The position numbers and the translations under genes were made by a program. Source: an uncultured Eubacteriales bacterium (GTDB lineage Bacteria > Acidobacteriota > Aminicenantia > Aminicenantales > UBA8522). Taken from it: a stretch of DNA of 64,000 nt. Every line of letters begins with the position of its first letter. Positions within the stretch are counted from its first letter, which is position 1. The stretch covers positions 20,501-84,500 of the forward strand of contig CAZLFV010000002.1 of the NCBI GenBank assembly GCA_964558915.1, written 5' to 3'. Below the pieces are notes generated by a model. That model was not told where the DNA came from. It was given only the letters and a program-made list of their open reading frames with translations, and did no database searches. Positions 1 to 64,000 of the stretch are shown piece after piece.

Positions 1-2177
1 TCATCATGGATGACTTTCATGGCCCGGCCGCCGAGGACATAGGAAGGCCTGATAAGCACCGGATAGCCGATCCTGTCGGCGATCTCGAGGGCCTCCAGGG
101 AGTTTCTGGCCAATCCGTTGCGGGGCCTCAGCAACCCGAGTTTTTTCAAGAAGCGGTCAAATTTTTCCCGGTCTTCGGTTTCGTCGATGGCCTGAGAGCT
201 CGTCCCCAGGATGCGTGCGTCATTTTTGTGCAGCCCCACCGAAATTTTGAGGGGCGTTTGGCCACCGAACTGGACGATAATCCCCTCCGGGCTCTCTTTT
301 TTATAAATGGCCAGGACATCTTCGAGTGTCACCGGGTCGAAATAGAGCCGGTCGGAAATATCATAATCAGTTGAGACCGTCTCCGGGTTGGAGTTGATCA
401 TGATGGTCTTGTACCCGGCATCTTTCAGAGCGAAGACGCCGTGGACGCAGCAGTAGTCGAATTCGATTCCCTGGCCAATCCGGTTGGGACCGGAACCAAG
501 GATGATGGCCTTTTTCTGCGGCATTTCTTGGACCTCATCCTCATCTTCGTAAGTGGAGTAGAAATAGGGCGTCTCGGATTCAAATTCACCGGCGCAGGTA
601 TCGACGACCTTCCAGACGGGGTGAACCCCGGCGGCCTCCCGCTTCCTCCGCACCTCATCCTCCGCCACCCCGACCAGCTGGCCGACACGGCGGTCGGAAA
701 ACCCGAGCTCTTTGGCTCTGCGGAGGAGCTGCGGCGGAAGGGGACCCTGTTTGGTCGATTGGAGCTCGTCTTCAAAAGCGACGATCTCAAGGATATTCCG
801 GAGAAAGAACGGGTCGATTTTTGTCAATTCGTATATATCTTCCACCGTCAATCCCTCCCTGAGGGCATCGGCGATGAGCCAGAGGCGATCGGCGCTGGGC
901 CGGCGGAGCTTCTGCCTGAGAGATTGCCGGTCGAGTTTCCTGTCCATCGGCTCGAGCCCGCAGCGGTCCGATTCCAGAGAACGGATGGCCTTTTGAAGGG
1001 ATTCTTTGAAAGTCCGGCCGATAGCCATGGTCTCACCGACCGACTTCATCTGCGTTGTCAGGCTGCTGTCTTCCTCGGGAAATTTCTCGAAAGCGAAGCG
1101 CGGGATTTTGACCACGACGTAGTCAATGGCGGGCTCAAAGCAGGCGGGCGTTTTCTTGGTGATGTCGTTGAGGATCTCGTCCAGGGTGTAACCCACTGCC
1201 AGCTTGGCCGCAATCTTGGCGATCGGAAATCCCGTGGCTTTCGACGCCAGGGCCGATGACCTGGAAACGCGGGGGTTCATCTCGATGACCATCATCCGGC
1301 CGTCCTCGGGGTTGATGGCGAACTGGATGTTGGAGCCTCCCGTCTCGACACCGATTTCCCTCATAATAGCAATCGAGGCATCCCTCATCCTCTGGTATTC
1401 TTTATCGGTCAGGGTTTGGGCCGGAGCGACAGTGATGGAATCCCCGGTGTGGACACCCATGGGGTCAAAGTTCTCGATCGGGCAGACAATAACGACATTA
1501 TCCTTCTTGTCCCTCATCACTTCGAGCTCGAATTCTTTCCAGCCAATGATGGATTTCTCGACAAGGACACGAGAGACGGGGCTGATGGCCAGGCCCAGCG
1601 GGACGAACTTATAGAAATCGTCCCAGTTGTTGACGATGTTTCCTCCTGTCCCGCCAAGAGTGAAGGAGGGACGGAGAACCACAGGGAAATGGATCCGCTT
1701 AACGATATCCACCGCTTCCTTTAGCGTTGAGGCATAGCCTGAGTCCGGGACTTCCAGGCGAATGCGTTCCATGGCCTGGCGGAAGAGCAGCCGGTCCTCG
1801 GCCTTCCGGATCGACGAGGCGGTGATTCCGATGAGCTGGACATTGTACCTTTTGAGAATGCTCTTGCCGTCGAGCTCCAGGGCCAGGTTGAGGGCTTTCT
1901 GCCCGCCCAGGGTGGCCAGGATGGCGTCTGGCTTTTCTTTCTCGATGATTCTTTCGAGGTAGCCTGCTGTCAAAGGCTCGAGGTAGGTCCGGTCGGCGAA
2001 TTCCGGGTCGGTCATGATCGTTGCCGGGTTGGAATTGACCAGGATCAGGTTGAAATTTTCCTCCTTCAGAGCCTTGAGAGCCTGCGTTCCCGAATAATCA
2101 AACTCCGAGGCCTGACCGATGATGATCGGGCCTGACCCGATGACCAGGATAGAGCGAATGTCCTGACGCCTGGGCAC
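1..2177 (-). CDS. carB: Carbamoyl-phosphate synthase large subunit, N-terminal ~725 aa (runs off the left edge)
   Basis: Absent from the ORF track because it has a GTG start (2175-2177) and no stop inside the window. My minus-strand translation starts [65 protein letters not shown]. At positions 1-59 it reads [20 protein letters not shown] in the same frame. Both are hallmark CarB ATP-grasp motifs, and the start lies 1 nt after the carA stop. Confidence 0.95.
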
Positions 2178-2178
2178 T

Positions 2179-3345
2179 TTATTTCCCTTTAAAGCTTTCG
2201 ATCATGCGGCCGAAATCCTGGAACAAATACCGGGAATCCCTGGGACCTGGCGAGCTCTCTGGATGGTACTGGACTGTCAGAAGAAATTTTTCTTTCAGGG
2301 AGAACCCCTCGGAAGTCAGGTCGTTGAGGTTGACGTGAGTCGGTTTGGCCAGCCCCTTGAGGGACTCAAGGTCGATGGCAAAACCATGATTTTGCGAGGT
2401 AATCTCGATCGCGCCCGTTTCCAGGTTCTTGACCGGGTGATTGGCGCCGTGATGGCCGAATTTGAGTTTATAAGTCTTCCCTCCAAGGGCCAGGGCGAGG
2501 AGCTGGTGACCTAGGCAGATCCCGAAGAGGGGCACCCGGCCGACCAGAGCCCTGATGTTTTCGATTGCGTAGGTGAGGGGGGCCGGGTCACCAGGACCGT
2601 TGGAGAGGAGCACGCCATCTGGCCCAAGCTTCAGGATTTCCTCCGCGGGAGTCTGGGCCGGGACAACGACCGCCTCCATTCTTTCGTTCACGAGATTGCG
2701 GAGGATGTTTCTCTTGATTCCAAAATCATAGGCGGCTACAAGGTATTTGAACCGCCGTCTTTCCGGATAGCCTTTGGGCCAGTCATAAGCAGCCACCCGC
2801 CACTTGTACAGCTCGGACGTTGTCACCTCTTTGACCAGGTCCAGGCCGACGATGGAAGGGATTTTTTTGACCCGCTCCACGAGGGTCCTGACATCTTGTC
2901 CCGAAGCCGAGATGAGAGCCCTCTGGGCGCCGCCTTCGCGGATCATCTTGGTCAGCTTGCGTGTATCAATCCCTTCGACGGCCGGAATCCTGTGCTGCTT
3001 CAAGTAGTCCGTTAAGCTCTCTTGAGCCCTCCAATTGGATGGCGCAGCAGCCATTTCTTTGACGACGAAACCTTCCACCCAGGGTTTGCCGGATTCGACA
3101 TCCTCGGCATTAACGCCATAATTGCCGATCAACGGATAGGTCATGGTCACAATCTGGCCTTTGTAAGAGGGGTCAGTCAGGATCTCTTGATACCCAGTCA
3201 TAGAAGTATTAAAAACGATTTCGCCCTCCGCCTCCCCTTCAAAACCTGCGCTTCCTCCCTCGAAGATGGTCCCATCCTCAAGGACGAGATATGCTTTCTT
3301 GGAAGAAGTCCAGCCGTGATTTTCCCCTTGGGCTCGTGAGCGCAT
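2179..3345 (-). CDS. carA: Carbamoyl-phosphate synthase small (glutaminase) subunit
   Basis: 388-aa ORF with [13 protein letters not shown] and [21 protein letters not shown]. The class-I GATase active-site region [17 protein letters not shown] and the later [14 protein letters not shown] motifs are present. Sits directly upstream of carB. Confidence 0.95.
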
Positions 3346-3512
3346 TTGTGCTATTTTACAAATTCTTTTGAATAAAGAGAAGAGGAAAATTAAGCGCCGA
3401 AAAAATCAGGTCACGCCCCTCAGATGCACGCCCCAGCCAGACCTTTGACAATCTTAGCATTTTAGTCCAAAAAAACGTCATTAAAAATGATTACAGACAG
3501 GGAAACAAGTTC

Positions 3513-3758
3513 ATGAATCCTTCGCTGCCCCAGCGCATTCCCCTTCAGCGTCCTTCTGTCCGAGAGGAAGAGATCGAGGCCGTAAGAGCCGTTTTCGACT
3601 CGCGCTGGCTCGGCCTCGGCACACTGGTCTTCAAGAATATCTCAGGCCGGGATTTTTCGCCTCTTCCAAGCTACCGGGTCTTTCCTTTGCGCCTTGTTAT
3701 AAGGAGGACGACGCAGGTCGGGTTCAGAGTCCGGAACAAAGGCGACGCTGTTTTTTGA
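3513..3758 (+). pseudogene. 5' remnant of a DegT/DnrJ/EryC1-type sugar aminotransferase gene
   Basis: Only the first ~40 codons (RIPLQRPSVREEEIEAVRAVFDSRWLGLGTLV) fit the conserved DegT-family N-terminus (IPxxRPxxxxxExxAVxxVxxSxWLxxG). The rest of the 81-aa ORF is unrelated low-complexity sequence. Full-length family members are about 370 aa. Confidence 0.5.
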
Positions 3759-3846
3759 TAAGCTGACTTTCCGGAGAGAAGCGGAAATCAATCCCCAACG
3801 CCTGACTTTTTATGTTAAAAGCATGGATTGAATCGAACTTTTTGGC

Positions 3847-4623
3847 TTAGGGCTGGAGGCTCCTCTTCCGTTCATCGACGATCCGCTGGTATTCGAGAGG
3901 ATGGAGGAGCCGGAGTTCTTTCCCGGTGATTTTTCCGTTGAGCCAGATCTTGCTCATCGGAAAGACCTCGGGGTTGAGATGGACGTTATACATGTGCCAG
4001 ATGATGACCGCCAGAAAAGCGAGCAAAGCCTCATAACCGTGGATCATCACAAGGACATCATGAATCCAGAGGGGGAAGAACCGGAGCGAAAGCTCGACGT
4101 TCCACATGAAGAACCCGCTGATGATCATCACCACCGAGCCCCAGCCAACGGCCCAGTATTCGAACTTTTCGATGAAATTATACCGGCCGAAAAGCGGCGG
4201 CTTCTCGAAAAGCCAGTAGCGGTGAGCCTCGAAGAATTTTTTAAAGACCCCCGTTTTATAAATAAGGCGGGTCAGCCCGACGTTGTGCCAAAAGAGTTCG
4301 AAGGCATCTTTGCCGTCGCGGAACTTGGGGATCATGTCTTTGAGGTTATTCTGGCCTCGGGCCGTCAGAGCCGCGGAGAGGATGTGCCAAATGAGATTCA
4401 GGATCAAAACGACCGCAGCTATCCTGTGGATGATCCCACGGATATAGAAAACTTGCTCCGTCGGGAAGAACCACTTGAAGGCCTTGAATTCGTAGAAGAA
4501 AAGAGGGAGCCCGGTGGCCATCAGCAGGAAGAACGTCCCGATTAGGAGATAATGCTGGACTCGTTCAGCGAGATTCATCCGCAGGAAGACCTCGTCGTCG
4601 GGGACAAGGGCAGAGCTATCCAC
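3847..4623 (-). CDS. Membrane dihaem b-type cytochrome, FdnI/HydC (Ni-hydrogenase cytochrome b) like
   Basis: 258 aa with four predicted TM helices. Conserved His sit in helices 1, 2 and 4 (VQHYLLIG, IIHRIAAVVLILNLIWHIL, VMIHGYEALLAFLAVIIWHMYNVH). Overlaps the upstream 11-haem gene by 8 nt, suggesting translational coupling. Confidence 0.7.
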   Translation of the reverse strand: MDSSALVPDDEVFLRMNLAERVQHYLLIGTFFLLMATGLPLFFYEFKAFKWFFPTEQVFYIRGIIHRIAAVVLILNLIWHILSAALTARGQNNLKDMIPKFRDGKDAFELFWHNVGLTRLIYKTGVFKKFFEAHRYWLFEKPPLFGRYNFIEKFEYWAVGWGSVVMIISGFFMWNVELSLRFFPLWIHDVLVMIHGYEALLAFLAVIIWHMYNVHLNPEVFPMSKIWLNGKITGKELRLLHPLEYQRIVDERKRSLQP

Positions 4624-5860
4624 GTTTTTCCCTTCTGATCATCCGTCTGAACAGGTCCGCAGCGATAAACAGGATGAAGACCGAAATAATAACCGAGATC
4701 ACGATAATGTAGATATTCTTAACGAGATGAGAGGCCTTGTATTTGGCCATGGCAATCGCCTCGGGGATCACATGAACCGGCCCCTCGGCAAAGTGGCGGC
4801 TGGCCCCGGGATGGCATTTGCCACAGGTAGCGGGCAGGTTTTCGGAGTTGATGGAAGATTTCGGGTCCGCGGAGGGCCGGATATCGTGAAAACCGTGGCA
4901 GGAAGCGCAGTTGGCCACGCGCGTCTCCCCGTATCTCGAAGCGGTTCCATGAAAGGTTTGGCTGTACGTTCTAAACCGCGATGTGAGAAAGCCGTACTCC
5001 CGGCTCAAGGCCACGTTGTCATGGCAGCGGGAACAGACCTCTGCAACCTTGGTTGTATACACCGTCGAATTCAAATCCTGGGGAGAAAGGATATTATGTT
5101 CGCTATGGCAGTCGGTGCAGACCGGAACGTCCTTGATCCCTTTGACATAGTCTTTGCCGTGCACTCCATCGAGATAGTCCCGCTGGATGCCGACGTGGCA
5201 TGTTCCACAGGTTGGGATGATGTTTTTTCGGGAGACCAGGGCGAGAGGATCGCTGACTGTCTTGATGTCATGGGCCCCGTGGCAGTTACTGCAGTTGGCT
5301 GATATTGTCAGCCCGGATTTCTTAAGGGCCCTGAAGTGAACGCTCTCCCGGTATTGACCGATAAACCCCGGTTCTTTTTTGGCCGCCACTCTCTGGAGGT
5401 GACATTTCTCGCAGGTGGAGGGGAGATTAATCGGGAATATGGTCGAGTCATATTCTGACTTGCCCTTGATGTCATGCGTCCCGTGACAATCCTTACAACT
5501 GACGGTGAGAGGGTTTGCGCCGGTCTCTGGGGCCATAAAATGGATGCTTGTCTCGAATTCCCGGCTGGCCTCCTCATGGCAACGGCTGCAGTCGATGGGT
5601 TTCAACGGAGAAGAATGGGGATAATCCCTGATTTTGGCCAGGTCGGCATGACAATCGACGCATGATATTTCTGCCCGACCGTGGCTGGAGGCCAGAAATT
5701 TTTCGTAATCCAAGAAAAGGGATTCTCCGGCTTCGGACTTGAGCTCGGCGTCTCCGTGGCAGGCAAGGCAGTCCTCGTTTGACTGGGAGGGGAAAAGGGG
5801 CGAGGCCGAGCTGAATATAATAAAGATAGCCCCGAGAATAACGGCTTTGCCTTGACCCAT
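4616..5860 (-). CDS. Undecahaem c-type cytochrome with signal peptide and C-terminal TM anchor
   Basis: 11 CxxCH motifs: CLACH, CVDCH, CSRCH, CKDCH, CEKCH, CSNCH, CGTCH, CTDCH, CSRCH, CASCH, CGKCH. Shows a repeated CxxCHGxHDI paired-motif pattern. N-terminal signal peptide; C-terminal hydrophobic helix IYIIVISVIISVFILFIAADLF. Confidence 0.9.
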   Translation of the reverse strand: MGQGKAVILGAIFIIFSSASPLFPSQSNEDCLACHGDAELKSEAGESLFLDYEKFLASSHGRAEISCVDCHADLAKIRDYPHSSPLKPIDCSRCHEEASREFETSIHFMAPETGANPLTVSCKDCHGTHDIKGKSEYDSTIFPINLPSTCEKCHLQRVAAKKEPGFIGQYRESVHFRALKKSGLTISANCSNCHGAHDIKTVSDPLALVSRKNIIPTCGTCHVGIQRDYLDGVHGKDYVKGIKDVPVCTDCHSEHNILSPQDLNSTVYTTKVAEVCSRCHDNVALSREYGFLTSRFRTYSQTFHGTASRYGETRVANCASCHGFHDIRPSADPKSSINSENLPATCGKCHPGASRHFAEGPVHVIPEAIAMAKYKASHLVKNIYIIVISVIISVFILFIAADLFRRMIRREKRG

Positions 5861-5864
5861 GGCG

Positions 5865-7127
5865 CTACTTTTTCAAAAGGCTTATTCTTTTGACGAAGCC
5901 GGGAATGAACCAGAGCACAGTGACGACGAGAACGGCGATGAGCAGGACAAGGAGGATCCTTTGAATATAAAACAGGGAAGGCGGGTTTTTTTGAGCGGCG
6001 CCGATGTGAATCTTGGCCGTGGCGATCTTTTCGGGCATATTCGGATGGCAGCTCGGCTGTCCGCAGGTCTTCCGCAGGTTGGCCGGGTTGATTTTGGACA
6101 GGGGATCAGAAGCCGGCCGGATGTCATGAGCGCCATGGCAGCTTGTACAATTGGCTGCGGCTTTATAGCCGAACCCGACGGCGATCCCGTGCAGGCTGTC
6201 GATGAACGTAGGTATCCGGTCTTCGGGCACCCCATATTTCTGCATGATTTCCGGCCGGGCGTGGCAGACCGAGCAGGTATCGATGACTTTGCTGAAAGAA
6301 GCAGGCGAACCGGTTTCTTTGGGTGAGGCGATGCCGTGCTCTCCGTGGCAGTCGACACAGAGCGGAGCATCGACATTCCCAACCAGGGCCTGCTGGCCGT
6401 GGAGGCTCTGCTTGTACTCGCCAAAAATGAGCTCGTGGCAGCGGCCGCAGGTCTGAGGCTGCTTGGCCATGATATGGGGCTCGCCGACGCCTTTGATGTT
6501 GTGGACGCCATGGCAGTCGGTGCAGACGGCGGCGAACTGGACAAGCCCTTTTTCAAAAAGGGCCTGGCCGTGAACGCTCTTCATGTATTCGTGATAAGGC
6601 ATTTCGCTGTGAATGTTGTACTTGATGACGACGTGCATATCTTCATGACAGGCCGAGCAGGTGAGGGGGATGTTCTTCCTGTTGACCGAGGATTCGGGGT
6701 TTCTGGCAGGCCGGATATTGTGCTTTCCGTGACAATCCCAGCACCTGGCCACCTCGCTGACTCCTCTTTCAAGGTAGGCCCGGCCGTGGACGCTGTCAGG
6801 GTAAGAAAGAGGAGTCTGTCCCTCCCCGGCCAGGCCGCTTTCACGATGACAGACGGCCGTGCAATTGACATCCGGAAGTTTCTTTTTATGGGGAAGATCT
6901 CCTTCTCGCTCTTCGGGCCGGACGAGATGGCAATCTGTGCAAGCGAGGAAAGCGTGCGCTGACCCGAGAAAATTTTTTTCATTAATCCTGAGGCTTTCGC
7001 TGACTTCCGCTTGGGAGCCGTGGCAGGCCAGGCACCGGGCGTTCACAGAGACGGTCTTTTCTGGGCCGGCCCAAAGGAACCCGATAGCGACGAGAAGAGA
7101 TAAAATGGTTACTTCAGGTTTTCGCAT
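5865..7127 (-). CDS. Undecahaem c-type cytochrome, paralog of 4616-5860, with C-terminal TM anchor
   Basis: 9 canonical CxxCH plus CTAVCH (CX3CH, nt 6846-6863) and CGQPSCH (CX4CH, nt 6045-6065). Both variants sit where the paralog has canonical sites. Same signal-peptide and C-terminal anchor architecture (ILLVLLIAVLVVTVLWFIPGF). Confidence 0.9.
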   Translation of the reverse strand: MRKPEVTILSLLVAIGFLWAGPEKTVSVNARCLACHGSQAEVSESLRINEKNFLGSAHAFLACTDCHLVRPEEREGDLPHKKKLPDVNCTAVCHRESGLAGEGQTPLSYPDSVHGRAYLERGVSEVARCWDCHGKHNIRPARNPESSVNRKNIPLTCSACHEDMHVVIKYNIHSEMPYHEYMKSVHGQALFEKGLVQFAAVCTDCHGVHNIKGVGEPHIMAKQPQTCGRCHELIFGEYKQSLHGQQALVGNVDAPLCVDCHGEHGIASPKETGSPASFSKVIDTCSVCHARPEIMQKYGVPEDRIPTFIDSLHGIAVGFGYKAAANCTSCHGAHDIRPASDPLSKINPANLRKTCGQPSCHPNMPEKIATAKIHIGAAQKNPPSLFYIQRILLVLLIAVLVVTVLWFIPGFVKRISLLKK

Positions 7128-7153
7128 CCAAAAAATGAACGATAAACACCGGT

Positions 7154-7678
7154 CTATTTTGTCGCCGGTTTGTCGTGTTTGATCTTTTCCCAGGCTGCTG
7201 CATAATCGAACGCGATGCCGTGGGCGTTCTCATGGCAGGTCAGGCAGTACTTTTTGGCAGCATCCGCAGACTCATACAAGATGAGGCCGTTCTTCTGGGC
7301 CAGGGCTCTGTCTTTCATGATGGAGAGTTTTTTGTATTCGCTTCCCGGGCCGTGGCAAACCTCGCAGGTGTCGCCTTCCGCCTTGAGTTCAGGAGCCTTC
7401 TCGAAGAGAGGCGCGTGGCATTTAAGACACTGGGGGCTTTCAGCCGGGTTCTCGACTCCGGCGGCTTGGGCTTTCGGTGCGGCTTCAGGAGAGCTGAGCG
7501 CGGCGAAGGACACGGAATGCTTGGACTTCTGCCAGATCGGATGCTGCTGGCCCTGGATTTCCGTTTTGTGGCAGATCGCGCACTTGGCCGACCCCACGTA
7601 GGAAAAAGTCTGGGCGAACAGGCTGATGAGCAAAACCGCGGCAACGATGACGACAAGCAAGACGACCTTTTTCATCAT
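7154..7678 (-). CDS. Tetrahaem c-type cytochrome (cytochrome c554-like family)
   Basis: CAICH, CLKCH, CEVCH, CLTCH. The motif GSAKCAICHKTEIQGQQHPIWQKSKH is typical of the c554-like family. I place the start at MMKKVVLL, preceded by GGGAGG. The ORF-track start at 7747 overlaps the promoter -35 box. Confidence 0.85.
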   Translation of the reverse strand: MMKKVVLLVVIVAAVLLISLFAQTFSYVGSAKCAICHKTEIQGQQHPIWQKSKHSVSFAALSSPEAAPKAQAAGVENPAESPQCLKCHAPLFEKAPELKAEGDTCEVCHGPGSEYKKLSIMKDRALAQKNGLILYESADAAKKYCLTCHENAHGIAFDYAAAWEKIKHDKPATK

Positions 7679-7718
7679 TCCTCCCGGCAAATCATGGATT
7701 ATTCCACAAAGAAGCCCC

Positions 7719-7747
7719 ATTTTAGAAAACTCCCAAAGGATTGTCAA
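7719..7747 (-). promoter_or_regulatory. Sigma70-type promoter P3 for the distal cytochrome module
   Basis: Minus strand reads TTGACA (7747-7742), a 17-nt spacer, then TAAAAT (7724-7719). It lies in the AT-rich 123-nt gap between the nonahaem and tetrahaem genes. Confidence 0.6.
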
Positions 7748-7801
7748 TATTTTTTACTATAAAAACGATAATTTTTATAAAAATGATAGAAATAATAGGG
7801 T

Positions 7802-9085
7802 TTAGATTGAATCGGAGCGGACGTCGCGGATCTTAAGATAGAGGGCCAGGGCGAGCAGGAAGATAAAGACCGTAGCGATAACCAGGCCGGTCTTTCGAAA
7901 CTTTGCTTCTTTCAGGGCGGCGCCGCCGAGCGCCTTGACCTCGGCGATGACTGTGTTCCCTTCGCCGAGCTTCGCTTCCATGTCCTCGAGCGCCAGCCCG
8001 TGAGTCAGGTTCCGGACGAGGATCAGGGTCGTGGAGGCCTCCTGGAGCTTGAACCGGGGCTCGCTGACCTCGACGCCCTGTTTTTCAGCGCGTTCGAGAA
8101 TGCCTTCGGCGTCTCGAAATGCAGATACATAATCCGAGAGTTTCCGGCTGATCTCGACTCCGGTTTCATAAGGCTTTGTCCCGGTGTCATGGCACTGGCT
8201 GCAGACATCGTTGCTTCCTCCGGCGAGCATCTCGTCGGTGGGGATCAGGATCTTGTGGTTGCCGTGGCAGGCCTCGCATTCGGAAATCCCCAGCCCGTCG
8301 AATGCCACCTTGTGCGGGCTTTGGCTGAAGAGGTCTCCCGCGCTCGGATGGCACTGCCGGCAGACAAAAGCGACTGACGTCACTTGGGGCGGCGCAGCGC
8401 CGTGATTTCCATGGCAGTCATTGCAGACGGGCGCTGAGAGGTCCTTTTTATCGAAAAGGGCAGCGGCATGGACGCTCTGCTTGTAATCGCTGACTTGGTT
8501 GACGGGAAGGCCGTAGGGTTTCATCCCGTCCTGGCTCGAATGGCAGCGGCCGCAAGTCTCAGGGACGTTCCAGGCGAAAGTCGAGGACTTGGGGAAATTA
8601 GAGGCCTGGATTCCATGAACGCCATGGCAGTCTGTGCAGACGGCAACATTCGCATCGCCCTTTCGCAGGAGCTCGCCGTGCTTGCTCGTCCAATAGGCCT
8701 GGAGCTGGTCCACGCGGACGTTGGGATTGAAGCGCCTCATGTACTCGGAATTGGAATGGCAGGAGCCGCAAGCTTCCGGCACCTTGACCTTGCCGGGCGC
8801 TCCCTTGAAGGATTTGTCCTTGGCCAGCTCGATATCGTCCTCGAGGGGATTGCCGCCGTGGCAGTCCTGGCAGCCCAGGCCGAACTGCCGATGAATATCC
8901 GTCGCGAACCCGTCCGCAGGAGCGCGCAGGCTCTGGTCCTCCAATTCCCTGTGGCATTCCAAGCAGGAGTTTTTTTGTCCGGAGAGCGATAGAGGAAGGG
9001 TGAGCAGCAGACTGAGCAGAAGAACTGAGAACAGCTTTGGCTGCTTCCTTTTTTTGTTCTGCTCTTTATTTTTTTTCACTTTCAA
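7802..9085 (-). CDS. Nonahaem c-type cytochrome with C-terminal helical region and TM anchor
   Basis: CLECH, CQDCH, CGSCH, CTDCH, CGRCH, CNDCH, CRQCH, CEACH, CSQCH. Signal peptide LFSVLLLSLLLTLPLSLSG. C-terminal TM helix GLVIATVFIFLLALALYL. Confidence 0.9.
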   Translation of the reverse strand: MKVKKNKEQNKKRKQPKLFSVLLLSLLLTLPLSLSGQKNSCLECHRELEDQSLRAPADGFATDIHRQFGLGCQDCHGGNPLEDDIELAKDKSFKGAPGKVKVPEACGSCHSNSEYMRRFNPNVRVDQLQAYWTSKHGELLRKGDANVAVCTDCHGVHGIQASNFPKSSTFAWNVPETCGRCHSSQDGMKPYGLPVNQVSDYKQSVHAAALFDKKDLSAPVCNDCHGNHGAAPPQVTSVAFVCRQCHPSAGDLFSQSPHKVAFDGLGISECEACHGNHKILIPTDEMLAGGSNDVCSQCHDTGTKPYETGVEISRKLSDYVSAFRDAEGILERAEKQGVEVSEPRFKLQEASTTLILVRNLTHGLALEDMEAKLGEGNTVIAEVKALGGAALKEAKFRKTGLVIATVFIFLLALALYLKIRDVRSDSI

Positions 9086-9102
9086 AATTTCTTGGTTTTC
9101 TT

Positions 9103-10176
9103 TTATGTCTTGGGCGCAAGGTAGGTGAGCGCCGTCATGACGATAATGTAAAGCAAAACGATGCCTCCTGCGATCGAAAAACCCGGGCTCTTCACCTCCC
9201 GGCCAGACCTCCGGTCAAGATAAGGAACCAACATCCAGAGCAATCCACCCAGCATGAATCCAAGTATGGCCAGGACCTCGCCTTCCAGGGAGAAAATATG
9301 AGCGGGGATGATTTTAAGAGTCGTGAACATGAATGTAAAATACCATTCTGGCTTGATACCGGCCGGCGTCGGGGCAAAAGGGTCTGCTTTTTGACCTATT
9401 TCCCAGGGAAAAAAAACACAGATGACCCCGATAGCGGTCAGGACGAGAAGCCAGCCCAGCGCATCTTTAAGGATGAAGGCGGGGAAAAAAGAAATTTCCT
9501 TTGTCTCGGAGACCCCGATGGGCTTGCTCATCCCCAGGACCTGGACCAGGAAGATATGGATCCCTATGAGGACAAGCGCAACAGCCGGCAGGATAGCGAC
9601 ATGAAGCCAGAAGAATCGGCTCAGTGTCGCGCCGGAAACCTCCGGGCCTCCGAGGATAAACGTCTTGAGGGCTTTGCCGACGACAGGGACAGCTCCGGCG
9701 ATGTCCGTTCCTACCCGGGTGGCGAAAAACGAGAGCTCGTTCCAGGGGAGAAGATAGCCGCTGAACCCGAAAGCCAGGAAGAAGAGAAGCAGGAAGAACC
9801 CGCTGACCCAAGTGAGATCCCTCGGCGGTCGGTAGGCTTTCAGGAAGAATGTGCTGAACATGTGGATGAATATGACTCCGATCAGGATGTTGGCCGTCCA
9901 GCTGTGGACAGAGCGGATGAGCCACCCGAATTTGACCTGACTCATGATAAACACGATGCTTTCATGAGCCGCGTCGACCGAGGGAGTGTAATATAGCAGG
10001 AGGAGAATTCCCGTAATGACCTGCACGGAAAAAAGAAAAAGGCACAGCCCGCCAAAGTAATACCAGAAGGAATACTTATGCTCTGGGACTTTTTTTTTCT
10101 TGCCGAATTCAAGCAGGGCGGAAAATTGGAATCTGGATTCGAGGTAGTCGGTGGCCTTCCTAATGAGTTGGCTCAT
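9103..10176 (-). CDS. Cytochrome b of a Rieske/cyt b complex (b6 plus subunit IV fused type)
   Basis: Colinear with cytochrome b6: FGWLIRSVHSWTANILIGVIFIHMF and RFFWLHVAILPAVALVLIGIHIF supply the four haem-b His ligands. The Qo-site PEWY motif is present in the C-terminal part (IKPEWYFTFMF). Start set at MSQLIRK (10176), just after the Rieske stop. Confidence 0.9.
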   Translation of the reverse strand: MSQLIRKATDYLESRFQFSALLEFGKKKKVPEHKYSFWYYFGGLCLFLFSVQVITGILLLLYYTPSVDAAHESIVFIMSQVKFGWLIRSVHSWTANILIGVIFIHMFSTFFLKAYRPPRDLTWVSGFFLLLFFLAFGFSGYLLPWNELSFFATRVGTDIAGAVPVVGKALKTFILGGPEVSGATLSRFFWLHVAILPAVALVLIGIHIFLVQVLGMSKPIGVSETKEISFFPAFILKDALGWLLVLTAIGVICVFFPWEIGQKADPFAPTPAGIKPEWYFTFMFTTLKIIPAHIFSLEGEVLAILGFMLGGLLWMLVPYLDRRSGREVKSPGFSIAGGIVLLYIIVMTALTYLAPKT

Positions 10177-10177
10177 T

Positions 10178-10603
10178 CTAAGATTTCTTCGAGACAAAAA
10201 TATCGCCGCTCCCTACCTCGATTTCGTAAGCCTCCAAGGGGCGCGGCGGCGGACCGGATATGACATTCCCGGCTAGGTCAAACCGGCCGTTGTGACAGGG
10301 GCAATAGAGGGTGCCGGTGTCGCTTTCGTAGCTCACGGTGCAGGTCAGGTGAGTGCACACGGCGGAAAAAGCCCGGAGCTGACCGTCGGCAGTATTGATT
10401 AACAGCGCGGGAGAGGACCCGAATTTGAACAGCTTGGCGGAGTTGGGCGCCAGCTCACCCACTTTGGCGGCGGCGATTTTCCTGGCCACGGCTTCAGCCT
10501 GGCGCGGAGGAATGAGATACCGGACGATGGGATAAAGAAGGGAAGTCGCAGTCCCCAGGAGAGACCCTCCGAGAAAGAAATTGACGAACTTTCGCCTCTT
10601 CAT
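10178..10603 (-). CDS. Rieske 2Fe-2S iron-sulfur subunit
   Basis: The two Rieske boxes CTHLTC and CPCHNGRF are present. N-terminal MKRRKFVNFF is twin-arginine-like and is followed by a TM helix. Confidence 0.9.
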   Translation of the reverse strand: MKRRKFVNFFLGGSLLGTATSLLYPIVRYLIPPRQAEAVARKIAAAKVGELAPNSAKLFKFGSSPALLINTADGQLRAFSAVCTHLTCTVSYESDTGTLYCPCHNGRFDLAGNVISGPPPRPLEAYEIEVGSGDIFVSKKS

Positions 10604-10607
10604 TTTC

Positions 10608-12593
10608 CTATTTTTCTCCGATAGATTTTACCTTTTGTTTGAGTTTTGTCAACAGCCCTTCAATGAACTGAGAGTTGTGGACCGAGAGGCTGCCGTCATT
10701 TTCGAGCATCCTGAGCATCTCCGCAATTTCAGCCAGTTTGGCCCGGTCGTACTCACCCAGGTCGAGCCTTTTCTTTTCCTCCATGCCGGCGAGGAGCGAT
10801 TCCCGCTGCTTTTTATAGGCATCCTGCCATTTTTCAAATATCTTCTTGTAGCTCTCCTCATGGCAATTCGAGCAGGTGGAGCTTCCGGCCGGACGCAATT
10901 GTCCTTTTTCCTGGCTGTGGCAATCAGCGCAAGCGACGTTGGCCTCGGCCATCATGTCCTTGGGGACTTCCCAAGCGGCCAGAGTCCCCCCCGCATAGAG
11001 TGTCTTTTGCAGGACATGGCACCTTCCACAGTCTGTCTTGGGATCCTGGTGGTGGCAAGCGGCGCACTGTTTTTTGGAGCCGATGAACTCCCCGTGTTTT
11101 TTCGCGTTGGAATGGCAGGTCGAACACTCCATTTTCTGGCTGACGACATGCGTTTTATGGGGAAAGGAAAGCCCGTAGAGCTGGCTGTTGATCTCTTCGA
11201 TCCCGGCATGGCACTGGGAGCATTGCGAGGGAATGTCTTGTGTTTTGGGCAGGAATCTTTCGGGCGTGTAAGAGGAACCGATGAGCTGGAGCGCTTCCTC
11301 CATATAGGCAAAGGCAGCCTGAAGCAGTTCCTGCGAGTAGGCCATGTTATGGACGCTCTTGCCTCTCTCAACGACGTCGATATTGAAAGCCGCATCGTCC
11401 AGCAACGACCCAGCCTTTTCCCGATGGGGGACCTTGCTCATTCTTACTTCCTGGGAAGACCTTTGATAGATCCTCCTGATCTGGTTCAGCCTTTTCTCAG
11501 TCGAGACCTGCCAGTTCCGGAGGATTCGGGCGAATCCTGTTCCGTGACAGGATTCGCAGGCCTGCTCCTTGGAGATCATGGTCTCGCTCTTGACCAGCTT
11601 GCCGCCTGCTTCCTCATGAAACATGTGGCAGCCCTTGCAGCTCAGTCCTTTTTCCAGCATGACATTGGGCAGCGCGTGGGCAACGCCTTTTCCGCCTTCC
11701 CCTGTGTAGAGGATCTTTTGGGCCTGATGAAACCCCGTATGGCAGGTCCGGCAATCGGCGATTGTTTCGATATCTTTAACGATTTTGTGCTGGATCTGGA
11801 GATGGCATTGGTTGCACTCAATCTTATGGGCTGTGATATGAGTCGAATGGATCAAATCTGTATCAGAATATTGATCCAGCCTTTCTTTCTCAAAATGGCA
11901 CTTGTAGCAGTTTTCGCGAGGGACGGCTCCGTCGCCGACAATGACCTGACTGTGGCACTTATCGCAGTTGAAGCCCTTTTCAAATACGAGAGTGTGGTCG
12001 AACCGGGATCCCTTTTCTGATATCAAATCCTGCTGGATGTGGCAGTGGGAGCACTCGCCGATCTGGGGGTAGTGTTCGCTCTTTTTAAAATGGCAGATAA
12101 AACATGTCGATTCTGTGACAGTTATGTGCTCCCCTTGAACGATCTGGGAATGGCAGCTTGTGCAGCGGAGCTTCTTTCCTCTTTTCAAATCCTCGAAGTG
12201 GATCTTGTGGTCGAAGACGACCGTCTTGAATTCCACCCGGCCCTGGAGAAGCCTGGTGTCGTGGCAGCCCGGACGGAGGCAGCTTTCATCCGGAATCTCT
12301 GCCCAGGGTCTGGACTTGAGGTAAAGCTTGCTCCAATACCGGCCCAGCTGCATCAGCCCCTCCACTTTTGCCCTGAAGAAAGATTTCAACCCTGGAGGAT
12401 AATGGCAGACGCTGCACTGGATGGTGCCGTGGGAAGAGGTTTTCCAGCTCTGATAGAAGGGCTTCATGTAGTGGCAGGTCGAGCAGAACCGGGATTGGGA
12501 CGTGATTTCTGCCGCGGCGATGAAAAGAAGCAGGAAAAACGCAAGACCACAAAGGAATATCAGACTCCTTTTCTTGGTGATCCGTATCTTCAT
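10608..12593 (-). CDS. 18-haem c-type cytochrome with N-terminal NapC/NirT-type membrane anchor
   Basis: N-terminal TM helix followed by SRFCSTCHYMKPFYQSWKTSSH, a NapC/NirT-like signature. 17 CxxCH plus CLRPGCH (CX4CH, nt 12261-12281) in 661 aa. Confidence 0.85.
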   Translation of the reverse strand: MKIRITKKRSLIFLCGLAFFLLLFIAAAEITSQSRFCSTCHYMKPFYQSWKTSSHGTIQCSVCHYPPGLKSFFRAKVEGLMQLGRYWSKLYLKSRPWAEIPDESCLRPGCHDTRLLQGRVEFKTVVFDHKIHFEDLKRGKKLRCTSCHSQIVQGEHITVTESTCFICHFKKSEHYPQIGECSHCHIQQDLISEKGSRFDHTLVFEKGFNCDKCHSQVIVGDGAVPRENCYKCHFEKERLDQYSDTDLIHSTHITAHKIECNQCHLQIQHKIVKDIETIADCRTCHTGFHQAQKILYTGEGGKGVAHALPNVMLEKGLSCKGCHMFHEEAGGKLVKSETMISKEQACESCHGTGFARILRNWQVSTEKRLNQIRRIYQRSSQEVRMSKVPHREKAGSLLDDAAFNIDVVERGKSVHNMAYSQELLQAAFAYMEEALQLIGSSYTPERFLPKTQDIPSQCSQCHAGIEEINSQLYGLSFPHKTHVVSQKMECSTCHSNAKKHGEFIGSKKQCAACHHQDPKTDCGRCHVLQKTLYAGGTLAAWEVPKDMMAEANVACADCHSQEKGQLRPAGSSTCSNCHEESYKKIFEKWQDAYKKQRESLLAGMEEKKRLDLGEYDRAKLAEIAEMLRMLENDGSLSVHNSQFIEGLLTKLKQKVKSIGEK

Positions 12594-12638
12594 TCAATAT
12601 CGCTTTCTTCGATGGTCCGGTTGAGTCTGCGGCTGCTC

Positions 12639-13457
12639 TTAAGCATAGCTATGCAACCCCGCCAGCAGGTAATTCACGCCAAAGTAGGTGAACAGGGCGG
12701 CGAGAAATCCGATGATGGCGATGGCGGCCGACCGCCGGCCCTTCCAGCCCATGACGATCCGGGTGTGGAGATACAGGGCAAAGACAAACCAAGTAATCAG
12801 GCTCCAGACCTCTTTCGGGTCCCAGCTCCAATAACTTCCCCAAGCCTTGTAGGCCCAAACCATGCCGAAGACAAGGCCGCCTAGGGTGAAGAGAGGAAAA
12901 CCGATGGCAATAGAGCGGTAGCTGATCGAGTCCAGTTTTTCCGCTGTGAGCGCTGATTTCGCCGCTTTCCCTCTTCGTTCCTTGGCGTCGGCCGCAAGGT
13001 ACATGATGCTCGTAATGAAAGCGATGGCAAAAAAGGCTTCGCCGATTAGGGTAACAGAGACATGTAGCCAGAGCCAGTAACTCTGCAGCGCCGGAACTAG
13101 AGGAGTCGTCTCTTTCGGCATGAGAGGCGAAGACGCCAAAGCCATAAGGGCGATGACAATGAGCATCAGGTAGCCGGCCGGTCTTTTGACCTTGTATTTT
13201 GCCTCAATAATAACAAAGGCCAGGATGGACGCCCAGGCCAGAAAAGAGAGGGACTCGTACATGTTGGTGAAAGGCGCATGGCCGCTTTCCACAGTCCTCA
13301 AAATGAGGGCCAGCGTATGGACGAGGAGGCCGGTCAAAGCCACAGAGAAACCAATCCTGGCCCTGTTTTCCTTATTGGAGAAAAGATGGGAGAAATAGAA
13401 GGCAGCCGCTAAAGCATAAAGGATGAAGGCGAGCAGAAAAAAAGTGGATTCGGTCAT
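12639..13457 (-). CDS. ccsA: System II cytochrome c biogenesis protein CcsA/ResC (haem export and ligation)
   Basis: Polytopic membrane protein with the WWD-type motif WGSYWSWDPKEVWSLITW. 4-nt overlap with resB. Confidence 0.9.
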   Translation of the reverse strand: MTESTFFLLAFILYALAAAFYFSHLFSNKENRARIGFSVALTGLLVHTLALILRTVESGHAPFTNMYESLSFLAWASILAFVIIEAKYKVKRPAGYLMLIVIALMALASSPLMPKETTPLVPALQSYWLWLHVSVTLIGEAFFAIAFITSIMYLAADAKERRGKAAKSALTAEKLDSISYRSIAIGFPLFTLGGLVFGMVWAYKAWGSYWSWDPKEVWSLITWFVFALYLHTRIVMGWKGRRSAAIAIIGFLAALFTYFGVNYLLAGLHSYA

Positions 13458-14809
13458 TTGCGTATCCTGAGAGAATTGATGATGCTTTCAAATTCCGTTT
13501 GAAAGGCCTCCCGGGCTTTGACGGAAATTCCGCCGGCCGTGACCTCTGTCTTCCCCTGGCTGTCCTCTAAAATAATCTTTAACTCTCGTGGCGGCCAGTA
13601 AAAGGCCAGGCCAAGCCCCACCATCAGCAGGACGCAGCCGACCCAGATGAGCGAGACGCCCGGGTCCTTGGCCACGTGAATAACTGAGTAGCTCGGCGCC
13701 CGGACATCTTTGAGTTCGAGAGTGATATCTGCTTCCTTGGCGCCGGAGTGGAGACGCGAAAAATCCGGGAACCTGGCGAAAATCCAGCCGGAGAACACCT
13801 TTTCTGTTCCTATCCAGCCTTCGATGAAGGCCGCTGGATTATTGGGCTCGAGCGAGCGGCTGGCCGGCTGGTTTTTTTCGTCCAGGACGAAATCAGGGAT
13901 GAACCGGACGGCGTTGAGCACAAGGGATTCACCGTTCAGGGCCGTTTTCTCGCCGATTTTCAGCCAGGCCTTTTTAAGGTAACTTGGGTCCGGCTTTTTC
14001 TTCACCCAGACCTCGAGCGACGGATGGTCCCAATCCGAACCGTAGCCGCTTTGATAAAACACGTAGCCTCGATGATTGAGGGGAGAGTTGACTTCGACTG
14101 TTTTTTGGAAGAGGGGCTTTCCGGCCTCAGTCACAGTGAGGAGGCTTTTCCAATCCTTGACGCTTCCGTTAGGATAGTATTCCGTCACGAATTGATCCAG
14201 CCGGACAGTAAAATCCGCCCCCGGGACTGAAAGAGTCCGGCCTTCGGTAAAGGTGAGGTCCTGGCGGAAACTGCCGAGCCCGCTGGCAATTCCGCCGGCC
14301 AAGATCACCAGGAGGCCCAAGTGGACGACATCAGACCCGAACCAGCCGAGGACCCTCTTCCGGGCGGTCAGGCAAGATCTATTATCGGTTCTGACTTCCC
14401 TGAGCCGGTAGCGCCGGCGGCGGAGTTCCTTCTTGACCATTTCTCTGGTTTCGGCGGCGGACAAACCGACTTTGAACTTGTCCTTGATTTTCAAAGCGAG
14501 AATGTTCTTGGGTTCGGTCTCCAACTTGGTCTGGAAGGTCCGCCGGAATTTGGGAAAGAGCCTTTCGAGCGTGCAGACGATGATATTCACGGCAAAGAGC
14601 GCAAGCAGGCCGACAAACCAGAAGGACTGATACAGCCTGGTGAACTGCAGGCGCTCAAGAAGCGCCCCGAGCTGGCCATAGCGGACAAGATATTCCTGGG
14701 TGCTTCTTCCCTGGGGGATTAGCGTTCCGACGATCGAGGCGCAGATGAGGATAATCAGTAGGGTGATGGCCACCCGGACCGAAGTGAAAAAATTGAGCAG
14801 GGCTTTCAT
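13454..14809 (-). CDS. resB: System II cytochrome c biogenesis protein ResB/Ccs1
   Basis: 451 aa. N-terminal MKALLNFFTSVRVAITLLIILICASIVGTLIPQG is a typical ResB start. Large soluble loop and C-terminal TM helix; coupled to ccsA. Confidence 0.85.
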   Translation of the reverse strand: MKALLNFFTSVRVAITLLIILICASIVGTLIPQGRSTQEYLVRYGQLGALLERLQFTRLYQSFWFVGLLALFAVNIIVCTLERLFPKFRRTFQTKLETEPKNILALKIKDKFKVGLSAAETREMVKKELRRRRYRLREVRTDNRSCLTARKRVLGWFGSDVVHLGLLVILAGGIASGLGSFRQDLTFTEGRTLSVPGADFTVRLDQFVTEYYPNGSVKDWKSLLTVTEAGKPLFQKTVEVNSPLNHRGYVFYQSGYGSDWDHPSLEVWVKKKPDPSYLKKAWLKIGEKTALNGESLVLNAVRFIPDFVLDEKNQPASRSLEPNNPAAFIEGWIGTEKVFSGWIFARFPDFSRLHSGAKEADITLELKDVRAPSYSVIHVAKDPGVSLIWVGCVLLMVGLGLAFYWPPRELKIILEDSQGKTEVTAGGISVKAREAFQTEFESIINSLRIRK

Positions 14810-14879
14810 GCCGCATCCTTGAGTCGTCTGTTTAATAACTACTAATTATATCGGAATACTCAATTTTTGGCCATCCTCT

Positions 14880-16115
14880 CTAGGTGCGGCCTTTACGCAT
14901 CTCCGCTGCGAGAGTCTGGATCTCTGTGAGCGACCGCCTCATTTCGCTCCAACCGTACCAGAGAGCGTAGTCCGGATTGGCATGAAAAGTCCCCTGAAAA
15001 GAGCGCATCCGGTGTTCGAGAAACATGACGAAGAGCTTCTGCTCCACTTCGGTTGGCGCGTCATGGAAAGTCAGAAGGTCGGGAAACCGATAGGCGTAGC
15101 TTGCCGGTTTCGGCAGGATGCCGTCCTGGTAAAGGGAGGCGACTTCTCGGATGGCCTCGGCCATCAGATGGTCGACTTCTTTGATCATCTCATCGCCTTT
15201 TTTGAGCTCTCCTTTGGCAAAATTCGCGCTATGGCAACTGGTGCAAATCCCGATCATCTTGTCCCGTTCTTTCTGCCAGGCTTCCTGGGTCAGACGGGCG
15301 ACGTCGGCCGCCTTGACGACATCAAGCCTTGGCGTGGGGTTACCGCTCGGGTCCAGAACGCCGAGAGCCTGAAGAATTGTGGCTCTGTCTGCAGCCCATT
15401 GCCTGTCCTCAGGCATCGGCAGCCGCACGGCCAGAAATCCCCAGGCAGTCCGGACTTCGTGGTTTTTCTCCTGCATATGGCAGGTCTGGCAGGAGGGCGC
15501 GGCAGTTGATTCGGGGAGGATTTTATTTTGTTTCAAGAGAAAGCGGACGCCGTGCTTGGAAGCGGAGTACATCTCCCATTGAGGATGATCGAAGCCCATA
15601 TGGCAGGTCTGGCAGGCTTGGGGCTGCCGGGCTTCGGTGACGGAAAAAATATGCCGCGTATGGCAGGCGTCGCAAGAGGCCCGGCCGAACCCTGCGCCGG
15701 CCTTATCGAGCTCCGCTATTTCCGCCTCTGTTTTCAGCCCGATCTTGTGGCATCCGCCACAGCCCTTCATTCCTTCCATCATTGCCACGGGCTGAGCGTG
15801 CGCTGTCGGCATGGCTTTCATCGCCGCCCAGGCCAGGGCGTGCTTGCCCCGCTTGAACTGGTTCACCTGGTCTTCGTGACAGGCAGCGCATGTTTCTGGC
15901 GTAGGGATCCCGGCCTTGGCAAAGTCCAAGGCGGTCTTGTGTCCTTCGCCGTGGCAAATAGAACAGCCCACCTCATTTTTGCTGTGCTCGCTCAGCAGCC
16001 AATCGCTGACGATGTAGGGTGTGGCCTTTTTATGACACTCCATACATTCCTGACCAAGGAGCGCCGGCGCAACAAGAAAACTCAAGAAAATCCCCACGAC
16101 GATTCTTCGCTTCAT
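14880..16115 (-). CDS. Octahaem cytochrome c of the hydroxylamine oxidoreductase (HAO) family
   Basis: 8 CxxCH: CMECH, CSICH, CAACH, CGGCH, CDACH, CQTCH, CQTCH, CTSCH. HAO-family spacing and landmarks are present: CDACHTRH, CQTCHMGFDHPQWEMYSASKHG, and a C-terminal helical domain after haem 8. Has a signal peptide. Confidence 0.8.
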   Translation of the reverse strand: MKRRIVVGIFLSFLVAPALLGQECMECHKKATPYIVSDWLLSEHSKNEVGCSICHGEGHKTALDFAKAGIPTPETCAACHEDQVNQFKRGKHALAWAAMKAMPTAHAQPVAMMEGMKGCGGCHKIGLKTEAEIAELDKAGAGFGRASCDACHTRHIFSVTEARQPQACQTCHMGFDHPQWEMYSASKHGVRFLLKQNKILPESTAAPSCQTCHMQEKNHEVRTAWGFLAVRLPMPEDRQWAADRATILQALGVLDPSGNPTPRLDVVKAADVARLTQEAWQKERDKMIGICTSCHSANFAKGELKKGDEMIKEVDHLMAEAIREVASLYQDGILPKPASYAYRFPDLLTFHDAPTEVEQKLFVMFLEHRMRSFQGTFHANPDYALWYGWSEMRRSLTEIQTLAAEMRKGRT

Positions 16116-16167
16116 GATGCACCTCCTCGACGGGGATAGAAGCCGCTGCTTGAAATTGGCGGATTAC

Positions 16168-16196
16168 TCTATAGCATCGCCCGCAGGAAAAGTCAA
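16168..16196 (-). promoter_or_regulatory. Sigma70-type promoter P2 for the HAO / maturation / Rieske-cyt b module
   Basis: Minus strand reads TTGACT (16196-16191), a 17-nt spacer, then TATAGA (16173-16168). It lies about 45 nt upstream of a GAGGAGG ribosome-binding site and the ATG at 16115. Confidence 0.5.
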
Positions 16197-16218
16197 AAAA
16201 TTGGCGGTAAGCATCTTC

Positions 16219-16584
16219 ATTTCCGTAAGCATTCTGCTTTAGAATAGGGTCCTGCCACGACTTCCCCGCCAGGGGGAGGAGGCGAGGGATGATGTGGTGA
16301 GAAGTCCGTATGAGCGACGAGCGGGCGTCGCGAGGCATCGAAGATGCCGTGGCGATCTCAGTTTGAGATTGCTTCGCTGTCGCTCGCAATGACAATCTTG
16401 ATTTGCGCAAGCAAATCAGGGGGTTCCAAGGGGGATGGCCCCTTTGGTCGCAGAGCAAAGCTCGAGAAGGGGAGGCAGGGAGCGCAGCGAACGTTGGAAG
16501 GGGGAACGCGGAGCGTTCTCCCTCCAAGAAACCAATGTGGGAAATCGCAGCTTGACTTCGAACCACATCTCCCGAGCCTCGTCG
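16219..16584. repeat. MITE-like structured interspersed repeat, copy A (left arm, core and a ~140-bp internal insertion; right arm missing)
   Basis: 16272-16396 matches 35829-35953 with 4 mismatches in 125 nt. 16537-16584 matches 35964-36011. 16397-16536 is present only in this copy. The left arm 16219-16262 is about 81% identical to the reverse complement of the right arm of copy B. Confidence 0.8.
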
Positions 16585-16638
16585 GGGCCCCCCGCCCCGT
16601 CGCCCTCTGCTTATCATCTCTAATTACAGAAATGGATC

Positions 16639-18978
16639 TTACCGCCAGGTGTACTTGGCCATGTTGCCGCCCAGACTTCCGATGGAGTCCGCGAGCAATT
16701 GAGCGATATAGAGGGGGTTGTGGATGAACCCGCAGGGTTCCTTCTTGCTCATCTGAAAATTATAGGCGGCCTTGAGCATGGCCGCGCTGAATCCGTACCC
16801 GTTGCTGGAAGTGAGCTCAGCAGGGTCTGCAATTCCGTCCCCGTCGGTATCTTTAAAGAAATATGGATAACTTATTTCGCTATAGACAATCGGGGCGCCG
16901 ATACTCCTCCCGTAGGCCTGAAGCTGCGTGTAAAGCGCGTCCTCGAGGCCCTTGATCTCCGCCTGCAGGGATTCGTTCTTGTTCCCATCTCCGTCGTAGT
17001 CAGGAGTCTGGGCCGGCCGGATCCCTTCGAACTCGAACTGGCTGGGGTCAGCGCCTGGATGGGGCTGGGCGATGTCCTGGCCATGGCAGGGCGCGCAATC
17101 GGCGGGGTTGGGTGCTTGGACGTTGTGGAATAAGGCGTCCGAATCATCGTGCTTCCTGTTGAAGCTCTTGGTTCCCATGTGACACTCGACGCAATTCGTA
17201 AAAAGCCCGTTGTGGTTGGTGAATATATTGCGGCCGGCATAGGTTTTTCCGCTGAATTCGTATCCGCCGCGGACTTCGGAACCGAAGAAGGAAGCCGCCG
17301 CTGCATAATAATGGATATTGGTGAAGCTGTACGGTCCCGGGCCGCCGGCAATCGCCCTGTCAACCGAGGACTTCGAAGCTCTTCCCTGGTGGCAGTTGAG
17401 GCACAGGTTGGAGCTGTCGGCCAGGTTCACGCTCACTCCGGAGGGAAATGTCACCGGACCGGCTGGCCTCGTCTGGGGCGGCACAATATGGCAGGTCAGG
17501 CAGAGCAGGCCGTTGGAAATATCCATGGCCTTGTCAATGGTGCCGTTATCGAGCAGGTAGGGGAGGCCTTGGGCGCTGTGGCATTTGGCGCAAGTTGACG
17601 GAACCTCTCCCTCCCCGTCCCAATGCCTCCAGGCCTCGGCTGATCCGTCGAAATGCCCTTCATCAGTCCGGACAAGTCCGCGGCCGGAGCCGGGTGCATA
17701 TTGCAGATAGGCATCCGCGGCCGATTCCAAGGAGCTTCGGGCAAGAATCTCATCATTCGGCAAAGGAAAGGTTCGCTCTTGGCCGCCCGCCTTAGACCGG
17801 CGCCCCGGCCGCAAGGGCCGCGTAAGACTTGGTTTCGAGACCGGAGTCTGGGTAGCGATTTCGGCACCTCTTGAAGTATTAAGGTCCTCGATTGAATCGT
17901 AAAGGAGTTCGATGATGTATTTTCCGTTATGAACATACTGGCATGGGTCTTTAATGCAAACCTGGAGGTTATAAGCGGCCTTGAGCAGGCGGGCGGTGAA
18001 GGAGCTATACCCGTTGCTTGACTCTGCCTCATTGGAGTCGACAACTCCGTTGTCGTTTTTATCATTGAAGAAGTAGGGATACGCGATTTCGTCGTAGGCG
18101 ATCGGCTTCCCGACGACATCTCGTGCGTAAGCGCGCATCGCGTTGTACAGAATCTCCCGGATTGTCTCGATCTCGTAGAAAATCCCCTCGGTGATATTCC
18201 CGTCCCCGTCGTAGTCAACCCAGGAGCCGTAATAGCGGATGTTTTTTGGGTTTTTGACCCCAGTGTGACAGGTGTTGCAGGCGTCCAGGTCAACCTCAAG
18301 AGAGTGCGGATCATGACAAACCTGACAGGCGTTGTAGCCGGGAATATGGGCGAACCGGGAGTCGTAAGATTTTTCGGCGTATTGATATCCTCCCCGGACG
18401 ACGGTCCCGAGCTGAGTAGCGGCAGCGGCATAGTAGTGGACATTGACAAACCTCAGCCTGGAACTCGGTTCATCGTCTGAGGTGACGCCTGACCCAGCGA
18501 TCGCAGTGTCGACAGATTTTGTCGAGGCCCTTCCCTGGTGACATTCCATGCAGAGCGTTTCTGGGCCGAGGCCTTCGATTTTCACTCCCGAAGGAAAGAT
18601 TGCATAGGTGCGGTTATGGACGACGCCTTTATCAGGGTCGGAATGGCAGGCGGCACACTCGACCGTTGTGCCCAGAGGAGCGGCATTGTCGACCGTATCC
18701 GGTGCAGTTCCGTCGGCGCCCAGATAATCCCTCAACCCGGGCGTGCTGTGGCACTTGGCGCAGGTTGTCGGGACCTGGCCTTCTTCATCCCAGTGCTTGA
18801 AGGCTTCGTCCCCTTTTTGAGCATGCGCCGAAGTAGACCACAGTCTTTGCGCGTGATCTCTTTTTGACTGAGGTTTTATGACCTCGTGGCTGGCCGTTCT
18901 TGCCAGGAGAAACGAACAGATCGCAATGACAGCCAAAAGGCCTAAAAGGTATGGTCTCCTGAACATCGTCTCCTCCAA
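16639..18978 (-). CDS. Decahaem c-type cytochrome built from two tandem pentahaem modules (putative cell-surface component)
   Basis: Module 1 has CAKCH, CAACH, CMECH, CQVCH, CNTCH. Module 2 has CAKCH, CLTCH, CLNCH, CVECH, CAPCH. The two ~350-aa halves are clearly colinear (HWDxEGxVPxTCAKCHS, FPSGV, CxxCHQGRAS, HYYAAAA, RGGY, YDGDGN, YPYFF, NGY, LKAAYN). N-terminal signal peptide. Confidence 0.85.
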   Translation of the reverse strand: MEETMFRRPYLLGLLAVIAICSFLLARTASHEVIKPQSKRDHAQRLWSTSAHAQKGDEAFKHWDEEGQVPTTCAKCHSTPGLRDYLGADGTAPDTVDNAAPLGTTVECAACHSDPDKGVVHNRTYAIFPSGVKIEGLGPETLCMECHQGRASTKSVDTAIAGSGVTSDDEPSSRLRFVNVHYYAAAATQLGTVVRGGYQYAEKSYDSRFAHIPGYNACQVCHDPHSLEVDLDACNTCHTGVKNPKNIRYYGSWVDYDGDGNITEGIFYEIETIREILYNAMRAYARDVVGKPIAYDEIAYPYFFNDKNDNGVVDSNEAESSNGYSSFTARLLKAAYNLQVCIKDPCQYVHNGKYIIELLYDSIEDLNTSRGAEIATQTPVSKPSLTRPLRPGRRSKAGGQERTFPLPNDEILARSSLESAADAYLQYAPGSGRGLVRTDEGHFDGSAEAWRHWDGEGEVPSTCAKCHSAQGLPYLLDNGTIDKAMDISNGLLCLTCHIVPPQTRPAGPVTFPSGVSVNLADSSNLCLNCHQGRASKSSVDRAIAGGPGPYSFTNIHYYAAAASFFGSEVRGGYEFSGKTYAGRNIFTNHNGLFTNCVECHMGTKSFNRKHDDSDALFHNVQAPNPADCAPCHGQDIAQPHPGADPSQFEFEGIRPAQTPDYDGDGNKNESLQAEIKGLEDALYTQLQAYGRSIGAPIVYSEISYPYFFKDTDGDGIADPAELTSSNGYGFSAAMLKAAYNFQMSKKEPCGFIHNPLYIAQLLADSIGSLGGNMAKYTWR

Positions 18979-18984
18979 TTCCTC

Positions 18985-20850
18985 TTAGTTCCAGCGGTAG
19001 CCAAAGGAGAACTCGAAGATGTTGGCCGCATAATTGTTGGATCCGGACAGTTTTTCGAGGTAGTCGACGCATCTGTAGCCGACCTGAGCCATGTAGCCGG
19101 CAGTAAAAGAATACTGGATGTACGCCTTGAGCGTGGCCCGGCGGATTTCCCAGGATCCGGCGTTGGAGAAGTAGTTGGCACAGCCGCCAAAGGTCCAGTT
19201 CTGGTTGAGGTCATATGAGAGCAGCACATCCAGCAGGCTCGATCCCTGCAGGTAAGAGATCGTCCAGAGGAATGACCCGCTAGGCGTGGTCCAATAAGGA
19301 GGAAATTCGACCATCCGGTCGGCCCGGCGTCTGGCCCGAATATAGGCAAACCCTCCGGAAACATTGAACCGGCCGGCGTGGTACCCGGCGCGCAGGCTGA
19401 ATTGGTTTCCGGACGCCTTCCAGGTATTTTCATCGAATACATCTGTCTCGGAGTTGTTCCAGATGTAGGACCCGGAGAAGCTCCAAGCCTTGACTTGATA
19501 TTTTGCCGTGATCCGGAGCCTATCAAAGCAGCTCGGGGAAATGAGGGCGAAGGGATTCTCGACCTGGCTGTGCTCGTAGTCAAGGGTTAGCTTAAGTACT
19601 CGCGAGATATCCCATCTGAGATTGCCGAAGGCGCCATTGCTTGCCGTGTCGAATTCATATTCGGCCGTTTCCAGGTTTTTGAGAGTCCGTTCCTCAAAAT
19701 GATAGCCGAGGGTTAAGGCCAAGTAGGGAGTGAAGGAGTACTGAACGCCTGCGTTGAATCCCAGAGTTTCATATCCAAAATCCTCTGTGTCGCCGCCTTG
19801 GTCGCCAGTCATAGCGCCGGTTTGGTCAAAGTTGTGAAAACGGAAGGCGGCCATAACCGTGAGCTTGCTTGACAAGGTGTATGTGGCATCCAACTCGTAG
19901 AGCTGGATGTTACGGGAGAAGTCTCCCTTGCCGGTATAGCTGTAGGCGAAATTTCTATTCAGGTAGCTGACCCCGAGTGCTCGCTCGGAATAATCAAGGT
20001 CCATGTCGAGCGCCGATAATTGGACCGATGCAGTCAAGAAGAATCTGTCCGTCGGCCTCGCATTGAACCAGAAAGAGCTGGTTACGGATTTCAAATCGTA
20101 GGGCTGATTCAGGAAAAAATAATAGAGTGAGGCGGGGTTCTCGGCCTCCGGCCCGCCGTCCACGTACCCGGGCAGGAAGAGGCTGTTCTGGTTCTTATAC
20201 TTCAGGAATTTTTCTTCTGCCACAAAGGAATAGCGGTTGAAATGGAGGTTCAAACCGACAGCGATCTCTTTCGACTCCTCCTGGACTGGCTTGTCCATCT
20301 CGAATTCCATCCGGTTGACGTTGAGGCTAGTTGTGCCCGCCCCCTTTTTAGTAAACCGGTCGAAGCTCAGATAAAAGTCGGCTTGCTTGGCCAGGGAGAT
20401 TCTGGCCAAGCCGCTATCCCTGACCCGGTCAAAATCGAAACGGTGAAGGTCATAAAGCCCGCCATCGCCCATATTCAGGTCATTATAGAAATAGTTCGCT
20501 TTTCTCCTGTCGTACTGCAATAGATACTTGCCATACTTCTGGAGCGATGCGGAGATAGTTTCGAAGGGATCTCCACCCAGGTTGAACATCCGGAGGTTCA
20601 GCCGGTCAAAAACTTTTTTGAGGTCGTTCTGCGGAGAATAGACCAGGTTGAAACTATAAAGCCGGGCGCCGCCGGAGAGATTGTAATCTTCTTTATAGTT
20701 GGAGACAGCGCCGGGCCCGCTGAGGTTTACGGAGCGAAACCCAAGGAGGAAATCGCCCGAAAAGTCACTGTTTTGGGCTCCCAGAGAGAGAGACAGGAAG
20801 AACGCCAGAACAACACCCAGGAATGCCGTGATTGTCTTTCTGCTGTTCAT
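18985..20850 (-). CDS. Outer-membrane beta-barrel protein, putative MtrB/PioB-like porin of a porin-cytochrome complex
   Basis: Signal peptide MNSRKTITAFLGVVLAFFLSLSLGAQ, preceded by AGGAGA. About 600 aa of alternating amphipathic beta-strand pattern. The terminal FEFSFGYRWN is an OMP-like aromatic-rich C-terminus. Flanked by decahaem genes on both sides. Confidence 0.65.
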   Translation of the reverse strand: MNSRKTITAFLGVVLAFFLSLSLGAQNSDFSGDFLLGFRSVNLSGPGAVSNYKEDYNLSGGARLYSFNLVYSPQNDLKKVFDRLNLRMFNLGGDPFETISASLQKYGKYLLQYDRRKANYFYNDLNMGDGGLYDLHRFDFDRVRDSGLARISLAKQADFYLSFDRFTKKGAGTTSLNVNRMEFEMDKPVQEESKEIAVGLNLHFNRYSFVAEEKFLKYKNQNSLFLPGYVDGGPEAENPASLYYFFLNQPYDLKSVTSSFWFNARPTDRFFLTASVQLSALDMDLDYSERALGVSYLNRNFAYSYTGKGDFSRNIQLYELDATYTLSSKLTVMAAFRFHNFDQTGAMTGDQGGDTEDFGYETLGFNAGVQYSFTPYLALTLGYHFEERTLKNLETAEYEFDTASNGAFGNLRWDISRVLKLTLDYEHSQVENPFALISPSCFDRLRITAKYQVKAWSFSGSYIWNNSETDVFDENTWKASGNQFSLRAGYHAGRFNVSGGFAYIRARRRADRMVEFPPYWTTPSGSFLWTISYLQGSSLLDVLLSYDLNQNWTFGGCANYFSNAGSWEIRRATLKAYIQYSFTAGYMAQVGYRCVDYLEKLSGSNNYAANIFEFSFGYRWN

Positions 20851-20860
20851 CACTGTTCTC

Positions 20861-21756
20861 CTATTTGAGGAATTTCTTGTCCAGGTTCGAACCATGAATC
20901 GAGGAATGACAGGTCACGCAATTGGTCCCCTGAGAAGTGAAACTGCCGTGCCAGGCCGGCGCCTCAGAGTGACAGCTGAAGCACAGGTCGGCGATGTTCT
21001 GCTCAGTCAACATATGGCGGTTGGGCGACCCATGGGCCTGGTGGCAGATATTGCAGCCCTCGACCCGGGAGGCCTGGTGTTCATGGAGAAAAGGACCCCC
21101 TTTGTCGGTGTGGCAGCGGATGCACTCCTCTTGTTTGAACCCGGCCAGTCGTATCCGGAGAGCCGGTTCATGCGGATTGTGGCAGGAAGTACAGGTTACA
21201 ATTCCTTCCTGAAGCCGGTGCCGCCTATTCAGCTGGAACTCGGCGAAGACGTCCTCGTGGCAGCGCGCGCAATCTGTGTTTTTCTGAGTTTTGAGAAGCG
21301 GAGAAGCAGCAACCTCGCCGTGAATGTGGTGGCAGGTGGTGCAATCGAGCGAGGCTTTCCCATGCGGGCTGTTGGTGAACCGGGGGCTGTCTTTTTCATG
21401 ACAGGTCAGGCATTTCTGCGTTTTTGCGCTGGCCGGGTTGGAGGCGGCAAAAGAGAATACGCCCGCCTTGCCTCCTTCGTCCACGTGTTGTTCCGCGCTC
21501 CCGTGGCAGGCCGTGCAGGTCGGTTCGGTCAAGCCGGCATGGGGCCGGGAGGAGAATCTCTTGACCACTTCTTCGTGACAAGTGCCGCACGTTTGCGTGT
21601 CTTTCGCCTGGGCTGTCGGCTTGGCCGCGACCCCAACGCGACGACGGCGGCGAATGCGGCCATGAGGCCGATCGTCGAGAGCGGGGCAGTCCTTAATTTT
21701 CTTTTCCTTTGTGCTGACAACTCCAACCTGCTTGAGAAACTCTTCGTCCATCTCAT
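20861..21756 (-). CDS. MtrA/DmsE-like periplasmic decahaem c-type cytochrome, apparently frameshifted near the 5' end
   Basis: 10 CxxCH in about 240 aa: CGTCH, CTACH, CLTCH, CTTCH, CARCH, CTSCH, CIRCH, CNICH, CFSCH, CVTCH. The haem frame (ATG 21751) has no hydrophobic leader. The overlapping frame from ATG 21756 encodes KRKLRTAPLSTIGLMAAFAAVVALG. Confidence 0.8.
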
Positions 21757-21799
21757 CTCTTTATTGACTAAACTTATCTATTCTATAAATTCCATAGGT

Positions 21800-21828
21800 T
21801 TTATAATAAATGGCGCGGAAAATGTCAA
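21800..21828 (-). promoter_or_regulatory. Sigma70-type promoter P1 for the porin-cytochrome module
   Basis: Minus strand reads TTGACA (21828-21823), a 17-nt spacer, then TATAAA (21805-21800). It lies about 45 nt upstream of the first ATG. Confidence 0.6.
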
Positions 21829-21918
21829 GAGGAAAAGGATTGTTTTATAGACCGGCAGACCGCCGGACTCAGAACGCAAAAACAGTCTCTTGAGGGAGGA
21901 GAAAGAGACGGTCCGGAA

Positions 21919-22383
21919 TCAGCGTCGAACTCGGGCTTTCTCCTTGCCTTTGGCCTTCTTTTTTCCGCAGACATCCAGGACGTACTGGAGGGTGACCCTT
22001 TCGAAATAGTTTTTCAGGATCTGGCTGGCCTCTTTCCAGATCTCGTAGGCGGCGCAGGTCGGGAGACGGTCGCAAAAATCTTTATCCTCGATGCAGTCGA
22101 CGAGGGCGCAGGACCCTTCCAAGGCTTCCAGAATTTTGCAGAGATTGATCTCCGACGGCTTGCGGGCGAGAGTATAGCCGCCGCCCGCGCCGCGAATGCT
22201 TTTTACGAGCTTGTAGATCTTCAAAGGGATGATGATCTGCTCGAGGTAGCGGAGGGAAATCTCCTCCTCCTCAGCCACGTTTCTCAGGATGACTGCCTTT
22301 GTGCCGCTGGTATAATGGCGGGCGAGGTTTAACATGAGGCGGAGGCCGTATCTTCCCTTGGTGGAGACTTTGATCATGCTCAC
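21919..22383 (-). CDS. Rrf2-family transcriptional regulator with a Cys cluster (probable Fe-S sensor)
   Basis: MIKVSTKGRYGLRLMLNLARHY plus a winged-helix region (ISLRYLEQIIIPL, SIRGAGGGYTLA). Cys cluster CALVDCIEDKDFCDRLPTC. Lys-rich tail. Confidence 0.85.
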   Translation of the reverse strand: MSMIKVSTKGRYGLRLMLNLARHYTSGTKAVILRNVAEEEEISLRYLEQIIIPLKIYKLVKSIRGAGGGYTLARKPSEINLCKILEALEGSCALVDCIEDKDFCDRLPTCAAYEIWKEASQILKNYFERVTLQYVLDVCGKKKAKGKEKARVRR

Positions 22384-22555
22384 CTCCTTAATAACAAGTT
22401 CGCAGCGATGATGATAAAAACCCTGCGCAACACAAGTATTTTATTTGAATTTCTCAGTTATTTCAACATAATTTTATAGATTCTATAAGAATTATAAGAA
22501 AATATAACCCCGGCCCACAACGGAGCCCCGTCGTTCGTCGGAGCACCGCTTCGGC

Positions 22556-22584
22556 TTGACACTCCAAGCCGGGATTTGTATTCT
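22556..22584 (+). promoter_or_regulatory. Candidate promoter for the iorAB-acd operon
   Basis: TTGACA (22556-22561), a 17-nt spacer, then TATTCT (22579-22584). The -10 box is weak. Confidence 0.35.
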
Positions 22585-22646
22585 TTAGACTCATCCCAAT
22601 TCCCTGATAGAAGACAATGTGGGTGAGTCGGTCATAAGGACAAATC

Positions 22647-24245
22647 ATGATAACAGAAATCTTGCTCGGCGATGAGGCCGTTGCCCTGGCCGCCGTACAC
22701 GCCGGCCTCACCGCGGCCTATTCGTATCCGGGAACTCCGGCGACGGAAATTATGGAGTACTTGATCAAAGCCGCGTCCAAGTCCAAGGGGCTCAAAGCTT
22801 CCTGGTCGGTGAACGAAAAAGTCGCCTACGAGGAAGCTCTGGGTGTCTCGTTTGCCGGAAAACGGGCGCTGGTCTCGATGAAACACGTGGGATTAAACGT
22901 GGCGGCGGACCCATTCATGAACTCCGCCCTCACGGGGACGAACGGCGGCCTGGCCGTTGTCATCGCCGATGACCCCAGCATGCACAGCTCCCAGAACGAG
23001 CAGGACAGCCGCTACTATGCCCAGTTCGCCCTGATCTTTTGTTTCGAGCCCTCAAATCACCAGGAAGCCTATGATATGACCCGCCGCGCCTTTGACCTTT
23101 CTGAAGAAATGGGGATTCCGGTAATGATCAGGCTCGTCACCCGGCTCTCTCACAGCCGTTCGAGCGTCGTGCCCCGTCCCGCCAGGGAAGAGAATCCGCT
23201 TCATCATGGCGCCTGGACAGACTGGACGCTCCTTCCAGTCAATGCCAGACGACGCTTCAAAATGCTGCTTGAGAAGCAGGCCGAGCTTGTCAAGTTATCA
23301 GAAGGATCAGATTTCAATTCTCTGGCGGTCAACGAGGACGACCGTTCAGTCGGGGTGATCGCTTCGGGAATTGCCTACAATTATGTCAGGGAAAACCTCA
23401 GAGATATCCGGAGAGGCCCATCCCTTCTCAAAATCGGCACTTATCCGCTTCCGCAAAAGCTCGTGGAAAATCTCGTGCGGCATGTGGAGACAGTCCTTGT
23501 CGTCGAGGAAGGCTATCCCTTCATCGAGAAAACCTTGCGCGGGACATTTGGCCTGCCCGGGAAAACAATCAAAGGAAAGCTGAGCGGCCATCTTCCGCTT
23601 CAAGGAGAACTTTCTCCCGAAATCGTTCGAGCCGCGCTCGGGCTCAAACCGCTGGATCGGCATAAAGTTGCCGAGTTCGAACTTGCCGCTCGGCCCCCCC
23701 AGCTCTGCCAGGGCTGTCCGCATGCCGATACTTTTCATGCCCTGAACAAGGTTCTCCAGGACTACCCTGGCGCCAACGTTTTCAGCGATATCGGCTGCTA
23801 CACGCTCGGAGCTTTTCCCCCGTACAGTGCTGTCCAGACCTGCGTGTGCATGGGCGCGAGCGTCGGCATGGCCAAGGGCGGCGCCGAGGCGGGGATCTTC
23901 CCTTCTGTGGCCGTGATCGGTGATTCGACGTTCGGACATTCCGGGCTGACGCCCCTGCTTGAGGCGGCGGCCGCCAACACAAACATGATTGTGATCATCC
24001 TGGACAACAGCACAGTGGCTATGACCGGAGGTCAGCCGAGCTACGCCTCTGGAGGAAGCCTTCTCAAGATGATCGAAGGCCTCGGAGTGCCCAAAGAGCA
24101 CATCCGGGTTATCAAGCCATTGCCCAAGAACCTAGAGAATAACGCTAGAGTGATTCGAGAAGAGATCGATCATAACGGGATTTCTGTCATCGTGGCCGTG
24201 CGGGAATGCCTCGTGGAGGCAAGGAAAAAGAGGAGGAGCGGATAG
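22647..24245 (+). CDS. iorA: Indolepyruvate:ferredoxin oxidoreductase alpha subunit (TPP enzyme)
   Basis: N-terminus LLGDEAVALAAVHAGLTAAYSYPGTPATEIMEYL. CQGCPH motif and TPP-binding region GDSTFGHSG. Followed directly by iorB. No CxxCxxCxxxCP ferredoxin motif is present in this ORF. Confidence 0.8.
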   Translation: MITEILLGDEAVALAAVHAGLTAAYSYPGTPATEIMEYLIKAASKSKGLKASWSVNEKVAYEEALGVSFAGKRALVSMKHVGLNVAADPFMNSALTGTNGGLAVVIADDPSMHSSQNEQDSRYYAQFALIFCFEPSNHQEAYDMTRRAFDLSEEMGIPVMIRLVTRLSHSRSSVVPRPAREENPLHHGAWTDWTLLPVNARRRFKMLLEKQAELVKLSEGSDFNSLAVNEDDRSVGVIASGIAYNYVRENLRDIRRGPSLLKIGTYPLPQKLVENLVRHVETVLVVEEGYPFIEKTLRGTFGLPGKTIKGKLSGHLPLQGELSPEIVRAALGLKPLDRHKVAEFELAARPPQLCQGCPHADTFHALNKVLQDYPGANVFSDIGCYTLGAFPPYSAVQTCVCMGASVGMAKGGAEAGIFPSVAVIGDSTFGHSGLTPLLEAAAANTNMIVIILDNSTVAMTGGQPSYASGGSLLKMIEGLGVPKEHIRVIKPLPKNLENNARVIREEIDHNGISVIVAVRECLVEARKKRRSG

Positions 24246-24836
24246 ATGAAGCAAGATATCATCCTGGCCGGTGTCGGAGGGCAGGGCATCCTCTCGATCG
24301 CTTTTGTTATCGACAGCGCCGCTCTCAAAGAAGGCCTCATGGTCAAAGAAGCAGAAGTCCATGGCATGTCGCAGCGCGGCGGAGCAGTCCAATCGCACCT
24401 CCGGCTCTCCCAGGAACAGATTTTTAGCGACCTTATTCCCAAAGGCGAAGCCGACCTTATTTTAAGCGTCGAGCCTCTTGAAACGCTCCGTTATTTGGAT
24501 TATCTCCGGCCCGAGGGCACGGTGATTTCCAGTCGCTCTCCCTTTGTGAACATCCCCGACTATCCTGACCTCGAAAAAATCCTGACCGCCATCTCCCGGG
24601 CGGGACGTCACCTCCTCGTCGATTCCGAAGAACTCGCCAAGAAGGCGGGCTCATCGCGCACGCAGAACATGGTCATGCTGGGCGCAGCGTCTCGGTTGCT
24701 CATGGTCAAAAAGGAAAATCTTGTCGAGTTCATAGAAACGCTCTTCAAGCCGAGGGGAGAGAATATTGTCACGGCCAATCTGAGGGCCTTTGAGCTCGGC
24801 CGCGAAGAAGCCGGCCTGTTGGCGGAAAAAAGATGA
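24246..24836 (+). CDS. iorB: Indolepyruvate:ferredoxin oxidoreductase beta subunit
   Basis: MKQDIILAGVGGQGILSIAFVI and EVHGMSQRGGAVQSHLR are typical of the 2-oxoacid oxidoreductase gamma-type domain of IorB. The start abuts the iorA stop. Confidence 0.85.
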   Translation: MKQDIILAGVGGQGILSIAFVIDSAALKEGLMVKEAEVHGMSQRGGAVQSHLRLSQEQIFSDLIPKGEADLILSVEPLETLRYLDYLRPEGTVISSRSPFVNIPDYPDLEKILTAISRAGRHLLVDSEELAKKAGSSRTQNMVMLGAASRLLMVKKENLVEFIETLFKPRGENIVTANLRAFELGREEAGLLAEKR

Positions 24837-27190
24837 ACCCAGATCGGCGAAAGATCAGAAGTATTTTCAAAGCGGCCGAAGCCGACGAGAGAAATTTCCT
24901 CCTTGAGCACGAGGTTTATGCGCTTCTCCGGGCCTCGGGGATCGAAGTCCCGCGTTTTTTCTTTGTCCAAAAGGGAGACCGGGCTGTTCCCCAGAAGCTC
25001 GCGGCCCTCGGGTCCGACCAGGTCGTCCTCAAGATCGTCTCTCCCTCCATCATCCACAAAACAGATGTGGGGGGAGTTGTTTTCGTCAGAAATAGCGCTG
25101 CCGAAGTCAACCGGGCGATCAAACGGATGCTGGCCGAAGTTCCAAAAAGATATACGGAATGGGCCAGGACATTCGGCAACGCAAAAAAGCCTTCTCTCCA
25201 GAAGTCCAAACCAGATATCCGCGGGATCCTGGTTTTGGAAAAGGTGCTTTTTCTAACTATTGGTTTAGGTTCAGAGCTGTTGCTGGGGATCCGGCACTCT
25301 CGAGAGTTCGGGCCTGTCGTCACCATGGGTCTCGGCGGACTCGACGTCGAATACGTCAGTGAAAGGATAAAGGAGGAACAGGCTGTCGGTATCGGCTCGG
25401 CTTATCTTCTGGAGAAAAAGGACATCGTCCACTTGATCGAGTCCCTGGCTTTCTACGATAAGCTGACCAAAGACTTCAGGGGTCAGAAAGCGGCGCTCCC
25501 GGAAAAACCCCTCGTCGAGGTCTATGACAGTTTTCGAAGGCTGGCCAGGTGTTTTTCTCCCTGCGTCAAGAGCTCGCCTTATGTTATTGAAGAAGCGGAG
25601 ATCAACCCTCTTGTGGTGCGCTCCGGAAACCTTGTCGCCCTTGACGGGATGTGCCGGTTTTCGAGACTCCAGGAGAAACCCAAAACACGGCCGGCCATAG
25701 GCATCGACCGTCTTCTTCATCCCCAGTCGATCGGCATCGTCGGTGTTTCTGAAAGGATGAATCTCGGCCACTTCATTTTGAACAACATCCTGAGAGAAGG
25801 ATTTCCCAGGGATCGTGTCTATGTCGTCAAACCGGGGATTCAGGAGATCGAGGGCTGTCTCTGTGTCCCGACGGTCTTTGATCTGCCCGAGGCGGTCGAC
25901 CTTTTTGTTTTAACTCTAGCGGCCGACCAGAGCATTGGAGTAATCGAACAATTGATATCGGCAGAAAAAGCCCGCTCTGTCATCCTTATCGCCGGAGGAA
26001 TCGGAGAGAAAAAGGGGACAGAAGCCTTAGAGGCAAGGATCCAGGGCCTCTTGATGGAGAGTCGCAAGCAAGGAAAGGTTGTGCCTGTGGTCAACGGCGG
26101 GAACTGCATGGGAATCTATTCAGGGCCGGGACGATATGACACGACTTTCATCCCCGCGTACAAACTGGCTCCGCCGAAAAAAAGTCATCCCCGTTTGGCC
26201 TATATCAGCCAGAGCGGTGCGTTCATGGCCTCACGGATGAGCAAAATCCCTCTGGCCGAACCACTTTATGCGGTCTCTCTCGGCAACCAGATTGATCTGA
26301 CGGCTTCCGATTACCTGGACTATTTTAAAAGCAGACCGGAAATTTCTCTCTGCGCCCTCTATATCGAGGGATTTAAACCTGGAGACGGCCTTTCTCTGGC
26401 CAGGGCAGCCAAGGAGGCCGTCCTGAGAGGGAAGATGGTCCTCGTCTACAAGAGCGGCAGGACTCCCGAGGGCAAGCAGGCGACCTCGAGCCACACCGCC
26501 TCTGTGGCCGGTGACTACGCGGCCTGCCGTGCGGTCTTGAAAAGCGCAGGAGTCTTTGTGGCTGAGACGATCGCGGAGTTTGAAAGCGGGTTGAAAAACC
26601 TTTTGCCTCTCGCAGCCAAGAGCCCGGCCGGGAAGCGTGTCGGGCTGATCAGCAACGCCGGGTTTGAATGCGTGATCCTGGCGGACAGCCTCAAGAACGG
26701 CCCGGCGCTCGAGCTGGCTTCTTTTTCGGAACACACACAATCCGCTCTGGCGAAATATCTCCAGCCCCTGGGAATCGACCGGCTCCAGGATATTCGTAAC
26801 CCGCTGGATATTACTCCTGTGGCGGACGACGCAGCGTTTGCCGGTTGCGTCGAAGCGATGCTGGCCGAAGAGGGGGTCGACTGCGCTGTTGTTTCGCCCG
26901 TGCCGATGACGGCGGCATTGCAGACGCTCGCTCCCGGAGAGTCCCACCGCGAGAATATCTACAGCCCCCAGAGCATCGGGAAGCGCCTGGCCGATATTTT
27001 CCAAAAAACCAGCAAGCCGTTTGTTGTCAATATCGATGCCGGAGCGCTCTATCAGCCGTTGGTTGACCTTTTGGAAGAAGCTGGAGTTCCCGTGTTCAGG
27101 CGCGCCGACGAAGCGCTCCGCTTCCTGGGCAAATTCGTTCACACCTGCCTGAGAGTCGGCGAACTCCGCTGCCGGCAGCGTACGGACTGA
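24833..27190 (+). CDS. ADP-forming acyl-CoA synthetase (ACD, NDP-forming), ATP-grasp domain first
   Basis: N-terminal ATP-grasp segment (LLEHEVYALLRASGIEVP, VVLKIVSPSIIHKTDVGGVV). Then a CoA-binding segment (PQSIGIVGVSERMNLG). Phosphohistidine loop SSHTASVAGD. ATGA overlap with iorB. Confidence 0.8.
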   Translation: MNPDRRKIRSIFKAAEADERNFLLEHEVYALLRASGIEVPRFFFVQKGDRAVPQKLAALGSDQVVLKIVSPSIIHKTDVGGVVFVRNSAAEVNRAIKRMLAEVPKRYTEWARTFGNAKKPSLQKSKPDIRGILVLEKVLFLTIGLGSELLLGIRHSREFGPVVTMGLGGLDVEYVSERIKEEQAVGIGSAYLLEKKDIVHLIESLAFYDKLTKDFRGQKAALPEKPLVEVYDSFRRLARCFSPCVKSSPYVIEEAEINPLVVRSGNLVALDGMCRFSRLQEKPKTRPAIGIDRLLHPQSIGIVGVSERMNLGHFILNNILREGFPRDRVYVVKPGIQEIEGCLCVPTVFDLPEAVDLFVLTLAADQSIGVIEQLISAEKARSVILIAGGIGEKKGTEALEARIQGLLMESRKQGKVVPVVNGGNCMGIYSGPGRYDTTFIPAYKLAPPKKSHPRLAYISQSGAFMASRMSKIPLAEPLYAVSLGNQIDLTASDYLDYFKSRPEISLCALYIEGFKPGDGLSLARAAKEAVLRGKMVLVYKSGRTPEGKQATSSHTASVAGDYAACRAVLKSAGVFVAETIAEFESGLKNLLPLAAKSPAGKRVGLISNAGFECVILADSLKNGPALELASFSEHTQSALAKYLQPLGIDRLQDIRNPLDITPVADDAAFAGCVEAMLAEEGVDCAVVSPVPMTAALQTLAPGESHRENIYSPQSIGKRLADIFQKTSKPFVVNIDAGALYQPLVDLLEEAGVPVFRRADEALRFLGKFVHTCLRVGELRCRQRTD

Positions 27191-27245
27191 GGCCGTGCCC
27201 GCCGTCCTTTTAAAAAGAAACGACGCCTTTAAAAAAGGAGCAGTG

Positions 27246-29057
27246 ATGAGATCGATCATTCGAAGATCGGCGCTTTTTTTGGCTCTCGTTTTATCCATGT
27301 CTCCCCGAATAGGGAGCCTTCTTTTCTCCGCTGAAGTTCCCAGGCCGGAATACCCCCGGCCGGAAATGGTGAGGCCAGACTGGCTCTGCTTGAACGGCTG
27401 GTGGGATTTCGTCCTTGACCCTTCCGATAGCGGTGAAGAAAGGGGCTTTGTTCGCGGGGAAGGGTTCGACAAGAAAATTCTCGTGCCCTTTGCGGCCGAA
27501 AGCCCGCTGTCTGGAATCGGCAACCTGGATTTCATGACAGCCGTCTGGTATAAACGGACTTTTGTCCTGCCCGAAAGCTGGAAAGAGAAAAGAGTCCTGC
27601 TTCATTTTGAGGCCTGCGATTACAAGACGACCGTCTGGATTAACTTGAAAAAAGCCGGTGAACACGAGGGCGGCTACACGCCCTTTTCTTTTGATGTGAC
27701 TGACTTTTTGAGTTCAGGCGAAAACCTTCTTGTGGTTAAAGCCTACGATGATGTCAGGAGTGGCCTCCAGCCCGCTGGAAAGCAAAGTCAGCGCCTGCAT
27801 TCCTATAGCTGCCTCTATCGGAGGACGACGGGCATTTGGCAGACGGTCTGGCTGGAGCCTGTGGCTCCTAACTTTATCGCCAGGTACCGGGTCTACCCCG
27901 ATGCCGACAACGGAGAGGCGCTTATTCTTGTCGAATTGCGTCACGCCCCGAGCGAAGGAATACTCAGCCTTCGCGTGAAGGATAAAGGCAGGGAGGAATT
28001 TGCCGCCCAGAAAAAAGCAGCCAAGAGCGTCTTTTTTTTGGTGAGGTTCAAAAACGCTCAGCTCTGGAACGTTCGCCGACCCCATCTTTATGACCTTGAG
28101 GTCGCCTATCTCGTCGGGAATCGCGAACTGGACAAGGTCAACGGCTATTTTGGGTTGAGAAAAATTGAGGCCCGGGAGAACAAAATTTATCTCAACAACC
28201 GGCCGCTCTTCCTCCGCACCGTCCTCGACCAGGGATTTTATCCCGATGGAATATATACGGCTCCCTCAGACCAGGCGCTCAAGAATGATATCGAGATCTC
28301 GCTGGGCTTGGGGTTTGACGGCGCCCGTCTGCACCAGCGCGTTTTTGAACGCCGCTTCCTCTATTGGGCCGACAGGCTGGGCTATCTTGTTTGGGGAGAA
28401 TTTGCCGATTGGGGCCTCGACCTCTCCCAGCCTGAATCCTATCTTGTCTTCACTTGTCAGTGGGGCGAAGCGCTGGAACGAGATTTTAACCATCCCGCCC
28501 TGATCGGTTGGTGTCCGCTGAACGAACGATGGAGCTCATCTTTTCCAGGAACCATCGAGAACATCTTCCATTTCACCAAGCTTATCGACACGACCCGGCT
28601 GGTTATTGATTCATCCGGTGGATATCACTTTGCGTCTTCAGATGTTTATGATTCTCACAATTACGAACAGGATGCGGCGAAATTCAAAGCCGCCTATGAC
28701 GGCCTTCTCCAAACGCCCCCCGTTGTTTTTGTCAACGGAGAGAGGGAACTCAACAGGCCGTATCAGAGACAGCCCTATTATGTCAGTGAGTACGGGGGCA
28801 TTTGGTGGAACCCTGGCCAGAAGGACGACAAGGCCTGGGGCTACGGCGAACGGCCGCGGACCGAAAAGGAGTTTCTCGAACGCTACAAGACGCTCACGGA
28901 GGCCCTGCTCCTCAACCCTAAGGTGGCCGGGTTCTGCTATACTCAGCTTTATGATATCGAACAGGAAGTGAACGGGCTTTACTCGTTTGACCGCAAGCCC
29001 AAATTCAACCCGGACACAATCAGGCGTATCAACCAGCAAAAAGCCGCCATCGAATAG
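27246..29057 (+). CDS. Secreted glycoside hydrolase family 2 protein
   Basis: Signal peptide MRSIIRRSALFLALVLSMS. GH2 sugar-binding landmarks: NGWWDF, HEGGYTPFSFDVTDFL, NLLVVKAYD. The downstream region is consistent with a GH2 catalytic (TIM-barrel) domain. Confidence 0.75.
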   Translation: MRSIIRRSALFLALVLSMSPRIGSLLFSAEVPRPEYPRPEMVRPDWLCLNGWWDFVLDPSDSGEERGFVRGEGFDKKILVPFAAESPLSGIGNLDFMTAVWYKRTFVLPESWKEKRVLLHFEACDYKTTVWINLKKAGEHEGGYTPFSFDVTDFLSSGENLLVVKAYDDVRSGLQPAGKQSQRLHSYSCLYRRTTGIWQTVWLEPVAPNFIARYRVYPDADNGEALILVELRHAPSEGILSLRVKDKGREEFAAQKKAAKSVFFLVRFKNAQLWNVRRPHLYDLEVAYLVGNRELDKVNGYFGLRKIEARENKIYLNNRPLFLRTVLDQGFYPDGIYTAPSDQALKNDIEISLGLGFDGARLHQRVFERRFLYWADRLGYLVWGEFADWGLDLSQPESYLVFTCQWGEALERDFNHPALIGWCPLNERWSSSFPGTIENIFHFTKLIDTTRLVIDSSGGYHFASSDVYDSHNYEQDAAKFKAAYDGLLQTPPVVFVNGERELNRPYQRQPYYVSEYGGIWWNPGQKDDKAWGYGERPRTEKEFLERYKTLTEALLLNPKVAGFCYTQLYDIEQEVNGLYSFDRKPKFNPDTIRRINQQKAAIE

Positions 29058-29121
29058 GCGGTAGTTTTGGCTATCAACCTCGGTTCGACGAAAGAAAACG
29101 AATCTGCTAAAATGCTTTCTC

Positions 29122-30045
29122 ATGCGCCATCGAACCAGGCTGCTTATTATTCTTATTGGTCTGGTTTTAATCCTATTTGGAGGAGGCGGACACAATCTTA
29201 TGGGAAGAAAAGCCAAGGAAGCGAATTCTCTGAGCCGTTTTTTTCCCGTGGAAATAAATGGCTGGAGGGTTGAGGGCAGAGACGAGTCCTATGATCCGCA
29301 ATCGATTTTTGATTATATCGACGGAGCAGGGGAAGTTTATCGGGCCTATAATTTCGAGCGCCTGGTCGCCAGGCGCTACCGAAAAGACGGAGAACCTGAC
29401 CTGATTGCGGACTTTTTTGATATGGGCACTGCCAGTGACGCCTTCGGCGTCTTCACTCATGACCTCGAAGGAGAAACCGTCGAAATTGGACAAGGCGCGG
29501 TTTATAAAGGAGGGCTGCTCTCTTTTTGGAAGGACCGCTATTTCGTTTCTCTCTATGCCGAGGCCGAGACGGCCACGTCCAAGCAGGCTCTTTTAGGTTT
29601 AGGCAAAGAGATTGATTCAGCCATCCCGGCCCGGGGAAAGAAACCGGTACTCCTCTCTTATGTGCCGGACAGTTTCGACCTCAAGACGATTCGCTATTTC
29701 CACAGCCATTTGATCCTGAACTATCATTTCTTCGTCTCGGTCGAGAATATCCTCCATCTCGGCCCGGACACAGAAGCGGCGCTGGCTTCTTCCGGAGACA
29801 AGCCGGACATTGTCCGATTGCTGATCATCCGCTATCCTGATGCTCCGTCAGCGGTTCTTGCACTTCGGAGCTTTGCCAAGGCCTATATGCCCGATGCTGG
29901 TGAACCGGAGTTGGTCCAGACCGAGGACAAAAATTGGACCGCAGTCAAAAATAAAGGCGATTATCTGGCCATTATTTTCAATGCCCGTTCGCCTGATCAA
30001 GCGAGAAAAATTCTTGCTTCAGTCGGAGAAAAAATTGTTGATTGA
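29122..30045 (+). CDS. Membrane-anchored hypothetical protein
   Basis: One N-terminal TM helix (LLIILIGLVLILFGGG) and about 270 aa of soluble domain. I recognise no motif with confidence. Confidence 0.5.
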   Translation: MRHRTRLLIILIGLVLILFGGGGHNLMGRKAKEANSLSRFFPVEINGWRVEGRDESYDPQSIFDYIDGAGEVYRAYNFERLVARRYRKDGEPDLIADFFDMGTASDAFGVFTHDLEGETVEIGQGAVYKGGLLSFWKDRYFVSLYAEAETATSKQALLGLGKEIDSAIPARGKKPVLLSYVPDSFDLKTIRYFHSHLILNYHFFVSVENILHLGPDTEAALASSGDKPDIVRLLIIRYPDAPSAVLALRSFAKAYMPDAGEPELVQTEDKNWTAVKNKGDYLAIIFNARSPDQARKILASVGEKIVD

Positions 30046-30089
30046 TACTCAATCGGATAAAATATTTTTGTAATCCGCAAGGAGAGTGC

Positions 30090-30983
30090 ATGCCGGAGAA
30101 AATTTTTACCCGCCGAGATTTTTTGAAGATGGCTGCAATCGCCCCGTTGGCCGGAGCCGTCAAGCCAGGCTTTGCGGGGGTTTTTGAGAAAGGTCCTGCA
30201 GACAAAGTCAGGGTTGTCCTGGTCCGCGACAAGGAGGCGCTGGATTCTGCGGGGAGGCACAATCCCGGAGCCATTCAGAAAATGCTGGATGATGCCGTCA
30301 TGGCGCTGTTCGGCGAAAAAACTCCGGCCGAAGCCTGGAGGAGGATCATCAAGCCTTCGGATACTGTGGGCGTTAAAACTAACGTCTGGAGTTATCTCCC
30401 AACCGGACGGGCCGTTGAGGAGGCGCTCAAAAAAAGGATCATGGAAGTTGGCGTTTCCGAGGAGCGTATCTCGATTACTGATAGGGGAGTCCTCGGAGAC
30501 CGGGTTTTCCAGAATGCCACCGTCCTCATTAATGCCCGGCCTGCGAGAACCCACCATTGGGCCGGTATGGGCGGCTGCATCAAGAACATGATCATGTTCG
30601 TCCCCGCGCCGTGGGCTTATCATGCGGATGCCTGCGCGGACTTGGCAACGATCTGGAATCTTCCTTCGATCAAGGGCAAAACCAGGCTGAATATTCTTCT
30701 CCTGCTGACTCCTCTCTTCCACGGGATCGGCCCTCATCACTATAGCGCCCAATACGTCTGGCCGTATAAGGGGATTCTTGTCGGCCAGGATCCTGTCGCT
30801 GTTGACGCCACCGGAGTCAGGATTTTGCAGGCCAAGCGCCTGCAGTTCTTTGGCGAAGAGCGGCCGCTGCAGCCGCCGGCCCAACACATCGTACTTGCGG
30901 ACACAAGGCATCACCTCGGAGTCAGCAGCCCCGACCGGATCGAGCTTGTCAAAATCGGCTGGCAAGAGAATATTCTTATATAG
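30090..30983 (+). CDS. Tat-exported DUF362-like protein
   Basis: Start MPEKIFTRRDFLKMAAIAPLAGA (twin-arginine signal), preceded by AGGAGA. Body resembles DUF362 (VVLVRD, PSDTVGVKTNVW). The family call is from memory, so it is moderate. Confidence 0.55.
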   Translation: MPEKIFTRRDFLKMAAIAPLAGAVKPGFAGVFEKGPADKVRVVLVRDKEALDSAGRHNPGAIQKMLDDAVMALFGEKTPAEAWRRIIKPSDTVGVKTNVWSYLPTGRAVEEALKKRIMEVGVSEERISITDRGVLGDRVFQNATVLINARPARTHHWAGMGGCIKNMIMFVPAPWAYHADACADLATIWNLPSIKGKTRLNILLLLTPLFHGIGPHHYSAQYVWPYKGILVGQDPVAVDATGVRILQAKRLQFFGEERPLQPPAQHIVLADTRHHLGVSSPDRIELVKIGWQENILI

Positions 30984-30993
30984 GAGTTCGGCA

Positions 30994-31365
30994 ATGCCTA
31001 TATACGAGTACCGCTGCCGGGATTGCGGGAAAAAATCCACTTTTGTGACCCTTTCGGTGAAATCCGCCCTCCGGCCGAAATGCAGGAAATGTGGCAGCGT
31101 GAACCTGGATAAGCTCGTCTCGCGGATTTCCGTATCCCGCTCTGAAGAGAGCCGCATGGAAAGCTTGGCCGACCCCTCCAAGCTGGCCGGGCTGGATGAA
31201 AAAGACCCCAAGAGCATCGCCCGCTGGATGAAGAAGATGGGCAAAGAAATGGGCGAGGAGATGGGCGAGGACTTTGACCAGTCTATTGAGGAAGCCATGG
31301 AGGAGGAAAGCACGAGGGGGGAAAAGGACAGCGGAGGAAACGTCGGGGAGAGTGACGAATTCTAG
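30994..31365 (+). CDS. FmdB-family zinc-ribbon protein with acidic tail
   Basis: MPIYEYRCRDCGK followed by CRKCGS is the CxxC-CxxC FmdB signature. TAGGAG ribosome-binding site. The ORF-track start at 30778 is an upstream extension overlapping the previous gene. Confidence 0.8.
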   Translation: MPIYEYRCRDCGKKSTFVTLSVKSALRPKCRKCGSVNLDKLVSRISVSRSEESRMESLADPSKLAGLDEKDPKSIARWMKKMGKEMGEEMGEDFDQSIEEAMEEESTRGEKDSGGNVGESDEF

Positions 31366-31398
31366 GAAATCCGCTTTTTAGCATTTGGCGGGGTCCTT

Positions 31399-32601
31399 TT
31401 ATTCCTGGACATTGAATAGCAGCCGGGCGCCGAACTGTCCGCCTTCGGTTTCCGCTGAGTAAAAAGAGGCGTTGATCGCTCCCAGAGGTCTGACCGCAAT
31501 TCCCAGTATCTTTCCATCAATCAAGCGTTGCAGGACCGGCCTTGAGATGGTCAGGTAGGTCTGGCCGCCCTTTCCTTCAGTGACGGGCCAATCGATGATC
31601 ATCTGAGGGTTTAGGACGCGATCGAGAGGTTGCCCCCGGCAGAGGCTGGCAAACGTGACCGCATCTCTTTTCCAGTACGGGTCACCGCCCAGGATTTCGA
31701 CGACTCTGATCAACCCGAAATCAGGCACATCGTCCAAGGTCCGTTCGACGGAATGCGTTGTGAGCTCCAGCAGGCCGTGGCCGGCCGCTTTTTTCCCAGC
31801 AAACGAGCCGAGGTCCCATCGGAGGATGATCGACTGAGTTCCGCCCGCCGTCAGCACACGGGTTCTCCGCCCGGCGTCTTCGACAGACCAGTGGCTAAAG
31901 TTCATGTCGGGATACTCGAGGTCAACCATCCCCTCCGCGGCCACTCGGACGGAATGCGCGAACGTCTTAGGGTCTGGAAGGGGCGGATGGTACGGGACTG
32001 GATCTCCCTCGTCCAGTCCGGCAAGTGCCACATTCACGACATCCACCTTAATATAATCCACATCGACCCGGTATTTTCCCAGTCCCCAGTCCATAAGGGC
32101 AAGCTGACCGTTCACGGTGTCTCCCGGCTTCGCCTCGAAATCGCGGGTGGTCATGCTGATTGTGTGCCAGTTCTGGGCATCCGCGATGTCGAACTCCATG
32201 AGATGGGTGTGAAAATCTGTCGTTTTTTGGGTGTTGAGATGAAGGTTCACCCGGCGGGGCGCCTCGCTCACTCGGATGCGCGCTTGGATGCGGAGCTCGT
32301 AGCCCTGCTCCTTCAAGCGGTCGAGGTAGAGATCGCCGGAGACTGTCCGTTTGATCAGGGCCCACCAGACGTTCCGCCGGTCTTTGGTCGCGTCGACCAG
32401 AATGGAAGCGTAACCGTCCCCTTGGCGGAAATCCATGACGGCCTTTCCTTCTCCGGTGAAAAACGCCCAGCCGGTAGCTCCGGTCGGGTCTTTCTTCAGG
32501 GGCCCGTTGAAATCTTCGATAAATTGGGCCGAAGTCTGCCGGGAAATCAGAATGCCGCCAACAAGAACAAGGAGCCATGTTGTCCAATGAAGTTGCTTCA
32601 T
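31399..32601 (-). CDS. Secreted hypothetical protein
   Basis: Signal peptide WLLVLVGGILISRQTSAQ. Sequence looks beta-rich. No recognised catalytic motif. Confidence 0.5.
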   Translation of the reverse strand: MKQLHWTTWLLVLVGGILISRQTSAQFIEDFNGPLKKDPTGATGWAFFTGEGKAVMDFRQGDGYASILVDATKDRRNVWWALIKRTVSGDLYLDRLKEQGYELRIQARIRVSEAPRRVNLHLNTQKTTDFHTHLMEFDIADAQNWHTISMTTRDFEAKPGDTVNGQLALMDWGLGKYRVDVDYIKVDVVNVALAGLDEGDPVPYHPPLPDPKTFAHSVRVAAEGMVDLEYPDMNFSHWSVEDAGRRTRVLTAGGTQSIILRWDLGSFAGKKAAGHGLLELTTHSVERTLDDVPDFGLIRVVEILGGDPYWKRDAVTFASLCRGQPLDRVLNPQMIIDWPVTEGKGGQTYLTISRPVLQRLIDGKILGIAVRPLGAINASFYSAETEGGQFGARLLFNVQE

Positions 32602-32607
32602 TAAGTA

Positions 32608-33723
32608 TTAGAGTGCTTTTCCCAGCTCCTGTAGGAGTCTGTTGATGTGTTCGTCAGTATGAATTGAAAAAACGGTCACCCTGAGCACACCTTCCGCCGG
32701 CGCGCCGATATACTTAAGATAGGCGATGGCGATCCCGTGGCTCATGAGCGACCTTTGAACCTTCTTCATTTTTTCAGCCGACCCCATCGACCAGGCCACA
32801 ATCGGCACAGGACCTTCGTGGACTGGCACGCCCAACTTCTTCATCCCGGCTTTCACAAGGGCAACATTCTTCCTCAGCCTTTCCCTCATTTCCGGATGAT
32901 TTCTCAAGATTTCGATGCCCCGGGCTGTTGCCGCCGCGATCGGGGTCGGCGTCGGTGTTGACCCGATATAAGCCCCCACCGTGCCTCTGGCCGCGGCGAT
33001 CATTTTTTTCCCTCCGATAACAAACCCTCCATACCCGCCAAAAGCCTTGCTCAGCGTCCCGGCGAGATGCAGACGATCTGACGCCACCCCGAAATGTTCG
33101 GCCGTCCCTCGGCCGTTATGTCCCAAGACTCCAACGCCATGGGCATCGTCCAGGCCGATCATCCCCTGATAAGGCGCCAGAACATCCAGGTAGTCCGGCA
33201 CAGGTGCGATATGCCCAAAGGTCGGGAAAATCCCGTCGGTCATAAGAAAAGGTATTTGACGGGCTTTGAGTTTTTTTTTGAGTTTCCTTTGGAGGTCTTC
33301 GGGATCACGGTGACGGAACCTCCAAATGGGCTTTCCCAGAGAATGAACTGAGTCTGTGATACAAAAGTGGGCCTCCTCGTCAACAAAGACGGCATCATAA
33401 TTTTCGGCTAGGCTCTGGGCCAGGATCAGGCTGCTCAGGTATCCTGAGCTAAAATAAGCCGCATCGGGCTCTCCAAAAAATTCCTTCAGCCGTTCCTCCA
33501 CCTCGAGCAGAACAGGGTTATTCCCGAACCCGGCGCGCGACGTGGCGCTGTGCGTGCCGTATTTCCTAAAGGCTTCGACCCCAGCCCGGATCAAGTCCGG
33601 GTGGCCGTGCAATCCGAAATAGCTCGTTCCAGCAAAATACAGGAATCGTTTGCCCCCGATGATCGTCTCTGCCCCGGGGGCGCTCTCTATTCCGTTTAAG
33701 GTATTGGCTATTTTTTTAGACAC
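32608..33723 (-). CDS. PLP-dependent alpha-oxoamine synthase family enzyme (BioF/Kbl-like)
   Basis: FAGTSYFGLHGHP, DDAHGVGVLGHNGRGT, and TLSKAFGGYGGFV containing the PLP lysine. Confidence 0.8.
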   Translation of the reverse strand: MSKKIANTLNGIESAPGAETIIGGKRFLYFAGTSYFGLHGHPDLIRAGVEAFRKYGTHSATSRAGFGNNPVLLEVEERLKEFFGEPDAAYFSSGYLSSLILAQSLAENYDAVFVDEEAHFCITDSVHSLGKPIWRFRHRDPEDLQRKLKKKLKARQIPFLMTDGIFPTFGHIAPVPDYLDVLAPYQGMIGLDDAHGVGVLGHNGRGTAEHFGVASDRLHLAGTLSKAFGGYGGFVIGGKKMIAAARGTVGAYIGSTPTPTPIAAATARGIEILRNHPEMRERLRKNVALVKAGMKKLGVPVHEGPVPIVAWSMGSAEKMKKVQRSLMSHGIAIAYLKYIGAPAEGVLRVTVFSIHTDEHINRLLQELGKAL

Positions 33724-33726
33724 GTT

Positions 33727-34818
33727 TTAGACTTTGGGCAGTTTTTTCAGGAAGGCCGGGTCGACGTCCACGCCCAGACCAGGCTCTCGGGGAAGGGTGA
33801 TTGAGCCGCCCTTGACAATCATCCCTCCTTTAACCGGGTCGACCGTGTGGGACGCATTCCCGTCGAGGTCGGCAAAAATAATGTTGCTTTGCGCGGCCAT
33901 GAGATGCGCCGCTGCGGTCAGGGCGAGCCGCGTTTCCAGCATGCACCCGACCATGGCCCGGATATTAGCGCTTTCGCCGACGTGAGCGATCTTGAGAGCA
34001 TTCCATATTCCACCGGATTTCATCAGCTTGATGTTGAAATAATCGCAGGCGTCTTCTCTCACGAGCCGGATGGCATCATGGGGGGAAAAGAGGGCCTCAT
34101 CGGCCATGATAGGAATCGGGCTCATCCGGCGGACGGCCCGCAGCCCGGCTAGGTCCCAGGCGGCGACCGGCTGTTCCACGTATTGGATCTTATATTTTTC
34201 CATTCTTTTCAGCGCCGAAATGGCCTGAGGAACCGTCCAGCCTTGATTAGCATCGATGCTGATTTCCTTGCCGTAGCCGATGGCGTCCCTGATCGCCTCG
34301 AGCCGGGCGATATCCATGTCCGGATCCTGGCCCACCTTGATTTTAATCTTTCTGTATCCCGCTGTGACGAATTGCTTCGCCTTTGCCGCCATTTTTTTGG
34401 GCACATCAAGGTCAGCTGTGATATCCGTCTCGAGAGGTCTCTCGGTGCCCCCGAGAAGCTGGAAAAGGGGCAGAGAGGAGGCCTTGCCGAGGATATCGTA
34501 CAGGGCCATATCAAAAGCGGCAACAACGCTCGGATTCGACCTGACAAAACTCCCGGCCTCCCGGATAAATGGCCCCACTGCGCGCGGGTCTTTTCCGATG
34601 AGCAGGTCCCTCAGGCTTCTGGCCGCAGCAATATTGGTTTCCTGGGTTTCTCCAGTGATAGGCGGGAAAGGGCAGGCCTCGCCGAGACCGAAGAGTCCAG
34701 AATCCGCGCTGATCTTTATGAGCACATTATTTGCCCCCCGCATCGTCCCGATCGAGATCTTGAACGGCTCCCGGAGAGGGATGTCAAAATAGAAAATTTC
34801 GATTTTTCGTACTTTCAT
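33727..34818 (-). CDS. Enolase-superfamily dipeptide epimerase (L-Ala-D/L-Glu epimerase-like)
   Basis: Capping domain IEIFYFDIPLREPFKISIGT. Barrel motifs IKIKVG, IDANQGW, VEQP and MADE carry the metal ligands. Confidence 0.75.
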   Translation of the reverse strand: MKVRKIEIFYFDIPLREPFKISIGTMRGANNVLIKISADSGLFGLGEACPFPPITGETQETNIAAARSLRDLLIGKDPRAVGPFIREAGSFVRSNPSVVAAFDMALYDILGKASSLPLFQLLGGTERPLETDITADLDVPKKMAAKAKQFVTAGYRKIKIKVGQDPDMDIARLEAIRDAIGYGKEISIDANQGWTVPQAISALKRMEKYKIQYVEQPVAAWDLAGLRAVRRMSPIPIMADEALFSPHDAIRLVREDACDYFNIKLMKSGGIWNALKIAHVGESANIRAMVGCMLETRLALTAAAHLMAAQSNIIFADLDGNASHTVDPVKGGMIVKGGSITLPREPGLGVDVDPAFLKKLPKV

Positions 34819-35477
34819 TTTTTCACCGTCCTGGAACCGAAAATTTTGGTCCCTATTCTCACCATATTGGCCCCTTCCTCTATGGCCACACGGTAAGAGT
34901 GGGACATGCCCATCGACAGCCAGTTCATCGAAACTCGCTCAAGACCGAGAGCCTTGATCTCACTATATATCTTCTTGGTTTCGCGAAAATACGGACGGGC
35001 CTCCTCCGGGTTGCCCGACGCCGGTCCCATGGTCATCAAACCCTCCACGCTGATATGCCGAAACCGACTCAGTTCCCGGATCAGACTCGCCACATTTTCA
35101 GGCAGCAGGCCGAATTTTTGCAGCTCCCGGCCGCTATTAACCTCGACGAGGATGGGCATGGATTTTCCCCGCTCGGCGCAGCGTTTATCGATTTCTTTGG
35201 CCGTCTCGAGCGAGTCCACAGTTTCGACCAGGTCGAAAATCTCCACAGCTCTTTTGACCTTGTTTTTCTGGAGATGGCCGATAAAATGCCATTGGGCCCG
35301 CCGGCCGATAATGGCAAAGGCCGCCTGGGCTTCCTGGATATAGTTCTCGCCGATGATCTTCACTCCGGCTGCGACGGCCTCCAGGATTTCTTCGGGAGTG
35401 CGGGATTTAGCCGCCGCCACAAGCGCGACATGTTCGGGAAGCTCGGCGAGCAGATTCCGGACGTTTTCTTGGATCAT
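34815..35477 (-). CDS. yggS: YggS-family PLP homeostasis protein
   Basis: LVAAAKSRTPEEI, GENYIQEA, WHFIGHLQKNKVK. 4-nt overlap with the downstream epimerase gene. Confidence 0.85.
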   Translation of the reverse strand: MIQENVRNLLAELPEHVALVAAAKSRTPEEILEAVAAGVKIIGENYIQEAQAAFAIIGRRAQWHFIGHLQKNKVKRAVEIFDLVETVDSLETAKEIDKRCAERGKSMPILVEVNSGRELQKFGLLPENVASLIRELSRFRHISVEGLMTMGPASGNPEEARPYFRETKKIYSEIKALGLERVSMNWLSMGMSHSYRVAIEEGANMVRIGTKIFGSRTVKK

Positions 35478-35490
35478 GCGCTAATCTATA

Positions 35491-35703
35491 TTAATCATAG
35501 TGATTTCTATATATCTTCCAGGCGACAATCATTAATATGCCTATGATGATGCCTATAATACATCTCTTCCGAATCGTCCAGGCCAACGCCGGGTCTTTGG
35601 CAAAAAACGAAACGGCAATACCGAGAAGCGCAGTAAAAAAGATTATAACGATGCCGCATCCCAACGCAGCTTTGACGGAGCCCAGAGGCGAATCTTTAAT
35701 CAT
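35491..35703 (-). CDS. Small two-TM membrane protein (hypothetical)
   Basis: 70 aa with two hydrophobic helices. No other support. Confidence 0.35.
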   Translation of the reverse strand: MIKDSPLGSVKAALGCGIVIIFFTALLGIAVSFFAKDPALAWTIRKRCIIGIIIGILMIVAWKIYRNHYD

Positions 35704-35774
35704 ATTCAGCCCGGCGCTCTTTTTTTATCTGAATCATACTTAAGGTGGAGAGGAGTGTCAAATCGGAAGCTGCC

Positions 35775-36063
35775 CCATTTCCGTGATACTGAGGCGGTGG
35801 TCTAAAGAGGGTGATGCCGCGTTAAGCCGGGGGATGAGGCGAGGGAGAATGTGGTGAGAAGTCCGTATGAGCGACGAGCGGGCGTCGCGAGGCATCGAAG
35901 ATGCCGTGGCGATCTCAGTTTAAGATTGCTTCGCTGTCGCTCGCAATGACAATTCTCCTCGCTGGGGAAATCGCAGCGTGACTTCGAGCCACATCTCCCG
36001 AGCCTCGTCGGGGAGTAAGCCGCGGCAGGCCCCTATTCCAGAACAAAATGCTTACGGAAACGG
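35775..36063. repeat. MITE-like structured interspersed repeat, copy B (compact form with imperfect terminal inverted repeats)
   Basis: The core matches copy A (see 16219-16584). Left arm CCATTTCCGT (from 35775) and right arm ACGGAAACGG (ending 36063) are inverted. No ORF of credible length lies inside. Confidence 0.75.
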
Positions 36064-36095
36064 AGCTGTGTGTTATAATGTTTTCCCGCCGCGCC

Positions 36096-37124
36096 ATGAC
36101 CATACGCGAGAAGCTCGAAGAAATCGAACAAGCGACTCTTTCTCCCAAGGCCATGCTCAGCGCCAACTCCAGGGGGAGAGCCCGGCCCGAGAATCCGCAC
36201 AGTCTGAGGACAGCCTTCCAAAGAGACCGCGACAGGATCATCCACTCCAAATCTTTCCGCAGGTTAAAGCACAAGACGCAGGTATTTCTGGCTCCATTTG
36301 GAGACCACTTCCGAACGCGATTGACCCATACCCTGGAGGTCTCCCAGATTGCGCGGACGATCGCCAAGGCCTTGCGCCTCAACGAGGACTTGACCGAGGC
36401 AATCGCTCTGGGGCACGACCTGGGTCACACGCCGTTCGGACACGCTGGCGAGGAAACCCTGGACACGCTTCTTCCGGACGGATTCAGCCACTATGAACAG
36501 AGCCTCCGCGTTGTGGAAAAATTGGAATACGAAGGCAAGGGTTTGAACCTGACTTACGAAGTGAGAGAGGGTATCGAGAAGCATTCCAAGGGTCGAGGAC
36601 AGATCCTGGAAGATAATTTCACAGACATGCCCAAGACCTTAGAAGGGCAGGTGGTGAGGGTATCCGATATTATCGCCTATGTCAATCATGATATCGATGA
36701 CGCCCTCCGCGCCGGGGTCATCAAAGAGGACGATATTCCTCCTCACTTGGTGAAAGCTTTGGGGAAATGGCCGGCCGGACGCATTGACCGTATGGTTGAA
36801 GATTGCGTCATGGCCAGTCTGAGCGCCGACTTGGAGAGGATCGCGTTGAGCGACAAAGTTTTGGCTGCCGTCGTCGAGTTGAGGGAATTTCTCTACAGGA
36901 ACGTTTATTGCAGTCCTCGTGCCGCCGAGGAGATTGACAAGGCCAAAAAGATTCTCTCTGACCTTTATGACTATGTGCTCCGCAACCCCGATCCGTTCGT
37001 CAAGCCTTATCCCAGGGGCGATCCGCTGGAGAGGAGAACGGCAGATTTCCTCGCCGGAATGACTGACCTCTATGCCCTAGCGCTCTACGAGAAACTTTTT
37101 TTTCCACGAACCTGGTCCTCCTGA
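36096..37124 (+). CDS. dGTP triphosphohydrolase-like HD-domain protein
   Basis: [52 protein letters not shown]. Start moved to MTIREK, because the ORF-track start at 36048 lies inside the repeat arm. Confidence 0.85.
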
Positions 37125-37170
37125 TTTTCAGGCAGATAAATTTAAGATGTCCATCTCGGGGGAGTAAACG

Positions 37171-40100
37171 ATGAAGAACAGACATTGCCTTTTTACATTG
37201 CCCTTGGTCGGGATGCTCATTTTTCTTTTATTTCAGCCTGCGCCTTCGCTCCCCCCGGATGACCGTGTCAAAGTTTGGAAAGAGCCGTTGGTCATCCCCA
37301 CCTATCCTATCGGTGCGCCGGAGAAGAATCCCATTTTCTATTTCGGGAGGGCTTATCAGGGCGCCCGGGGCCCCGTCTATCCTTATCCCTTTCTGGATGT
37401 TCTTACGGATCACCGTGTGGACAAGACCTATGCCGCCCTTTTTCTGGAAAATGAATTCATCCGGGTTTGTGTCCTTCCCGAGATCGGCGGCCGGATCTTT
37501 GAGGCGGTCGACAAGACGAACGGTTATCATTTCTTCTACCGTCAGCATGTGATCAAGCCCGCGCTGATTGGCCTGCTTGGGGCCTGGATTTCAGGCGGCG
37601 TCGAATGGAACATCCCTCACCATCATAGGGCGACGTCGTTCATGCCCGTAGATTGGTCGGTCTCCGAAAACCCTGACGGGAGCAAAACGATCTGGGTGGG
37701 AGAGACGGAGCTCCGCCACAGGATGAAGTGGGTCGTTGGGCTCACCCTCCGGCCCGGCTGTTCTAGGCTTGAAGTCAGGTTGAGGATTTTCAACCGTACG
37801 CCCTTGGCCCATTCGATTCTGTGTTGGGTCAATGCCGCTGTTCAGGCCAATGAAAATTACCAGGTCATTTTTCCGCCTGGCACCACGTTGGCAACTTTCC
37901 ACGGCAAGAATCAATTTTCCCGCTGGCCGATCTCCCGCGATGTTTATAATCGCGTGGATTATACCAGGGGCGTCGATGTGAGCTGGTGGAAGAACAATCC
38001 TTCCCCGACTTCTTTTTTCGCCTGGGAATCGGAAGAGGACTTTTTAGCTGGCTATGACCACGGCCGGAAAGCGGGAGTGGTCTTTTTTGCCGACCATCGC
38101 CTTGTCCCAGGAAAGAAATTCTGGACCTGGGGGACGGGGAGTGAGGGCAAGAGGTGGGAGAAAATCCTGACGGACACAGACGGTCCTTACCTTGAGCTCA
38201 TGTTCGGGTCGTTTTCGGACAACCAGCCCGACTACAGCTGGTGCGAACCGTATGAGGCGAAAATCGTGACTCAGTGTTGGTTTCCCATCCGCAACCTTGG
38301 CGGTGTTAAAAATGCTAACGCCGATGCGGCCCTAAATCTGGAATTGAAGACAGACCGAAGGGCTCTTGTCGGCCTCCACACAACGTCGCGGCATCAAGGG
38401 GCTAAGGTTGTGTTGACAGCCCAGGGAAAGGTCGTTTTCGAAGACACGATCGGGATCGGACCGGACAATCCCTTTACTGCTGAAATTCCGGTTGCTGAGG
38501 GCACGCCAGAAGAATCACTCCATCTTTCTCTCATGACCGCGGATGGAAAAGAGATCATCAGCCACAATCCTCAACATAGGGAAGCGACTCCTCTTCCTGA
38601 GCCTGTTGTCCCTCCGCCGCCCCCGCCGGAGATCAGGACGAACGAAGAGCTTTATCTTGCCGGGCTGCGCCTCGAACAATTTCACAACCCGGCTATTGAG
38701 CCTGATCCTTATTATGAAGAGGCGCTGAAAAGGGACCCCGATGATGTCCAGGCCAACATAGCTCTGGGGAGGTTCTATTTGGTAAGGGCATTATTTGGGG
38801 AGGCAGACGCTCATCTCAGGCGGGCTGTTGCCAGGCTGACGAAGAACTACACCCGGCCAAAAAACGGCGAAGCCTTTTACTATCTTGGTTTGGCCTTGCG
38901 GTTTCAGGGAAAAGAGCAAGAGGCTTTCGACTCCTTCGGCAGGGCTTCTTGGAGCGAGGCGTGGTCGGCCGCCTCAGACTTACAAATGGCTGAGATCGCT
39001 TCAGCTCAGGGTAACTTTTCTGGCGCTCTCGAGTTTGTCGGACGGTCCCTTGCGGCGAACCGATGGAACGCCAAGGCCCTTGCTCTCGAGGCAACGCTCC
39101 TGAGGGAGGCGGGTTGCCTTGATGAGGCGGAAAAGCGAACCCGCGAGATTCTGGCGCTTGACCCCTTGGATTTCTGGGCCTTAAACGAGCTTTGTCTTGT
39201 CTATTCGGCCCGGGGACTTAAAACCGAAGCTCAAAAGGCCCTGGCTGATCTTAAAATGAAAATGCGAGATTCCGTCCAGAGTTATCTCGAGCTCGCCCTT
39301 GATTACGGAAGCTCTGGGTTTTGGGATGACGCCGTGGCGGTGCTTTTGCGTCTTGCGGGTTCAGAGAATCGGCAGGCCTCTTTGAACCCGATGATCCATT
39401 ATTACCTGGGATATTTTGCCGGCAGAAAAGGCGATAAACAGAAGGCCAGGCAATTCTGCCTCGAAGCGAGCCAAATGCCAGCGGACTATGTTTTTCCGTT
39501 TCGGCTCGAATCTATCGAAGTGCTTGAATGGGCCCAAAAAGAGAACCCTCAGGATGCGCGCGCTCCCTATTACCTCGGTAACCTTTTCTTTGATTTGCAG
39601 CCGGCGAGAGCTATCAAGGAGTGGGAGAGGTCCACGACTCTCGACGGGAATTTCGCCTTGCTCCACAGAAATCTCGGGCTCGCTTATGCTAAGGTCAATA
39701 ATGATTTCCCGGCTGCTGTCGCATGCTTGGAGAAGGCCCTGGCTTGTGACCCGAATAACCCCCGGCTTTATTTTGAATGCGACCAGCTCGCTGAGTTGGC
39801 CAACTTCCCCCCGCAGGAAAGGCTGGCCAGACTCAGAGACAACCACTCTGTGGTAGCCCAGCGCGATGATTCCCTAATGCGTGAGATTTCTCTTCTTGTA
39901 GACCTTGGTCACTATGACCAGGCCATTGAAATCCTGAAGACTCACCATTTCCATGCTTGGGAAGGAGGAGGAGATATTTCCAATATCTATGAGGAAGCTC
40001 ATCTTCTTAGAGGCCAGGGATACTTGGCCCAAAAAAAATACGGCCACGCCCTCAGAGATTTTAGTGCAGCCCTAGAATACCCTGATAACCTAGAAGTGGC

Positions 40101-40539
40101 CCGGCCGGCGACGGGCGGTGGGTCTCCGAAAATATACTATTTTATCGGGCGAGCCTACGAATCTTCCGGCAAATCGCATGAAGCCGCCGCCGCTTATCAG
40201 CGGTCTGCGGGTTCAGGCCAAGACTTTTCTGAGTCCTCGTACTATCAAGGCTTGTCTTGGCGAAAACTCGGTGAGGCGGAGAAGGCTAGACAAGCGTTTG
40301 AGGATCTGATTCGGTTTGCCCGAGAAAGCTTAGAGAAGCGGCAGACCATGGACTATTTCGCCAAGTTCGGGATGAGGGAATCGGCCCTGAGACGAGAGGC
40401 GTATTACCATTATCTTTTGGGTTTGGGATTCCGCGGGATGGGGCGTCAAGGAGAAGCAGCCGCGGAATTCCAGAAAGCTATCGGCCTCCAGCCCTATTAT
40501 TTTCCTGCTCACAGACAGCTTGCCGCGTTCGGTCAATAA
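37171..40539 (+). CDS. Large secreted DUF5107-like plus TPR-repeat protein
   Basis: Signal peptide. The N-terminal ~400 aa (VIPTYPIGAPEKNPIF, GGVEWNIPHHHR) resemble DUF5107 as I remember it. The C-terminal ~600 aa are TPR-like repeats. Confidence 0.6.
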   Translation: MKNRHCLFTLPLVGMLIFLLFQPAPSLPPDDRVKVWKEPLVIPTYPIGAPEKNPIFYFGRAYQGARGPVYPYPFLDVLTDHRVDKTYAALFLENEFIRVCVLPEIGGRIFEAVDKTNGYHFFYRQHVIKPALIGLLGAWISGGVEWNIPHHHRATSFMPVDWSVSENPDGSKTIWVGETELRHRMKWVVGLTLRPGCSRLEVRLRIFNRTPLAHSILCWVNAAVQANENYQVIFPPGTTLATFHGKNQFSRWPISRDVYNRVDYTRGVDVSWWKNNPSPTSFFAWESEEDFLAGYDHGRKAGVVFFADHRLVPGKKFWTWGTGSEGKRWEKILTDTDGPYLELMFGSFSDNQPDYSWCEPYEAKIVTQCWFPIRNLGGVKNANADAALNLELKTDRRALVGLHTTSRHQGAKVVLTAQGKVVFEDTIGIGPDNPFTAEIPVAEGTPEESLHLSLMTADGKEIISHNPQHREATPLPEPVVPPPPPPEIRTNEELYLAGLRLEQFHNPAIEPDPYYEEALKRDPDDVQANIALGRFYLVRALFGEADAHLRRAVARLTKNYTRPKNGEAFYYLGLALRFQGKEQEAFDSFGRASWSEAWSAASDLQMAEIASAQGNFSGALEFVGRSLAANRWNAKALALEATLLREAGCLDEAEKRTREILALDPLDFWALNELCLVYSARGLKTEAQKALADLKMKMRDSVQSYLELALDYGSSGFWDDAVAVLLRLAGSENRQASLNPMIHYYLGYFAGRKGDKQKARQFCLEASQMPADYVFPFRLESIEVLEWAQKENPQDARAPYYLGNLFFDLQPARAIKEWERSTTLDGNFALLHRNLGLAYAKVNNDFPAAVACLEKALACDPNNPRLYFECDQLAELANFPPQERLARLRDNHSVVAQRDDSLMREISLLVDLGHYDQAIEILKTHHFHAWEGGGDISNIYEEAHLLRGQGYLAQKKYGHALRDFSAALEYPDNLEVARPATGGGSPKIYYFIGRAYESSGKSHEAAAAYQRSAGSGQDFSESSYYQGLSWRKLGEAEKARQAFEDLIRFARESLEKRQTMDYFAKFGMRESALRREAYYHYLLGLGFRGMGRQGEAAAEFQKAIGLQPYYFPAHRQLAAFGQ

Positions 40540-40555
40540 CCCCCCAAAAAGATTA

Positions 40556-40584
40556 TTGTTGAGAGGCGCTGAAGATATTATAAT
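40556..40584 (+). promoter_or_regulatory. Candidate promoter for tkt
   Basis: TTGTTG (40556-40561), a 17-nt spacer, then TATAAT (40579-40584). Confidence 0.45.
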
Positions 40585-40632
40585 GATTCCTTTTTGAAAG
40601 CCCGTTCCATCTCAAAGAGGGAGCAAGACCCA

Positions 40633-42468
40633 ATGAATAAAAGAAGAGTATTAGAAAAAATCGCCACGAGATTGCGCCTTCATTCTCTTCAAATGACAAC
40701 TGCAGCTGGCTCCGGGCATCCAACCACATGCCTGTCCATGGCCGATCTTGCCGCCTGCTTATTTTTTAGCGAGATGAGATATAACATCCGTGATCCCCAT
40801 GATTGGGGTAATGATGAGTTCGTGCTTTCTAAAGGCCATGCTGCGCCTATTCTCTGGGCCGCTTATGCAGAGGCCGGCATCCTCCCTCTCGAAGACCTGA
40901 TGAGCCTGCGGAGGATAACCTCTGACCTTGAAGGCCATCCGACGCCGCGAATGCCCTGGGTCAAAGCGGCCACAGGGTCTTTAGGGCAGGGCTTATCTGT
41001 CGGCGTCGGCATTGCCCTTGCGCAGAAGATCGGAAAATCACCCGGCCGGACATTCGTCATGATGGGCGACGGCGAGTGCGCGGAGGGGGGAGTCTGGGAA
41101 GCGGCGAACGCAGCCGTCCTTTTCGGGCTCAACAACCTGGTTGCCGTTGCGGATATCAACAGGCTGGGGCAATCTGAAGCGACCATGCACGGCCATGACC
41201 TAAGGGCCTATGAGCGCAAATTCAAGGCGTTTGGGTGGGAAGTCTTTAAGGTGGACGGCCACGATATCAGAGCCATCCTCGAAGCCTTTAAGAAAGTGCG
41301 GAAGGCCAAGGGCCCGGCGGTCGTCCTAGCCAGAACAATCAAGGGCAAGGGGGTCTCATTTGTCGAGGACCAGAACGGCTGGCACGGCAAGCCGTTGAAA
41401 GAGGAGGAATTGCGACGCGCTCTCCAAGAGATCGGCCCGATGCCGGAGATTGATTCGCGGAAGTATGTCCGCAAGCCCCGGACGGCAAAGCGGCCGCTCT
41501 GGAAGAAGGGGGTCGCCTTCAACAGAACTCAATACACCGACAAGACAGCCACACGCCTAGCGTACGGGATAGCTCTCCAGAGGATCGGCGAAGTCAATGA
41601 TTGGGTCGTGGCTCTGGACGGGGATGTGAAGAACTCGACCTACGCAGAGAAATTCTTTGAGGCCTTTCAGAAACGGTCGTTCCAATCGTATATTGCCGAA
41701 CAAAATATGGTCGGAATGGGTATCGGACTCTCGGCCAAGGGATTCATCCCTTTTATCGCCACATTTGCTGCCTTCCTCAGCCGGGCGCATGACCAGATCC
41801 GGATGTCGGGGTATTCTTTCTCCAACATCAAATTCTGCGGATCGCATGTCGGCGTGAGCATCGGAGAAGACGGCCCTTCCCAGATGGGGCTTGAAGATAT
41901 GGCCATTTTCAAACCCATTCCCGGGTGCGTTGTCCTCTATCCTTGCGACGCGTTTTCGACGGAAGGATGTCTGGAGTCCATGCTTTGCCAAGAAGGCCTG
42001 GCCTACTTGCGGACAACACGGCCAGCCACTCCGCTTCTGTATTCTCGGGAGGAGAGCTTTCCCATCGGCGGGTCCAAAGTCCTGCGCAAGGGGGATAAGG
42101 ACGTCGCTACGGTCATTGCCGCCGGCATCACGGTGTTCGAGGCGCTCAAGGCCCATGACGAACTGGAAAAAGAAGGCCTCGGAATCAGAGTGATTGACGC
42201 CTATTCCGTTCAACCCTTAGACACTGATACGATTCGCAAAGAAGTCGCTGAGACCGGCGGCAAGGTGATTGTTGTCGAGGACCATTTCCCGAGTGGCGGG
42301 CTCGGCGAAGCAGTTGCTCTGGCCTTGGACGGGAACGCCGAGATCGTCCATCTTTGCGTCACCAGCCTTCCTCGGTCGGGGAAACCTGCAGAGCTCATGG
42401 AGATGTACGGGATCAGCGCGTCTTATATTTTCAAAGCTGTTAGAGAGCTTATGGATATGGAGGCCTGA
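40633..42468 (+). CDS. tkt: Transketolase (single polypeptide)
   Basis: TTAAGSGHPTTCLSMADL, LSKGHAAPILWA, GSLGQGLSVGVG, MMGDGECAEGGVWEA. Start at MNKRR after AGAGGGAG. Confidence 0.9.
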   Translation: MNKRRVLEKIATRLRLHSLQMTTAAGSGHPTTCLSMADLAACLFFSEMRYNIRDPHDWGNDEFVLSKGHAAPILWAAYAEAGILPLEDLMSLRRITSDLEGHPTPRMPWVKAATGSLGQGLSVGVGIALAQKIGKSPGRTFVMMGDGECAEGGVWEAANAAVLFGLNNLVAVADINRLGQSEATMHGHDLRAYERKFKAFGWEVFKVDGHDIRAILEAFKKVRKAKGPAVVLARTIKGKGVSFVEDQNGWHGKPLKEEELRRALQEIGPMPEIDSRKYVRKPRTAKRPLWKKGVAFNRTQYTDKTATRLAYGIALQRIGEVNDWVVALDGDVKNSTYAEKFFEAFQKRSFQSYIAEQNMVGMGIGLSAKGFIPFIATFAAFLSRAHDQIRMSGYSFSNIKFCGSHVGVSIGEDGPSQMGLEDMAIFKPIPGCVVLYPCDAFSTEGCLESMLCQEGLAYLRTTRPATPLLYSREESFPIGGSKVLRKGDKDVATVIAAGITVFEALKAHDELEKEGLGIRVIDAYSVQPLDTDTIRKEVAETGGKVIVVEDHFPSGGLGEAVALALDGNAEIVHLCVTSLPRSGKPAELMEMYGISASYIFKAVRELMDMEA

Positions 42469-42480
42469 GGACATCCTTCT

Positions 42481-43269
42481 TTGAAAGGCCGGTTTTACCT
42501 CCTGCGCTTATTTTTTTGCTCTTGTCTAATCGTTAGTGCCTCTGCCCATCCCATTTCCGGAAGGCCCAGCCAACATGACACGGGTACCGTAATCGCGGTC
42601 TATGACGGAGACACAGTCGAGGTTCAATTTTTTGAGGGGTCTTCGAAACGGATCAGGCTACTGGGCGTAGACACGCTCGAGATTGATGACCCGAGAGAAG
42701 AGGTGGCTTTTTGGGCTCTGCTGGCCAGGAGGTTCTCTTTTTTTCATCTTTATCGCAAGAACGTCCGGTTGACTTATGACCAGATCCGGGTGGACAAGTA
42801 TGGGAGAATCCTGGCTTATGTTTGGACGGACCAGGACAAGCTTTTCAATGACTTCATCATCAGAGAAGGCTTTGCTTACGCGTTCCTGAGCTTTCCCTTT
42901 CGGAGCGATATTCAACGCCTTTTTCGGGAAGCCCAGCAGGAGGCCCGCAAGAAGAAGAAGGGCCTCTGGCGGAAAGAAGAGCCGGAAACAATCTCCGATG
43001 CAATAGCGCGCCTGCGCCTGGGAGAATACCTATCGGTGCGGTTCAAATGCTCTTCTTTAAAAGAAGGGCGGTCGTTTATCTATCTGACCTCCGGAGCCGG
43101 GGAATTCGAAGCCGCGATTCCGCGGAGCCGGGCGGATGCTTTCCCCTCAATCAGGAACTCAATCGGCCGTGTTCTTATAGTCTCAGGTTTCCTCGAGGAC
43201 TATCGGGGCAGGCCTCAAATCGTTGTTTTTTTCCCACGCCAACTCCGCCCCGCAACTGGCCAGGAATGA
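42481..43269 (+). CDS. Secreted thermonuclease (SNase-like) with C-terminal extension
   Basis: VYDGDTVEV, IRLLGVDTLE, VDKYGRILAYVW, EAQQEARKKKKGLW. Apparent TTG start. N-terminal hydrophobic leader. Confidence 0.75.
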   Translation: MKGRFYLLRLFFCSCLIVSASAHPISGRPSQHDTGTVIAVYDGDTVEVQFFEGSSKRIRLLGVDTLEIDDPREEVAFWALLARRFSFFHLYRKNVRLTYDQIRVDKYGRILAYVWTDQDKLFNDFIIREGFAYAFLSFPFRSDIQRLFREAQQEARKKKKGLWRKEEPETISDAIARLRLGEYLSVRFKCSSLKEGRSFIYLTSGAGEFEAAIPRSRADAFPSIRNSIGRVLIVSGFLEDYRGRPQIVVFFPRQLRPATGQE

Positions 43270-43314
43270 GTTTGACATAAAGATGGCGTTGGATTATAGG
43301 TTTTCTGAGGAAAC

Positions 43315-44733
43315 ATGTACAAGAAAGTCGACCAAAGAATCCGCTGGCGGCTTGAAGAGCTTGTCGGTCCAGAAAACTTAGTTTGCGATCCCGAGAAGAT
43401 GGCCGACTACAGCCACGATGAATTTTCTCTCCATGATATCAGAAGAACCCCGGAGGCCGTGGTCAAGCCTCAAAGAACCGAAGAGGTCGCTGCTGTGCTC
43501 AAGCTCGCCGATGAGGAAGGAATTCCAATCACACCCCGGGGCGGGGCCACGGGCCTCTGCGGCGGGTGCGTTCCTGTATTTGGAGGCATCGTTTTGTCGT
43601 TAGAAAGAATGAACCGACTGGTTGAGATCGACCACGAGAACCAGATGGCAGTGGTTGAGCCCGGTCTGACCTTGAGGGAGTTTGCTCAAGCTGTGGAGGA
43701 GGCCGGCCTTTCTTTTCCTCCTCATCCGGGAGAGGAGAGCGCGATGATGGGAGGGCTCATCGCCACGAACGCTGGCGGAAGCCGTGCCGTTAAGTACGGC
43801 GTCATCCGGAACTACGTCAGAGGGCTTGAGGTCGTTCTTCCCCGGGGACAAGTCATCCGGCTGGGTGGAAAACTCATGAAGAGCAGCACGGGCTACAGCC
43901 TTCTTCATCTTATGATCGGTTCGGAGGGAACCCTGGGCGTGATTACACAGGCCATTATCCAGCTTCTGCCTGCAGCTCGATTCACCCGGTCCTTAGTCAT
44001 TCCGTTTGGCGACCTAGAAAGCGCCATCGAGTCGGTCCCTCTTCTGCTGAACAGAAAAATCATGCCCATGGCTTTGGAGTTCATCGAGAAGGAAGTGATC
44101 CGCATCACCGAGGACTATCTTGACAAGCGCTGGCCCTGCGCGGTGGGCGAGACGTATCTCCTTGTTGTTCTCGACGCTTCGAGCGAGGACGAAATGGACA
44201 GGGTCTCCCAGGCCGTGGCCGAAGTCTGCCTGGAAAAGGGAGGCAGCGATGTTTTTATCGCCGACACGCCCAAGAAGCAGGAAACAGTCTTGGAAATCCG
44301 GAGCAAAATTTATGAGGCCATAAAATCCTACACCATCGAGATCTTGGACATCTCCATCCCCCGGGTGGAGATCCCGAAACATGTCCGGCGGGTCCGCGAG
44401 GTTTCAGAAAAATATGATATCTGGCTGCCCACGTTCGGGCATGCGGCCGACGGGAATGTGCACACCCATATCATGCGGGCCCGTTATTCGGCGGGAAAAA
44501 TGATTCCTCTTCCCGAAAAGGAGTGGCGGGCGAAGGTGGATAGAGTCCGAGGGGAGCTTTATGCCGACGGCAAGGCGCGGGGAGGAGTCATCTCCGGAGA
44601 GCACGGCATCGGAATCATCAAGAAGCCCTTCCTTTCTTTGACCCTGGACGAGGTTCAAGTGGAGCTGATGAAGGGTATCAAGCGACTCGTCGACCCGCAC
44701 CTTATTCTGAACCCGGGCAAAATTTTTGATTGA
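43315..44733 (+). CDS. FAD-linked oxidase (GlcD / D-lactate dehydrogenase family)
   Basis: FAD-binding PCMH region (IPITPRGGATGLCGG, VEPGLT). C-terminal SGEHGIG motif. Confidence 0.8.
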   Translation: MYKKVDQRIRWRLEELVGPENLVCDPEKMADYSHDEFSLHDIRRTPEAVVKPQRTEEVAAVLKLADEEGIPITPRGGATGLCGGCVPVFGGIVLSLERMNRLVEIDHENQMAVVEPGLTLREFAQAVEEAGLSFPPHPGEESAMMGGLIATNAGGSRAVKYGVIRNYVRGLEVVLPRGQVIRLGGKLMKSSTGYSLLHLMIGSEGTLGVITQAIIQLLPAARFTRSLVIPFGDLESAIESVPLLLNRKIMPMALEFIEKEVIRITEDYLDKRWPCAVGETYLLVVLDASSEDEMDRVSQAVAEVCLEKGGSDVFIADTPKKQETVLEIRSKIYEAIKSYTIEILDISIPRVEIPKHVRRVREVSEKYDIWLPTFGHAADGNVHTHIMRARYSAGKMIPLPEKEWRAKVDRVRGELYADGKARGGVISGEHGIGIIKKPFLSLTLDEVQVELMKGIKRLVDPHLILNPGKIFD

Positions 44734-44824
44734 GATGATGCGGGTGGACAAAGCACGTCTTTTGTGCTATTATAAATTCGCTTTTCATGACAACAAAAAG
44801 GGGCTGAGCATTTTTTAGGGCCGT

Positions 44825-45862
44825 ATGAAAATACTGGTCATCGGCGGAACACGCTTTTTCGGCTATCATATCGTTACAAAGCTCTTGGCCGAAGGCCACG
44901 ACGTAACGCTTTTCAATCGCGGCCGAACACCCGATAACCTGGGAGACCGGGTCAGGCGCATCAAAGGCGATAGGAACGACCGCCGGGATTTTCGCGAGAA
45001 GCTCGGAAGGGAAAACTTCGATGCCGTTGTGGACATGATCGCTTTTGTGGCCGAAGACGACCGGTCTGCTGTGGAGACGTTTGCTGGCAGGATCGGCCAT
45101 TTTTTCCACATTAGCACGGGCTCTGTCTATGTTGTTACCAAAGATTTTCCGTGTCCTCTGCAGGAAAAGGATTTTGACCGCGAGGTCGTTCCCCGGCCGG
45201 GGAAAAATGAGGACTGGTGGCTCTATGGCTATCATAAACGAAAGTGCGAGGAGGTTCTCGGTGAGGCCTACCAAAAATACGGCTTTCCTGTGACCATATT
45301 GCGCCTTCCAATTGTCATGGGAGAGCGAGATTACACCCTCAGGGCCTATTCCTATTTCTTGCGCCTCGAAGACGGGAAGCCAGTTATTCTTCCGGACGGC
45401 GGCCTGAACGTTTTTACTCACATCTATCAGGATGATATCGCCCGGACCGTTTCCGGCAACCTTCTGAACAACACAGCCCACGGTCAGGCCTATAACCTGG
45501 CCCAGCCGGAGATCCTCACTCTAAGGAGTTTTGTGCAGGAAGCGGCGCGGATCTTGGGCCGAAACCCGGACCTCGTCGACGTGCCTTCTTGGGTGCTGGA
45601 CAAGTCAGGCCTGGGGACATCCTTCTCTCCCTTCTTCATGAGGCGGCCGTTTGTTCTTTCCACTGAAAAGGCGCGGCGGGACCTCAATTTCTCCTCGACT
45701 CCTTTTGCTACTTGGCTGAGGAAAACGATTTGCTGGTTTAAGGAGGATTATTCGGGGGGACCTCCTGAGAATTATATGAGCCGGGAGAGGGAAATTACCC
45801 TGGCCTCTCGCTATCAGGACGAGATGCGGAGATTTTCCCGGATATTAGAATCCGGACTATGA
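44825..45862 (+). CDS. NAD-dependent epimerase/dehydratase family protein
   Basis: Rossmann motif MKILVIGGTRFFGYHIV. Confidence 0.75.
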   Translation: MKILVIGGTRFFGYHIVTKLLAEGHDVTLFNRGRTPDNLGDRVRRIKGDRNDRRDFREKLGRENFDAVVDMIAFVAEDDRSAVETFAGRIGHFFHISTGSVYVVTKDFPCPLQEKDFDREVVPRPGKNEDWWLYGYHKRKCEEVLGEAYQKYGFPVTILRLPIVMGERDYTLRAYSYFLRLEDGKPVILPDGGLNVFTHIYQDDIARTVSGNLLNNTAHGQAYNLAQPEILTLRSFVQEAARILGRNPDLVDVPSWVLDKSGLGTSFSPFFMRRPFVLSTEKARRDLNFSSTPFATWLRKTICWFKEDYSGGPPENYMSREREITLASRYQDEMRRFSRILESGL

Positions 45863-45935
45863 CACCATGCTCGAAGACACCAAGGGCTTCGGCCCTCAGG
45901 CATATTATGGCCAAACTTAATAAAATGGGGGAATA

Positions 45936-46319
45936 ATGGAAAGAATTACGGAGATTTTTGTCGTCCTGGAAAATCGGCCTTCCACCTTGGGCGAATTATG
46001 CAGCTACCTGGCCGAGCATGACATTAATATTGAGGCGATCGGCGTTTTCCACGATACGGCCAAGCTCTATGTCAAAAACCTCAATAAGGCGGTGAAGCTG
46101 CTCAATAAGCTGAATTACGCTACAGAGACGCGCGATGTCCTCAAAATCGACCTGGAAAACAGGCCGGGCGCTTTAGCTGACGTGACGACTGCCCTGGGAA
46201 ACAAAGGAATCAATATCGATTATTGCTACGGCACCCTGAGCAGAAAGGGGAGCGTGACCTCAATCATCCTGGATGTCTCGGACATCGACAAAGCGATGGC
46301 CATTCTGAGCGGCGAATAG
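45936..46319 (+). CDS. ACT-domain protein (two ACT-like halves)
   Basis: VVLENRPSTLGELCSYLAEHDINI and LENRPGALADVTTALGNKGINI are ACT-type beta-alpha-beta signatures. Confidence 0.65.
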   Translation: MERITEIFVVLENRPSTLGELCSYLAEHDINIEAIGVFHDTAKLYVKNLNKAVKLLNKLNYATETRDVLKIDLENRPGALADVTTALGNKGINIDYCYGTLSRKGSVTSIILDVSDIDKAMAILSGE

Positions 46320-46347
46320 TCCGCTACCGTTTTTGAGCCTGCCGCTT

Positions 46348-47109
46348 TTATTCCTTCTCGATCTCTAGAGTTCTGTGGAGCGTATCCAGGAGGAGGGTGT
46401 AGTTGATCGGCGTGGTGATAAATTTCTCGAGGTTGGGCAGGTTCTTATCCACCTTATCCATAATGGCTTCAGGAGCCAGGATAAACAGAGGTATATTCTG
46501 AAGAATTTCATCTCCGCTGATAATTTTAACGCTCGCATGGGAATCCTCACGGGATGTCAGAAAATCCAATAGAATGATATCGGGCGAATGCTCCCTGGCT
46601 TCCCGGAGCCCTTGTTCTGCCGTGAACGTGGATATGACTTCGAACCCTGCCTGCTTGAGTTTGGCTCCCATCTCGTCTGCAGAACCGAGGTCTTTATCGA
46701 TGATGAGAACGCGGGCCTGTTTTTTGGCCACCTGGTTTGTGTCCATGATTGCGCTCTTGACCATTTCGAGGAGCATGGGCGGGTTGTACGGCTTGGTCAA
46801 GAAATACTTGGCTCCTTTTTCCAGGGCCAAAACCTCGTCGGCTGAGCTTGTTTTCGCCGTCAGATAGATAACCGGAATTGACCAAGTTAAACTTGATTTC
46901 TTGAGCAAATTACAGACCGCATGGCCATCCATTCCCGGCATCATGATATCCAGAATGATCAGGTGCGGCTTTTCTTTGCGTGCCATCTGAAGGCCCTTGA
47001 CCCCATCTTCAGCGACGAGGACTTCGTAGCCCTCGATCTGAAGCCGGGCCCGCAGCATCTTAACAAAGTCCTCTTCGTCGTCGACAATCAAGATGCGCTT
47101 TTTTTCCAT
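46348..47109 (-). CDS. Stand-alone tandem-receiver response regulator (REC-REC, no output domain)
   Basis: REC1 is canonical: ILIVDDEED, LIILDIMMPGMDG, LTAK, KP. REC2 (VLIIDKD, IILLDF) is divergent. Confidence 0.8.
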   Translation of the reverse strand: MEKKRILIVDDEEDFVKMLRARLQIEGYEVLVAEDGVKGLQMARKEKPHLIILDIMMPGMDGHAVCNLLKKSSLTWSIPVIYLTAKTSSADEVLALEKGAKYFLTKPYNPPMLLEMVKSAIMDTNQVAKKQARVLIIDKDLGSADEMGAKLKQAGFEVISTFTAEQGLREAREHSPDIILLDFLTSREDSHASVKIISGDEILQNIPLFILAPEAIMDKVDKNLPNLEKFITTPINYTLLLDTLHRTLEIEKE

Positions 47110-47205
47110 GGGCTCCTGTTTTCCCTTGAGGCCAATCTTAGCTTAAAAAAAGAGGCTCGACAAGCTCTTATTTATTTAGTCGGTTCTCAGGCCTGGGGAA
47201 CCGAT

Positions 47206-48180
47206 TCAAGAGCCGATGACGGAATCAATGATATAGAGCAGGTCTTCGGGCTCGACGGGCTTGGAAATGAACCCTTGCGCTCCGATTTCGTGGGCTTTTT
47301 CCTCGAGCTTTTTGGGGGGCAAAAGGCCCGACATGATAAACACGGGAAGATGCTCGGTATCTGGGGCTTTTCGCAGGTTGGACAGGATGGCTTCCCCGCC
47401 GCCCCCGGGCAGGATCAAGTTCAGAAGGATGAGATCAGGCTTTTGCTGGAAGGCCTGTTTCAGTCCGCTCACCCCGTCCGGAGCGATCATGATTTCGTAG
47501 CCGTGTTCCGTAAGACAAGGTGTAATAATCTTGGCAAAAGTCATGTCATCATCTATGAGCAGAATACTTTTTGGCCGATCTTTGGGGCGGTCTGACTTTT
47601 TCTCAGGCGCAGCTAGCGGTAATTGTTTTTTATCCACTGGAATTTTAATGTCGGCCAGTGCCCCCTGGAGTAGCTCATCGACACTTTCCTTCCTTTTGAC
47701 CGCCTTTTCTGGTCCTTTCTTGAATTCCTTTTCGATTTCTTCCAGCTTGCCTTGATAGCTCGGCGCAGCTGGAATAACCCGCTTGGCCCTGGCTTTTGGC
47801 TCTTTGGTCGCAGCCGGGACATATTTTTCGATCGTCTTAAACAGCTCCCTGGGGTCGTACGGTTTCCTGATATAAGCAAGGATCCCTTCCTGCAGGCAAG
47901 CCTTCATGAAGTCGGGCGACCCCACGGCTGAGAGGGCGATAATTGGGATGCTTCCTGTTTCGGGACTTCTTTTGAGCTTGATCGTAGCGTCGAGTCCGTG
48001 CATATCCGGCAAGATCATGTCCATAAGGATCAGGTCTGGTTTTTCTTTTTTGGCGAGGTCGATGCCCTCTTTGGCCTTGCCCACGGAGATGACGAGATGA
48101 CCCCTGGCCTCCAGGCGGAGCTTGATCAATTTGTTCTGATCCGGTTCGTCTTCGATCACCAGGATTTTAGACATGTTCAA
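47206..48180 (-). CDS. Stand-alone tandem-receiver response regulator (REC plus pseudo-receiver)
   Basis: REC1 has LILMDMILPD with the acceptor Asp. REC2 reads LILLNLILPG, so Asn254 replaces the phospho-acceptor Asp. The two domains are joined by a Lys/Pro-rich linker. Confidence 0.8.
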   Translation of the reverse strand: MNMSKILVIEDEPDQNKLIKLRLEARGHLVISVGKAKEGIDLAKKEKPDLILMDMILPDMHGLDATIKLKRSPETGSIPIIALSAVGSPDFMKACLQEGILAYIRKPYDPRELFKTIEKYVPAATKEPKARAKRVIPAAPSYQGKLEEIEKEFKKGPEKAVKRKESVDELLQGALADIKIPVDKKQLPLAAPEKKSDRPKDRPKSILLIDDDMTFAKIITPCLTEHGYEIMIAPDGVSGLKQAFQQKPDLILLNLILPGGGGEAILSNLRKAPDTEHLPVFIMSGLLPPKKLEEKAHEIGAQGFISKPVEPEDLLYIIDSVIGS

Positions 48181-48186
48181 CCCCTT

Positions 48187-49719
48187 TTATTGGCTGAGCC
48201 ATTTGCCCAGCTCCACAGCTTCCTCCGGATAGGAGAGAATCTTTGTCTCAAGGTCGATTTTGCCGCTCAGAAAATCGGTGTTTGAAATATATTGGTCGAG
48301 ATGCTCCCTCATCCTGGCCAGAACAAAAGGCGCGTCCTTTTTTTTCGTCTCCGGGAGGATGAGGTAATAATTGCCTTTATTGTACATTACCGTATCCGCT
48401 CTCCGGCGCAGGGACTTTTTGAGGACATCTTCCATCTCTTTCAAGGAGATTTCTATCCTCCCGCTAAGGGCCCGGCTGATTTCCTCGAAGTTCCGGACGC
48501 TGAAGATAATCACAGAAAAAGTGCTTTTTTTCTCGGCCGCCTCCTGGATCATGCTGGACAGGTATTCATTGAGTCGTTCCTCAAAGGTCAATTTCGGAAA
48601 GGAGACGGTTACAGTTGTCCCTCGGCCGACCTCGCTTTGAACGCGGATTTCCCCATGATGCAGTTCAACCAGGCCTTTGACGATGGAGAGGCCGAGGCCA
48701 GTTCCTTTTTCGCCGGGGCCGTCCTTGCGGCCAAACTGGGTGAATTTATCGAAGATTTTCGGCAGGTCGTTTTTGGCGATCCCGATGCCCGAATCCCGGA
48801 TGAGGCAAGTGATCGCCGTTTCATTTTCTTCGGCGGCAATCTCGATGGAGCCCTGGAGTGTGAACTTGAGAGCGTTGTCCACTAGGTTGGTGAAGATCTG
48901 GTTGATTTTATCTTCATCGCCATAGGTCAAGAGAGGCATGTCCGGGAGGGTCATCCTCAATTCGAGCCCCTTGTCCCTGGCTTTGGCCTCGAAGGCGAGA
49001 GCAACCATCCTGAGGACGTTGCCCAGGTCCAGCTCCTCCTTCCTAAATTCCACTTTACCGGCTTCAATCTTAGAGATGTCGAGGAGCTCGTTGATGATGC
49101 GCGCCAGACGTTCAATATTGTTCTTGGCGATGCCCAAAATCTCGGTCTGCTGGTCGTTGATCTCACCCGGGACTCTTTCCAGGATGAGACTAATGGCCTC
49201 TTTGGCAATGGAAAGAGGCGTCCTGAGCTCGTGGGAGACCGTGTTGATCAGGTCGTCCTTGAGCTTTTCCAAGCGAATATGCCTTTCGATCTCTGCTTTC
49301 AGCTGTTCTGCCTGTTTGCGCTCGGTGATGTCCCTCACGGTCACGAGATAGGCCGGCGCGTTTTGCCACTCGATGTCAACGACATGCATTTCTCCTGTTC
49401 TCAAGGGCCCGTTCTCCGAGGGGATATTGATTTCCGTGGTCTGTCCATGGGAAAGGGGAAAACCGAACGGCTTGCCCAGGAAGTCTTTCTCCGAGCGGCC
49501 AAAGAGTCCGGCGGCGGCGGGATTGGCAAAATTCACCAGGCCCTTCTTGTCCACGATGAGGATGGAGTCGGCGTTTTTTCCGATGATGTTGAAGAAACGG
49601 GCCTCTGCCGCGACGAGCTGTTTTGAGAGCAGGTCAAGGCGGGCTTCGAGTCCGGTTTCAGAAGGCTGGCCCTTTTTTCCCTTGCGTCGGCCGAGTTTTT
49701 CCGTGAGCAGGTTGGACAT
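48187..49719 (-). CDS. Cytoplasmic PAS sensor histidine kinase with a degenerate GGDEF-like C-terminal domain
   Basis: PAS segment ([26 protein letters not shown]). H-box SHELRTPL. G-boxes DSGIGI and GTGLGLSIV. The C-terminal ~125 aa are colinear with GGDEF domains, but the signature position reads KGNYY. Confidence 0.8.
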
Positions 49720-49836
49720 CGTTTGAGTTAATCAAGGGCCATTATATGCGCTTTTATTTTATAGGAGATCAGCTGGCAAAGCAAGAAGAACAAGCACACC
49801 TGGAAGGGCTTGGGCGCCCCTTCTTGCCCTGGACGG

Positions 49837-50331
49837 TCAGATGACCAGGGTGATGTCCGATTCCTGGGCCTGCTCGATGAAAAAGGCCACTCCCACGCAG
49901 GCGGCCACCTGGTCAATCATTTTTTCCCGGGGAATTTCCATGACGTCCATGCTCATCTGGCAGCCGTACAATTTGACGCCCAGGTTGACCGCCATCTGCC
50001 GGAGCTCAACCAGAGAAGGAACACGTTTCGCCTTCATCATTTTCTTGAACATCCAGCGGCCGATTCCGCCGAAACTCATCTTACTCGGAGTTGCCCGTTC
50101 GATATCGCCGCCATACATCCACCCGAGAAGGCGGCCGAAAAGGCTCCGCCCTGTGGACACCTTCTTTTTCAGGGCGCGCAGGCCCCAGAACGTGAAGAAC
50201 ATCACGACATCCATGTTGGAGACTGCCGCTCCGGTGGCGATGCTAAACGCGGCAAAGAGCTTATCCAGGTCGCCGCTCATGACAATCATGGAGAGCTTTT
50301 TCTTTCGGCCTTCCGGCGTGTCCTCAGGCAT
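49837..50331 (-). CDS. DsrE/DsrF-like family protein
   Basis: LSMIVMSGDLDKLFAAFSIATGAA and a later YGCQMSMD segment, typical of DsrE-like small proteins. Confidence 0.6.
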   Translation of the reverse strand: MPEDTPEGRKKKLSMIVMSGDLDKLFAAFSIATGAAVSNMDVVMFFTFWGLRALKKKVSTGRSLFGRLLGWMYGGDIERATPSKMSFGGIGRWMFKKMMKAKRVPSLVELRQMAVNLGVKLYGCQMSMDVMEIPREKMIDQVAACVGVAFFIEQAQESDITLVI

Positions 50332-50377
50332 GCTTATATTATATCAAATCTATAGAAAAAATAGGAAACAGCCGGAT

Positions 50378-52999
50378 TTATTTTTCATCGGCCCGCGGAT
50401 AGAGGAGCGCGTTGAGCAGGAACTTATAGGTCCCGTGCGATTGGCCGCGGTTCTGACAGGCAAACCCGATCATGATGATGCGGCCGTTCTTGTAGCTCGT
50501 GTCCACCACCGCCGCTTTTCGCGCGATCACGTCCTCCCCCAGCAGCCAGCCGCTGAGCAGGACGTTGCTCTCCGGATAAGAGCCGATGACTTTTCTATGC
50601 CACTCCGCCGAAGGAATCCGGGTGGCCAAGACCGGGCTGTCGGTGAACATAGCGGCTGCCTTTTCGGGCAGACCGTAGCCGAGAGGTGTCGTGTTATCCA
50701 CTTCGATCCGGAGGAGCGAGGTCGGGCAAAAGAATTTCCCTCGCTCCACCTGTTCCAGGACGTCCCGGGCTGGCGTTTGCAGATCTTTGATCGCCAGCTC
50801 GCAGGCGCCGTTCAGGGTTACGAGAATTCCTCCCGCTTCGACGAAAGCCTTGAGGGCGTCGACTCCCTCTTTTTCGATGCCGCCTTCATATTCGGGAGGG
50901 TAATTCAGCGTGAAAAAGCGGGCCCGCTCGGAGGTAGGACTGGGCTTTCCGGTCTTGATGATATCGGCACTCTCATCGGCGAAGATGATCACATCATACT
51001 TGGTCTTGAGATCGACGGGTTTGTCTTTTTCCCCCTTGAAAGCGTCATTGTGGATCGTGGCATAGGGGATGCCCATGTCATCGAAAACATATCTGGTCCA
51101 GCCTTCATCCATGTTGCTGCGCCAGGATTGATAGAGGGCGATGCGGGGAAGCTGAAGCGGTGCTTTGGAGAGGGCGGAAGCCTCAGACAGCTCGTGAACG
51201 GCCAAGCGCCATTTGCCGATTAAGGAAGGCAAGGCGTTTTGGACCGCGGGGCTGTTCTTGATGATGAAACTCCCCGCCGCCGCCTCGAAATTCGGTAACT
51301 TGACCTTTTCCTTGGAGCGGAACACTTCCGCTTTTTCCTTGAGTAGTGCAAAAACGGCGCTGTAAGCAGCATTGACCCGGCAGTCGAGGACATAATAGGC
51401 GGCTGCCATTTTCGGTACGACTGTATCCGGGACCGGAATTCTGTCCAGTTTTTCGAGTTTGGCCTCGAATGCTTCGTCGACCTGGTCGCAGGCCACGCCC
51501 ATTTGCAGCGGCAGAGTCCAACCGGCGTTATCATAGGGCGGAACGGGTGGGCCACCCGGGTATTGCCGCATGTCTGGGTATTTCTGCTTTTCGAGGAGGG
51601 CCCAGGCATAAGGCTTATAAGGTTGGCTGAGCTTGATCACGAAAGAGCCGGCCGGATAGACTTTGCCGTCGGCCAAGAACTCCGCCTTAGCCCGGCGGAT
51701 TTCGACTCCTCCGAACATCAGGACGTCGAGCATCTTGAGCGCCGTAAGATAGTCGTGCTGGGCCGCCGGGATAATAAAGGCATAGGGCTGGTTCTTGTCC
51801 GTCTTCTCCACAGAATTCTTGTACATCTGGTAAAAATTAAAAAGGAAATCTTCCTTGTGCAGTGAGGCCGTACGGATCAGGCTCAACGATAACGTCAGTT
51901 CGTAGTTCACCAGGTCGCGAAGCCGCCACCAGCCTCCTGGCCACGGGTCGATGAACTCCATGCGCTTTTCATAATACGATTGCGGAATCTCGTTGGGCTC
52001 GATGTAAATTGGCGTGGCCACCTGCACCGAAGCCATTTCACTCAGGAGCCCAACAACGTTGTGCAGCCAGGAGGTATCGTCGCAGGCGCCGATATACCAG
52101 CCGGTATAGCTGCGGCCGTGGACAACGCCCTTGAACCCGTTTTTCTGGAGATCATAAGACATGCCGGCTCCGCAGAGGTTGACACTGCGCCAGAGAAGGG
52201 GCTGGACATTGGGGATAGGCGGGTCCATAAACGGAGGAACAAAAAGGCGTGCACCCGTGGACCCCATTTGGTGCTCATCGATATGGATTTGGGGAAGCCA
52301 GTCCTGGTAAAGAACTTTGCTCACAGCCCTGGTTTCGGAAAGGTTGAACATGAACCAGTCGCGGTTGTCATCGTGGCCGGCATAGTGATGATAGATCCAG
52401 GGCATCGGGCCGCCCTCGTATTTGGTTCCAACGTATTTTTTGTACCAGTCGACAACCATCTGCTCTCCGTCGGGGTTGCTAGTCGGCACAAGCAGGACAA
52501 TGACATCCTGAAGGACTTTGGCAGCATCAAAAGGAGTGTCGCCCGTCACCAGCTTGTAGGCCAGTTCCATGGACATCTGAGAGGCGGCGATCTCGCTGGC
52601 GTGGAGGCTGCATGTGATGAGGAGGATGGCCTTGCCTTTCCTTGCCAGCTGGTACGCCTCATCTGGGGCCAAGGCGCGGTCGTCTCTCAGCCGCTTGACA
52701 ATGGCGCGGTAGGCCTCAAGCTGAGCCATGTTCTCTGCGGAGGTGATGACGGCCATGATCATCGGCTTGTTGAGCGTGGATTGGCCGATCGTCAGCAGTT
52801 TGAGCCTTTCTGACTCCAGGTCGAGTTTCTGGAAATAGGCCTGGATCTGGCCATAATCGGCGAGCTTGCGGTCTGCTCCTGGCTGGAAACCCAGGAACTT
52901 CTCCGGAGATGTCTGAGCGCCAAGTTCGCCTGCAAAGAACGCCAAGAAAGAGAGCATGGCGCCAGTCACTCCAGCTATCGTTTTAAGGCAGTTGCGCAT
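50378..52999 (-). CDS. Secreted M14-family zinc carboxypeptidase-like protein (large form)
   Basis: Signal peptide. HASE (HxxE) zinc motif in ITCSLHASEIA, followed by PTSNPDG and a long C-terminal extension. Confidence 0.7.
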   Translation of the reverse strand: MRNCLKTIAGVTGAMLSFLAFFAGELGAQTSPEKFLGFQPGADRKLADYGQIQAYFQKLDLESERLKLLTIGQSTLNKPMIMAVITSAENMAQLEAYRAIVKRLRDDRALAPDEAYQLARKGKAILLITCSLHASEIAASQMSMELAYKLVTGDTPFDAAKVLQDVIVLLVPTSNPDGEQMVVDWYKKYVGTKYEGGPMPWIYHHYAGHDDNRDWFMFNLSETRAVSKVLYQDWLPQIHIDEHQMGSTGARLFVPPFMDPPIPNVQPLLWRSVNLCGAGMSYDLQKNGFKGVVHGRSYTGWYIGACDDTSWLHNVVGLLSEMASVQVATPIYIEPNEIPQSYYEKRMEFIDPWPGGWWRLRDLVNYELTLSLSLIRTASLHKEDFLFNFYQMYKNSVEKTDKNQPYAFIIPAAQHDYLTALKMLDVLMFGGVEIRRAKAEFLADGKVYPAGSFVIKLSQPYKPYAWALLEKQKYPDMRQYPGGPPVPPYDNAGWTLPLQMGVACDQVDEAFEAKLEKLDRIPVPDTVVPKMAAAYYVLDCRVNAAYSAVFALLKEKAEVFRSKEKVKLPNFEAAAGSFIIKNSPAVQNALPSLIGKWRLAVHELSEASALSKAPLQLPRIALYQSWRSNMDEGWTRYVFDDMGIPYATIHNDAFKGEKDKPVDLKTKYDVIIFADESADIIKTGKPSPTSERARFFTLNYPPEYEGGIEKEGVDALKAFVEAGGILVTLNGACELAIKDLQTPARDVLEQVERGKFFCPTSLLRIEVDNTTPLGYGLPEKAAAMFTDSPVLATRIPSAEWHRKVIGSYPESNVLLSGWLLGEDVIARKAAVVDTSYKNGRIIMIGFACQNRGQSHGTYKFLLNALLYPRADEK

Positions 53000-53300
53000 C
53001 GAAGCCTCCTTCCTTAAGCAATAAAGGTACTTTATCTACCACGCGCATTTTCTCTTGTCAAGAAACCGGGTCACTTCTGAAGCATCTTCAAATATGTGAT
53101 CTTCATGATGTGCGTAGAAAGCCGCCCTTGGCCCCCGCACCCCGGGGAACCAGTCCCGACGGGTCCTGTTGTGCTTCACCCCCGAACCACGCCACCCGTC
53201 GGGTGTGGGTTCTTTATGCTGATTTGCCAGATAGCGAAGCGCTTCTGGATAATCAGCTCGTCCTATCGACAAGTTTAGGATAACTTCTAAATGTCCGACA

Positions 53301-53340
53301 GAGCGATGTCATTGCGAGCACAGTGTGGCGGTCTCAAAAT
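53301..53340. repeat. Relic fragment of the interspersed repeat, inverted orientation
   Basis: The reverse complement contains TTTGAGA and the 13-nt box GCTCGCAATGACA. That box is identical to 16382-16394 and 35939-35951. Confidence 0.35.
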
Positions 53341-53388
53341 ATTCAAAATATATGGATGAGATTCCCCGCTCCACTGCCCTTCCCAGCC

Positions 53389-54078
53389 TCAGTCCCTGGA
53401 TTGTCGGATAAGAAACATGCGCAGGAGCTGCATTGCGGCCATAGCGGTGGCGGCGACATATGTCAGGGCTGCGGCCTGAAGGACCTTTCTCGCTCCGTCA
53501 AGTTCCGGGCCTTTGAGATAGCCTCTCTCCCCCAGAATAGCCATAGCTCGGCGGGAAGCGTTGAACTCGACCGGAAGGGTGAGGACGCTGAACAGCACGG
53601 CACCGGCGAAGAGAAGAATGCCGATGTCCATCAAGATGCTCGGGCCTTTTGAGCTCATAAAAAATCCGACGAGGAAGATCGGGAAAGCCAGCGTTGACCC
53701 GAAGCTAGCAATCGGATAAATCCCGTTTCTGATATGGAGCGGCGCGTATCTTGTGTGATGCTGGAGAGCATGGCCCGATTCATGAGCCGCGATGCCCAGC
53801 GCCGCTATGGAATTGCTTTCATAGACTCCGGGCGAAAGCCGGAGAGCTTTTTTTCTCGGGTCGTAGTGATCACTGAGCTGGCCGGGACTTTTTTCTATGC
53901 TGACGTCGTTGGCGCCGCCCAAATTTAAGATCTCCCCAGCCATCCGAGCCCCGGAAATCCCGGACGAAGCGAACACACGGCTGAACTTGGCGTATGTGCC
54001 TCTAACTTTTGCTTGGGCATACAAAGCCAGAATCAACGGCGGAATCAAGAAAATATATGTATAGTCCCAAAAAAACAT
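53389..54078 (-). CDS. YugP-type membrane zinc metallopeptidase
   Basis: MFFWDYTYIFLIPPLILALYAQAKV start. HESGHALQH zinc motif. C-terminal TM helices. Confidence 0.85.
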   Translation of the reverse strand: MFFWDYTYIFLIPPLILALYAQAKVRGTYAKFSRVFASSGISGARMAGEILNLGGANDVSIEKSPGQLSDHYDPRKKALRLSPGVYESNSIAALGIAAHESGHALQHHTRYAPLHIRNGIYPIASFGSTLAFPIFLVGFFMSSKGPSILMDIGILLFAGAVLFSVLTLPVEFNASRRAMAILGERGYLKGPELDGARKVLQAAALTYVAATAMAAMQLLRMFLIRQSRD

Positions 54079-54300
54079 GTTTCTTTCCTCCGATCATATC
54101 TTACCTGAGCCGAGCGATTCCTGTCAATTTCGAGTTCTGTGTTTGGGCACTGGTCTGGGAGATGAGCGGGAAGGCTGGCGGCGTCCGTCCCTATTCTTGG
54201 GAATTCTCGACTCAACTATAGCAGAGGCCGTTGACAAAGGGCGGCCTAATTACTAAGATGGCGTTGACTTTGATTGAAAATTGATGCGCGGAGGTTGAGA

Positions 54301-55548
54301 ATGCAGGTTGCAATAATCCGAAGGGCCAATCGCCGAAGCGATTTTCGTTTTCTCTTTTTTTTCATCATCGCGCTTTCTTTGTGCCTGCCGCAGACACTCA
54401 CCTCCCAGACTTCCCAGGAAAAAGAGGCCCGGGCCGAAGCGTATCTTACCCAGGCCGACGAACTCTATTCATCCGGCAATTATTCCAAGGCCATTGATAA
54501 TTATCTTCAGGCTGCCCAAATCGCCGGAAAGAGAACGAGCCTGTCCCGGGCCTACATGGGCCTTTCGCTGTGCTATTTTTATCTGAATGACGCGGAGAAC
54601 TCCAAGAAATATATCTTAAAAGCCCTTGAGCTGGACCCACAAAAGGAGGTCTCGAGCCTGTTTCATCCCCAGACCTATGTTGATCTTTTTAACCAGGTCA
54701 AGAAAGAGAACGCAGAAAAGCTCAGCCTCATCAAGATAGAGCCGGAAGCCAGACCCGCCGAGGCGGAGCGGGAAGAAGCGGAGAAAGCAGCACCCCAAGC
54801 TGCGGCCGGTCCCGGTCAAACTCTGGGGGGAGGCCGGGCCGGGCACTGGGAGGTGGAGGTCCATTATTCCGGCTGGACCATTAACCCGGCCAAGACTTTA
54901 CTTCAAGATAACCTGGCTAACAAAGTGTCCGATGAAATCCTGGAGAACGTCACCGACCAACTAAACGCTCTTTATGCCGGTCGGCTTGTTCCTGTGGGCA
55001 ATGAGCAGAATCTTACTCTCAGCTCGAGCGGCTCCAATTTCGGCCTGGGCCTCCGGTATTACCCTCTGGGAAAACAGGGTTCCTTCAGCGTCGGATTTTC
55101 TGTAGAAAAAACGAATATTACGATCTCCATGGAAGGGCTGGTGACTCAGAATTATGGCGATGGCTCAGCCGCAACAGTCGAAAGCACGAGCACGGTGACG
55201 ACGAACCCGTTCACGGCGAACCTGAGTTTTCGGTGGGACTTCTATCCCCAGTGGCGGGTGACTCCCTATTTTGTCTTCGGCCTCGGGTTTGGACCTTTGG
55301 GTGGAGACTTTAACTTTATTTATACAGGGACCTACAGGCGCGATTCCGACCAGGTCACCATTCAGGGCGAGGACAGCAGGACTTTCGACCAGCTCCGGGA
55401 AGAACAGGACATAGAGCTCGACCTCTTCCTTATTCTCCAGGCCGCCATTGGCGTTCGCGGCGAAATCTTAAAGAATATCTTTATCTTGGGAGAGATCGGG
55501 TTCTGGGACGGTCTTATTTTCCGCGGCGGCGTCGGCTGCAGGTTCTAA
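54301..55548 (+). CDS. TPR domain plus predicted beta-barrel protein (hypothetical)
   Basis: Leader FLFFFIIALSLCLP. TPR-like region YSSGNYSKAIDNYLQAAQ. The beta-rich C-terminal half ends in GGVGCRF, with a terminal Phe as in OMPs. Confidence 0.5.
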   Translation: MQVAIIRRANRRSDFRFLFFFIIALSLCLPQTLTSQTSQEKEARAEAYLTQADELYSSGNYSKAIDNYLQAAQIAGKRTSLSRAYMGLSLCYFYLNDAENSKKYILKALELDPQKEVSSLFHPQTYVDLFNQVKKENAEKLSLIKIEPEARPAEAEREEAEKAAPQAAAGPGQTLGGGRAGHWEVEVHYSGWTINPAKTLLQDNLANKVSDEILENVTDQLNALYAGRLVPVGNEQNLTLSSSGSNFGLGLRYYPLGKQGSFSVGFSVEKTNITISMEGLVTQNYGDGSAATVESTSTVTTNPFTANLSFRWDFYPQWRVTPYFVFGLGFGPLGGDFNFIYTGTYRRDSDQVTIQGEDSRTFDQLREEQDIELDLFLILQAAIGVRGEILKNIFILGEIGFWDGLIFRGGVGCRF

Positions 55549-55585
55549 CCAAAGGATTTCTCTTTATTTTCCTTTTCCGGACAGG

Positions 55586-55591
55586 ATATAA
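55586..55591 (+). promoter_or_regulatory. -10 box (TATAAT) of the SRP RNA promoter
   Basis: Perfect TATAAT 5-7 nt upstream of the predicted 5' end of the RNA. The -35 box (TTATTT at 55563-55568) is weak. Confidence 0.5.
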
Positions 55592-55595
55592 TACG

Positions 55596-55870
<275 letters not shown>

Positions 55871-55926
55871 TTTTTTTTCGCCCACCGGGCCCGCCGAAAT
55901 GGCCCGGGCTTGTATGAATTCCCACC

Positions 55927-56880
55927 TCACGGACAGCTCTTTTTCCCAGCCGACCGCTTGCCCTCCAGGCTGAGTTGCTCAAGGAGGGACTCGACCTGTT
56001 TTTTCTCGTTCTCCCTCAGGGGCAGAAGAGGCGGGCGAGTGGGTCCACCATAGTACCCCAATAGGTCAAGGGTATATTTAATCGCCGGGATTCCCATAGT
56101 CTGAGTAAGGATTTTATTAAGAGGGGCGAGGTCGAGCTGCAATTTCTTTGCCTCCTCTATGCGTCCGGCGCGAAATAGCGAGTAAAGCCTGACATAAAGC
56201 CTGGGAACAACGGCAGCCGCGGCCAGAATGCCGCCGCTTGCGCCCAGCGCAAGTCCCGGCCAAATGAGGCTCCCCGCTCCCAGAAGAAAGGCAAACCCTT
56301 GTCTCGCTCGCGAAAGCGTCTCGACGAGGTTGGTTAGATTGCCCGAGCTGTCTTTGATGCCCGCGATGTTGGGATGAAGCGAGAGCCCGACCACAAGAGA
56401 AGGAGAAAAGGAAATCCCCGTATTCTGGGGGATATTGTAGAGGAGAATGGGCAGCCTGGACCTTTCGGCGATACGCAGGAAATGATTCCTGAGAGCATCC
56501 TCGTTCATTCTGGATTTGTAATAGGAAGGAGGCTTGATCAGGGCGACATCTGCGCCCAATTCGGCGACTCGGTTGGTGAACTCGACGGTCAGGGCCGTCG
56601 ACTCTCGCGCCGTGCCGACAATTATCTTTTTCCCAGTTGCCGCTGACGCCCTGGCTGCTGCCACAAGCTCCTCTGATTCTTTGTCACTGAGAAAAACGGC
56701 TTCCCCGGTGGAACCGAGAACAACGTATCCGGAAAGGCCGGTTTGGTTATACCTCTTGATATTTTCCCGGAGTTTTTCGCAAGAGACATTCTCTCTGACG
56801 AAGGGAGTGGTTAGAGCGGCAAAAATGCCGCCGAAGCTATCTCCGCCCTTGATCTGTGGTTTTTTGATTTCATTTCTCAA
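55927..56880 (-). CDS. DapA-family (4-hydroxy-tetrahydrodipicolinate synthase / N-acetylneuraminate lyase family) aldolase
   Basis: GIFAALTTPF, GYVVLGSTGE, YNIP, and IAGIKDSSG containing the Schiff-base Lys. Confidence 0.8.
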   Translation of the reverse strand: MRNEIKKPQIKGGDSFGGIFAALTTPFVRENVSCEKLRENIKRYNQTGLSGYVVLGSTGEAVFLSDKESEELVAAARASAATGKKIIVGTARESTALTVEFTNRVAELGADVALIKPPSYYKSRMNEDALRNHFLRIAERSRLPILLYNIPQNTGISFSPSLVVGLSLHPNIAGIKDSSGNLTNLVETLSRARQGFAFLLGAGSLIWPGLALGASGGILAAAAVVPRLYVRLYSLFRAGRIEEAKKLQLDLAPLNKILTQTMGIPAIKYTLDLLGYYGGPTRPPLLPLRENEKKQVESLLEQLSLEGKRSAGKKSCP

Positions 56881-57235
56881 TTTTTCTCAGCTCCTTTTCG
56901 CTCAGGCCGAAGTAATGCCCGACTTCATGCAGCAGGACTTCCTTGACCTTTTCTTTGACTTCTTCGTCCGTGACGCAGATGTTTTCTATTGGTTTCTGGT
57001 AGAGAACGATCACATCGGGCGGGGCATTGCCGTAAAAAGGCCCTCTATGCTTGAACGGAATGCCGTGATAGAGCCCTAAAAGTGTAGCCTGGGAAGGAGT
57101 CCTCGTCCGGAAGCGTGCCTCCTCTGTGGGATAGTCTTCAACAATTATAGCGACGTTTTGAAGATACTTTTTAAATGTTTTGGGAAGGTCCGCGAGTGCC
57201 TTTTCCACAAGTTTCTCGAATTTCTCTCTCTCCAT
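56870..57235 (-). CDS. Small zincin-like metallopeptidase family protein
   Basis: HEVGHYFGL motif near the C-terminus of a 121-aa protein. Confidence 0.7.
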   Translation of the reverse strand: MEREKFEKLVEKALADLPKTFKKYLQNVAIIVEDYPTEEARFRTRTPSQATLLGLYHGIPFKHRGPFYGNAPPDVIVLYQKPIENICVTDEEVKEKVKEVLLHEVGHYFGLSEKELRKIEK

Positions 57236-57261
57236 TGCGTTCCGCAGCCAGACTCACCTGC

Positions 57262-57795
57262 TTATTTCTCGATTCCCAGCCTCGCCCTCACGCCTTTGGA
57301 ATAATAGTGTTTTTTCTCTTTCATCTCGGTGACTAAATCCGCCGCTTTTATAATCGAGGGAGGCGCATACCGGCCGGTCAGGACGACCTCCACGTCTTCG
57401 GGCCTTTGGGCCAGAAAATCATGGATTTCTTTCTCGGTGAGGAGTCGGAAATGGAGAGCGACATTGACCTCGTCCAGGACGATAATCCTGTATTTCCGGG
57501 ATCGCATCGCTAGAAGGCACTTCCGGAGCCCCTTTTTGGCCCTGTCGATGTCCTCATCTTCGGGGTTGTCCGTCACGTGGATAAACCCCTTCCGGCCGAA
57601 TTGCTCGATCTTGATGAGGGGGGCCAGCTTGACGACCGATGTGAGTTCACCGTAATTTTGTCCTTTGAGGAATTGTCCGATATAAACTTTCCAGCCGTAT
57701 CCCGCGGCCCGGAGCGCCAGCCCGAGAGCGGCAGTGGTTTTTCCTTTTCCACAGCCCGTATAAACCTGAACATAACCCTTAAATTTTTCCGCCAT
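57262..57795 (-). CDS. cobO: Cob(I)yrinic acid a,c-diamide adenosyltransferase
   Basis: GYVQVYTGCGKGKTTAALGLALRA P-loop, VLDE, LVTEMKEKKHYY. Confidence 0.85.
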   Translation of the reverse strand: MAEKFKGYVQVYTGCGKGKTTAALGLALRAAGYGWKVYIGQFLKGQNYGELTSVVKLAPLIKIEQFGRKGFIHVTDNPEDEDIDRAKKGLRKCLLAMRSRKYRIIVLDEVNVALHFRLLTEKEIHDFLAQRPEDVEVVLTGRYAPPSIIKAADLVTEMKEKKHYYSKGVRARLGIEK

Positions 57796-57889
57796 GACGT
57801 TCCTATTTTATCGCACCTTGTCATCCAGTCAACATATTATTGAGGGATGAGTTTGACTGTCCCCCATCCTCTCCTTATAATCATACTCA

Positions 57890-58723
57890 ATGAAAATTAG
57901 CGCGCTGGACGAGATTATAGAGGCGGCCCTTAAGGAGGATATGCCGGAAGGGGACATAACGTCTGAAAGCGTCATCCTGGCTGATTCGGTTTCCGAGGCG
58001 GTCTTTGTGGCGAAAGAAGCCGGGGTTTTGGCTGGGATAGATGTCGCCGCACGGGTTTTCGAAAAGCTCGACCCTAAAACGGAGTTTGTAAGGTTTTTTG
58101 GAGACGGCCAGGTTTTCAAGCCTGGGGACATTCTGGCCGGTGTCAAAGGGAATTCTATTTCACTTTTAAAGGGCGAGCGCACCGCCCTCAATTTCCTCCA
58201 GCGGATGTCCGGCATCGCGACCAAGACCAGGCGCTTTGTCCAGGCCGTCAGCGGCACAGGAACCAGGATTCTGGACACCCGGAAAACGACCCCAACCCTT
58301 CGCTTCCTCGAGAAATATGCCGTTAAGATGGGCGGAGGCAAGAACCATCGCTCCAGCCTCTCCGACATGGTCCTCCTTAAGGACAATCATCTCAGGCTTG
58401 TGGGAAGCATCACCAAAGCTGTGAAAATGGCCCGGGCGACAATCAATCCAGGGACGAAGATCGAAGTTGAAGTCACGAATTTCGGCCAGGCCAAGGAAGC
58501 TGTCAAAGCAGGCGCCTCGATGATCATGCTTGATAACATGTCCCTCAAACAAATAAGGCAGGTTCTCGCCTGGGTGGAGGGAAGGGTTCCCGTGGAAGTT
58601 TCCGGAAAAGTGACCCTAGGCCGGGCCCGCCGGATTGCCTCTCTTGGTGTCGATTTTATTTCCGTGGGAAGTCTGACCCACTCATTCACATCTGTGGATA
58701 TCAGCCTGGAGTTCAAGGAATGA
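57890..58723 (+). CDS. nadC: Nicotinate-nucleotide pyrophosphorylase (quinolinate phosphoribosyltransferase)
   Basis: GERTALNFLQRMSGIAT, ILDTRKTTP, LLKDNH, MLDN. Confidence 0.9.
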   Translation: MKISALDEIIEAALKEDMPEGDITSESVILADSVSEAVFVAKEAGVLAGIDVAARVFEKLDPKTEFVRFFGDGQVFKPGDILAGVKGNSISLLKGERTALNFLQRMSGIATKTRRFVQAVSGTGTRILDTRKTTPTLRFLEKYAVKMGGGKNHRSSLSDMVLLKDNHLRLVGSITKAVKMARATINPGTKIEVEVTNFGQAKEAVKAGASMIMLDNMSLKQIRQVLAWVEGRVPVEVSGKVTLGRARRIASLGVDFISVGSLTHSFTSVDISLEFKE

Positions 58724-60303
58724 AAACCATGGCCGAAGAAAAAATATTCCGCTCGGATATTCTGGTCATCGGCTCTGGCATTGCCGGAGCCAGCGCCGCT
58801 CTTGAAGCCGCTGAGCGCGGCTTCCGGGTGAACATCATCACCCAGTCCTCGACACCGGAGGAATCAAATACGTACTATGCTCAGGGCGGAATCGTCTCGC
58901 TGGGCCTGGACGACCGGCCCGAAATCCTGAAAGAGGACATCATTAAAACGGGGGACGGGATCAATAACCCCGAATCCGTAGAGGTGTTAGCCAGGCAGGG
59001 CAGGGAGATGGTAGAAAGCATCCTCATCGGAGAGCTTCAGATTCCGTTCGAAAAAAGCAGCCCGGACGCTTTAGACTATGCCCAGGAGGGCGGCCATTCA
59101 AGGAGGCGCATCCTCCACGTCAAAGACACGACGGGGAGGACCATAGAGGAAAAATTCATCGAGGCGCTCCGGAAATACACCAACGTGACTCTCTATGCTG
59201 GCCACACCGCCGTGGATTTGCTGACCGTCCCTCATCACTCTAAAAATCTCATGGCCTACTATCGCGAACCCCAATGCATTGGGGCCTATGTCCTTGATAA
59301 AAAAACGAATCTGGTTAAAACCTTTTTTGCCCCGTATACAATTTTGGCGACGGGAGGCTGCGGGGCCGTCTTCCTTTATACGTCTAACCCGGCCGAGGCA
59401 ATCGGGGCGGGCTACGCCATGGCCCACAGGTCGGGCGCCCGGATCGTCAATATGGAGTACATCCAGTTCCACCCGACCGCCCTTTTTCACCGGGATGCCG
59501 GTAGTTTCCTGATTTCCGAGACAGTGCGTGGCGAGGGGGCACGCCTGAAGACCAAAGAAGGCCGGACTTTCATGGAGAACTACAGCGAAAAGAAAGACCT
59601 GGCCCCGCGCGACGAAGTGACTCGGGCGATCTATGAGGAGATGACTAACAGCAATTCGAGCTATGTCCTTCTCGACCTGGCGTCCTACGCCAAGTTCGAT
59701 ATTAAGAAAAGATTCCCAAACATCTACCGGACCTGCCTGAAATACGATATTGATATTACCAAAGAGCCCATTCCTGTTGTGCCCGCAGCCCATTATTGTT
59801 GCGGCGGAGTGCTCGTCGACACGTGGGGAAAGAGCTCGCTCCGGGGCCTTTATGCGGTCGGAGAAGTTTCCTGCACGGGCGTCCATGGAGCCAATCGCTT
59901 GGCTTCAACATCCCTTCTTGAGGGGCTGGTATGGGGGACGCGAGCGGCCCAGGACATCGCCGACCATTTCGACCCGACGCCTCCTTACAAGCCTTCGGAA
60001 ATCCATCCCTGGTACTATCCTGAAAAAGAAGAGGCAATCGACCCGGCCCTGGTCAACCAGGATTGGCTTTCAATCAAGTCGACGATGTGGAACTATGCTG
60101 GAATCATCCGCACAAGGAAAAGGCTGGAACGGGCCAAGGCCGACCTGGAATATCTTCATCACCGGATTGAAAAGTTCTACAGAGAAGCAAAAATGGACCC
60201 GACGGTGGTGGGCCTGAAGCATGGCATCCAGGTGGCTTTGATGATCACCCATGCTGCCCTGGCCAACCCCGTCAGCAAAGGCGCTCATTACCGGAAGGAT
60301 TAA
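58720..60303 (+). CDS. nadB: L-aspartate oxidase
   Basis: VIGSGIAGASAALEAAE FAD motif, YAQGGI, HPTAL, GEVSCTGVHGANRLASTSLLEGLV. Confidence 0.9.
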   Translation: MKTMAEEKIFRSDILVIGSGIAGASAALEAAERGFRVNIITQSSTPEESNTYYAQGGIVSLGLDDRPEILKEDIIKTGDGINNPESVEVLARQGREMVESILIGELQIPFEKSSPDALDYAQEGGHSRRRILHVKDTTGRTIEEKFIEALRKYTNVTLYAGHTAVDLLTVPHHSKNLMAYYREPQCIGAYVLDKKTNLVKTFFAPYTILATGGCGAVFLYTSNPAEAIGAGYAMAHRSGARIVNMEYIQFHPTALFHRDAGSFLISETVRGEGARLKTKEGRTFMENYSEKKDLAPRDEVTRAIYEEMTNSNSSYVLLDLASYAKFDIKKRFPNIYRTCLKYDIDITKEPIPVVPAAHYCCGGVLVDTWGKSSLRGLYAVGEVSCTGVHGANRLASTSLLEGLVWGTRAAQDIADHFDPTPPYKPSEIHPWYYPEKEEAIDPALVNQDWLSIKSTMWNYAGIIRTRKRLERAKADLEYLHHRIEKFYREAKMDPTVVGLKHGIQVALMITHAALANPVSKGAHYRKD

Positions 60304-60334
60304 AAAAAAGGCCGCCCTCGGGGGCGGCCCTTTT
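60303..60334. terminator. Bidirectional Rho-independent terminator between convergent nadB and the multicopper oxidase gene
   Basis: A8, then GGCCGCCC, a short loop, GGGCGGCC, then TTTT. The GC stem is flanked by an A-run and a T-run. Confidence 0.8.
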
Positions 60335-60351
60335 GGTTTGGAAGCTTAGCC

Positions 60352-62604
60352 TTAATAATCAGTTCCTTGGAAGTAAGACCGAATTGCTCCTGATCTTGGC
60401 CAGACAACCAGCGGCCTCATCATCTCGTTGTCTTCATGATCGATGATGTGGCAATGCCAGACGTACGCGAATGACGGGAGCCCGCCGACAAGGCCGCCGC
60501 TTGGGTCGAACGGGAAATAAAGATCTGGCGCGTTAACGGGTTTATGGTTCGGCGCGTAGCGCACGACAATCCGAGTCACTTGGCCGGGCAGAGCCTGGAT
60601 TGTATCCTTCCAGCCGGCTTCGTTCGCCAGCGGAGGAGTCGCACCGTCCTTCAGGTAGAGTGATACGCCCGGATTGCCGCCCACTGCGCCATCGGCGTTT
60701 ACAGTATTGTAGTTGAGCGGAGGACCGTAGCCGGGCATGTAAACGCCGGCCGGATAAGCTACGCCAGTCATCGGGTCCATGCCTCCTCCCGTGAATGCCA
60801 ACGAGTAGGCTGCCGTGTATTTCTTGACATCGAACTTCTGACGGTTCAGGATCTGGAACTGGGTGAGGTGAGTGTGGATCGGGTGGGCATCAGCAGTCAG
60901 GTTGATGATTTCCCAAACTTCGGTCGCACCCTCTGCAGGAAGTTCGGAATAATAAGCCGTCTCTCCACCGATGGTGATTCCAGTGAAATCCGCGCGGGTT
61001 TCGTCCATTGGCCCTTTGCCGGACCACTTGGTGTTATTGACCAGGATTTCCATGGGGCCTCCCGGATAGGCGACGCCTCCCCAATTGGACGGCATCCCCA
61101 TGACCTCGTTGAGCGTTAACTGGCGGGTCTTGGCAACCGTTACGTTCGCGGCTAAAGTGCCTGTGGCCGGGTTGACGAGCCGGACGAGGGCCGGACCTTG
61201 CCCAGCGCCACCGCGCAGCGTCGCTCCGGCCGCCGCCGGATTGAAAGTCATGTCGGCAGCGGTCAAAGGAACAACCCGGAACTGGATGATGCGGCCAGTT
61301 GTGCTGCCTTGCACCGCAGCGCCCCCAGGATAGGGCGTTTTGGCTGTATTCCGCAGCAAGAGCCTAGTTCCGGACGGAAGGCCGGCGAAGTCGATAATGA
61401 CATCAGCGCGTTCTCCGGGCATTAGGACGAGCTTGCCCCCGAGGTTCGGGTCGACTTTAACGGGGTTGTCAAGATAGCCGCCGTCGGTGCCGATTTGCCA
61501 GAGAGACGGGCCATTCAATCCGGTCGTCTGGTTGTCCAAGAACATTTCATAGGTCCGGGCATTTGAGCCGTTCAGGAAGAGGAAGCGGTAGCGCTTCGGC
61601 TCGACGTTGAAGAACGGCCAGACCTTGCCGTTGACAGCAATTGTATCGCCGACAAACTCCGGCACCCAGTAGGGATGTTCAGGATTGGGGATGAACGGGA
61701 CTCCGGCCGGGAAATAGAGCTGGCCGTTGGTGTCGAACATGCGGTCCTGGATGATCAACGGGACAATCCCGGGCAGGTTGGCCGGGTCATTCACGGGATC
61801 GGTAATCAGATAACCGCCCGCGATTCCAGCGTAGACGTTGAGCCGCGTGGCGCCCAGTGTGTGGTCATGGAACCAAATTGGCGCCGCTTCCTGGCTGTTG
61901 GGATAGCGGTAGATGATGTAGTTTTTGAGCGCGATGCCATCTTTGGAGTAATAGCCGGGCCCAATTTTACTCCCGTCGCTCAAAAACCAGGAATCAGGGC
62001 CGCCGTCAATTTGAGGGGGAACTTCGCCGCCATGAAGGTGGATAGCAGCAGGGATGGAGCCGTTGTATTGACCATTCCAGGGAGGTCCGGGTGGCCCCAT
62101 GGCCATCGGCGGCATGCCAAATCCATCTGGATCAGCCCAATGGAGAGTCAGGTCCGTGGAGTTTTTGTAAGCCAGGACATTGGTCGTCGCTGCGCTTCCC
62201 AAATCATTATAGCAAGTGATCTGGGTGGGGACATTGCGCTGGGAGATGATGATTGGTCCTAAATATGTGTTTTGAGTGCCCACGGGAGCAGAGGCGCCGA
62301 CGACATAGCCCCAGGTCCATGTTCCCGTGTATGTTCCGGCCGCAGGCACAAATCCCGTCGGCAGAACGTTCGCTTTGAACTCGCGCATGCGGATCTCGAG
62401 AGAGTTACCTTGAGTGTAGGTATTCCAGATAAACGGGATCGGCAGGGGGTCGACGAACTGTGGCAGGGTTTTGGGGTTGAGGGGAGTCTGGGCCTGGGCC
62501 CACACGAAGCTATTCCCGAAGGTTCCCAGGCCGAATATAGAGGCCAAGAAGAACCAGCCGAAGAGAACCGTTAAAGCCTTGGATCTCTTTGAATCATTCC
62601 TCAT
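60352..62604 (-). CDS. Secreted multicopper oxidase (CotA/bilirubin-oxidase-like, enlarged)
   Basis: All four copper motifs are present: IHLHGGE, WFHDHT, HPIHTHL, HCHIIDHEDNEMM. N-terminal FVDPLPIP. Start set at MRNDSKR (62604), 7 nt after AGGAGG. Signal peptide. Confidence 0.85.
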   Translation of the reverse strand: MRNDSKRSKALTVLFGWFFLASIFGLGTFGNSFVWAQAQTPLNPKTLPQFVDPLPIPFIWNTYTQGNSLEIRMREFKANVLPTGFVPAAGTYTGTWTWGYVVGASAPVGTQNTYLGPIIISQRNVPTQITCYNDLGSAATTNVLAYKNSTDLTLHWADPDGFGMPPMAMGPPGPPWNGQYNGSIPAAIHLHGGEVPPQIDGGPDSWFLSDGSKIGPGYYSKDGIALKNYIIYRYPNSQEAAPIWFHDHTLGATRLNVYAGIAGGYLITDPVNDPANLPGIVPLIIQDRMFDTNGQLYFPAGVPFIPNPEHPYWVPEFVGDTIAVNGKVWPFFNVEPKRYRFLFLNGSNARTYEMFLDNQTTGLNGPSLWQIGTDGGYLDNPVKVDPNLGGKLVLMPGERADVIIDFAGLPSGTRLLLRNTAKTPYPGGAAVQGSTTGRIIQFRVVPLTAADMTFNPAAAGATLRGGAGQGPALVRLVNPATGTLAANVTVAKTRQLTLNEVMGMPSNWGGVAYPGGPMEILVNNTKWSGKGPMDETRADFTGITIGGETAYYSELPAEGATEVWEIINLTADAHPIHTHLTQFQILNRQKFDVKKYTAAYSLAFTGGGMDPMTGVAYPAGVYMPGYGPPLNYNTVNADGAVGGNPGVSLYLKDGATPPLANEAGWKDTIQALPGQVTRIVVRYAPNHKPVNAPDLYFPFDPSGGLVGGLPSFAYVWHCHIIDHEDNEMMRPLVVWPRSGAIRSYFQGTDY

Positions 62605-62805
62605 AAATATCCTCCTTTTAAGGTTATTAAATTTACTCGGGGACAAGTTCTAGAATTTTTTTCTTAGGTGCACCTCCTTTTTTTCCGCAGGATTAAGGTT
62701 CAGTTCAGGGACTGCGGGTTCGCTTCCGGAGAGCAGCGAGCCTTTCGGCGGTTCTGCTCTTCTTTTAATGCTACTATTTCTATAGAAATACCAGGAATAG
62801 GCCGC

Positions 62806-62834
62806 AGTATACACAAGCCATCATTTCTTGTCAA
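62806..62834 (-). promoter_or_regulatory. Sigma70-type promoter for the multicopper oxidase gene
   Basis: Minus strand reads TTGACA (62834-62829), a 17-nt spacer, then TATACT (62811-62806). Confidence 0.55.
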
Positions 62835-62987
62835 GAGAATTTTGCGCTAATGTTTCAAATTGTCACGATTCTCAGGTTCCAATCTCAGTCCGGACCGCTT
62901 CGGCTCGTCTTTCTACCATTTAAAGGTGGAGAAAATCGGGAAATTGTTCTATAATCACCGGATAAAAGTGATTCTGTGGAGAATGCG

Positions 62988-64000
62988 ATGGCGGAAGAAT
63001 TTGATGTGAAGAGCACGCTGAACCTCCCCCAGACCTCGTTTTCGATGAAGGCGAAGCTGGCCCAGAAGGAGCCCGAGATGCTCAAGAAATGGGATAAGAT
63101 CGGGCTTTACAAAGAAATTCTGAAAAAACGGCAGAAGGCCCCGACGTTCATTCTTCATGACGGGCCTCCCTACGCCAACGGAAGAATCCACCTGGGCACG
63201 GCACTGAACAAGATCCTGAAGGACTTTATCGTCAAGACTAAAACGATGCAGGGTTATCTTTCACCCTATCTCCCCGGCTGGGATTGTCACGGCCTCCCGA
63301 TCGAAATCAGGGTGGACCAGATCTTGGGGCCGAAAAAAAAGGAACTCTCGATCATCGAGGTCAGGGAGGAATGCCGGAAATACGCCCTCAAGTTCATCGA
63401 TATCCAGAGGGAGGAATTCGTCAGGCTAGGCGTATTCGGCGAGTGGCCCAAGCCTTATTTGACGATGGATCCTGAATACGAGGCCGATGTCCTGAAGCAC
63501 CTGGCTGCTTTTTTTGCGTCGGGGAATGTTTACAAAGGCCTGCGGCCGGTTCACTGGTGTCCGCATTGCCAGACCGCCCTGGCCGAGGCAGAAATCGAAT
63601 ACAAGGACCGTTCTTCGCCGTCGATCTATGTGAAATTCCCGCTCGGATCTGACCTGTCGGCCAAATATCCCACTCTTGCTGGCAAAAAGGTATCCGTCAT
63701 CATCTGGACGACAACACCCTGGACCCTTCCCGCGAACCTGGCCATCGCCTTCCATCCGGAGCACGAATACGTCGCCTTCGAGTCAGGGAGTGAAGTCTAT
63801 ATTGTGGCCAAGAGGCTTCTCCCCGTTGTCACGGAGGAACTCGGATTTCGGGATCACAAGGTCCTGGCCTCGTTCCTGGGGAGGGAGATGGAGGGACTCG
63901 AGGCGCGCCATCCCTGGATCAACCGCGAATCCGTGCTTGTCCTTGCCGATTACGTGACTCTGGAAGACGGGACCGGGTGCGTTCACACGGCGCCCGGCCA
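62988..64000 (+). CDS. ileS: Isoleucyl-tRNA synthetase, N-terminal ~337 aa (runs off the right edge)
   Basis: Not in the ORF track because it has no stop in the window. My translation reads MAEEFDVKSTLNLPQTSFSMKAKLAQKEPEMLKKWDKIGLY, HDGPPYANGRIHLGTALNKILKD, GWDCHGLPIE, and finally YVTLEDGTGCVHTAPG. Confidence 0.9.
   Translation, partial: MAEEFDVKSTLNLPQTSFSMKAKLAQKEPEMLKKWDKIGLYKEILKKRQKAPTFILHDGPPYANGRIHLGTALNKILKDFIVKTKTMQGYLSPYLPGWDCHGLPIEIRVDQILGPKKKELSIIEVREECRKYALKFIDIQREEFVRLGVFGEWPKPYLTMDPEYEADVLKHLAAFFASGNVYKGLRPVHWCPHCQTALAEAEIEYKDRSSPSIYVKFPLGSDLSAKYPTLAGKKVSVIIWTTTPWTLPANLAIAFHPEHEYVAFESGSEVYIVAKRLLPVVTEELGFRDHKVLASFLGREMEGLEARHPWINRESVLVLADYVTLEDGTGCVHTAPG

Follow-up and report, generated by a model that had tools for sequence, protein, structure and literature searches.

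A modular, haem-dense respiratory locus in Candidatus Aminicenantes with candidate quinol-side and outer-membrane units

Introduction

In Geobacter, the extHIJKL-MNOPQS cluster links outer-membrane, periplasmic and inner-membrane parts (PMC5877670), and CbcA, anchored C-terminally by a transmembrane (TM) helix, directly precedes a dihaem cytochrome b that has four TM helices and belongs to the hydrogenase/formate-dehydrogenase type (bioRxiv 10.1101/2021.04.15.440034). The PCC3/PCC4 clusters of iron oxidisers bring together a porin, extracellular/periplasmic multihaem cytochromes and an inner-membrane redox protein (PMC5566968), and the petI-resBC locus of A. ferrooxidans has System II maturation genes beside a Rieske/cytochrome b operon (PMC2754497). 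In Kuenenia, Kuste4569-4574 comprises a b6-like Rieske/cytochrome b complex together with multihaem cytochromes and an HAO-like protein for which nitrite reduction has been proposed (PMC12954380).

Here we describe a haem-dense locus of Candidatus Aminicenantes, a group of uncultured sediment bacteria, found within a 64,000-nucleotide stretch of DNA (the window). A sequence-only reading had proposed that no described system combines its components. This was too strong in view of the linked precedents (Geobacter ext, PCC3/PCC4, Kuenenia and petI-resBC), and it is the particular combination in the locus that is apparently undescribed.

Results

Extent and haem content

Fourteen respiratory genes (A to N), all co-oriented on the minus strand, span 3847-21751 (~18 kb; Table 1). 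Fifteen had been counted within 3847-21828; however, the count reaches fifteen only with the co-oriented Rrf2 regulator gene X, which is outside this interval. In addition, a 195-aa ORF (16030-16617) proved spurious: it has no family match and sits in a MITE-like repeat insertion that is absent from relative L084 and has a second partial copy at 35829-36013. Most gaps are between -20 and +70 bp, in agreement with the close packing described previously, except for the C-D gap of 523 bp.

The locus contains 81 haem motifs (78 CXXCH, two CX4CH and one CX3CH), exactly the sum obtained earlier (10+10+8+18+9+4+11+11). The three variant motifs are kept in orthologues while inner residues vary (80/80 for G; 27/27 and 25/25 for L), and are thus genuine haem sites. 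Outside the locus, the window ORFs of at least 100 aa (36,767 aa in total) contain no CXXCH, compared with 78 in the minus-strand ORFs of the locus, and both count and enrichment confirm that a haem-dense multi-gene locus is present. The term island is descriptive only, as G+C content of the locus equals that of the flanks; the locus is a chromosomal mosaic conserved by vertical descent. Ka/Ks values for X and A-I, calculated against an 84% relative, were 0.06-0.17, indicating purifying selection on all tested genes.

Table 1. Features of the locus, in the order of transcription
Feature	Position	Strand	Haem motifs	Characteristics
Palindrome TTATAATTCTTATAG (YTAT-N6-TATAG)	22483..22497	-		Just upstream of X promoter-like site
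X promoter-like site	22466-22438	-		Promoter-like site of X
X, Rrf2-family transcription regulator	21919..22383	-		Pfam Rrf2 2.6e-33
P1, TTGACA-N17-TATAAA	21800..21828	-		Promoter-like site upstream of A; read from sequence
Palindrome CTATGGAATTTATAG	21783..21797	-		Between P1 -10 box and A; candidate operator
A, MtrA-like periplasmic decahaem cytochrome	20861..21720	-	10 CXXCH	MtrA homologue
B, 621-aa outer-membrane beta-barrel, MtrB/PioB kind	18985..20850	-		N-terminal signal peptide; fold match
C, 775-aa decahaem	16639..18966	-	10 CXXCH	Signal peptide
Repeat (MITE-like) insertion, ~420 bp	16215..16635	-		C-D spacer; contains spurious ORF
P2, TTGACT-N17-TATAGA	16168..16196	-		Promoter-like site upstream of D
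D, periplasmic HAO-family octahaem cytochrome	14880..16115	-	8 CXXCH	PF13447 3.6e-28
E, ResB (CcsB), System II cytochrome c maturation	13454..14809	-		PF05140 1.5e-83
F, CcsA/ResC haem lyase subunit	12639..13457	-		TIGR03144 268.8 bits (cut-off 187.6)
G, 18-haem cytochrome	10608..12593	-	17 CXXCH + 1 CX4CH	N-terminal NapC/NrfH-type membrane anchor
H, Rieske [2Fe-2S] protein, b6f (PetC) type	10178..10603	-		PF00355 8e-16
I, cytochrome b, 7 TM helices	9103..10197	-		PF00033 3.6e-48; PF00032
J, nonahaem cytochrome	7802..9085	-	9 CXXCH	Signal peptide; C-terminal TM anchor
Palindrome TTATCGTTTTTATAG	7771-7757	-		Precedes P3
P3, TTGACA-N17-TAAAAT	7747-7719	-		Promoter-like site upstream of K; element 7719..7771
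K, small c554-like tetrahaem cytochrome	7154..7678	-	4 CXXCH	PF13435 4.6e-10
L, 11-haem cytochrome	5865..7127	-	9 CXXCH + 1 CX3CH + 1 CX4CH	C-terminal TM anchor
M, 11-haem cytochrome	4616..5860	-	11	C-terminal TM anchor; CbcA-like architecture
N, FdnI/HydC-type dihaem cytochrome b	3847..4623	-		PF01292 1e-11

Quinol-side, periplasmic and maturation genes

The membrane anchor of G is covered by PF03264 (residues 11-83), includes a TM helix at 10-28 and matches NrfH (2j7a_C, E = 1.6e-5). The first haem motif of G, CXXCHxM, is invariant across homologues, as is its CX4CH; 1996 homologues were detected, for the most part in Aminicenantes. H contains a CTH...CPCH motif and a PetC TM anchor identified by profile. 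In I, a b6-like domain is fused to a subunit-IV-like domain; its b-haem histidines are His98/112 and His199/214, a PEWY motif is present at 283, and PDB cytochromes b and b6 are matched at about 1e-48. J, with a TM helix at 401-419, is predicted to take the cytochrome f/c1 topology, in place of the cytochrome f of an H-I-J complex. These three genes are gained and lost as a set.

K scored 5e-10 on the Nitrosomonas c554 model, under its cut-off, and is a candidate periplasmic shuttle. L and M are paralogues (35% identity, E = 8e-70). N was under the cut-off of TIGR01583 and matched FdnI (1kqf_C, E = 6.6e-5), with His24, His66, His195 and His210 located in TM helices.

The best PDB match of D was 6h5l ("similar to hydroxylamine oxidoreductase"; E = 5e-34), which we take to be the reducing Kuenenia HAO-like protein Kustc0458. 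The cross-link residue of Nitrosomonas HAO, Tyr467, aligns with a Leu in D, and D is probably of the reductive (non-cross-linked) type; however, Tyr residues two positions to either side of the aligned site make this assignment insecure.

Outer-membrane module

A matched MtrA in PDB (6r2q_A, E = 1.4e-25) and scored 178.8 bits on the DmsE family model TIGR03508, under its cut-off of 192.2. The AF2 model of B (pLDDT 90) has about 26-27 long strands, and its best fold match was MtrB (6r2q_B, E = 1.2e-16, TM 0.69), followed by TonB-dependent receptors at TM <= 0.50. B itself was under Pfam thresholds in the profile search; 17/50 members of its family match PF11854 (MtrB_PioB), and some homologues are named MtrB/PioB family by NCBI.

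C consists of two helical pentahaem modules, 40% identical (internal repeat E = 5e-73), with a ~70-aa disordered linker between them. Alignment of homologues revealed invariant EF-hand-like loops and no conserved lipobox, and a PDB sequence search with C gave no match. Its AF2 model (pLDDT 77) was closest to OcwA (6i5b), then NrfA. The protein previously described as a duplicated decahaem is a tandem, OcwA/NrfA-like cytochrome and does not resemble MtrC. Given that both a lipobox and an MtrC-type fold are absent, C may be periplasmic.

A single-nucleotide deletion was found in A, in the G-run at 21631-21634, within the signal-peptide region and ahead of the first haem motif. Because of this frameshift, the in-frame ORF (20861-21751) has no signal peptide and the product is not exportable as encoded. 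The start of A is a TTG (21720-21718) with a weakened RBS before it. The frameshift is common to four assemblies (the window and L081-L083), whereas L084/L086, L002 and about 25 further orthologues have an intact A; Ka/Ks of A is 0.13. As the deletion splits the signal peptide from the haem domain, the outer-membrane branch in this genome is probably inactive or very recently lost, and the locus does not represent the complete conduit that had been proposed.

With these reservations, profile, PDB and fold searches upheld nearly all gene identities of the sequence-only reading: the MtrA-like decahaem, the ~620-aa beta-barrel, the HAO-family octahaem, ResB and CcsA, the 18-haem cytochrome with a NapC/NirT anchor, the Rieske/cytochrome b pair with an intact PEWY, the tetrahaem, the anchored undecahaem paralogues and the FdnI-like cytochrome b. 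All three classes of quinol-interacting membrane modules (G; H-I; N-type cytochrome b) are present, and these are in physical linkage with an outer-membrane module of the porin-cytochrome type.

Comparison with known systems

Similar to Shewanella MtrCAB (6R2Q), the locus has a ten-haem MtrA sequence homologue of about 250 mature residues. As in MtrCAB and MtoAB/PioAB, A and B adjoin in the order decahaem, then porin, the latter with an MtrB-like predicted fold. However, an MtrC/OmcA-type surface cytochrome is absent and the third gene is the OcwA/NrfA-like C; in addition, A and B fall under their family cut-offs and A is frameshifted. OcwA of Thermincola potens was matched by C with probability 1.0 (E = 4e-3), ahead of NrfA nitrite reductases, but at a TM of merely 0.22-0.34 and 17% identity, and C differs in its tandem duplication of a five-haem module, its EF-hand-like loops and its diderm host.

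The order multihaem-Rieske-cytochrome b-small tetrahaem in Geobacter ext, whose extMNOPQS part in G. sulfurreducens is the complex also called Cbc6, parallels G-H-I-(J)-K. On the other hand, I scored 206 bits on the ExtP model, under the 290-bit cut-off and equal to the score for plain cytochrome b6, and the c-type cytochromes are not orthologous to ExtM/ExtN (E 1e-3 to 8e-7). ExtI is small and resembles phosphate porins rather than MtrB, and the ext cluster lacks HAO, ResB/CcsA and FdnI-type units. M-N share the CbcA-CbcB layout of Geobacter CbcBA (and CbcL), a likeness of architecture; CbcA has 7 haems compared to 11 in M, N appears to hold all four haem-ligand histidines itself, and a second paralogue, L, precedes M.

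In Kuste4569-4574, too, cytochrome b is b6-like and includes a subunit-IV-like part, a multihaem cytochrome c replaces cytochrome f, and an HAO-like octahaem is encoded alongside the complex. In our locus, however, no NAD(P) oxidoreductase subunit is present, cytochrome b and subunit IV form a single fused protein, the host does not belong to the anammox bacteria, and MtrAB and a CbcBA-like unit are linked in addition. In PCC3/PCC4 and petI-resBC the protein families differ, and none has three quinol-side modules.

Distribution of modules

Synteny was analyzed in 80 species-level loci, with flank-qualified subsets of 37, 45 or 46. The full colinear A-N order was present in 5 of the 37 loci flanked by 9 kb or more on each side; L003 and L005, whose flanks were slightly shorter, have it as well. 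The full gene order recurs in at least five other species. E-F were found in 40/46 loci (E upstream of G), H-I-J together in 38/45 and K in 42/45. Occurrence of M-N (27/45), D (23/46) and A-B-C (18/46) was more limited. The segment from E to K (ResB-CcsA-18-haem-Rieske-cytochrome b-nonahaem-tetrahaem) is a near-universal core, and MtrAB with C, HAO and the last module vary in presence between species. The locus is therefore a mosaic of separable modules rather than the single fixed unit initially assumed.

Regulator and promoters

X has a Cys cluster (C92/C97/C104/C110), was under the cut-off of each of the NCBIfam CymR, IscR and NsrR models, and occurs upstream on the same strand in 15/46 related loci with enough flank; it is the probable regulator of the locus. 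One palindrome is common to the upstream regions of X, A (module 1) and K (module 3), suggesting that X and these two modules form one regulon; that X acts through this palindrome we infer from position only. Five matches occur in the window versus 0.10 expected, the motif is found upstream of A in six other species and of K in eight, and in related loci 26 of the 43 copies on the same strand precede X, A, E, G or K.

The three promoter-like sites proposed previously are present and recur in other species. P1 is common to the close relatives L084/L086 and L002, with a similar form in several other species. P2 is conserved between the window and L084 and has an exact match in 4/12 other species examined, and several further species keep a TATAGAAT-like -10 box. 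P3 is conserved in 11/13 species examined.

Discussion

We favor, with moderate confidence, a modular anaerobic respiratory locus that would carry electrons from membrane quinol into a haem-dense periplasmic network and, when intact, across the outer membrane. Menaquinol would be oxidised by the unit matching the acceptor potential (G, H-I-J, or M-N with L), and electrons would pass to K and the anchored multihaems and then to two outlets: MtrA inside MtrB and then C, to extracellular Fe(III), Mn(IV) or humics; or D, to a soluble nitrogen oxide. The modules would be co-regulated by X. Compared with the earlier interpretation, gene identities, quinol classes, promoters and linkage are retained, whereas completeness, MtrC likeness, uniqueness and a fixed unit are not. 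Several observations argue against this reading. A is frameshifted here, C may be periplasmic, and the direction of electron flow is not readable from sequence. Rieske/cytochrome b complexes require an acceptor of rather high potential, for which nitrogen oxides or Mn(IV) are better candidates than ferric oxides.

The presence of a NapC-type anchor together with HAO-like and c554-like proteins also fits a periplasmic nitrogen-oxide branch, which the sequence-only reading had raised just as a possible refutation. It is possible, but rather unlikely, that the core (D, E-F, G, H-I-J and K) is a nitrogen-oxide reductase chain with MtrAB-C as an optional add-on, in which quinol would feed NapC-type or Rieske/cytochrome b units, then K, then D, reducing nitrite, hydroxylamine or NO, as in the hydroxylamine-quinone redox module of ammonia oxidisers reversed. 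Consistent with such a chain, D is closest to 6h5l and has no Tyr where the cross-link residue aligns (although the neighboring Tyr residues leave the reductive type insecure), K matches c554 models, G has a NapC/NrfH anchor, and the NO sensor NsrR belongs among Rrf2 regulators. A D-G-H-I-J arrangement without MtrAB exists outside Aminicenantes (L074), the core persists in about 60% of loci without A-B-C, and in Kuste4569-4574 a b6-like Rieske/cytochrome b complex and multihaem cytochromes occur with an HAO-like protein for which a nitrite-reducing role is proposed (PMC12954380). However, D is itself accessory, being found in just half of the loci where G and K are near-universal; 73 haems lie outside D, far above the need of a soluble-substrate reductase chain; and in 15 of the 18 loci with A-B-C, this module precedes the core on the same strand.

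A locus working in the uptake direction, with MtrAB accepting electrons from a partner cell or from Fe(II) as in MtoAB/PioAB, appears improbable. C or K would be the periplasmic carrier, and electrons would then either flow downhill to D, giving nitrite-dependent iron oxidation, or be driven uphill via Rieske/cytochrome b to quinone. The decahaem-porin-carrier order is that of pioABC and of the Sideroxydans cluster mtoA-mtoB-mtoD(-cymA), and C has no lipoprotein signal; but the sequence fixes no direction, the nearest fold of C, OcwA, has the PDB title 'Outer Cell Wall Cytochrome', and Aminicenantes are regarded as anaerobic organotrophs. MtoAB/PioAB-type clusters are built around a periplasmic decahaem and a porin of the outer membrane (PMC5566968), and A. 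ferrooxidans resBC adjoin the reverse-running petI bc1 operon (PMC2754497). FeGenie reported iron-oxidation-type genes in an Aminicenantes genome, but of the cyc2/sulfocyanin kind. Against uptake, the presence of three quinol-side modules in parallel is reminiscent of the metal-reducing Geobacter, which has several quinol oxidases (bioRxiv 10.1101/2021.04.15.440034).

That these are merely adjacent cytochrome genes with unrelated roles, the 81-haem conduit being an artefact of joint reading, is very improbable and already disfavored: A-B-C, D, H-I-J and L-M-N are each missing from some species and A-B-C is on the opposite strand in some loci, but gene order and strand are maintained between species whose proteins share only 50-65% identity, genes overlap or have short gaps, three promoters have a common palindrome, and all tested genes are under purifying selection.

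Also weighing against the favored reading, about 60% of related loci lack the outer-membrane module, so that the conserved core must serve a purpose independent of it. If C is periplasmic, the conduit would resemble MtoAB/PioAB, which have no surface partner.

Gene content and haem sites

Fourteen respiratory genes, designated A to N, lie in one run on the minus strand and fall into three modules: A-C (outer membrane), D-J and K-N. Translation followed by a motif count gave 10 CXXCH motifs in A, 10 in C, 8 in D, 9 in J, 4 in K and 11 in M, with 17 CXXCH and one CX4CH in G, and 9 CXXCH, one CX3CH and one CX4CH in L. The total of 81 (78 canonical and 3 variant) exactly reproduced the arithmetic of an earlier, sequence-only reading of this DNA. 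The three variant motifs are genuine haem sites, since Cys and His were kept in every orthologue examined (80/80 for the motif of G, 27/27 and 25/25 for those of L) and the inner residues were variable. No CXXCH was present in the other ORFs of at least 100 aa in the 64-kb window; clustering of haem motifs in the locus is far beyond chance.

The sequence-only reading had listed fifteen genes, fourteen of which are real genes within its interval. The fifteenth co-oriented gene is X, coding for an Rrf2 regulator, and is located outside that interval. A 195-aa ORF was considered for the fifteenth gene and rejected: it had no family match and is inside a repeat of ~420 bp in the C-D spacer. This repeat is missing from the 84%-identical relative L084, and a second, partial copy in the window shows 97% identity over 125 nt. 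It is probably a mobile element, small and non-autonomous.

Features of the locus and its surroundings
Feature	Position	Strand	Remark
A-N run	21751-3847	minus	14 respiratory genes
X	21919-22383	minus	Rrf2 regulator gene
P1	21828-21800	minus	promoter-like hexamer pair upstream of A
P2	16196-16168	minus	promoter-like hexamer pair upstream of D
P3	7747-7719	minus	promoter-like hexamer pair upstream of K
Inverted repeat	22483-22497	coding strand	just upstream of X
Inverted repeat	21783-21797	coding strand	just upstream of A
Inverted repeat	7757-7771	coding strand	just upstream of K
Inverted repeat	35486-35500		upstream of unannotated 220-aa ORF (34815-35477)
Inverted repeat	50350-50364		between peptidase-like gene and histidine kinase gene
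RBS-like sequence and TTG start of A	21718-21733
G-run of A	21631-21634		GGGG
195-aa ORF	16030-16617		rejected as fifteenth gene
~420-bp repeat	~16215-16635		C-D spacer
Partial copy of ~420-bp repeat	35829-36013
Oxidoreductase and synthetase genes	22647-27190	plus	2-oxoacid:ferredoxin oxidoreductase subunits and ADP-forming acetyl-CoA synthetase-like gene; divergent from X
Large SRP RNA	55601-55867	plus	bacterial type
764-aa ORF	60352-62646	minus	weak multicopper-oxidase domain match

Identities of the genes divergent from X were taken from gene calls of the collinear locus L081. The 764-aa ORF gave a weak match to a multicopper-oxidase domain (PF07731, 2e-10); in other bacteria, enzymes of this type have been associated with redox reactions of metals.

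The MtrA/MtrB-type pair

Periplasmic MtrA/MtoA/PioA/DmsE decahaems are defined by ten CXXCH in ~300 residues together with sequence homology to MtrA. A has ten such motifs and matched MtrA (6r2q_A, E = 1.4e-25), and is a true homologue of MtrA. Its score against the DmsE family model TIGR03508 (1.4e-52, 178.8 bits) was just below the cut-off of 192.2.

B follows A after a 10-bp gap. Its Pfam matches were all sub-threshold, and PF11854 (MtrB_PioB) was not matched by the window protein; 17 of 50 members of the B family did match this model (E <= 0.01). Membership is borderline for both the DmsE and MtrB_PioB models. A search of PDB sequences with the B family profile matched nothing, and the likeness to MtrB emerged by fold comparison only. 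An AF2 model built with 50 homologues (pLDDT 90) had ~26-27 strands, and MtrB matched it far better than any other structure (6r2q_B, E = 1.2e-16, TM 0.69), the next matches being TonB-dependent receptors (TM <=0.50). The predicted MtrB fold beside a decahaem gene, as in MtrB/PioB systems, bears out the barrel proposed by the sequence-only reading. B truly starts at Met16 and is present in database records as a 621-aa form, which is why the exact 636-aa ORF had no match there.

In the L002 locus, A and B are 63% identical to those of the window, and C to N 82-93%, which suggests that the mtrAB pair was exchanged between Aminicenantes lineages.

A frameshift in mtrA

The in-frame ORF of A starts with MDEEFLK... 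and has no hydrophobic N-terminal segment; the signal peptide (...LRTAPLSTIGLMAAFAAVVALG) is encoded upstream in a different frame. A run of five G in the relatives L084 and L086, in which signal peptide and haem domain share one frame, is reduced to four in the window by a 1-nt deletion. Intact A with an in-frame signal peptide was also found in ~25 orthologues of other species. An assembly error was judged unlikely, as the identical 4-G run occurs in four assemblies, the window and L081-L083, the latter three representing the same population and obtained from different samples and with different assemblers; one of the four differs elsewhere by a substitution. The Shine-Dalgarno-like site upstream of A is AAGCAGG in the window alone and AAGGAGG in L081-L083.

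The haem domain of A in the window therefore lacks an in-frame Sec signal peptide, which export and haem attachment require. Since a cytochrome c that is not exported cannot receive haem, MtrA of this strain, as encoded, should be non-functional, and the "complete conduit" of the sequence-only reading fails for this genome. A long-standing pseudogene was also considered and rejected: with ten intact haem motifs and Ka/Ks = 0.13, the lesion is either recent or bypassed in some way. The frameshifted mtrA may be a snapshot of the loss of the outer-membrane branch in this population.

The tandem decahaem C

C is an internal duplication whose halves are 40% identical. MtrC/OmcA surface decahaems have two pentahaem domains alternating with Greek-key beta-barrel domains, and a lipoprotein signal. 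The model of C predicted two helical five-haem modules with a disordered linker between them, and only short strands, with no Greek-key beta-barrel domains. A signal peptide is present; no Cys is conserved in the signal region, i.e., there is no conserved lipobox. No relative was found among PDB sequences, the sole match being a chance one to DnaK, and the score against PF22113 (29.5 bits) was below the 30-bit cut-off. In fold searches with the model, OcwA (outer cell wall cytochrome of Thermincola) was the first and only meaningful match, followed by NrfA, which argues that C is not an MtrC; assignment to the MtrC/OmcA type was rejected on the helical fold, these fold matches and the missing lipobox.

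Both halves of C also have loops that fit the EF-hand calcium-binding consensus (DxNxNGxxDxxE, and DYDGDG), at residues 302-313 and 706-717 and also at 251-260 and 656-665. These loops were invariant or nearly so across 46 homologues.

Inner-membrane modules

D, with its eight haem motifs, belongs to the HAO family by PF13447 (99 bits, cut-off 21.9) and by PDB matches to HAO-family proteins (5e-34 to 7e-24), the best being 6h5l, annotated as "similar to hydroxylamine oxidoreductase". Oxidizing members of the family are marked by a cross-linking tyrosine, Tyr467 in N. europaea HAO. The residue of D aligned with it is Leu, with Tyr at -2 and +2, and a misalignment is possible. E and F, which overlap by 4 bp, are ResB and the WWD-type haem handler CcsA of System II cytochrome c maturation (PF05140, 281.7 bits; PF01578, 180.2 bits; TIGR03144, 268.8 bits, cut-off 187.6).

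Proteins of the NapC/NirT/NrfH type are recognized by an N-terminal TM helix, a CXXCHxM first-haem motif and family homology. G has a TM helix at residues 10-28 as an NrfH/NapC-type anchor, a first-haem motif (CSTCHYM) invariant in 10 homologues, and homology to PF03264 (33.3 bits, cut-off 24.1) and NrfH (2j7a_C, E = 1.6e-5). The likeness is confined to the first ~80 residues, and 18 haems in total replace the tetrahaem core.

H is a PetC-type Rieske protein with the cluster motif CTH-X15-CPCH, and in I a b6-like cytochrome b is joined to a subunit-IV-like part; both had Pfam matches above cut-offs and are of the bc1/b6f type. I has the four b-haem histidines (His98/112 and His199/214), and the PEWY Qo motif that the sequence-only reading described as intact is indeed present, at position 283. 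In a manual comparison with the cytochrome b6 sequence, Cys52 of I was off the position of b6 Cys35, which gives no support for haem ci. J is a nonahaem cytochrome; its signal peptide and C-terminal TM helix give it the topology of cytochromes f and c1.

The third module consists of K, a small tetrahaem resembling c554; the C-terminally anchored paralogues L and M, which are 35% identical; and N, an FdnI-type dihaem cytochrome b. An extra, distant paralogous trio of J-like, M-like and N-like proteins (25-31% identity) was observed inside or beside many related loci, including L013, L015, L016, L019, L022, L026 and L048; this trio amounts to one more unit of CbcBA architecture.

Conservation across Aminicenantes

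Homologues of B, C and G were overwhelmingly from Candidatus Aminicenantes MAGs. A profile scan with G, using one genome per GTDB species, yielded 80 loci, each taken with flanks of up to 10 kb per side, on which all window proteins were placed; the denominators here are loci with enough flank. K was present in 42/45, E-F in 40/46, H-I-J in 38/45, M-N in 27/45, D in 23/46 and A-B-C in 18/46. H, I and J were gained or lost as one block. Where A-B-C was present, it was on the same strand in 15 loci and divergent in 3. This search confirmed that the gene order recurs in other Aminicenantes loci: among the 37 loci that have 9 kb or more of flank on each side, 5 showed the full colinear A-to-N order, as did L003 and L005 with slightly shorter flanks. 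An Rrf2 gene often came before it, and carA came after it in two loci.

Ka/Ks against the 84%-identical relative was 0.06-0.17 for X and A-I. A mobile island was rejected, as G+C of the locus is that of its flanks and relatives keep the neighbouring Rrf2 and carA genes. By its gene order and distribution, the locus is a vertically maintained chromosomal feature with a near-universal core and accessory modules.

Putative shared operator

The promoter-like hexamer pairs P1, P2 and P3 named in the sequence-only reading are present upstream of A, D and K. P3 was kept in 11 of 13 species examined. P1 is common to the close relatives L084 and L002, with a similar form in several other species. An exact P2 match occurred in 4 of 12 species, several others keeping a conserved TATAGAAT-like -10 box. 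Further matches to the promoter consensus were found ahead of E, H and X.

Five copies of a 15-bp inverted repeat, YTAT-N6-TATAG, lie in the window (0.10 expected). Related loci contain 80 copies in 1.28 Mb, and of their 43 same-strand copies 26 precede X, A, E, G or K by no more than 350 nt. Placement of the repeat in the window and in related loci points to a putative operator shared by the modules and argues against fully independent regulation of each. The adjacent Rrf2 protein X may bind it.

Relation to known systems

Each module has a described relative: Shewanella MtrAB for A-B, petI-resBC for the linkage of Rieske/cytochrome b with ResB/CcsA (PMC2754497), and Geobacter CbcBA, which M-N resemble in architecture (bioRxiv 10.1101/2021.04.15.440034). 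In the Geobacter ext cluster, genes for Rieske, cytochrome b and multihaem cytochromes accompany one for a porin-like protein (PMC5877670), Kuenenia Kuste4569-4574 join an HAO-like protein to multihaem cytochromes and a b6-like complex (PMC12954380), and parts encoded by PCC3/PCC4 clusters span the whole envelope (PMC5566968). A member of the Ext/Cbc6 type would exceed the NCBIfam equivalog cut-offs of ExtM, ExtN, ExtO and ExtP, which this locus does not: the ExtP model gave 206 bits (cut-off 290), and ExtM and ExtN models matched cytochromes of the locus at 1e-3 to 8e-7 only.

The sequence-only reading is partly supported. Its observation is confirmed; besides the conduit being incomplete here, its claim of uniqueness was overstated, as ext, Kuste4569-4574, PCC3/PCC4 and petI-resBC already link such parts. 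It is unusual for one conserved locus to combine them; also unusual are the 18-haem protein with its NrfH-type anchor, the nonahaem in the place of cytochrome f, and the tandem partner of MtrAB, which is OcwA-like. Searches of open-access papers yielded no account of this locus in Aminicenantes, and a 2026 peat preprint on EET clusters of Acidobacteriota did not mention Aminicenantes, Rieske, ResB or HAO.

Proposed function and significance

The locus encodes three different quinol-interacting membrane units and dense inner-membrane-anchored periplasmic haem chains, together with a small soluble tetrahaem, one HAO-type enzyme, and one MtrAB pair with an extra decahaem. Menaquinol could be oxidized by G in a non-electrogenic, CymA/NrfH-like manner, by H-I-J through a Q-cycle type reaction that would need a higher-potential acceptor, or by M-N, perhaps with L, in a CbcBA-like manner. 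K would shuttle electrons across the periplasm to two possible outlets: MtrA inside MtrB, then C and an external acceptor, or D, which would reduce a soluble nitrogen oxide. In Geobacter, several quinol oxidases are each used for different acceptor potentials (bioRxiv 10.1101/2021.04.15.440034), and by this obvious analogy those of Aminicenantes may do the same.

It is possible, although we hold this only tentatively when all its parts are taken jointly, that Aminicenantes own a lineage-wide, previously undescribed respiratory supercluster with five features. A b6-type Rieske/cytochrome b complex would be flanked by 27 c-type haems (G and J), with J at the cytochrome f position; two further quinol oxidases would stand beside it; in ~40% of species, electrons would reach an MtrAB conduit whose cap is a tandem OcwA/NrfA-like decahaem of a new kind; one Rrf2-type regulator would control all modules via a CTAT-N7-ATAG operator; and the linked ResB/CcsA would perhaps be needed for the conserved CX3CH and CX4CH sites.

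That the core of the locus is a nitrogen-oxide reductase chain is a serious rival reading, because in most species the core is present but A-B-C is not, and because D, K and G recall the triad of HAO, c554 and cM552 in ammonia oxidizers. Alternatively, electrons may run in the uptake direction, as in MtoAB/PioAB.

Parts that are rarely combined stand here side by side: Rieske/cytochrome b with a nonahaem for cytochrome f, an 18-haem NrfH-anchored cytochrome, a unit with CbcBA architecture and an MtrAB pair with a non-MtrC partner. The main value of the locus is in its implications for Aminicenantes physiology and as a natural comparative system, in which presence and absence of modules across ~80 species amount to an experiment that could reveal the outlet served by each inner-membrane module. 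Abundant in anoxic sediments, Aminicenantes are usually called fermenters. If the proposed function is true, a globally common uncultured lineage of sediments and the subsurface could, beyond fermenting, respire minerals, humics or nitrogen oxides, and its role in carbon, iron and nitrogen cycling would have to be modelled differently.

Follow-up and report, generated by a model that had tools for sequence, protein, structure and literature searches.

Gene content of the island

The locus lies in a window (the whole stretch of DNA analysed) of 64,000 nucleotides from an uncultured Aminicenantes bacterium. Genes for an 18-haem cytochrome, a Rieske protein, a cytochrome b and a nonahaem cytochrome are all encoded on its minus strand, and the gene calls (661, 141, 357 and 425 aa, respectively) are identical in a second, independent assembly of this locus in ENA. 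In the preliminary description these genes were regarded as a four-gene unit, but the operon is far longer and reaches from 3847 to 16115 on the minus strand. Its proteins contain 61 c-haem motifs (8 + 18 + 9 + 4 + 11 + 11, conserved CX3CH and CX4CH sites included), and the conduit genes upstream of the operon contribute a further 20. The features are as follows (window coordinates).

3847–4623, minus: FdnI/Ni_hydr_CYTB-type membrane b cytochrome of 258 aa (b258); PF01292 E 1e-11, TIGR01583 E 1.9e-12
4616–5860, minus: 11-haem cytochrome (MHC414) with C-terminal TM anchor; putative c-type part of a CbcL-like module split over two genes
5865–7127, minus: 11-haem cytochrome with C-terminal TM anchor; 9 CxxCH, one CX3CH, one CX4CH
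7154–7678, minus: c554-family tetrahaem cytochrome; PF13435 E 4.6e-10; 4 CxxCH in 51/51 homologues
7719–7747, minus: sigma-70-like promoter match (11/12) upstream of the c554-like gene
7802–9079 (upstream end 9079 or 9085), minus: nonahaem cytochrome c with signal peptide, three-helix stalk and C-terminal TM anchor; putative replacement of c1/f
9103–10176, minus: unsplit cytochrome b, with the b6 and subunit IV portions in a single chain; 7 TM helices predicted, PEWY and the four haem-b His present, ci cysteine absent
10178–10603, minus: Rieske [2Fe-2S] protein; TAT leader (RRKF), PetC-like TM and hinge, boxes CTHLTC and CPCHNGRF
10608–12593, minus: 18-haem cytochrome of 661 aa; N-terminal TM helix, NrfH/NapC/cM552-type tetrahaem module, then 14 haems
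10625–10652, minus: sigma-70-like promoter match TTGACA-16-TAAAAT (11/12) within the 3'-terminal part of the 18-haem gene; distance to the Rieske start 49 nt
12639–13457, minus: CcsA/ResC, System II cytochrome c maturation; PF01578 E 5.6e-53
13454–14809, minus: ResB/CcsB, System II cytochrome c maturation; PF05140 E 1.5e-83
14880–16115, minus: HAO-family octahaem cytochrome of 411 aa with Sec signal; 8 CxxCH in 32/32 homologues; PF13447 E 3.6e-28, PDB 6h5l_A E 5e-34
16639–18978, minus: ten-haem cytochrome of 775–779 aa with internal two-fold repeat; 10 CxxCH, repeated WD(E/G)EG(Q/E)VP(T/S)TCAKCHS segments
18985–20850, minus: probable outer-membrane beta-barrel of 621 aa between two decahaem cytochromes; signal peptide, C-terminal FGYRWN
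20861–21751, minus: MtrA/DmsE-family periplasmic decahaem; 10 CxxCH; PDB 6r2q_A E 3e-25; start uncertain
21919–22383, minus: Rrf2-family transcriptional regulator directly upstream of the island, same strand; PF02082 E 2.6e-33

The conduit (MtrA-like decahaem, beta-barrel and second decahaem) is conserved upstream in at least 14 loci. Its MtrA-type member scores 178.8 bits against TIGR03508, slightly below the cut-off of 192.2, and is present in 29 related loci. The barrel family gives weak matches to OMP_b-brl (12 of 18 members, best 1.3e-7) and Porin_4 (5 of 18, best 4.2e-9) and shows no significant homology to MtrB/PioB, with one family member at E 0.005. The ten-haem protein, found in 19 loci, has a weak match to the MtrC/MtrF domain and no significant similarity to the solved structures of MtrC, MtrF and OmcA; it is a candidate for the cell-surface partner of this conduit. 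At the other end of the operon MHC414 and b258 make up what reads as a split CbcL-like quinol module, and a 647-aa fusion at locus L077 shares 39% identity with MHC414 and 34% with b258. The c554-family tetrahaem is a probable periplasmic shuttle. Some members of the Rrf2 family are NO sensors.

The Rieske/cytochrome b core and its nonahaem partner

A Rieske/cytochrome b core flanked by membrane-tethered multihaem cytochromes had already been recognised in the preliminary description, and motifs and predicted TM helices bear this out. All motifs named there were found again and are invariant across 44–59 homologues. The cytochrome b (357 aa, or 364 aa if an upstream TTG is the start) matches Cytochrome_B (E 3.6e-48) and Cytochrom_B_C (E 4.1e-9). 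Its b6/subunit-IV-like character, the four histidines, the PEWY motif and the tyrosine in place of the ci cysteine, all claimed before, hold in the alignments: the haem-b ligands are His91/His105 and His192/His207, all four invariant, PEWY occurs in 46 of 46 sequences, and Cys35 of b6, which binds haem ci, corresponds to Tyr40, with YFGG replacing CxGG. Spinach b6 is the best match of the N-terminal half (168.6 bits), and since helix D aligns to it free of gaps the histidine spacing is of the b6 type. Among NCBIfam profiles the one for ExtP scores highest (206 bits), a value below its cut-off of 290 and equal to that of generic b6 (205).

The Rieske protein (Pfam match E 8.1e-16) possesses both cluster boxes and the twin-arginine leader RRKF, as claimed earlier, and these are conserved in 51 sequences. 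The best solved-structure match to its domain is 8hn2_A (70 bits, labelled as b6-f iron-sulfur subunit), which we take to be the Rieske protein of Chlorobaculum tepidum, i.e. of the menaquinol:cytochrome c oxidoreductase considered below. At the positions of the Ser/Tyr pair, which raises the potential of Rieske proteins (PMC12954380), alignment places Gly and Phe in the Aminicenantes protein.

The reported absence of a c1- or f-type subunit was corroborated by profile searches, in which none of the operon proteins matched the cytochrome c1 or f families. Equally, the membrane-tethered nine-haem cytochrome noted downstream is substantiated by nine CxxCH motifs, kept in 44 of 44 homologues, and a predicted C-terminal TM helix, into which a confidently predicted three-helix stalk runs. 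Such a C-terminal anchor is shared with cytochromes c1 and f. The nonahaem gene follows the cytochrome b gene in 45 of 45 loci, in all of which Rieske, cytochrome b and nonahaem occur together. In other phyla two or three independent protein clusters represent natural fusions of cytochrome b with the nonahaem, whose C-terminal halves resemble the Aminicenantes protein (36% identity and E 7e-94 over its whole length in P0241; 39%, E 2e-86 in P0255; 42% in a 903-aa fusion at L077). TM parity places the haem domain in the periplasm in the fusions P0243/P0391 and P0255/P0393; in P0241 the parity is odd, and this fusion may be an artefact. One contig carries the Rieske gene and a cytochrome b–nonahaem fusion alone amid housekeeping genes, and an Eisenbacteria locus has the order MtrA, MtrB_PioB, Rieske, cytochrome b (52%) and nonahaem-like protein (52%). 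Because cytochrome b is naturally fused to it in other phyla, we infer that the C-terminally anchored nonahaem replaces cytochrome c1 or f.

The 18-haem cytochrome and the modularity of the island

The preliminary description had placed 18 haems upstream (17 CxxCH plus CLRPGCH) in a protein with a NapC/NirT-type anchor, and this proved correct: the protein matches PF03264 with 33.3 bits (cut-off 24.1) and has a single predicted TM helix at its N-terminus. All 18 motifs are retained in 58–59 of 59 homologues, the CX4CH site varying as CL(R/Q)xGCH. The NrfH profile covers residues 13–151 with a score of 39.9, far under the equivalog cut-off of 134.2, and the motif CSTCHYM corresponds to the haem-1 motif CxxCHxM of D. 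vulgaris NrfH. A NapC/NrfH-type quinol module in the same operon, as proposed previously, is upheld, and by our count the quinol entry points encoded are three.

Among 57 informative loci the Rieske/b–nonahaem cassette is present in 47, the slot is empty in seven, and in one, a closed genome, it is occupied by a cytochrome/NrfC/NrfD module, i.e. the cassette is swapped. At least eight species that lack the cassette at this site retain an 18-haem gene that is untruncated and keeps every one of the 18 motifs, where absence was scored for the site and a Rieske/b copy may exist elsewhere in those genomes. In the 18-haem gene tree the cassette-less loci fall at three places or more, which suggests at least three separate losses. 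The 18-haem protein is part of a constant island backbone together with the HAO-like octahaem, ResB/CcsA and the c554-like tetrahaem.

Promoter-like elements are confined to module boundaries. In the 150 nt preceding the Rieske gene, 26 of 52 loci have a match of at least 10/12, nearly always about 49 nt from the start, and one of at least 10/12 precedes the c554-like gene in 38 of 48, while no such sites were detected before the genes for cytochrome b, nonahaem, MHC414 or CcsA. The element upstream of the Rieske gene falls in coding sequence (Leu-Thr-Lys ... Ile-Lys-Ser) and is therefore suggestive only, as protein constraint could account for part of its conservation. The trio is a removable cassette and probably has its own promoter.

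We consider it fairly likely that Rieske protein, cytochrome b and nonahaem form a self-contained complex, encoded by a removable cassette in a large multihaem island that is conserved in Aminicenantes, and that the 18-haem protein is a separate menaquinol dehydrogenase. The latter would probably be of the NrfH/cM552 type, fused to a 14-haem wire and working as a quinol oxidase in its own right; that it is no obligate subunit of the Rieske/b complex appears the best explanation of the gene patterns.

Relationship to known systems

In Geobacter the cluster extKLMNOPQS or “Cbc6” (GSU2930–2937), whose function is unproven, encodes a Rieske protein and a b6-like cytochrome b among 12-, 10-, 5- and 2/4-haem cytochromes (PMC2825233, PMC5877670). 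Both loci combine a Rieske/b core amid multihaem cytochromes and no c1/f with an adjoining gene for an outer-membrane porin-like protein and conservation across a clade of anaerobes. They differ in that ExtP is a short b6-type protein accompanied by a separate ExtQ, whereas the Aminicenantes cytochrome b is unsplit, and that the flanking cytochromes are non-orthologous with only weak matches to ExtN (E around 1e-6). Moreover, the Aminicenantes locus contains NrfH-type 18-haem, HAO, Ccs and CbcL-like genes but neither selenoprotein nor rhodanese genes. Rieske/b clusters with flanking multihaem genes are less unusual than the preliminary description implied; the one of Geobacter was described in 2010 (PMC2825233).

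In the anammox clusters Kuste4569–4574 and Kustd1480–1485 a hexa- or octahaem cytochrome c stands in place of cytochrome f, and one of them includes an HAO-like octahaem (PMC12954380). Common to both systems is a TM-anchored multihaem subunit with long helices, which wrap the complex in anammox bacteria and are predicted as a three-helix stalk in the Aminicenantes nonahaem. In the anammox complexes the b6-like cytochrome b is split from subunit IV and is described as containing haem cN, and an NAD(P) oxidoreductase subunit lies on the cytoplasmic side; the Rieske proteins titrate at +303 and +335 mV, one with the full Ser/Tyr pair and the other with Ser kept and Phe for Tyr (PMC12954380). In contrast, the Aminicenantes cytochrome b is unsplit and without ci cysteine, its Rieske partner has Gly/Phe at these positions, and profile searches of the locus revealed no NAD(P) oxidoreductase gene.

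The complex of Chlorobaculum tepidum oxidises menaquinol (PMC10172866), and in Chlorobi cytochrome b is a long protein that is not split (PMC5600118). The complex, assigned to subfamily J of PMC5600118, resembles the present one in its unsplit cytochrome b and, if 8hn2_A is indeed its Rieske protein, in providing the nearest solved Rieske domain. Its acceptor, however, is the monohaem cytochrome c-556, which feeds a photosynthetic reaction centre, whereas here a nonahaem is found in a non-phototroph. To our knowledge, Chlorobi cytochromes b are also without haem ci. Subfamily J and the “G prime” clade, which comprises long cytochromes b from large operons with no function assigned, are candidate placements for the Aminicenantes cytochrome b. 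Similarity to b6f complexes comprises the b6-like N-terminal four-helix part, 14 residues between the helix D histidines, seven TM helices in total and a PetC-like Rieske TM helix and hinge (LYPIVRYLIPP versus LYPLVKYFIPP); unlike b6f, the cytochrome b is unsplit, haem-ci cysteine and cytochrome f are absent, and the Rieske protein is without the Ser/Tyr pair.

HAO, c554 and cM552 form the redox module of nitrifiers known as HURM, which also has a reverse form (PMC3701875), and the island backbone resembles both. As in NrfH and cM552, the N-terminal 150 or so residues of the 18-haem protein contain a single TM helix together with four haem sites, of which CxxCHxM is the first, and HAO-family and c554-family genes share the operon with this cM552-type module. 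Differences from NrfH, NapC and cM552 are the fourteen additional fused haems and the CX4CH site of haem 3; compared with HURM, the Aminicenantes HAO is short and may work in either direction. In Geobacter, ImcH, CbcL and CbcBA serve as inner-membrane quinol oxidases for acceptors of different potential. A set of alternative multihaem quinol oxidases is likewise encoded here, one of NapC/NirT type and one combining multihaem c with an FdnI/HydC-type b cytochrome, the latter (MHC414 plus b258) having the CbcL architecture and being fused in L077; the likeness to ImcH and CbcL is one of architecture, and in Aminicenantes the modules share one operon with a Rieske/b complex. Finally, decahaem, barrel (about 620 aa) and 10-haem protein (about 775 aa) follow the mtrA, mtrB, mtrC-like order of MtrCAB, MtoAB and PioAB, but the barrel has no significant MtrB/PioB match and the putative outer cytochrome none to solved MtrC, MtrF or OmcA.

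Proposed electron flow and alternative readings

In the path that we infer, menaquinol would be oxidised at the PEWY Qo site of cytochrome b. One electron would reach the soluble c554-like tetrahaem by way of a Rieske cluster tuned to low potential and the nine haems of the nonahaem; the second would move over haems bL and bH towards a Qi site without haem ci, giving a proton-motive Q cycle. The three inner-membrane modules (Rieske/b–nonahaem, 18-haem and CbcL-like) would feed a common periplasmic haem pool, and the sinks encoded in the island would be the MtrA-type/beta-barrel/decahaem conduit outward and, for nitrogen oxides, the HAO-like enzyme. Low potentials are usual in multihaem cytochromes and MtrA-type conduits, which fits poorly with a Q cycle since the acceptor must lie above the quinol. 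Menaquinol-dependent Rieske/b complexes that feed periplasmic reductases are cited in PMC6896113 (its references 59 and 60).

In the model of the preliminary description both flanking cytochromes would decorate one 27-haem complex that combines an NrfH-type site with the Qo site and might act as a dual-entry or bifurcating quinol oxidase. This we regard as unlikely, although the 18-haem stop lies only 4 nt ahead of the Rieske start, gene order is kept in the 47 of 57 loci, anammox Rieske/b cores co-migrate with extra multihaem and HAO-like subunits (PMC12954380), and NapC-type multihaem genes lie near Rieske/b–nonahaem genes on Kryptonia, Bipolaricaulota, Armatimonadetes and Thermoanaerobaculia-like contigs. 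Combinations of NapC-type, CbcL-type and Rieske/b modules recur in several other phyla (L055, L064, L067, L077). While an invariable position and the fusions link the nonahaem to the core, the 18-haem protein is separable from it: it outlasts the cassette in the eight species, core plus nonahaem occur without an 18-haem neighbour in other phyla, the order relative to the core differs between phyla (L055, L064), cytochrome b is fused to the nonahaem and in none of the representatives inspected to a NapC-type domain, and a promoter-like element separates the 18-haem gene from the cassette. Given co-occurrence and close spacing, a functional or physical link between 18-haem protein and core may nevertheless exist.

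Two further readings concern the direction and destination of the electrons. The cassette might serve nitrogen-oxide respiration instead of extracellular electron transfer, from Rieske/b–nonahaem via c554 to an HAO-like reductase of nitrite, NO or hydroxylamine, with the NrfH-type 18-haem protein as non-electrogenic alternative (reverse HURM), comparable to anammox Kuste4569–4574 or to the Qcr complexes with which Campylobacter and Wolinella supply periplasmic reductases. An HAO-family octahaem in the same operon and in 31 loci, the HURM-like set completed by c554-family tetrahaem and NapC/NrfH-type module (PMC3701875), nitrite/NO couples of sufficient potential for a Q cycle (PMC12954380) and the upstream Rrf2-family regulator make this a possibility worth considering, yet a doubtful one. 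HAO is absent from many cassette loci (e.g., L001, L016, L018, L020, L048–L050, L073) and present in cassette-less loci that reach far enough upstream, so that it tracks the 18-haem backbone and not the cassette; moreover, the Eisenbacteria cytochrome b of the same clade directly follows MtrA and MtrB_PioB with no HAO, and the short HAO is a putative reductase. Rather improbable in our opinion is an inward-directed island, in which electrons donated outside the cell by Fe(II), a cathode or a syntrophic partner would enter via the MtrA-type conduit and NrfH- or CbcL-type modules into the quinones, Rieske/b–nonahaem working in reverse or passing some of them to a higher-potential acceptor. MtrAB/PioAB/MtoAB-type conduits are bidirectional across organisms (PMC4412085, PMC5566968), MtrA, MtrB_PioB, Rieske and cytochrome b of Eisenbacteria adjoin feoAB and an iron-dependent repressor, and Aminicenantes MAGs with cyc2 were proposed as iron oxidisers (PMC7005843, PMC7914226). 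On the other hand, profile searches found no terminal oxidase or nitrate reductase in the island, and with donor haems already below menaquinone there would be little thermodynamic reason for a menaquinone-type Rieske/b complex to run in reverse.

Implications

The locus is a variant of the already known multihaem-associated Rieske/b kind represented by Geobacter Ext/Cbc6 and anammox bacteria, and in the searchable literature we found no description of this nonahaem variant. The island is best read as a modular, menaquinol-fed respiratory system with three alternative quinol oxidases, of which the self-contained Rieske/b–nonahaem module would be the proton-motive one.

Organization of the locus

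In the window, four genes of the same direction on the minus strand encode an 18-haem protein, a Rieske protein, a cytochrome b and a nonahaem cytochrome; the last three are called the cassette or trio here. The same gene calls (661, 141, 357 and 425 amino acids) were made on an ENA assembly that covers this locus independently, and the four-gene observation is confirmed and far beyond chance. The preliminary description had given far too short a transcription unit: tightly packed genes run from an HAO-family protein to a b cytochrome, and a 523-nt gap upstream of HAO is followed by four more genes on the same strand.

Genes of the island (position, strand, product; numbers give the order in the packed set)
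21919-22383, minus: Rrf2-family regulator (PF02082, E 2.6e-33), directly upstream of the conduit genes
20861-21751, minus: MtrA-family decahaem, 10 CxxCH, E 3e-25 to 6r2q_A
18985-20850, minus: probable outer-membrane beta-barrel, about 620 aa, generic OMP beta-barrel matches only
within the conduit region 16639-21751, minus: ten-haem protein, about 775 aa, internal two-fold repeat, third conduit gene
14880-16115, minus: HAO-family octahaem, gene 1
minus: ResB, gene 2
minus: CcsA, gene 3
10608-12593, minus: 18-haem protein, gene 4
10178-10603, minus: Rieske protein, gene 5
9103-10176, minus: cytochrome b, gene 6
7802-9079, minus: nonahaem, gene 7
7154-7678, minus: c554-family tetrahaem, gene 8
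5865-7127, minus: 11-haem cytochrome, gene 9
4616-5860, minus: 11-haem cytochrome, gene 10
3847-4623, minus: FdnI/Ni_hydr_CYTB-type b cytochrome, gene 11

Cytochrome b homologues of 74-89% identity, together with those of the 18-haem and nonahaem proteins, come almost only from MAGs of Aminicenantes (OP8, the class Aminicenantia of the Acidobacteriota), and two closed genomes are among the sources. At least 45 loci, most of them in such MAGs, have kept the complex, and related versions are found in Eisenbacteria, Thermoanaerobaculia, Kryptonia and Bipolaricaulota. The Rrf2-family regulator may place the island under iron-, redox- or NO-responsive control. Elsewhere the window encodes a multicopper-oxidase-like protein of 764 aa (60352-62646, minus), a PAS histidine kinase with two response regulators (46348-49719, minus) and a POR-like TPP enzyme beside an ADP-forming acyl-CoA synthetase-like protein (22647-27190, plus), a pair that fits fermentative acetate formation.

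Cytochrome b and Rieske protein

The class of the cytochrome b was judged by profile and PDB bit scores together with diagnostic traits. It is a single open reading frame of 357 residues, in agreement with the ENA gene call, and carries both PF00033 (E 3.6e-48 in Pfam) and PF00032, the b/b6 and C-terminal (subunit-IV) domains. His91/His105 and His192/His207, which align to the haem ligands of b6, are conserved in 46 sequences, and PEWY is found at 276-279 in 46/46. The haem-ci ligand Cys35 of b6 aligns to Tyr40, with YFGG replacing CxGG, and Y/F-F-G-G occurs in all 46 sequences. Hydropathy predicts seven hydrophobic transmembrane segments, two of them after PEWY, and with this count an eight-helix bc1-like cytochrome b was dropped. 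Helix D aligns to b6 without gaps, which means a histidine spacing of the b6 type, and the N-terminal four-helix part scores higher with plant/cyanobacterial b6 (168.6 bits) than with Pseudomonas bc1 (157.6 bits) in the PDB. The best NCBIfam matches, both below cut-off, are Geobacter ExtP with 206.2 bits (equivalog NF040969, cytochrome b of the selenite/tellurite operon, curated cut-off 290 bits) and generic b6 with 205 bits.

The gene of the Rieske protein is separated from that of cytochrome b by 1 nt. Across 51 sequences a twin-arginine leader for TAT export, RR(K/N/R)F, is conserved, as are the CTHLTC and CPCH boxes; the protein from the window shows RRKF, a PetC-like transmembrane helix (TM_PetC, E 8e-9) with hinge, and the boxes CTHLTC and CPCHNGRF. 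Its closest solved domain is 8hn2_A, which we take to be the Rieske protein of the green-sulfur complex of Chlorobaculum tepidum (complex in PMC10172866). In high-potential complexes a Ser/Tyr pair raises the Rieske potential (PMC12954380); the corresponding positions are Gly/Phe here, which suggests a low-potential, menaquinol-type cluster. No protein of the operon matched a cytochrome c1 or f family among Pfam and NCBIfam profiles. For the core the preliminary description thus holds on all points: a b6/subunit-IV-like cytochrome b with four haem-b histidines and PEWY, a tyrosine at the position of the haem-ci cysteine, a Rieske protein with both cluster boxes and RRKF leader, and no subunit of c1 or f type.

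Compared with known complexes the core is of mixed character. In bc1 an eight-helix cytochrome b with 13 residues between the helix D histidines is accompanied by monohaem c1, whereas the window shows seven segments, b6 spacing and no c1. The core shares with b6f the seven transmembrane helices and a 14-residue interval in the histidine pair of helix D; b6f differs, however, in being split into b6 and subunit IV, in the CxGG cysteine for haem ci/cn and in its cytochrome f; the protein described here is unsplit, has tyrosine and lacks f. This mix (unsplit, b6-like, no haem ci) recalls the Chlorobi type and clade G', the latter comprising long cytochromes b that are encoded in large, conserved operons whose function is unknown (PMC5600118).

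The nonahaem protein as putative c subunit

The nonahaem protein has nine CxxCH motifs, a signal peptide and a C-terminal transmembrane helix, and c1 and f are likewise anchored C-terminally. Synteny was compared over 73 loci by tblastn, and in 45/45 loci where the contig allows its orthologue directly follows cytochrome b. In alignments built from the 73 related loci all 9 of its haem motifs are invariant, as are all 18 of the 18-haem protein, including a CX4CH site.

Natural fusions were found by a library-wide profile search, in which the 50%-identity clusters nearest to this cytochrome b include cytochromes b fused to a multihaem domain. Over its full length the nonahaem protein can be aligned to the C-terminal half of one such representative, P0241 (36% identity, E 7e-94), and it shows 39% identity to the fusion P0255 and 42% to a 903-aa protein of the Thermoanaerobaculia-like locus L077. 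For P0243/P0391 (Thermoanaerobaculia) and P0255/P0393 a periplasmic position of the haem domain follows from the count of additional transmembrane helices. On one contig Rieske and a cytochrome b-multihaem fusion stand by themselves amid housekeeping genes. From gene order and these fusions we regard the nonahaem protein as the putative cognate c subunit of the Rieske/b core.

P0241 itself (790 aa, on an NCBI contig of 5358 bp) was set aside as clean fusion evidence owing to its odd transmembrane parity: a segment resembling a signal peptide is retained and a single helix is added, a topology that would put the haem domain in the cytoplasm, so that read-through or an assembly artefact is possible. 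Among the 150 nearest cytochrome b cluster representatives 36 carry CxxCH (1 to 11 each), and since most of these are longer than a bare cytochrome b, c-haem fusions are apparently frequent in this section of the family. The CxxCH-carrying representatives (including P0244 and about 30 others) comprise a dihaem cytochrome b fusion in Vampirovibrionales.

Eight non-motif histidines and Met188 are invariant in the nonahaem alignment, a pattern that fits eight bis-His haems and one putative His/Met haem; that the latter is a higher-potential entry point is speculative. An AlphaFold2 model from the 46-sequence alignment reached a mean pLDDT of 65 with only the C-terminal helices (304-426) confident; the haem domain is poorly modelled, as expected for a prediction that lacks haems. 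Foldseek of this model against the PDB returned no match below E = 1.

The 18-haem protein and its separability

The 18-haem protein shows 17 CxxCH motifs plus CLRPGCH and a transmembrane helix at residues 10-28. PF03264 (NapC/NirT) matches its N terminus with 33.3 bits (gathering cut-off 24.1), and the NrfH profile covers residues 13-151, the equivalog cut-offs of NrfH and NapC not being reached. The haem sites of this N-terminal module are C37, C60, C105 (CX4CH) and C144; CSTCHYM is aligned to the CxxCHxM haem-1 motif of Desulfovibrio vulgaris NrfH (2j7a_C), and CHYMKP is retained in the commonest variants seen in 59 homologues. By its motifs the module is a putative quinol dehydrogenase of NapC/NirT/NrfH type. 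This NrfH match excepted, PDB sequence searches with the 18-haem, nonahaem and 779-aa cytochromes gave generic multihaem matches only. The haem inventory of the preliminary description, i.e. 18 NapC/NirT-anchored haems upstream of the core and nine membrane-tethered ones downstream, is likewise supported.

Non-canonical haem motifs (CX4CH or CX3CH) at Cys105 of the 18-haem protein (10608-12593) and at Cys89 and Cys355 of the 11-haem protein at 5865-7127 are invariant across homologues. This raises the question whether the operon's own ResB/CcsA pair is dedicated to them.

Among 57 loci with the 18-haem gene, 47 have the trio directly downstream. In seven the trio is missing and a c554 or multihaem gene is next, about 200 nt away; two show other arrangements. 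The remaining one, L052 (12441-15492) in the closed genome CP070750.1, has a 278-aa multihaem cytochrome, a TAT-exported 4Fe-4S NrfC-like protein and an NrfD-family membrane protein in the slot; one quinone module is exchanged for another at the same site. In a neighbour-joining tree of the 18-haem protein the trio-less loci form one clade and two lone tips nested among trio carriers, which suggests at least three losses or replacements. Judged from these arrangements the 18-haem protein appears separable from the core.

Further modules of the island

The short HAO-family octahaem protein (411 aa), encoded four genes upstream of Rieske, has the HAO-like protein of Kuenenia (6h5l_A) as its best match. 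The hydroxylamine:quinone redox module (HURM) of nitrifiers, and also its proposed reverse, nitrite-reducing form, consists of HAO, a cytochrome of NapC/NrfH type and c554 (PMC3701875); the octahaem, the 18-haem protein with its NapC-type module and the tetrahaem resembling c554 form a HURM-like gene set here. In loci reaching far enough upstream HAO is present with or without the cassette, and it is absent from many cassette loci. This means that it tracks the 18-haem backbone independently of the cassette.

On the Thermoanaerobaculia-like contig L077 (127-2070) the 11-haem and FdnI-type b cytochromes are fused into a protein of 647 aa; the same contig encodes a NapC-type multihaem cytochrome and Rieske plus a cytochrome b-multihaem fusion. 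The fused 11-haem/FdnI-type arrangement is the architecture of Geobacter CbcL, and the genes at 3847-5860 (minus) probably form a split CbcL-like quinol module. With the HURM-like, Rieske/b and CbcL-like genes the island would thus contain three quinone-interacting modules (NrfH-, Rieske/b- and CbcL-type).

The region 16639-21751 (minus) looks like a porin-cytochrome conduit, and its arrangement is conserved in at least 14 related loci. Its decahaem protein matches 6r2q_A, which we take to be MtrA (the PDB file labels the chain otherwise), and scores 178.8 bits with the MtrA/DmsE profile TIGR03508 (cut-off 192.2). For the barrel, hhalign against an MtrB_PioB protein gave a non-significant probability of 2.9% and one of 18 family members matches PF11854 at E 0.005, so it is named probable outer-membrane beta-barrel and not MtrB. 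An Eisenbacteria MAG (CCZUAY010000009.1, locus L075, 4426-10965) encodes in one compact cluster, and in this order, MtrA with 10 haems, MtrB_PioB, Rieske, cytochrome b (52% identity) and a nonahaem-like protein (52%). The nonahaem-like gene is split into two open reading frames there, possibly by a frameshift, and the cluster adjoins feoAB and an iron-dependent repressor. Two candidate electron sinks are encoded in the window, namely the HAO-like enzyme and the conduit of MtrA, barrel and decahaem.

Promoter-like elements

A generic promoter and terminator scan was performed, and the two 11/12 promoter matches were pursued across loci. These two best sigma-70-like matches of the region fall exactly at module boundaries: 10625-10652 (minus) lies 49 nt upstream of the Rieske start and 7719-7747 (minus) upstream of c554. 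Matches of at least 10/12 occur upstream of Rieske in 26/52 loci, nearly all about 49 nt from the start, and upstream of c554 in 38/48; upstream of cytochrome b, nonahaem, the 11-haem gene at 4616-5860 or CcsA none was found in related loci. The Rieske-proximal element overlaps 3' codons of the 18-haem gene and is therefore suggestive only. Terminator matches in the region were near shuffle expectation and were disregarded.

Proposed electron transfer and alternatives

Gene content, motifs, the strict co-occurrence of core and nonahaem with natural fusions, and loss or replacement of the cassette are directly seen. In the mechanism considered here menaquinol would be oxidised at Qo, one electron passing from the Rieske cluster via nonahaem and c554 to a sink and the other via bL and bH to Qi, which would give a proton-motive Q cycle. 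Non-electrogenic routes would be available through the modules of NrfH and CbcL type. In Geobacter the choice between the quinol oxidases ImcH, CbcL and CbcBA depends on acceptor potential, and by analogy the choice of route may follow acceptor potential here. We tentatively suggest, while considering it rather unlikely, that Rieske/b-nonahaem is wired via a c554-like shuttle to an MtrA-type conduit for Q-cycle-coupled, proton-motive extracellular electron transfer, beside two non-electrogenic quinol oxidases (NrfH-type 18-haem and CbcL-type), with separate promoters switching them according to acceptor potential. The main weakness of the Q-cycle mechanism is thermodynamic, since acceptors above the quinol are needed and multihaem wires are usually of low potential.

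The preliminary description had seen one 27-haem unit, possibly a bifurcating or dual-entry quinol oxidase. In its favour are the adjacency of the genes, with just 4 nt between the 18-haem and Rieske genes, and the joint presence of these types of module in several other phyla. However, the nonahaem protein alone is tied to the core whereas the 18-haem protein is kept at loci without the trio, and with this separability a single 27-haem dual-site complex is disfavoured. It is possible that the cassette serves nitrogen-oxide conversion only, but HAO does not track it and the Eisenbacteria locus ties the same clade of cytochrome b to MtrAB with no HAO there. Electrons may also flow inward, by uptake from Fe(II) or a cathode.

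Relation to known clusters and significance

Multihaem-flanked Rieske/b clusters are found in Geobacter (GSU2930-2937; PMC2825233, PMC5877670), in anammox bacteria (PMC12954380) and in Methanoperedens (PMC4683180). The anammox cluster Kuste4569-4574 shares with the window a multihaem c (here the putative c subunit) in place of f and an HAO-like octahaem, which is, however, not cassette-linked here; it has an NAD(P) oxidoreductase subunit with the core (PMC12954380), whereas the genes from 3847 to 21751 contain no such domain. Aminicenantes have been discussed as fermenters or cyc2 carriers (PMC7005843, PMC7914226), and in the searchable literature no description of the Aminicenantes cluster or of a cytochrome b-nonahaem family was found. 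The cluster is clearly delimited, occurs widely and is amenable to experiment; it does not represent a new category. Dibrova et al. 2013 (as cited in PMC5317091) put forward multihaem cytochromes as acceptors for early bc complexes, and to this idea the cluster adds a clear case for complexes of anaerobes. Loci that naturally carry, lack or replace the cassette, together with the cytochrome b-nonahaem fusions, define the minimal unit and offer constructs for biochemistry.

For respiration that is extracellular or anaerobic, a central open question is how electrons exit from the quinone pool and how much energy is conserved at this point. The oxidases used by known metal reducers are of NapC or CbcL type, neither of which pumps protons, and Rieske/b with a nonahaem wire beside an Mtr-type conduit would be a proton-motive alternative. 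Anoxic sediments and aquifers harbour abundant Aminicenantes, for which fermentation is the usual metabolic model. Such a complex would alter this picture and, if the proposed mechanism is true, a phylum generally seen as fermentative would possess a respiratory gearbox with three tiers.

What the first reader, a model, noticed from the sequence alone, without database searches (positions are those of the whole stretch)
14880..16115. HAO-family octahaem as the first gene of the Rieske/cyt b transcription unit
The protein has eight CxxCH with HAO-like spacing (CDACHTRH, CQTCHMGFDHPQWEMYSASKHG) and a signal peptide. It sits immediately behind promoter P2 and ahead of resB-ccsA and the bc-type genes.

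Anammox Rieske/cyt b gene clusters also encode HAO-like octahaems, so the linkage may be mechanistically meaningful.

I cannot decide whether this enzyme is oxidative (P460 Tyr cross-link) or reductive (epsilon-Hao-like). The C-terminal region contains FHANPDYALWYGW, with candidate Tyr residues.
Basis: partly seen in the sequence, partly recalled or inferred. Interest (0 to 1): 0.6.

Follow-up and report, generated by a model that had tools for sequence, protein, structure and literature searches.

The report
Tyrosine-less HAO-family octahaem reductase gene
This gene encodes a secreted eight-haem enzyme of the hydroxylamine-oxidoreductase family that lacks the tyrosine needed for oxidising chemistry. 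It therefore most likely reduces nitrite, nitric oxide or hydroxylamine, and it belongs to a very widespread, highly conserved branch that I found no biochemical study of. Its link to Rieske/cytochrome b genes is real but loose and already published for other bacteria.

Summary
Window 14880-16115 (-) encodes a 411-aa protein with a signal peptide, and all 16 of its cysteines sit in eight CxxCH motifs. Sequence, profile and fold searches place it only in the HAO family, not in ONR, OTR or MccA.

In NeHAO and Kuenenia HOX the cross-linking Tyr lies 8 residues after an invariant His. Here that position (His378+8) is Trp386, as in the Tyr-less nitrite reductase Kustc0458.

The protein belongs to a short (~410 aa) clade that is 69-78% identical across more than 15 phyla. 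Elsewhere it stands alone or sits next to Rrf2, NapH-like, hemerythrin or qNOR genes.

In Aminicenantes it always lies in the multihaem island, between the MtrAB-like module and resB-ccsA plus an 18-haem NapC/NirT protein. Rieske/cyt b follows in only some genomes, although three Bacteroidota-labelled bins have HAO-Rieske-cyt b directly.

HAO-Rieske/cyt b linkage outside anammox is already published (Caldithrix). This scan has met both this clade and a membrane-anchored HAO-Rieske/cyt b cassette in other genomes.

Verdict: a new member of a known kind, of moderate interest.

The parts
14880..16115 (-). Gene for the 411-aa HAO-family octahaem cytochrome c (short, soluble, Tyr-less type)
   Evidence: ORF. 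PF13447 at 99 bits against a cut-off of 21.9. Best PDB sequence hit is 6H5L_A, Kustc0458, at 5e-34; NeHAO scores 2e-24. The top 11 Foldseek hits are all HAO-family structures. Single copy in the genome.
16050..16115 (-). Sec-type signal peptide (residues 1-22, MKRRIVVGIFLSFLVAPALLGQ). Haem 1 motif CMECH starts at residue 24.
   Evidence: Read directly from the sequence. Homologues align from residue 1.
15747..15761 (-). Fourth haem motif CGGCH (residues 119-123), the predicted five-coordinate catalytic haem
   Evidence: Aligns with the haem-4 motif of Kustc0458, KsHOX and NeHAO. Only seven conserved non-motif His (or His/Met) positions are available for eight haems. The assignment as catalytic haem is an inference.
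15585..15590 (-). Asp176-His177, the distal acid/base pair of HAO-type active sites (GFDHP, after haem 6)
   Evidence: Aligns with NeHAO Asp267-His268 (GVDHN) and Kustc0458 GPDHP. Invariant in 31 of 31 close homologues.
14982..14984 (-). His378, invariant in all 38 family representatives, used as the anchor for locating the cross-link position
   Evidence: Invariant in A1 and A2. Aligns with NeHAO His459 and KsHOX chain His407.
14958..14960 (-). Trp386 (His378+8), the position occupied by the haem-cross-linking Tyr in oxidative HAOs
   Evidence: NeHAO His459+8 is Tyr467, and KsHOX chain His407+8 is Tyr415. Kustc0458, which has no cross-link, has Trp at +8. Trp386 is invariant in 31 of 31 close homologues and present in 26 of 38 distant ones.
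16168..16196 (-).
   Evidence: Sequence. Not listed by the strict scan. Related loci carry a terminator plus TTGAAA-17-TATAAT in the same spacer.
14845..14873 (-). Promoter-like TGGCCA-17-TATAAT in the 70-bp gap between the HAO-like gene and resB
   Evidence: Found by the scan. The element (TTGCaA...CTATATTATTAGTAGTTA) is conserved in front of resB in L007, L025, L035, L050 and L064.
13454..14809 (-). resB (System II cytochrome c synthase subunit), the constant downstream neighbour
   Evidence: PF05140 at 1.5e-83. Lies downstream of the HAO gene in all Aminicenantes-type loci.
12639..13457 (-). ccsA/ccsB
   Evidence: TIGR03144 at 268.8 bits against a cut-off of 187.6.
10608..12593 (-). 661-aa multihaem cytochrome with a NapC/NirT-type N-terminal membrane anchor, the candidate quinol dehydrogenase feeding the HAO-like enzyme
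   Evidence: PF03264 at 33.3 bits against a cut-off of 24.1, residues 11-83. Co-occurs with the HAO gene in the Aminicenantes loci that reach that far, including those without Rieske/cyt b.
9103..10603 (-). Rieske (10178-10603) and cytochrome b (9103-10197) genes, an optional alternative quinol-oxidising donor
   Evidence: PF00355, PF00033 and PF13631. Present next to the HAO gene in 8 of 83 loci.
7154..7747 (-). c554-family tetrahaem cytochrome further down the island, a possible soluble carrier
   Evidence: PF13435 at 40.7 bits against a cut-off of 20.8. The proposed role is speculative.

Best explanation
The gene encodes a periplasmic, soluble, probably trimeric octahaem cytochrome c of the HAO family. 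It has the HAO active-site architecture: a five-coordinate haem 4 and the Asp176-His177 distal pair. It has Trp386 where oxidative HAOs carry the Tyr that cross-links to the neighbouring subunit's catalytic haem. Without that cross-link there is no P460 cofactor, and the enzyme should work as a reductase.

Proposed mechanism. Electrons enter through the ring of bis-His haems and reduce a small nitrogen oxide at haem 4. The substrate is nitrite, NO or hydroxylamine. The product (NO or ammonium) is undecided.

Proposed electron supply in this Aminicenantes island. Electrons most likely come from the quinol pool through the co-conserved NapC/NirT-anchored 18-haem protein, in a 'reverse-HURM' logic. 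Where the Rieske/cytochrome b-nonahaem cassette is present, it may also supply electrons. The adjacent ResB/CcsA pair matures the many haem sites.

What is shown: family membership, absence of Tyr at the cross-link position, conservation of the active-site pair, and the synteny patterns.

What is inferred: the direction of catalysis, the substrate, the electron donors, and whether the role is respiration or detoxification. My rough split for the last point is 40% respiratory, 60% protective or scavenging, given that this genome shows no nitrate reductase, NrfA, NirK, Hcp or qNOR.
For: Family membership:
- PF13447 scores 99 bits.
- Only HAO-family chains match strongly, by sequence and by fold.

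Cross-link position:
- The cross-link Tyr lies at invariant-His+8 in both NeHAO and KsHOX. The query and Kustc0458 have Trp there.
- Ferousi 2021 shows that the Tyr-less Kustc0458 reduces nitrite, NO and hydroxylamine and does not oxidise hydroxylamine or hydrazine (PMC8042395).
- PMC8940962, citing Haase 2017, says reductive epsilon-Hao has Trp at the Tyr position.

Active site:
- Asp176-His177 is invariant in 31 of 31 close homologues.
- Seven conserved distal ligands serve eight haems.

Genomic context in other phyla:
- Rrf2 regulators, a NapH/MauN-type polyferredoxin, DUF438-hemerythrin-PAS, hemerythrin and qNOR lie beside orthologues in 21 of 83 loci.

Electron donors:
- The NapC/NirT-type 18-haem gene co-occurs with the HAO gene in the Aminicenantes-type loci that reach that far.
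- Rieske/cyt b lies within 10 kb in 8 of 83 loci, in at least three different arrangements.
- The same idea is published for Caldithrix and for the anammox R/b-3 complex.
Against: - No experiment exists on any member of this clade that I could find.
- Tyr387 sits directly next to Trp386 and is invariant in the close family. The sequence aligners place the one-residue length difference ambiguously: HMMER aligns the Tyr with Leu385. I could not make a structure-based residue alignment.
- The AF2 model is mediocre in the haem core (pLDDT 69 overall, below 50 for residues 141-190).
- The genome (87% complete) shows none of the usual nitrate/nitrite pathway partners, so a respiratory nitrogen pathway is not evident.
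- About half of the orthologous loci are orphans with no informative neighbours.
- The gene lies in an island otherwise devoted to electron export, which leaves room for a pure electron-transfer role.
- The phylogeny puts all three PDB HAOs, including the Tyr-less Kustc0458, in a separate clade (99/98 support). Function is therefore being transferred across a long branch.
Confidence: 0.6

Rival explanations
1. Electron hub. In Aminicenantes the protein serves mainly as a periplasmic multi-haem electron store or wire. A 24-haem trimer would sit between the inner-membrane quinol dehydrogenases and the MtrA-like decahaem of the outer-membrane conduit, with no physiological nitrogen-oxide chemistry.
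For: - It sits in a fixed position between the MtrAB-like/decahaem module and the inner-membrane modules in at least 10 Aminicenantes-type loci.
- The island otherwise looks like an electron-export system.
- This genome shows no other nitrogen-oxide enzymes.
Against: - The same protein, at 72-78% identity, occurs in many phyla without any conduit genes. Often it stands alone or lies next to NO-related genes.
- The catalytic Asp-His pair and the open haem are strictly conserved. A simple wire would not need them.
Confidence: 0.15
2. Oxidative P460 enzyme. Tyr387 (or Tyr383) reaches the neighbouring subunit's haem 4 and forms the cross-link, so the enzyme oxidises hydroxylamine or hydrazine.
For: - Tyr383 and Tyr387 flank the critical position and are conserved in the close family.
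- If KsHOX Gly416 rather than Gly418 is matched to Gly388, Tyr415 would align with Tyr387 (my reading).
Against: - The His+8 spacing is identical in two very divergent oxidative enzymes and gives Trp here.
- Kustc0458 has the same loop length as the query, carries Trp-Trp-Trp at +7 to +9, and has no cross-link.
- Tyr383 and Tyr387 are not conserved across the wider family.
- The hosts are anaerobes without amo or hzs context, and the neighbours elsewhere are NO-stress genes.
Confidence: 0.04
3. Reductase for a non-nitrogen substrate, for example sulfite, tetrathionate, selenite or another oxyanion, using the same open haem.
For: - Related octahaems (OTR, MccA, IhOCC) are catalytically promiscuous (PMC9250108).
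- The cyt b of the island scores best against the ExtP model of a selenite/tellurite operon, although below its cut-off.
- Many loci give no nitrogen-related context.
Against: - The active-site pair is the HAO type, not the MccA (copper) or OTR (Lys) type. ONR and NrfA give only weak partial matches, and OTR and MccA are not among the sequence or fold matches.
- The informative neighbours that recur are NO-related, not sulfur-related.
Confidence: 0.1

Closest known systems
Kuenenia stuttgartiensis HAOr (Kustc0458, with dihaem partner Kustc0457; PDB 6H5L)
   Same: - Best sequence and fold match.
- Eight haems in HAO order and the Asp-His pair.
- No cross-link Tyr, with Trp at invariant-His+8, and the same loop length.
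- Shown to be a reductase, converting nitrite to NO (PMC8042395).
   Different: - Only about 24% identical, and 517 aa against 411 aa.
- The query lacks the N-terminal extension of roughly 50 residues and several loops, and it has an extra segment of about 19 residues between haems 4 and 5.
- No Kustc0457-like dihaem gene lies nearby.
- In the tree Kustc0458 groups with the oxidative HAOs, not with the query's clade.
Epsilonproteobacterial Hao (epsilon-Hao; Haase et al. 2017, Mol Microbiol 105:127)
   Same: A short, Tyr-less HAO-family enzyme reported to reduce nitrite and hydroxylamine, with Trp at the Tyr position (as quoted in PMC8042395 and PMC8940962).
   Different: - I could not obtain epsilon-Hao sequences, so relatedness was not measured.
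- The Met reported eight residues before the Trp is His378 here.
- In Campylobacterota epsilon-Hao often lies with nap genes, and this genome shows no nap genes.
Caldithrix abyssi nap-Rieske/cyt b-'epsilon-Hao' cluster (Cabys_2556-2564; PMC5317091)
   Same: An HAO-like, Tyr-less octahaem encoded next to Rieske and cytochrome b genes. The authors proposed that the Rieske/cyt b complex feeds the octahaem nitrite reductase.
   Different: - That cluster is part of a nitrate-reductase locus, whereas this one sits in a multihaem electron-conduit island.
- Here resB-ccsA and an 18-haem NapC-type gene lie between the HAO gene and Rieske/cyt b.
- I did not compare the Cabys_2556 sequence.
Kuenenia Rieske/cyt b complex R/b-3 (kuste4569-4574) with HAO-like subunit Kuste4574
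   Same: An HAO-like octahaem genetically tied to a Rieske/cyt b complex, proposed to reduce nitrite, with activity untested (PMC12485887).
   Different: - Kuste4574 is described as a membrane-bound component of the complex.
- The query is soluble, is separated from Rieske/cyt b by three genes, and keeps its place when Rieske/cyt b is absent.
Nitrosomonas europaea HAO and Kuenenia HOX/HDH (oxidative P460 enzymes; PDB 4FAS, 4N4J, 6HIF)
   Same: The same fold and haem arrangement, the Asp-His pair and the C-terminal helical domain.
   Different: - The cross-link Tyr is replaced by Trp386.
- Identity is 21-25%, and the query is 90-170 residues shorter.
- The NCBIfam HDH model scores 93 bits against a cut-off of 900.
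IhOCC of Ignicoccus hospitalis (PDB 4QO5)
   Same: A Tyr-less HAO-clade octahaem with nitrite and hydroxylamine reductase activity (PMC9250108). It matches by sequence and by fold.
   Different: It is the weakest of the HAO-family matches (9e-21 with the single sequence). It is archaeal and 521 aa long.

Membership tests
HAO family (octahaem hydroxylamine-oxidoreductase-like, PF13447) | Eight CxxCH motifs in the HAO order and spacing | tested here: met
   Eight motifs. All eight align with those of Kustc0458, KsHOX and NeHAO. They are invariant in 38 family representatives.
HAO family (octahaem hydroxylamine-oxidoreductase-like, PF13447) | Profile match above the curated threshold | tested here: met
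   PF13447 scores 99 bits against a gathering score of 21.9.
HAO family (octahaem hydroxylamine-oxidoreductase-like, PF13447) | Distal Asp-His pair after the haem 6 motif | tested here: met
   GFD176H177P aligns with NeHAO GVD267H268N. Invariant in the close family.
HAO family (octahaem hydroxylamine-oxidoreductase-like, PF13447) | One five-coordinate catalytic haem (haem 4) and seven bis-ligated haems | tested here: inconclusive
   Seven conserved non-motif ligand positions (H44 or Met, H59, H92, H155, H188, H219, H378) fit this arrangement. Ligation itself cannot be seen without a haem-containing structure.
HAO family (octahaem hydroxylamine-oxidoreductase-like, PF13447) | HAO fold with the C-terminal helical oligomerisation domain | tested here: met
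   The Foldseek top 11 hits are all HAO-family (E 2e-8 to 6e-7), while ONR and NrfA are not significant. Long confident helices span 297-330, 356-378 and 381-410. The model is only moderate overall, and the trimer state was not tested.
Oxidative P460 subclass (NeHAO, HOX, HDH) | Tyr at the cross-link position (invariant His+8) | tested here: not met
   His378+8 is Trp386. Tyr occupies that position in NeHAO (Tyr467) and KsHOX (chain Tyr415). The neighbouring Tyr387 leaves a small residual doubt.
Oxidative P460 subclass (NeHAO, HOX, HDH) | P460 absorption band and covalent trimer | not testable with these tools
   This needs purified protein.
Hydrazine dehydrogenase (NCBIfam NF052343) | Score above the equivalog cut-off | tested here: not met
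   92.9 bits against a cut-off of 900.
Epsilon-Hao (Haase 2017) | Trp at the Tyr position | tested here: met
   Trp386. The criterion is taken from PMC8940962.
Epsilon-Hao (Haase 2017) | Conserved Met eight residues before that Trp, and clustering with Campylobacterota sequences | tested here: not met
   The residue eight positions before Trp386 is the invariant His378. Clustering could not be tested because no epsilon-Hao sequence was available in the tools.
ONR / OTR / MccA octahaems | Best profile or fold match to these families | tested here: not met
   ONR gives only partial matches at E about 3e-4, covering query positions 26-103. Foldseek E values exceed 0.7 for ONR and NrfA, and OTR and MccA are not among the matches.
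Rieske/cyt b-associated HAO-like subunit (anammox R/b-3 type, Caldithrix type) | Obligate genetic linkage to Rieske and cytochrome b genes | tested here: not met
   Rieske/cyt b lies within 10 kb in only 8 of 83 orthologous loci. It is absent behind the NapC-type gene in L025, L035, L050 and L064.

The most novel reading that the evidence does not exclude
The island may run inwards rather than outwards. The MtrAB-like porin-cytochrome conduit would take electrons from extracellular Fe(II) or another reduced solid, as MtoAB and PioAB are thought to do. It would deliver them in the periplasm to this Tyr-less HAO-type reductase. That would give an enzymatic coupling of Fe(II) oxidation to nitrite or NO reduction in an abundant group regarded as fermenters. 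The Rieske/cyt b and NapC-type modules would connect the same periplasmic haem pool to the quinone pool.

Nothing in my data excludes this reading, because the fixed position of the HAO gene directly behind the conduit genes fits either direction of flow. Nothing specifically supports it either.
Probability: 0.07. Interest if true: 0.8.

Novelty: new member of a known kind. Interest (0 to 1): 0.4.

Why it matters
Genes of this clade are routinely annotated as 'hydroxylamine dehydrogenase' (K10535) and counted as nitrification markers in metagenomes (JGI names; discussion in PMC8940962). The sequence evidence says they are the reductive, Tyr-less type.

The clade is very large. More than 7,400 clusters at 90% identity were scored and more than 590 species genomes matched. 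It stays 69-78% identical across more than 15 phyla, and I found no biochemical study of it.

Knowing what it reduces, and to which product, would change how nitrite, NO and hydroxylamine turnover in anoxic sediments and soils is read from metagenomes.

For Aminicenantes specifically, it is the best-conserved gene of a large multihaem island. This suggests that the island has a periplasmic nitrogen-oxide outlet as well as an extracellular one.

Tried and rejected
1. Only HAO-family chains match strongly, by sequence and by fold.
2. HDH equivalog: rejected.
3. Tyr383 or Tyr387 as the cross-linker: considered unlikely for the reasons given under the oxidative rival, but not excluded. The fold tool returns no residue alignment or coordinates, so I could not superpose the model on 4FAS or 6H5L.
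5. Placement relative to epsilon-Hao: no epsilon-Hao sequence was reachable.
6. In a quick tree the window's protein did not fall in the other Aminicenantes clade, which hinted at replacement by transfer. The constrained tree was in fact 37.6 log-likelihood units better (p-AU 0.93), so this was a search artefact and I dropped it.
7. The Bothnian Sea preprint and the Acididesulfobacillus paper added nothing specific to this clade.
8. I looked for nitrogen-pathway partners in the genome (NrfA, Hcp, qNOR domain, NirK, molybdopterin enzymes). There was only a weak partial NrfA-like match inside an island undecahaem, and both molybdopterin hits are NuoG-like. NirS and NosZ were not searched.
Full report
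**1. The observation**

The ORF at window 14880-16115 on the minus strand encodes 411 residues. It contains eight CxxCH motifs, starting at residues 24, 51, 76, 119, 148, 168, 209 and 291. All 16 cysteines of the protein lie in these motifs. From its own composition 0.03 motifs would be expected by chance.

The N-terminus MKRRIVVGIFLSFLVAPALLGQ is a standard Sec signal, and haem 1 starts two residues later. The gene is present once in the 3.04-Mb, 87%-complete genome.

**2. Family**

- Pfam gives PF13447 at 99 bits against a cut-off of 21.9.
- NCBIfam has no model that the protein passes. The hydrazine dehydrogenase equivalog scores 93 bits against a cut-off of 900.
- With the single sequence, only eight distinct PDB sequences match, all HAO-family. 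They are Kustc0458 (6H5L, 5e-34), NeHAO in three sequence variants (2e-24), Brocadia HOX, HDH, KsHOX and IhOCC.
- A profile of 38 family members raises these to 6e-58 through 6e-43. ONR, NrfA and MtrC-type proteins appear only as weak partial matches.
- An AlphaFold model (mean pLDDT 69; C-terminal helices confident, haem core poor) finds the same eleven HAO-family chains by Foldseek (E 2e-8 to 6e-7). Nothing else falls below E = 0.3.

**3. Oxidative or reductive**

It is established knowledge that in NeHAO the Tyr cross-linked to the neighbour's haem 4 is Tyr467 in mature numbering. The PDB chain numbering reproduces the known Asp267-His268, so the two numberings agree.

- In the alignments, NeHAO reads H459-VNPGGWT-Y467.
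- KsHOX reads H407-MSMYNQT-Y415 in chain numbering. I take this as the published Tyr451, with the offset recalled from my own knowledge.
- In both enzymes the Tyr lies eight residues after a His that is invariant in all 38 family representatives.
- The query reads H378-ANPDYAL-W386-Y-G-W.
- Kustc0458, which has no cross-link in its crystal structure, reads H-AQQDVSW-W-W-G-Q, with the same loop length.

The equivalent residue is therefore Trp386. It is invariant in 31 of 31 close homologues and present in 26 of 38 distant ones. PMC8940962, citing Haase 2017, states that reductive epsilon-Hao proteins have a Trp at the Tyr position.

HMMER places the one-residue gap differently and pairs the Tyr with Leu385. 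Under either placement the query has no Tyr at that position. Tyr387 is adjacent and conserved in the close family, so a small doubt remains that only a structure or a spectrum can remove.

The distal Asp176-His177 pair is conserved, so this is an enzyme-type site rather than a plain wire. Ferousi et al. showed that the Tyr-less Kustc0458 reduces nitrite, NO and hydroxylamine and does not oxidise hydroxylamine or hydrazine. They argue that the direction of catalysis is encoded by the presence or absence of this Tyr.

**4. The clade**

- The homologue search scored more than 7,400 proteins at E below 1e-5. The best 120 are all 75-91% identical and 398-442 aa long, apart from one 363-aa sequence that covers 88% of the query. 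JGI calls many of them 'hydroxylamine dehydrogenase', and NCBI calls them 'multiheme c-type cytochrome'.
- In one genome per species, more than 590 stretches encode relatives. The best 80 are 69-78% identical. They carry labels from Acidobacteriota, Ignavibacteriota, Bacteroidota, Nitrospirota, Thermodesulfobacteriota, Zixibacteria, Gemmatimonadota, Calditrichota, Verrucomicrobiota, Bacillota and others. Several lie on contigs of 0.2-4.3 Mb.
- At 50% clustering there are 226 clusters with E below 1e-30. They include sister groups with a C-terminal membrane helix: P0123, P0135, P0138 and P0143.
- In a tree, the three PDB enzymes (NeHAO, KsHOX, Kustc0458) form their own clade with 99/98 support, apart from all the short forms. 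The query is therefore no closer by descent to the reductive Kustc0458 than to the oxidative enzymes. The functional inference rests on the active-site features, not on clade membership.
- Within the order of the window's genome, 23 of 41 genomes have the gene. In its own family, 15 of 19 do.

**5. Context**

Aminicenantes-type loci. Ten of the fetched loci (L007, L025, L028, L034-L036, L045, L050, L060, L064) show parts of one order, as far as their contigs reach. Some of these carry an 'Eubacteriales' label. The order is MtrA-like decahaem, beta-barrel, 779-aa decahaem, HAO, resB, ccsA, NapC/NirT-type 18-haem. Rieske/cyt b follows in the window, L007 and L034. It is missing in L025, L035, L050 and L064, although those loci extend far enough to show it.

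Independent HAO-Rieske/cyt b arrangements. In three Bacteroidota-labelled bins (L017, L040, L044) the HAO gene is followed within 100-370 nt by Rieske and cyt b. In L017 and L040 a further multihaem gene follows. L049, L067 and L081 also have Rieske and/or cyt b genes within 10 kb. In total this is 8 of 83 loci, in at least three distinct arrangements. That is more than chance would give for a once-per-genome gene pair, but it is far from obligatory.

Other recurrent neighbours:
- an Rrf2 regulator (12 loci);
- a NapH/MauN-type membrane polyferredoxin (8 loci);
- a cupin (6 loci);
- a small hemerythrin, with weak YtfE/RIC similarity (5 loci);
- DUF438-hemerythrin-PAS (4 loci);
- qNOR (3 loci).

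Roughly half of the loci are orphans. The pattern fits a periplasmic enzyme that handles NO-related compounds and accepts electrons from whichever quinol dehydrogenase the host provides.

**6. Transcription unit**

- In L034, L035, L036, L050 and L064 the spacer between the decahaem gene and the HAO gene (about 160-215 bp) holds a GGGCGGCAT...ATGCCGCCC hairpin with a T-run, followed by TTGAAA-17-TATAAT. Four loci (L007, L034, L036, L060) have a second element, TTGACA-17-TATAAA.
- In the window the spacer is 524 bp. It holds the repeat noted earlier by the scan, then TTGACT-17-TATAGA and a strong RBS. A transcription start in front of the HAO gene is therefore well supported by comparison.
- The 70-bp gap before resB contains TGGCCA-17-TATAAT. 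This is part of an element conserved in front of resB in five other loci, and no terminator is evident there. The downstream genes may thus be read both from the HAO promoter and from their own.

**7. Nitrogen-pathway partners in this genome**

I found no NrfA beyond a weak partial match in an island undecahaem. I also found no Hcp, no qNOR domain and no NirK. The only molybdopterin-type proteins are NuoG-like. NirS and NosZ were not searched.

With 87% completeness this is not proof of absence. It does make a Caldithrix-type nitrate-ammonification pathway unlikely here. It favours scavenging or detoxification of nitrite, NO or hydroxylamine produced by neighbouring organisms or by chemistry.

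**8. What is known already**

- Kublanov et al. described an 'epsilon-Hao' next to Rieske/cyt b in the Caldithrix nap cluster and proposed exactly this electron path.
- Deferribacter and other thermophiles have hao-hcp clusters.
- Anammox R/b-3 contains Kuste4574.
- Hypersaline-mat metagenomes are dominated by Tyr-less hao genes.
- This scan has reported, in other genomes, both the membrane-anchored HAO-like subunit of Rieske/cyt b cassettes and the soluble clade of about 410 aa beside qNOR or Rrf2/NapH.

The present case is therefore a further member. Its one particular feature is a fixed place in the Aminicenantes multihaem island, together with a NapC/NirT-type 18-haem protein and a c554-family tetrahaem. 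Those are the same three component types as the HAO-c554-cM552 module of ammonia oxidisers, probably run in reverse.

**9. Verdict**

The enzyme is very probably the reductive, Tyr-less type (about 85%). The full proposed mechanism, nitrogen-oxide reduction with quinol-derived electrons delivered by the NapC-type and/or Rieske/cyt b modules, stands at about 60%. It is a new member of a known kind, of moderate interest. That interest comes mainly from the size and conservation of a clade that remains uncharacterised.

Noticed in passing
L034:9815-10003, L035, L036, L050, L064 (aligned with window 16113-16300): Related Aminicenantes loci carry a clean intrinsic terminator (GGGCGGCAT-loop-ATGCCGCCC plus a T-run) and one or two near-consensus sigma-70 promoters between the decahaem gene and the HAO gene. 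In the window this spacer is expanded to 524 bp, no comparable terminator was seen there, and the promoter is weaker.
   Followed up: partly
window 14845-14873 and the resB upstream regions of L007, L025, L035, L050, L064: A conserved AT-rich promoter-like element (TTGCaA...CTATATTATTAGTAGTTA) lies directly in front of resB. This suggests that the cytochrome-maturation genes can be transcribed independently of the HAO gene.
   Followed up: partly
window 7154-7747 (-): A 197-aa cytochrome matches the c554 family (PF13435, 40.7 bits). Together with the HAO-like gene and the NapC/NirT-type gene, the island holds the three component types of the nitrifier HAO-c554-cM552 module.
   Followed up: no
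alignment A1, column of residue 44: The presumed distal ligand His44 is replaced by Met in 10 of 38 family representatives. Some branches of the short HAO-like family may therefore have one His/Met-ligated haem.
   Followed up: no
P0123, P0135, P0138, P0143 (alignment A1, C-terminal columns): Sister clades at 43-57% identity carry a C-terminal hydrophobic helix. They may correspond to the membrane-anchored HAO-like subunits of Rieske/cyt b cassettes reported elsewhere by this scan. I could not look up their contexts.
   Followed up: no
L027:10001-11227: The orthologue in a Cloacimonadota bin contains an in-frame stop. It may be a pseudogene or an assembly error.
   Followed up: no
L020 and L063; L028, L034, L035, L064: L020 ('Actinomycetota') and L063 ('Calditrichota') have nearly identical HAO genes and the same neighbours. 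Four 'Eubacteriales' bins carry the complete Aminicenantes island and fall inside the Aminicenantes HAO clade. The taxonomic labels of these bins are probably wrong.
   Followed up: partly
L005, L021, L023, L046, L056, L068: A recurrent four-gene string runs Rrf2 regulator, NapH/MauN-type polyferredoxin, a small 4Fe-4S or hemerythrin protein in some loci, then the HAO-like octahaem. It looks like a self-contained quinol-to-octahaem module under an Fe-S-cluster regulator.
   Followed up: partly
G015 (C188:16299-17510 and C401:347-1549): One genome of the window's family carries two copies of the gene, at 82% and 74% identity to the query.
   Followed up: no
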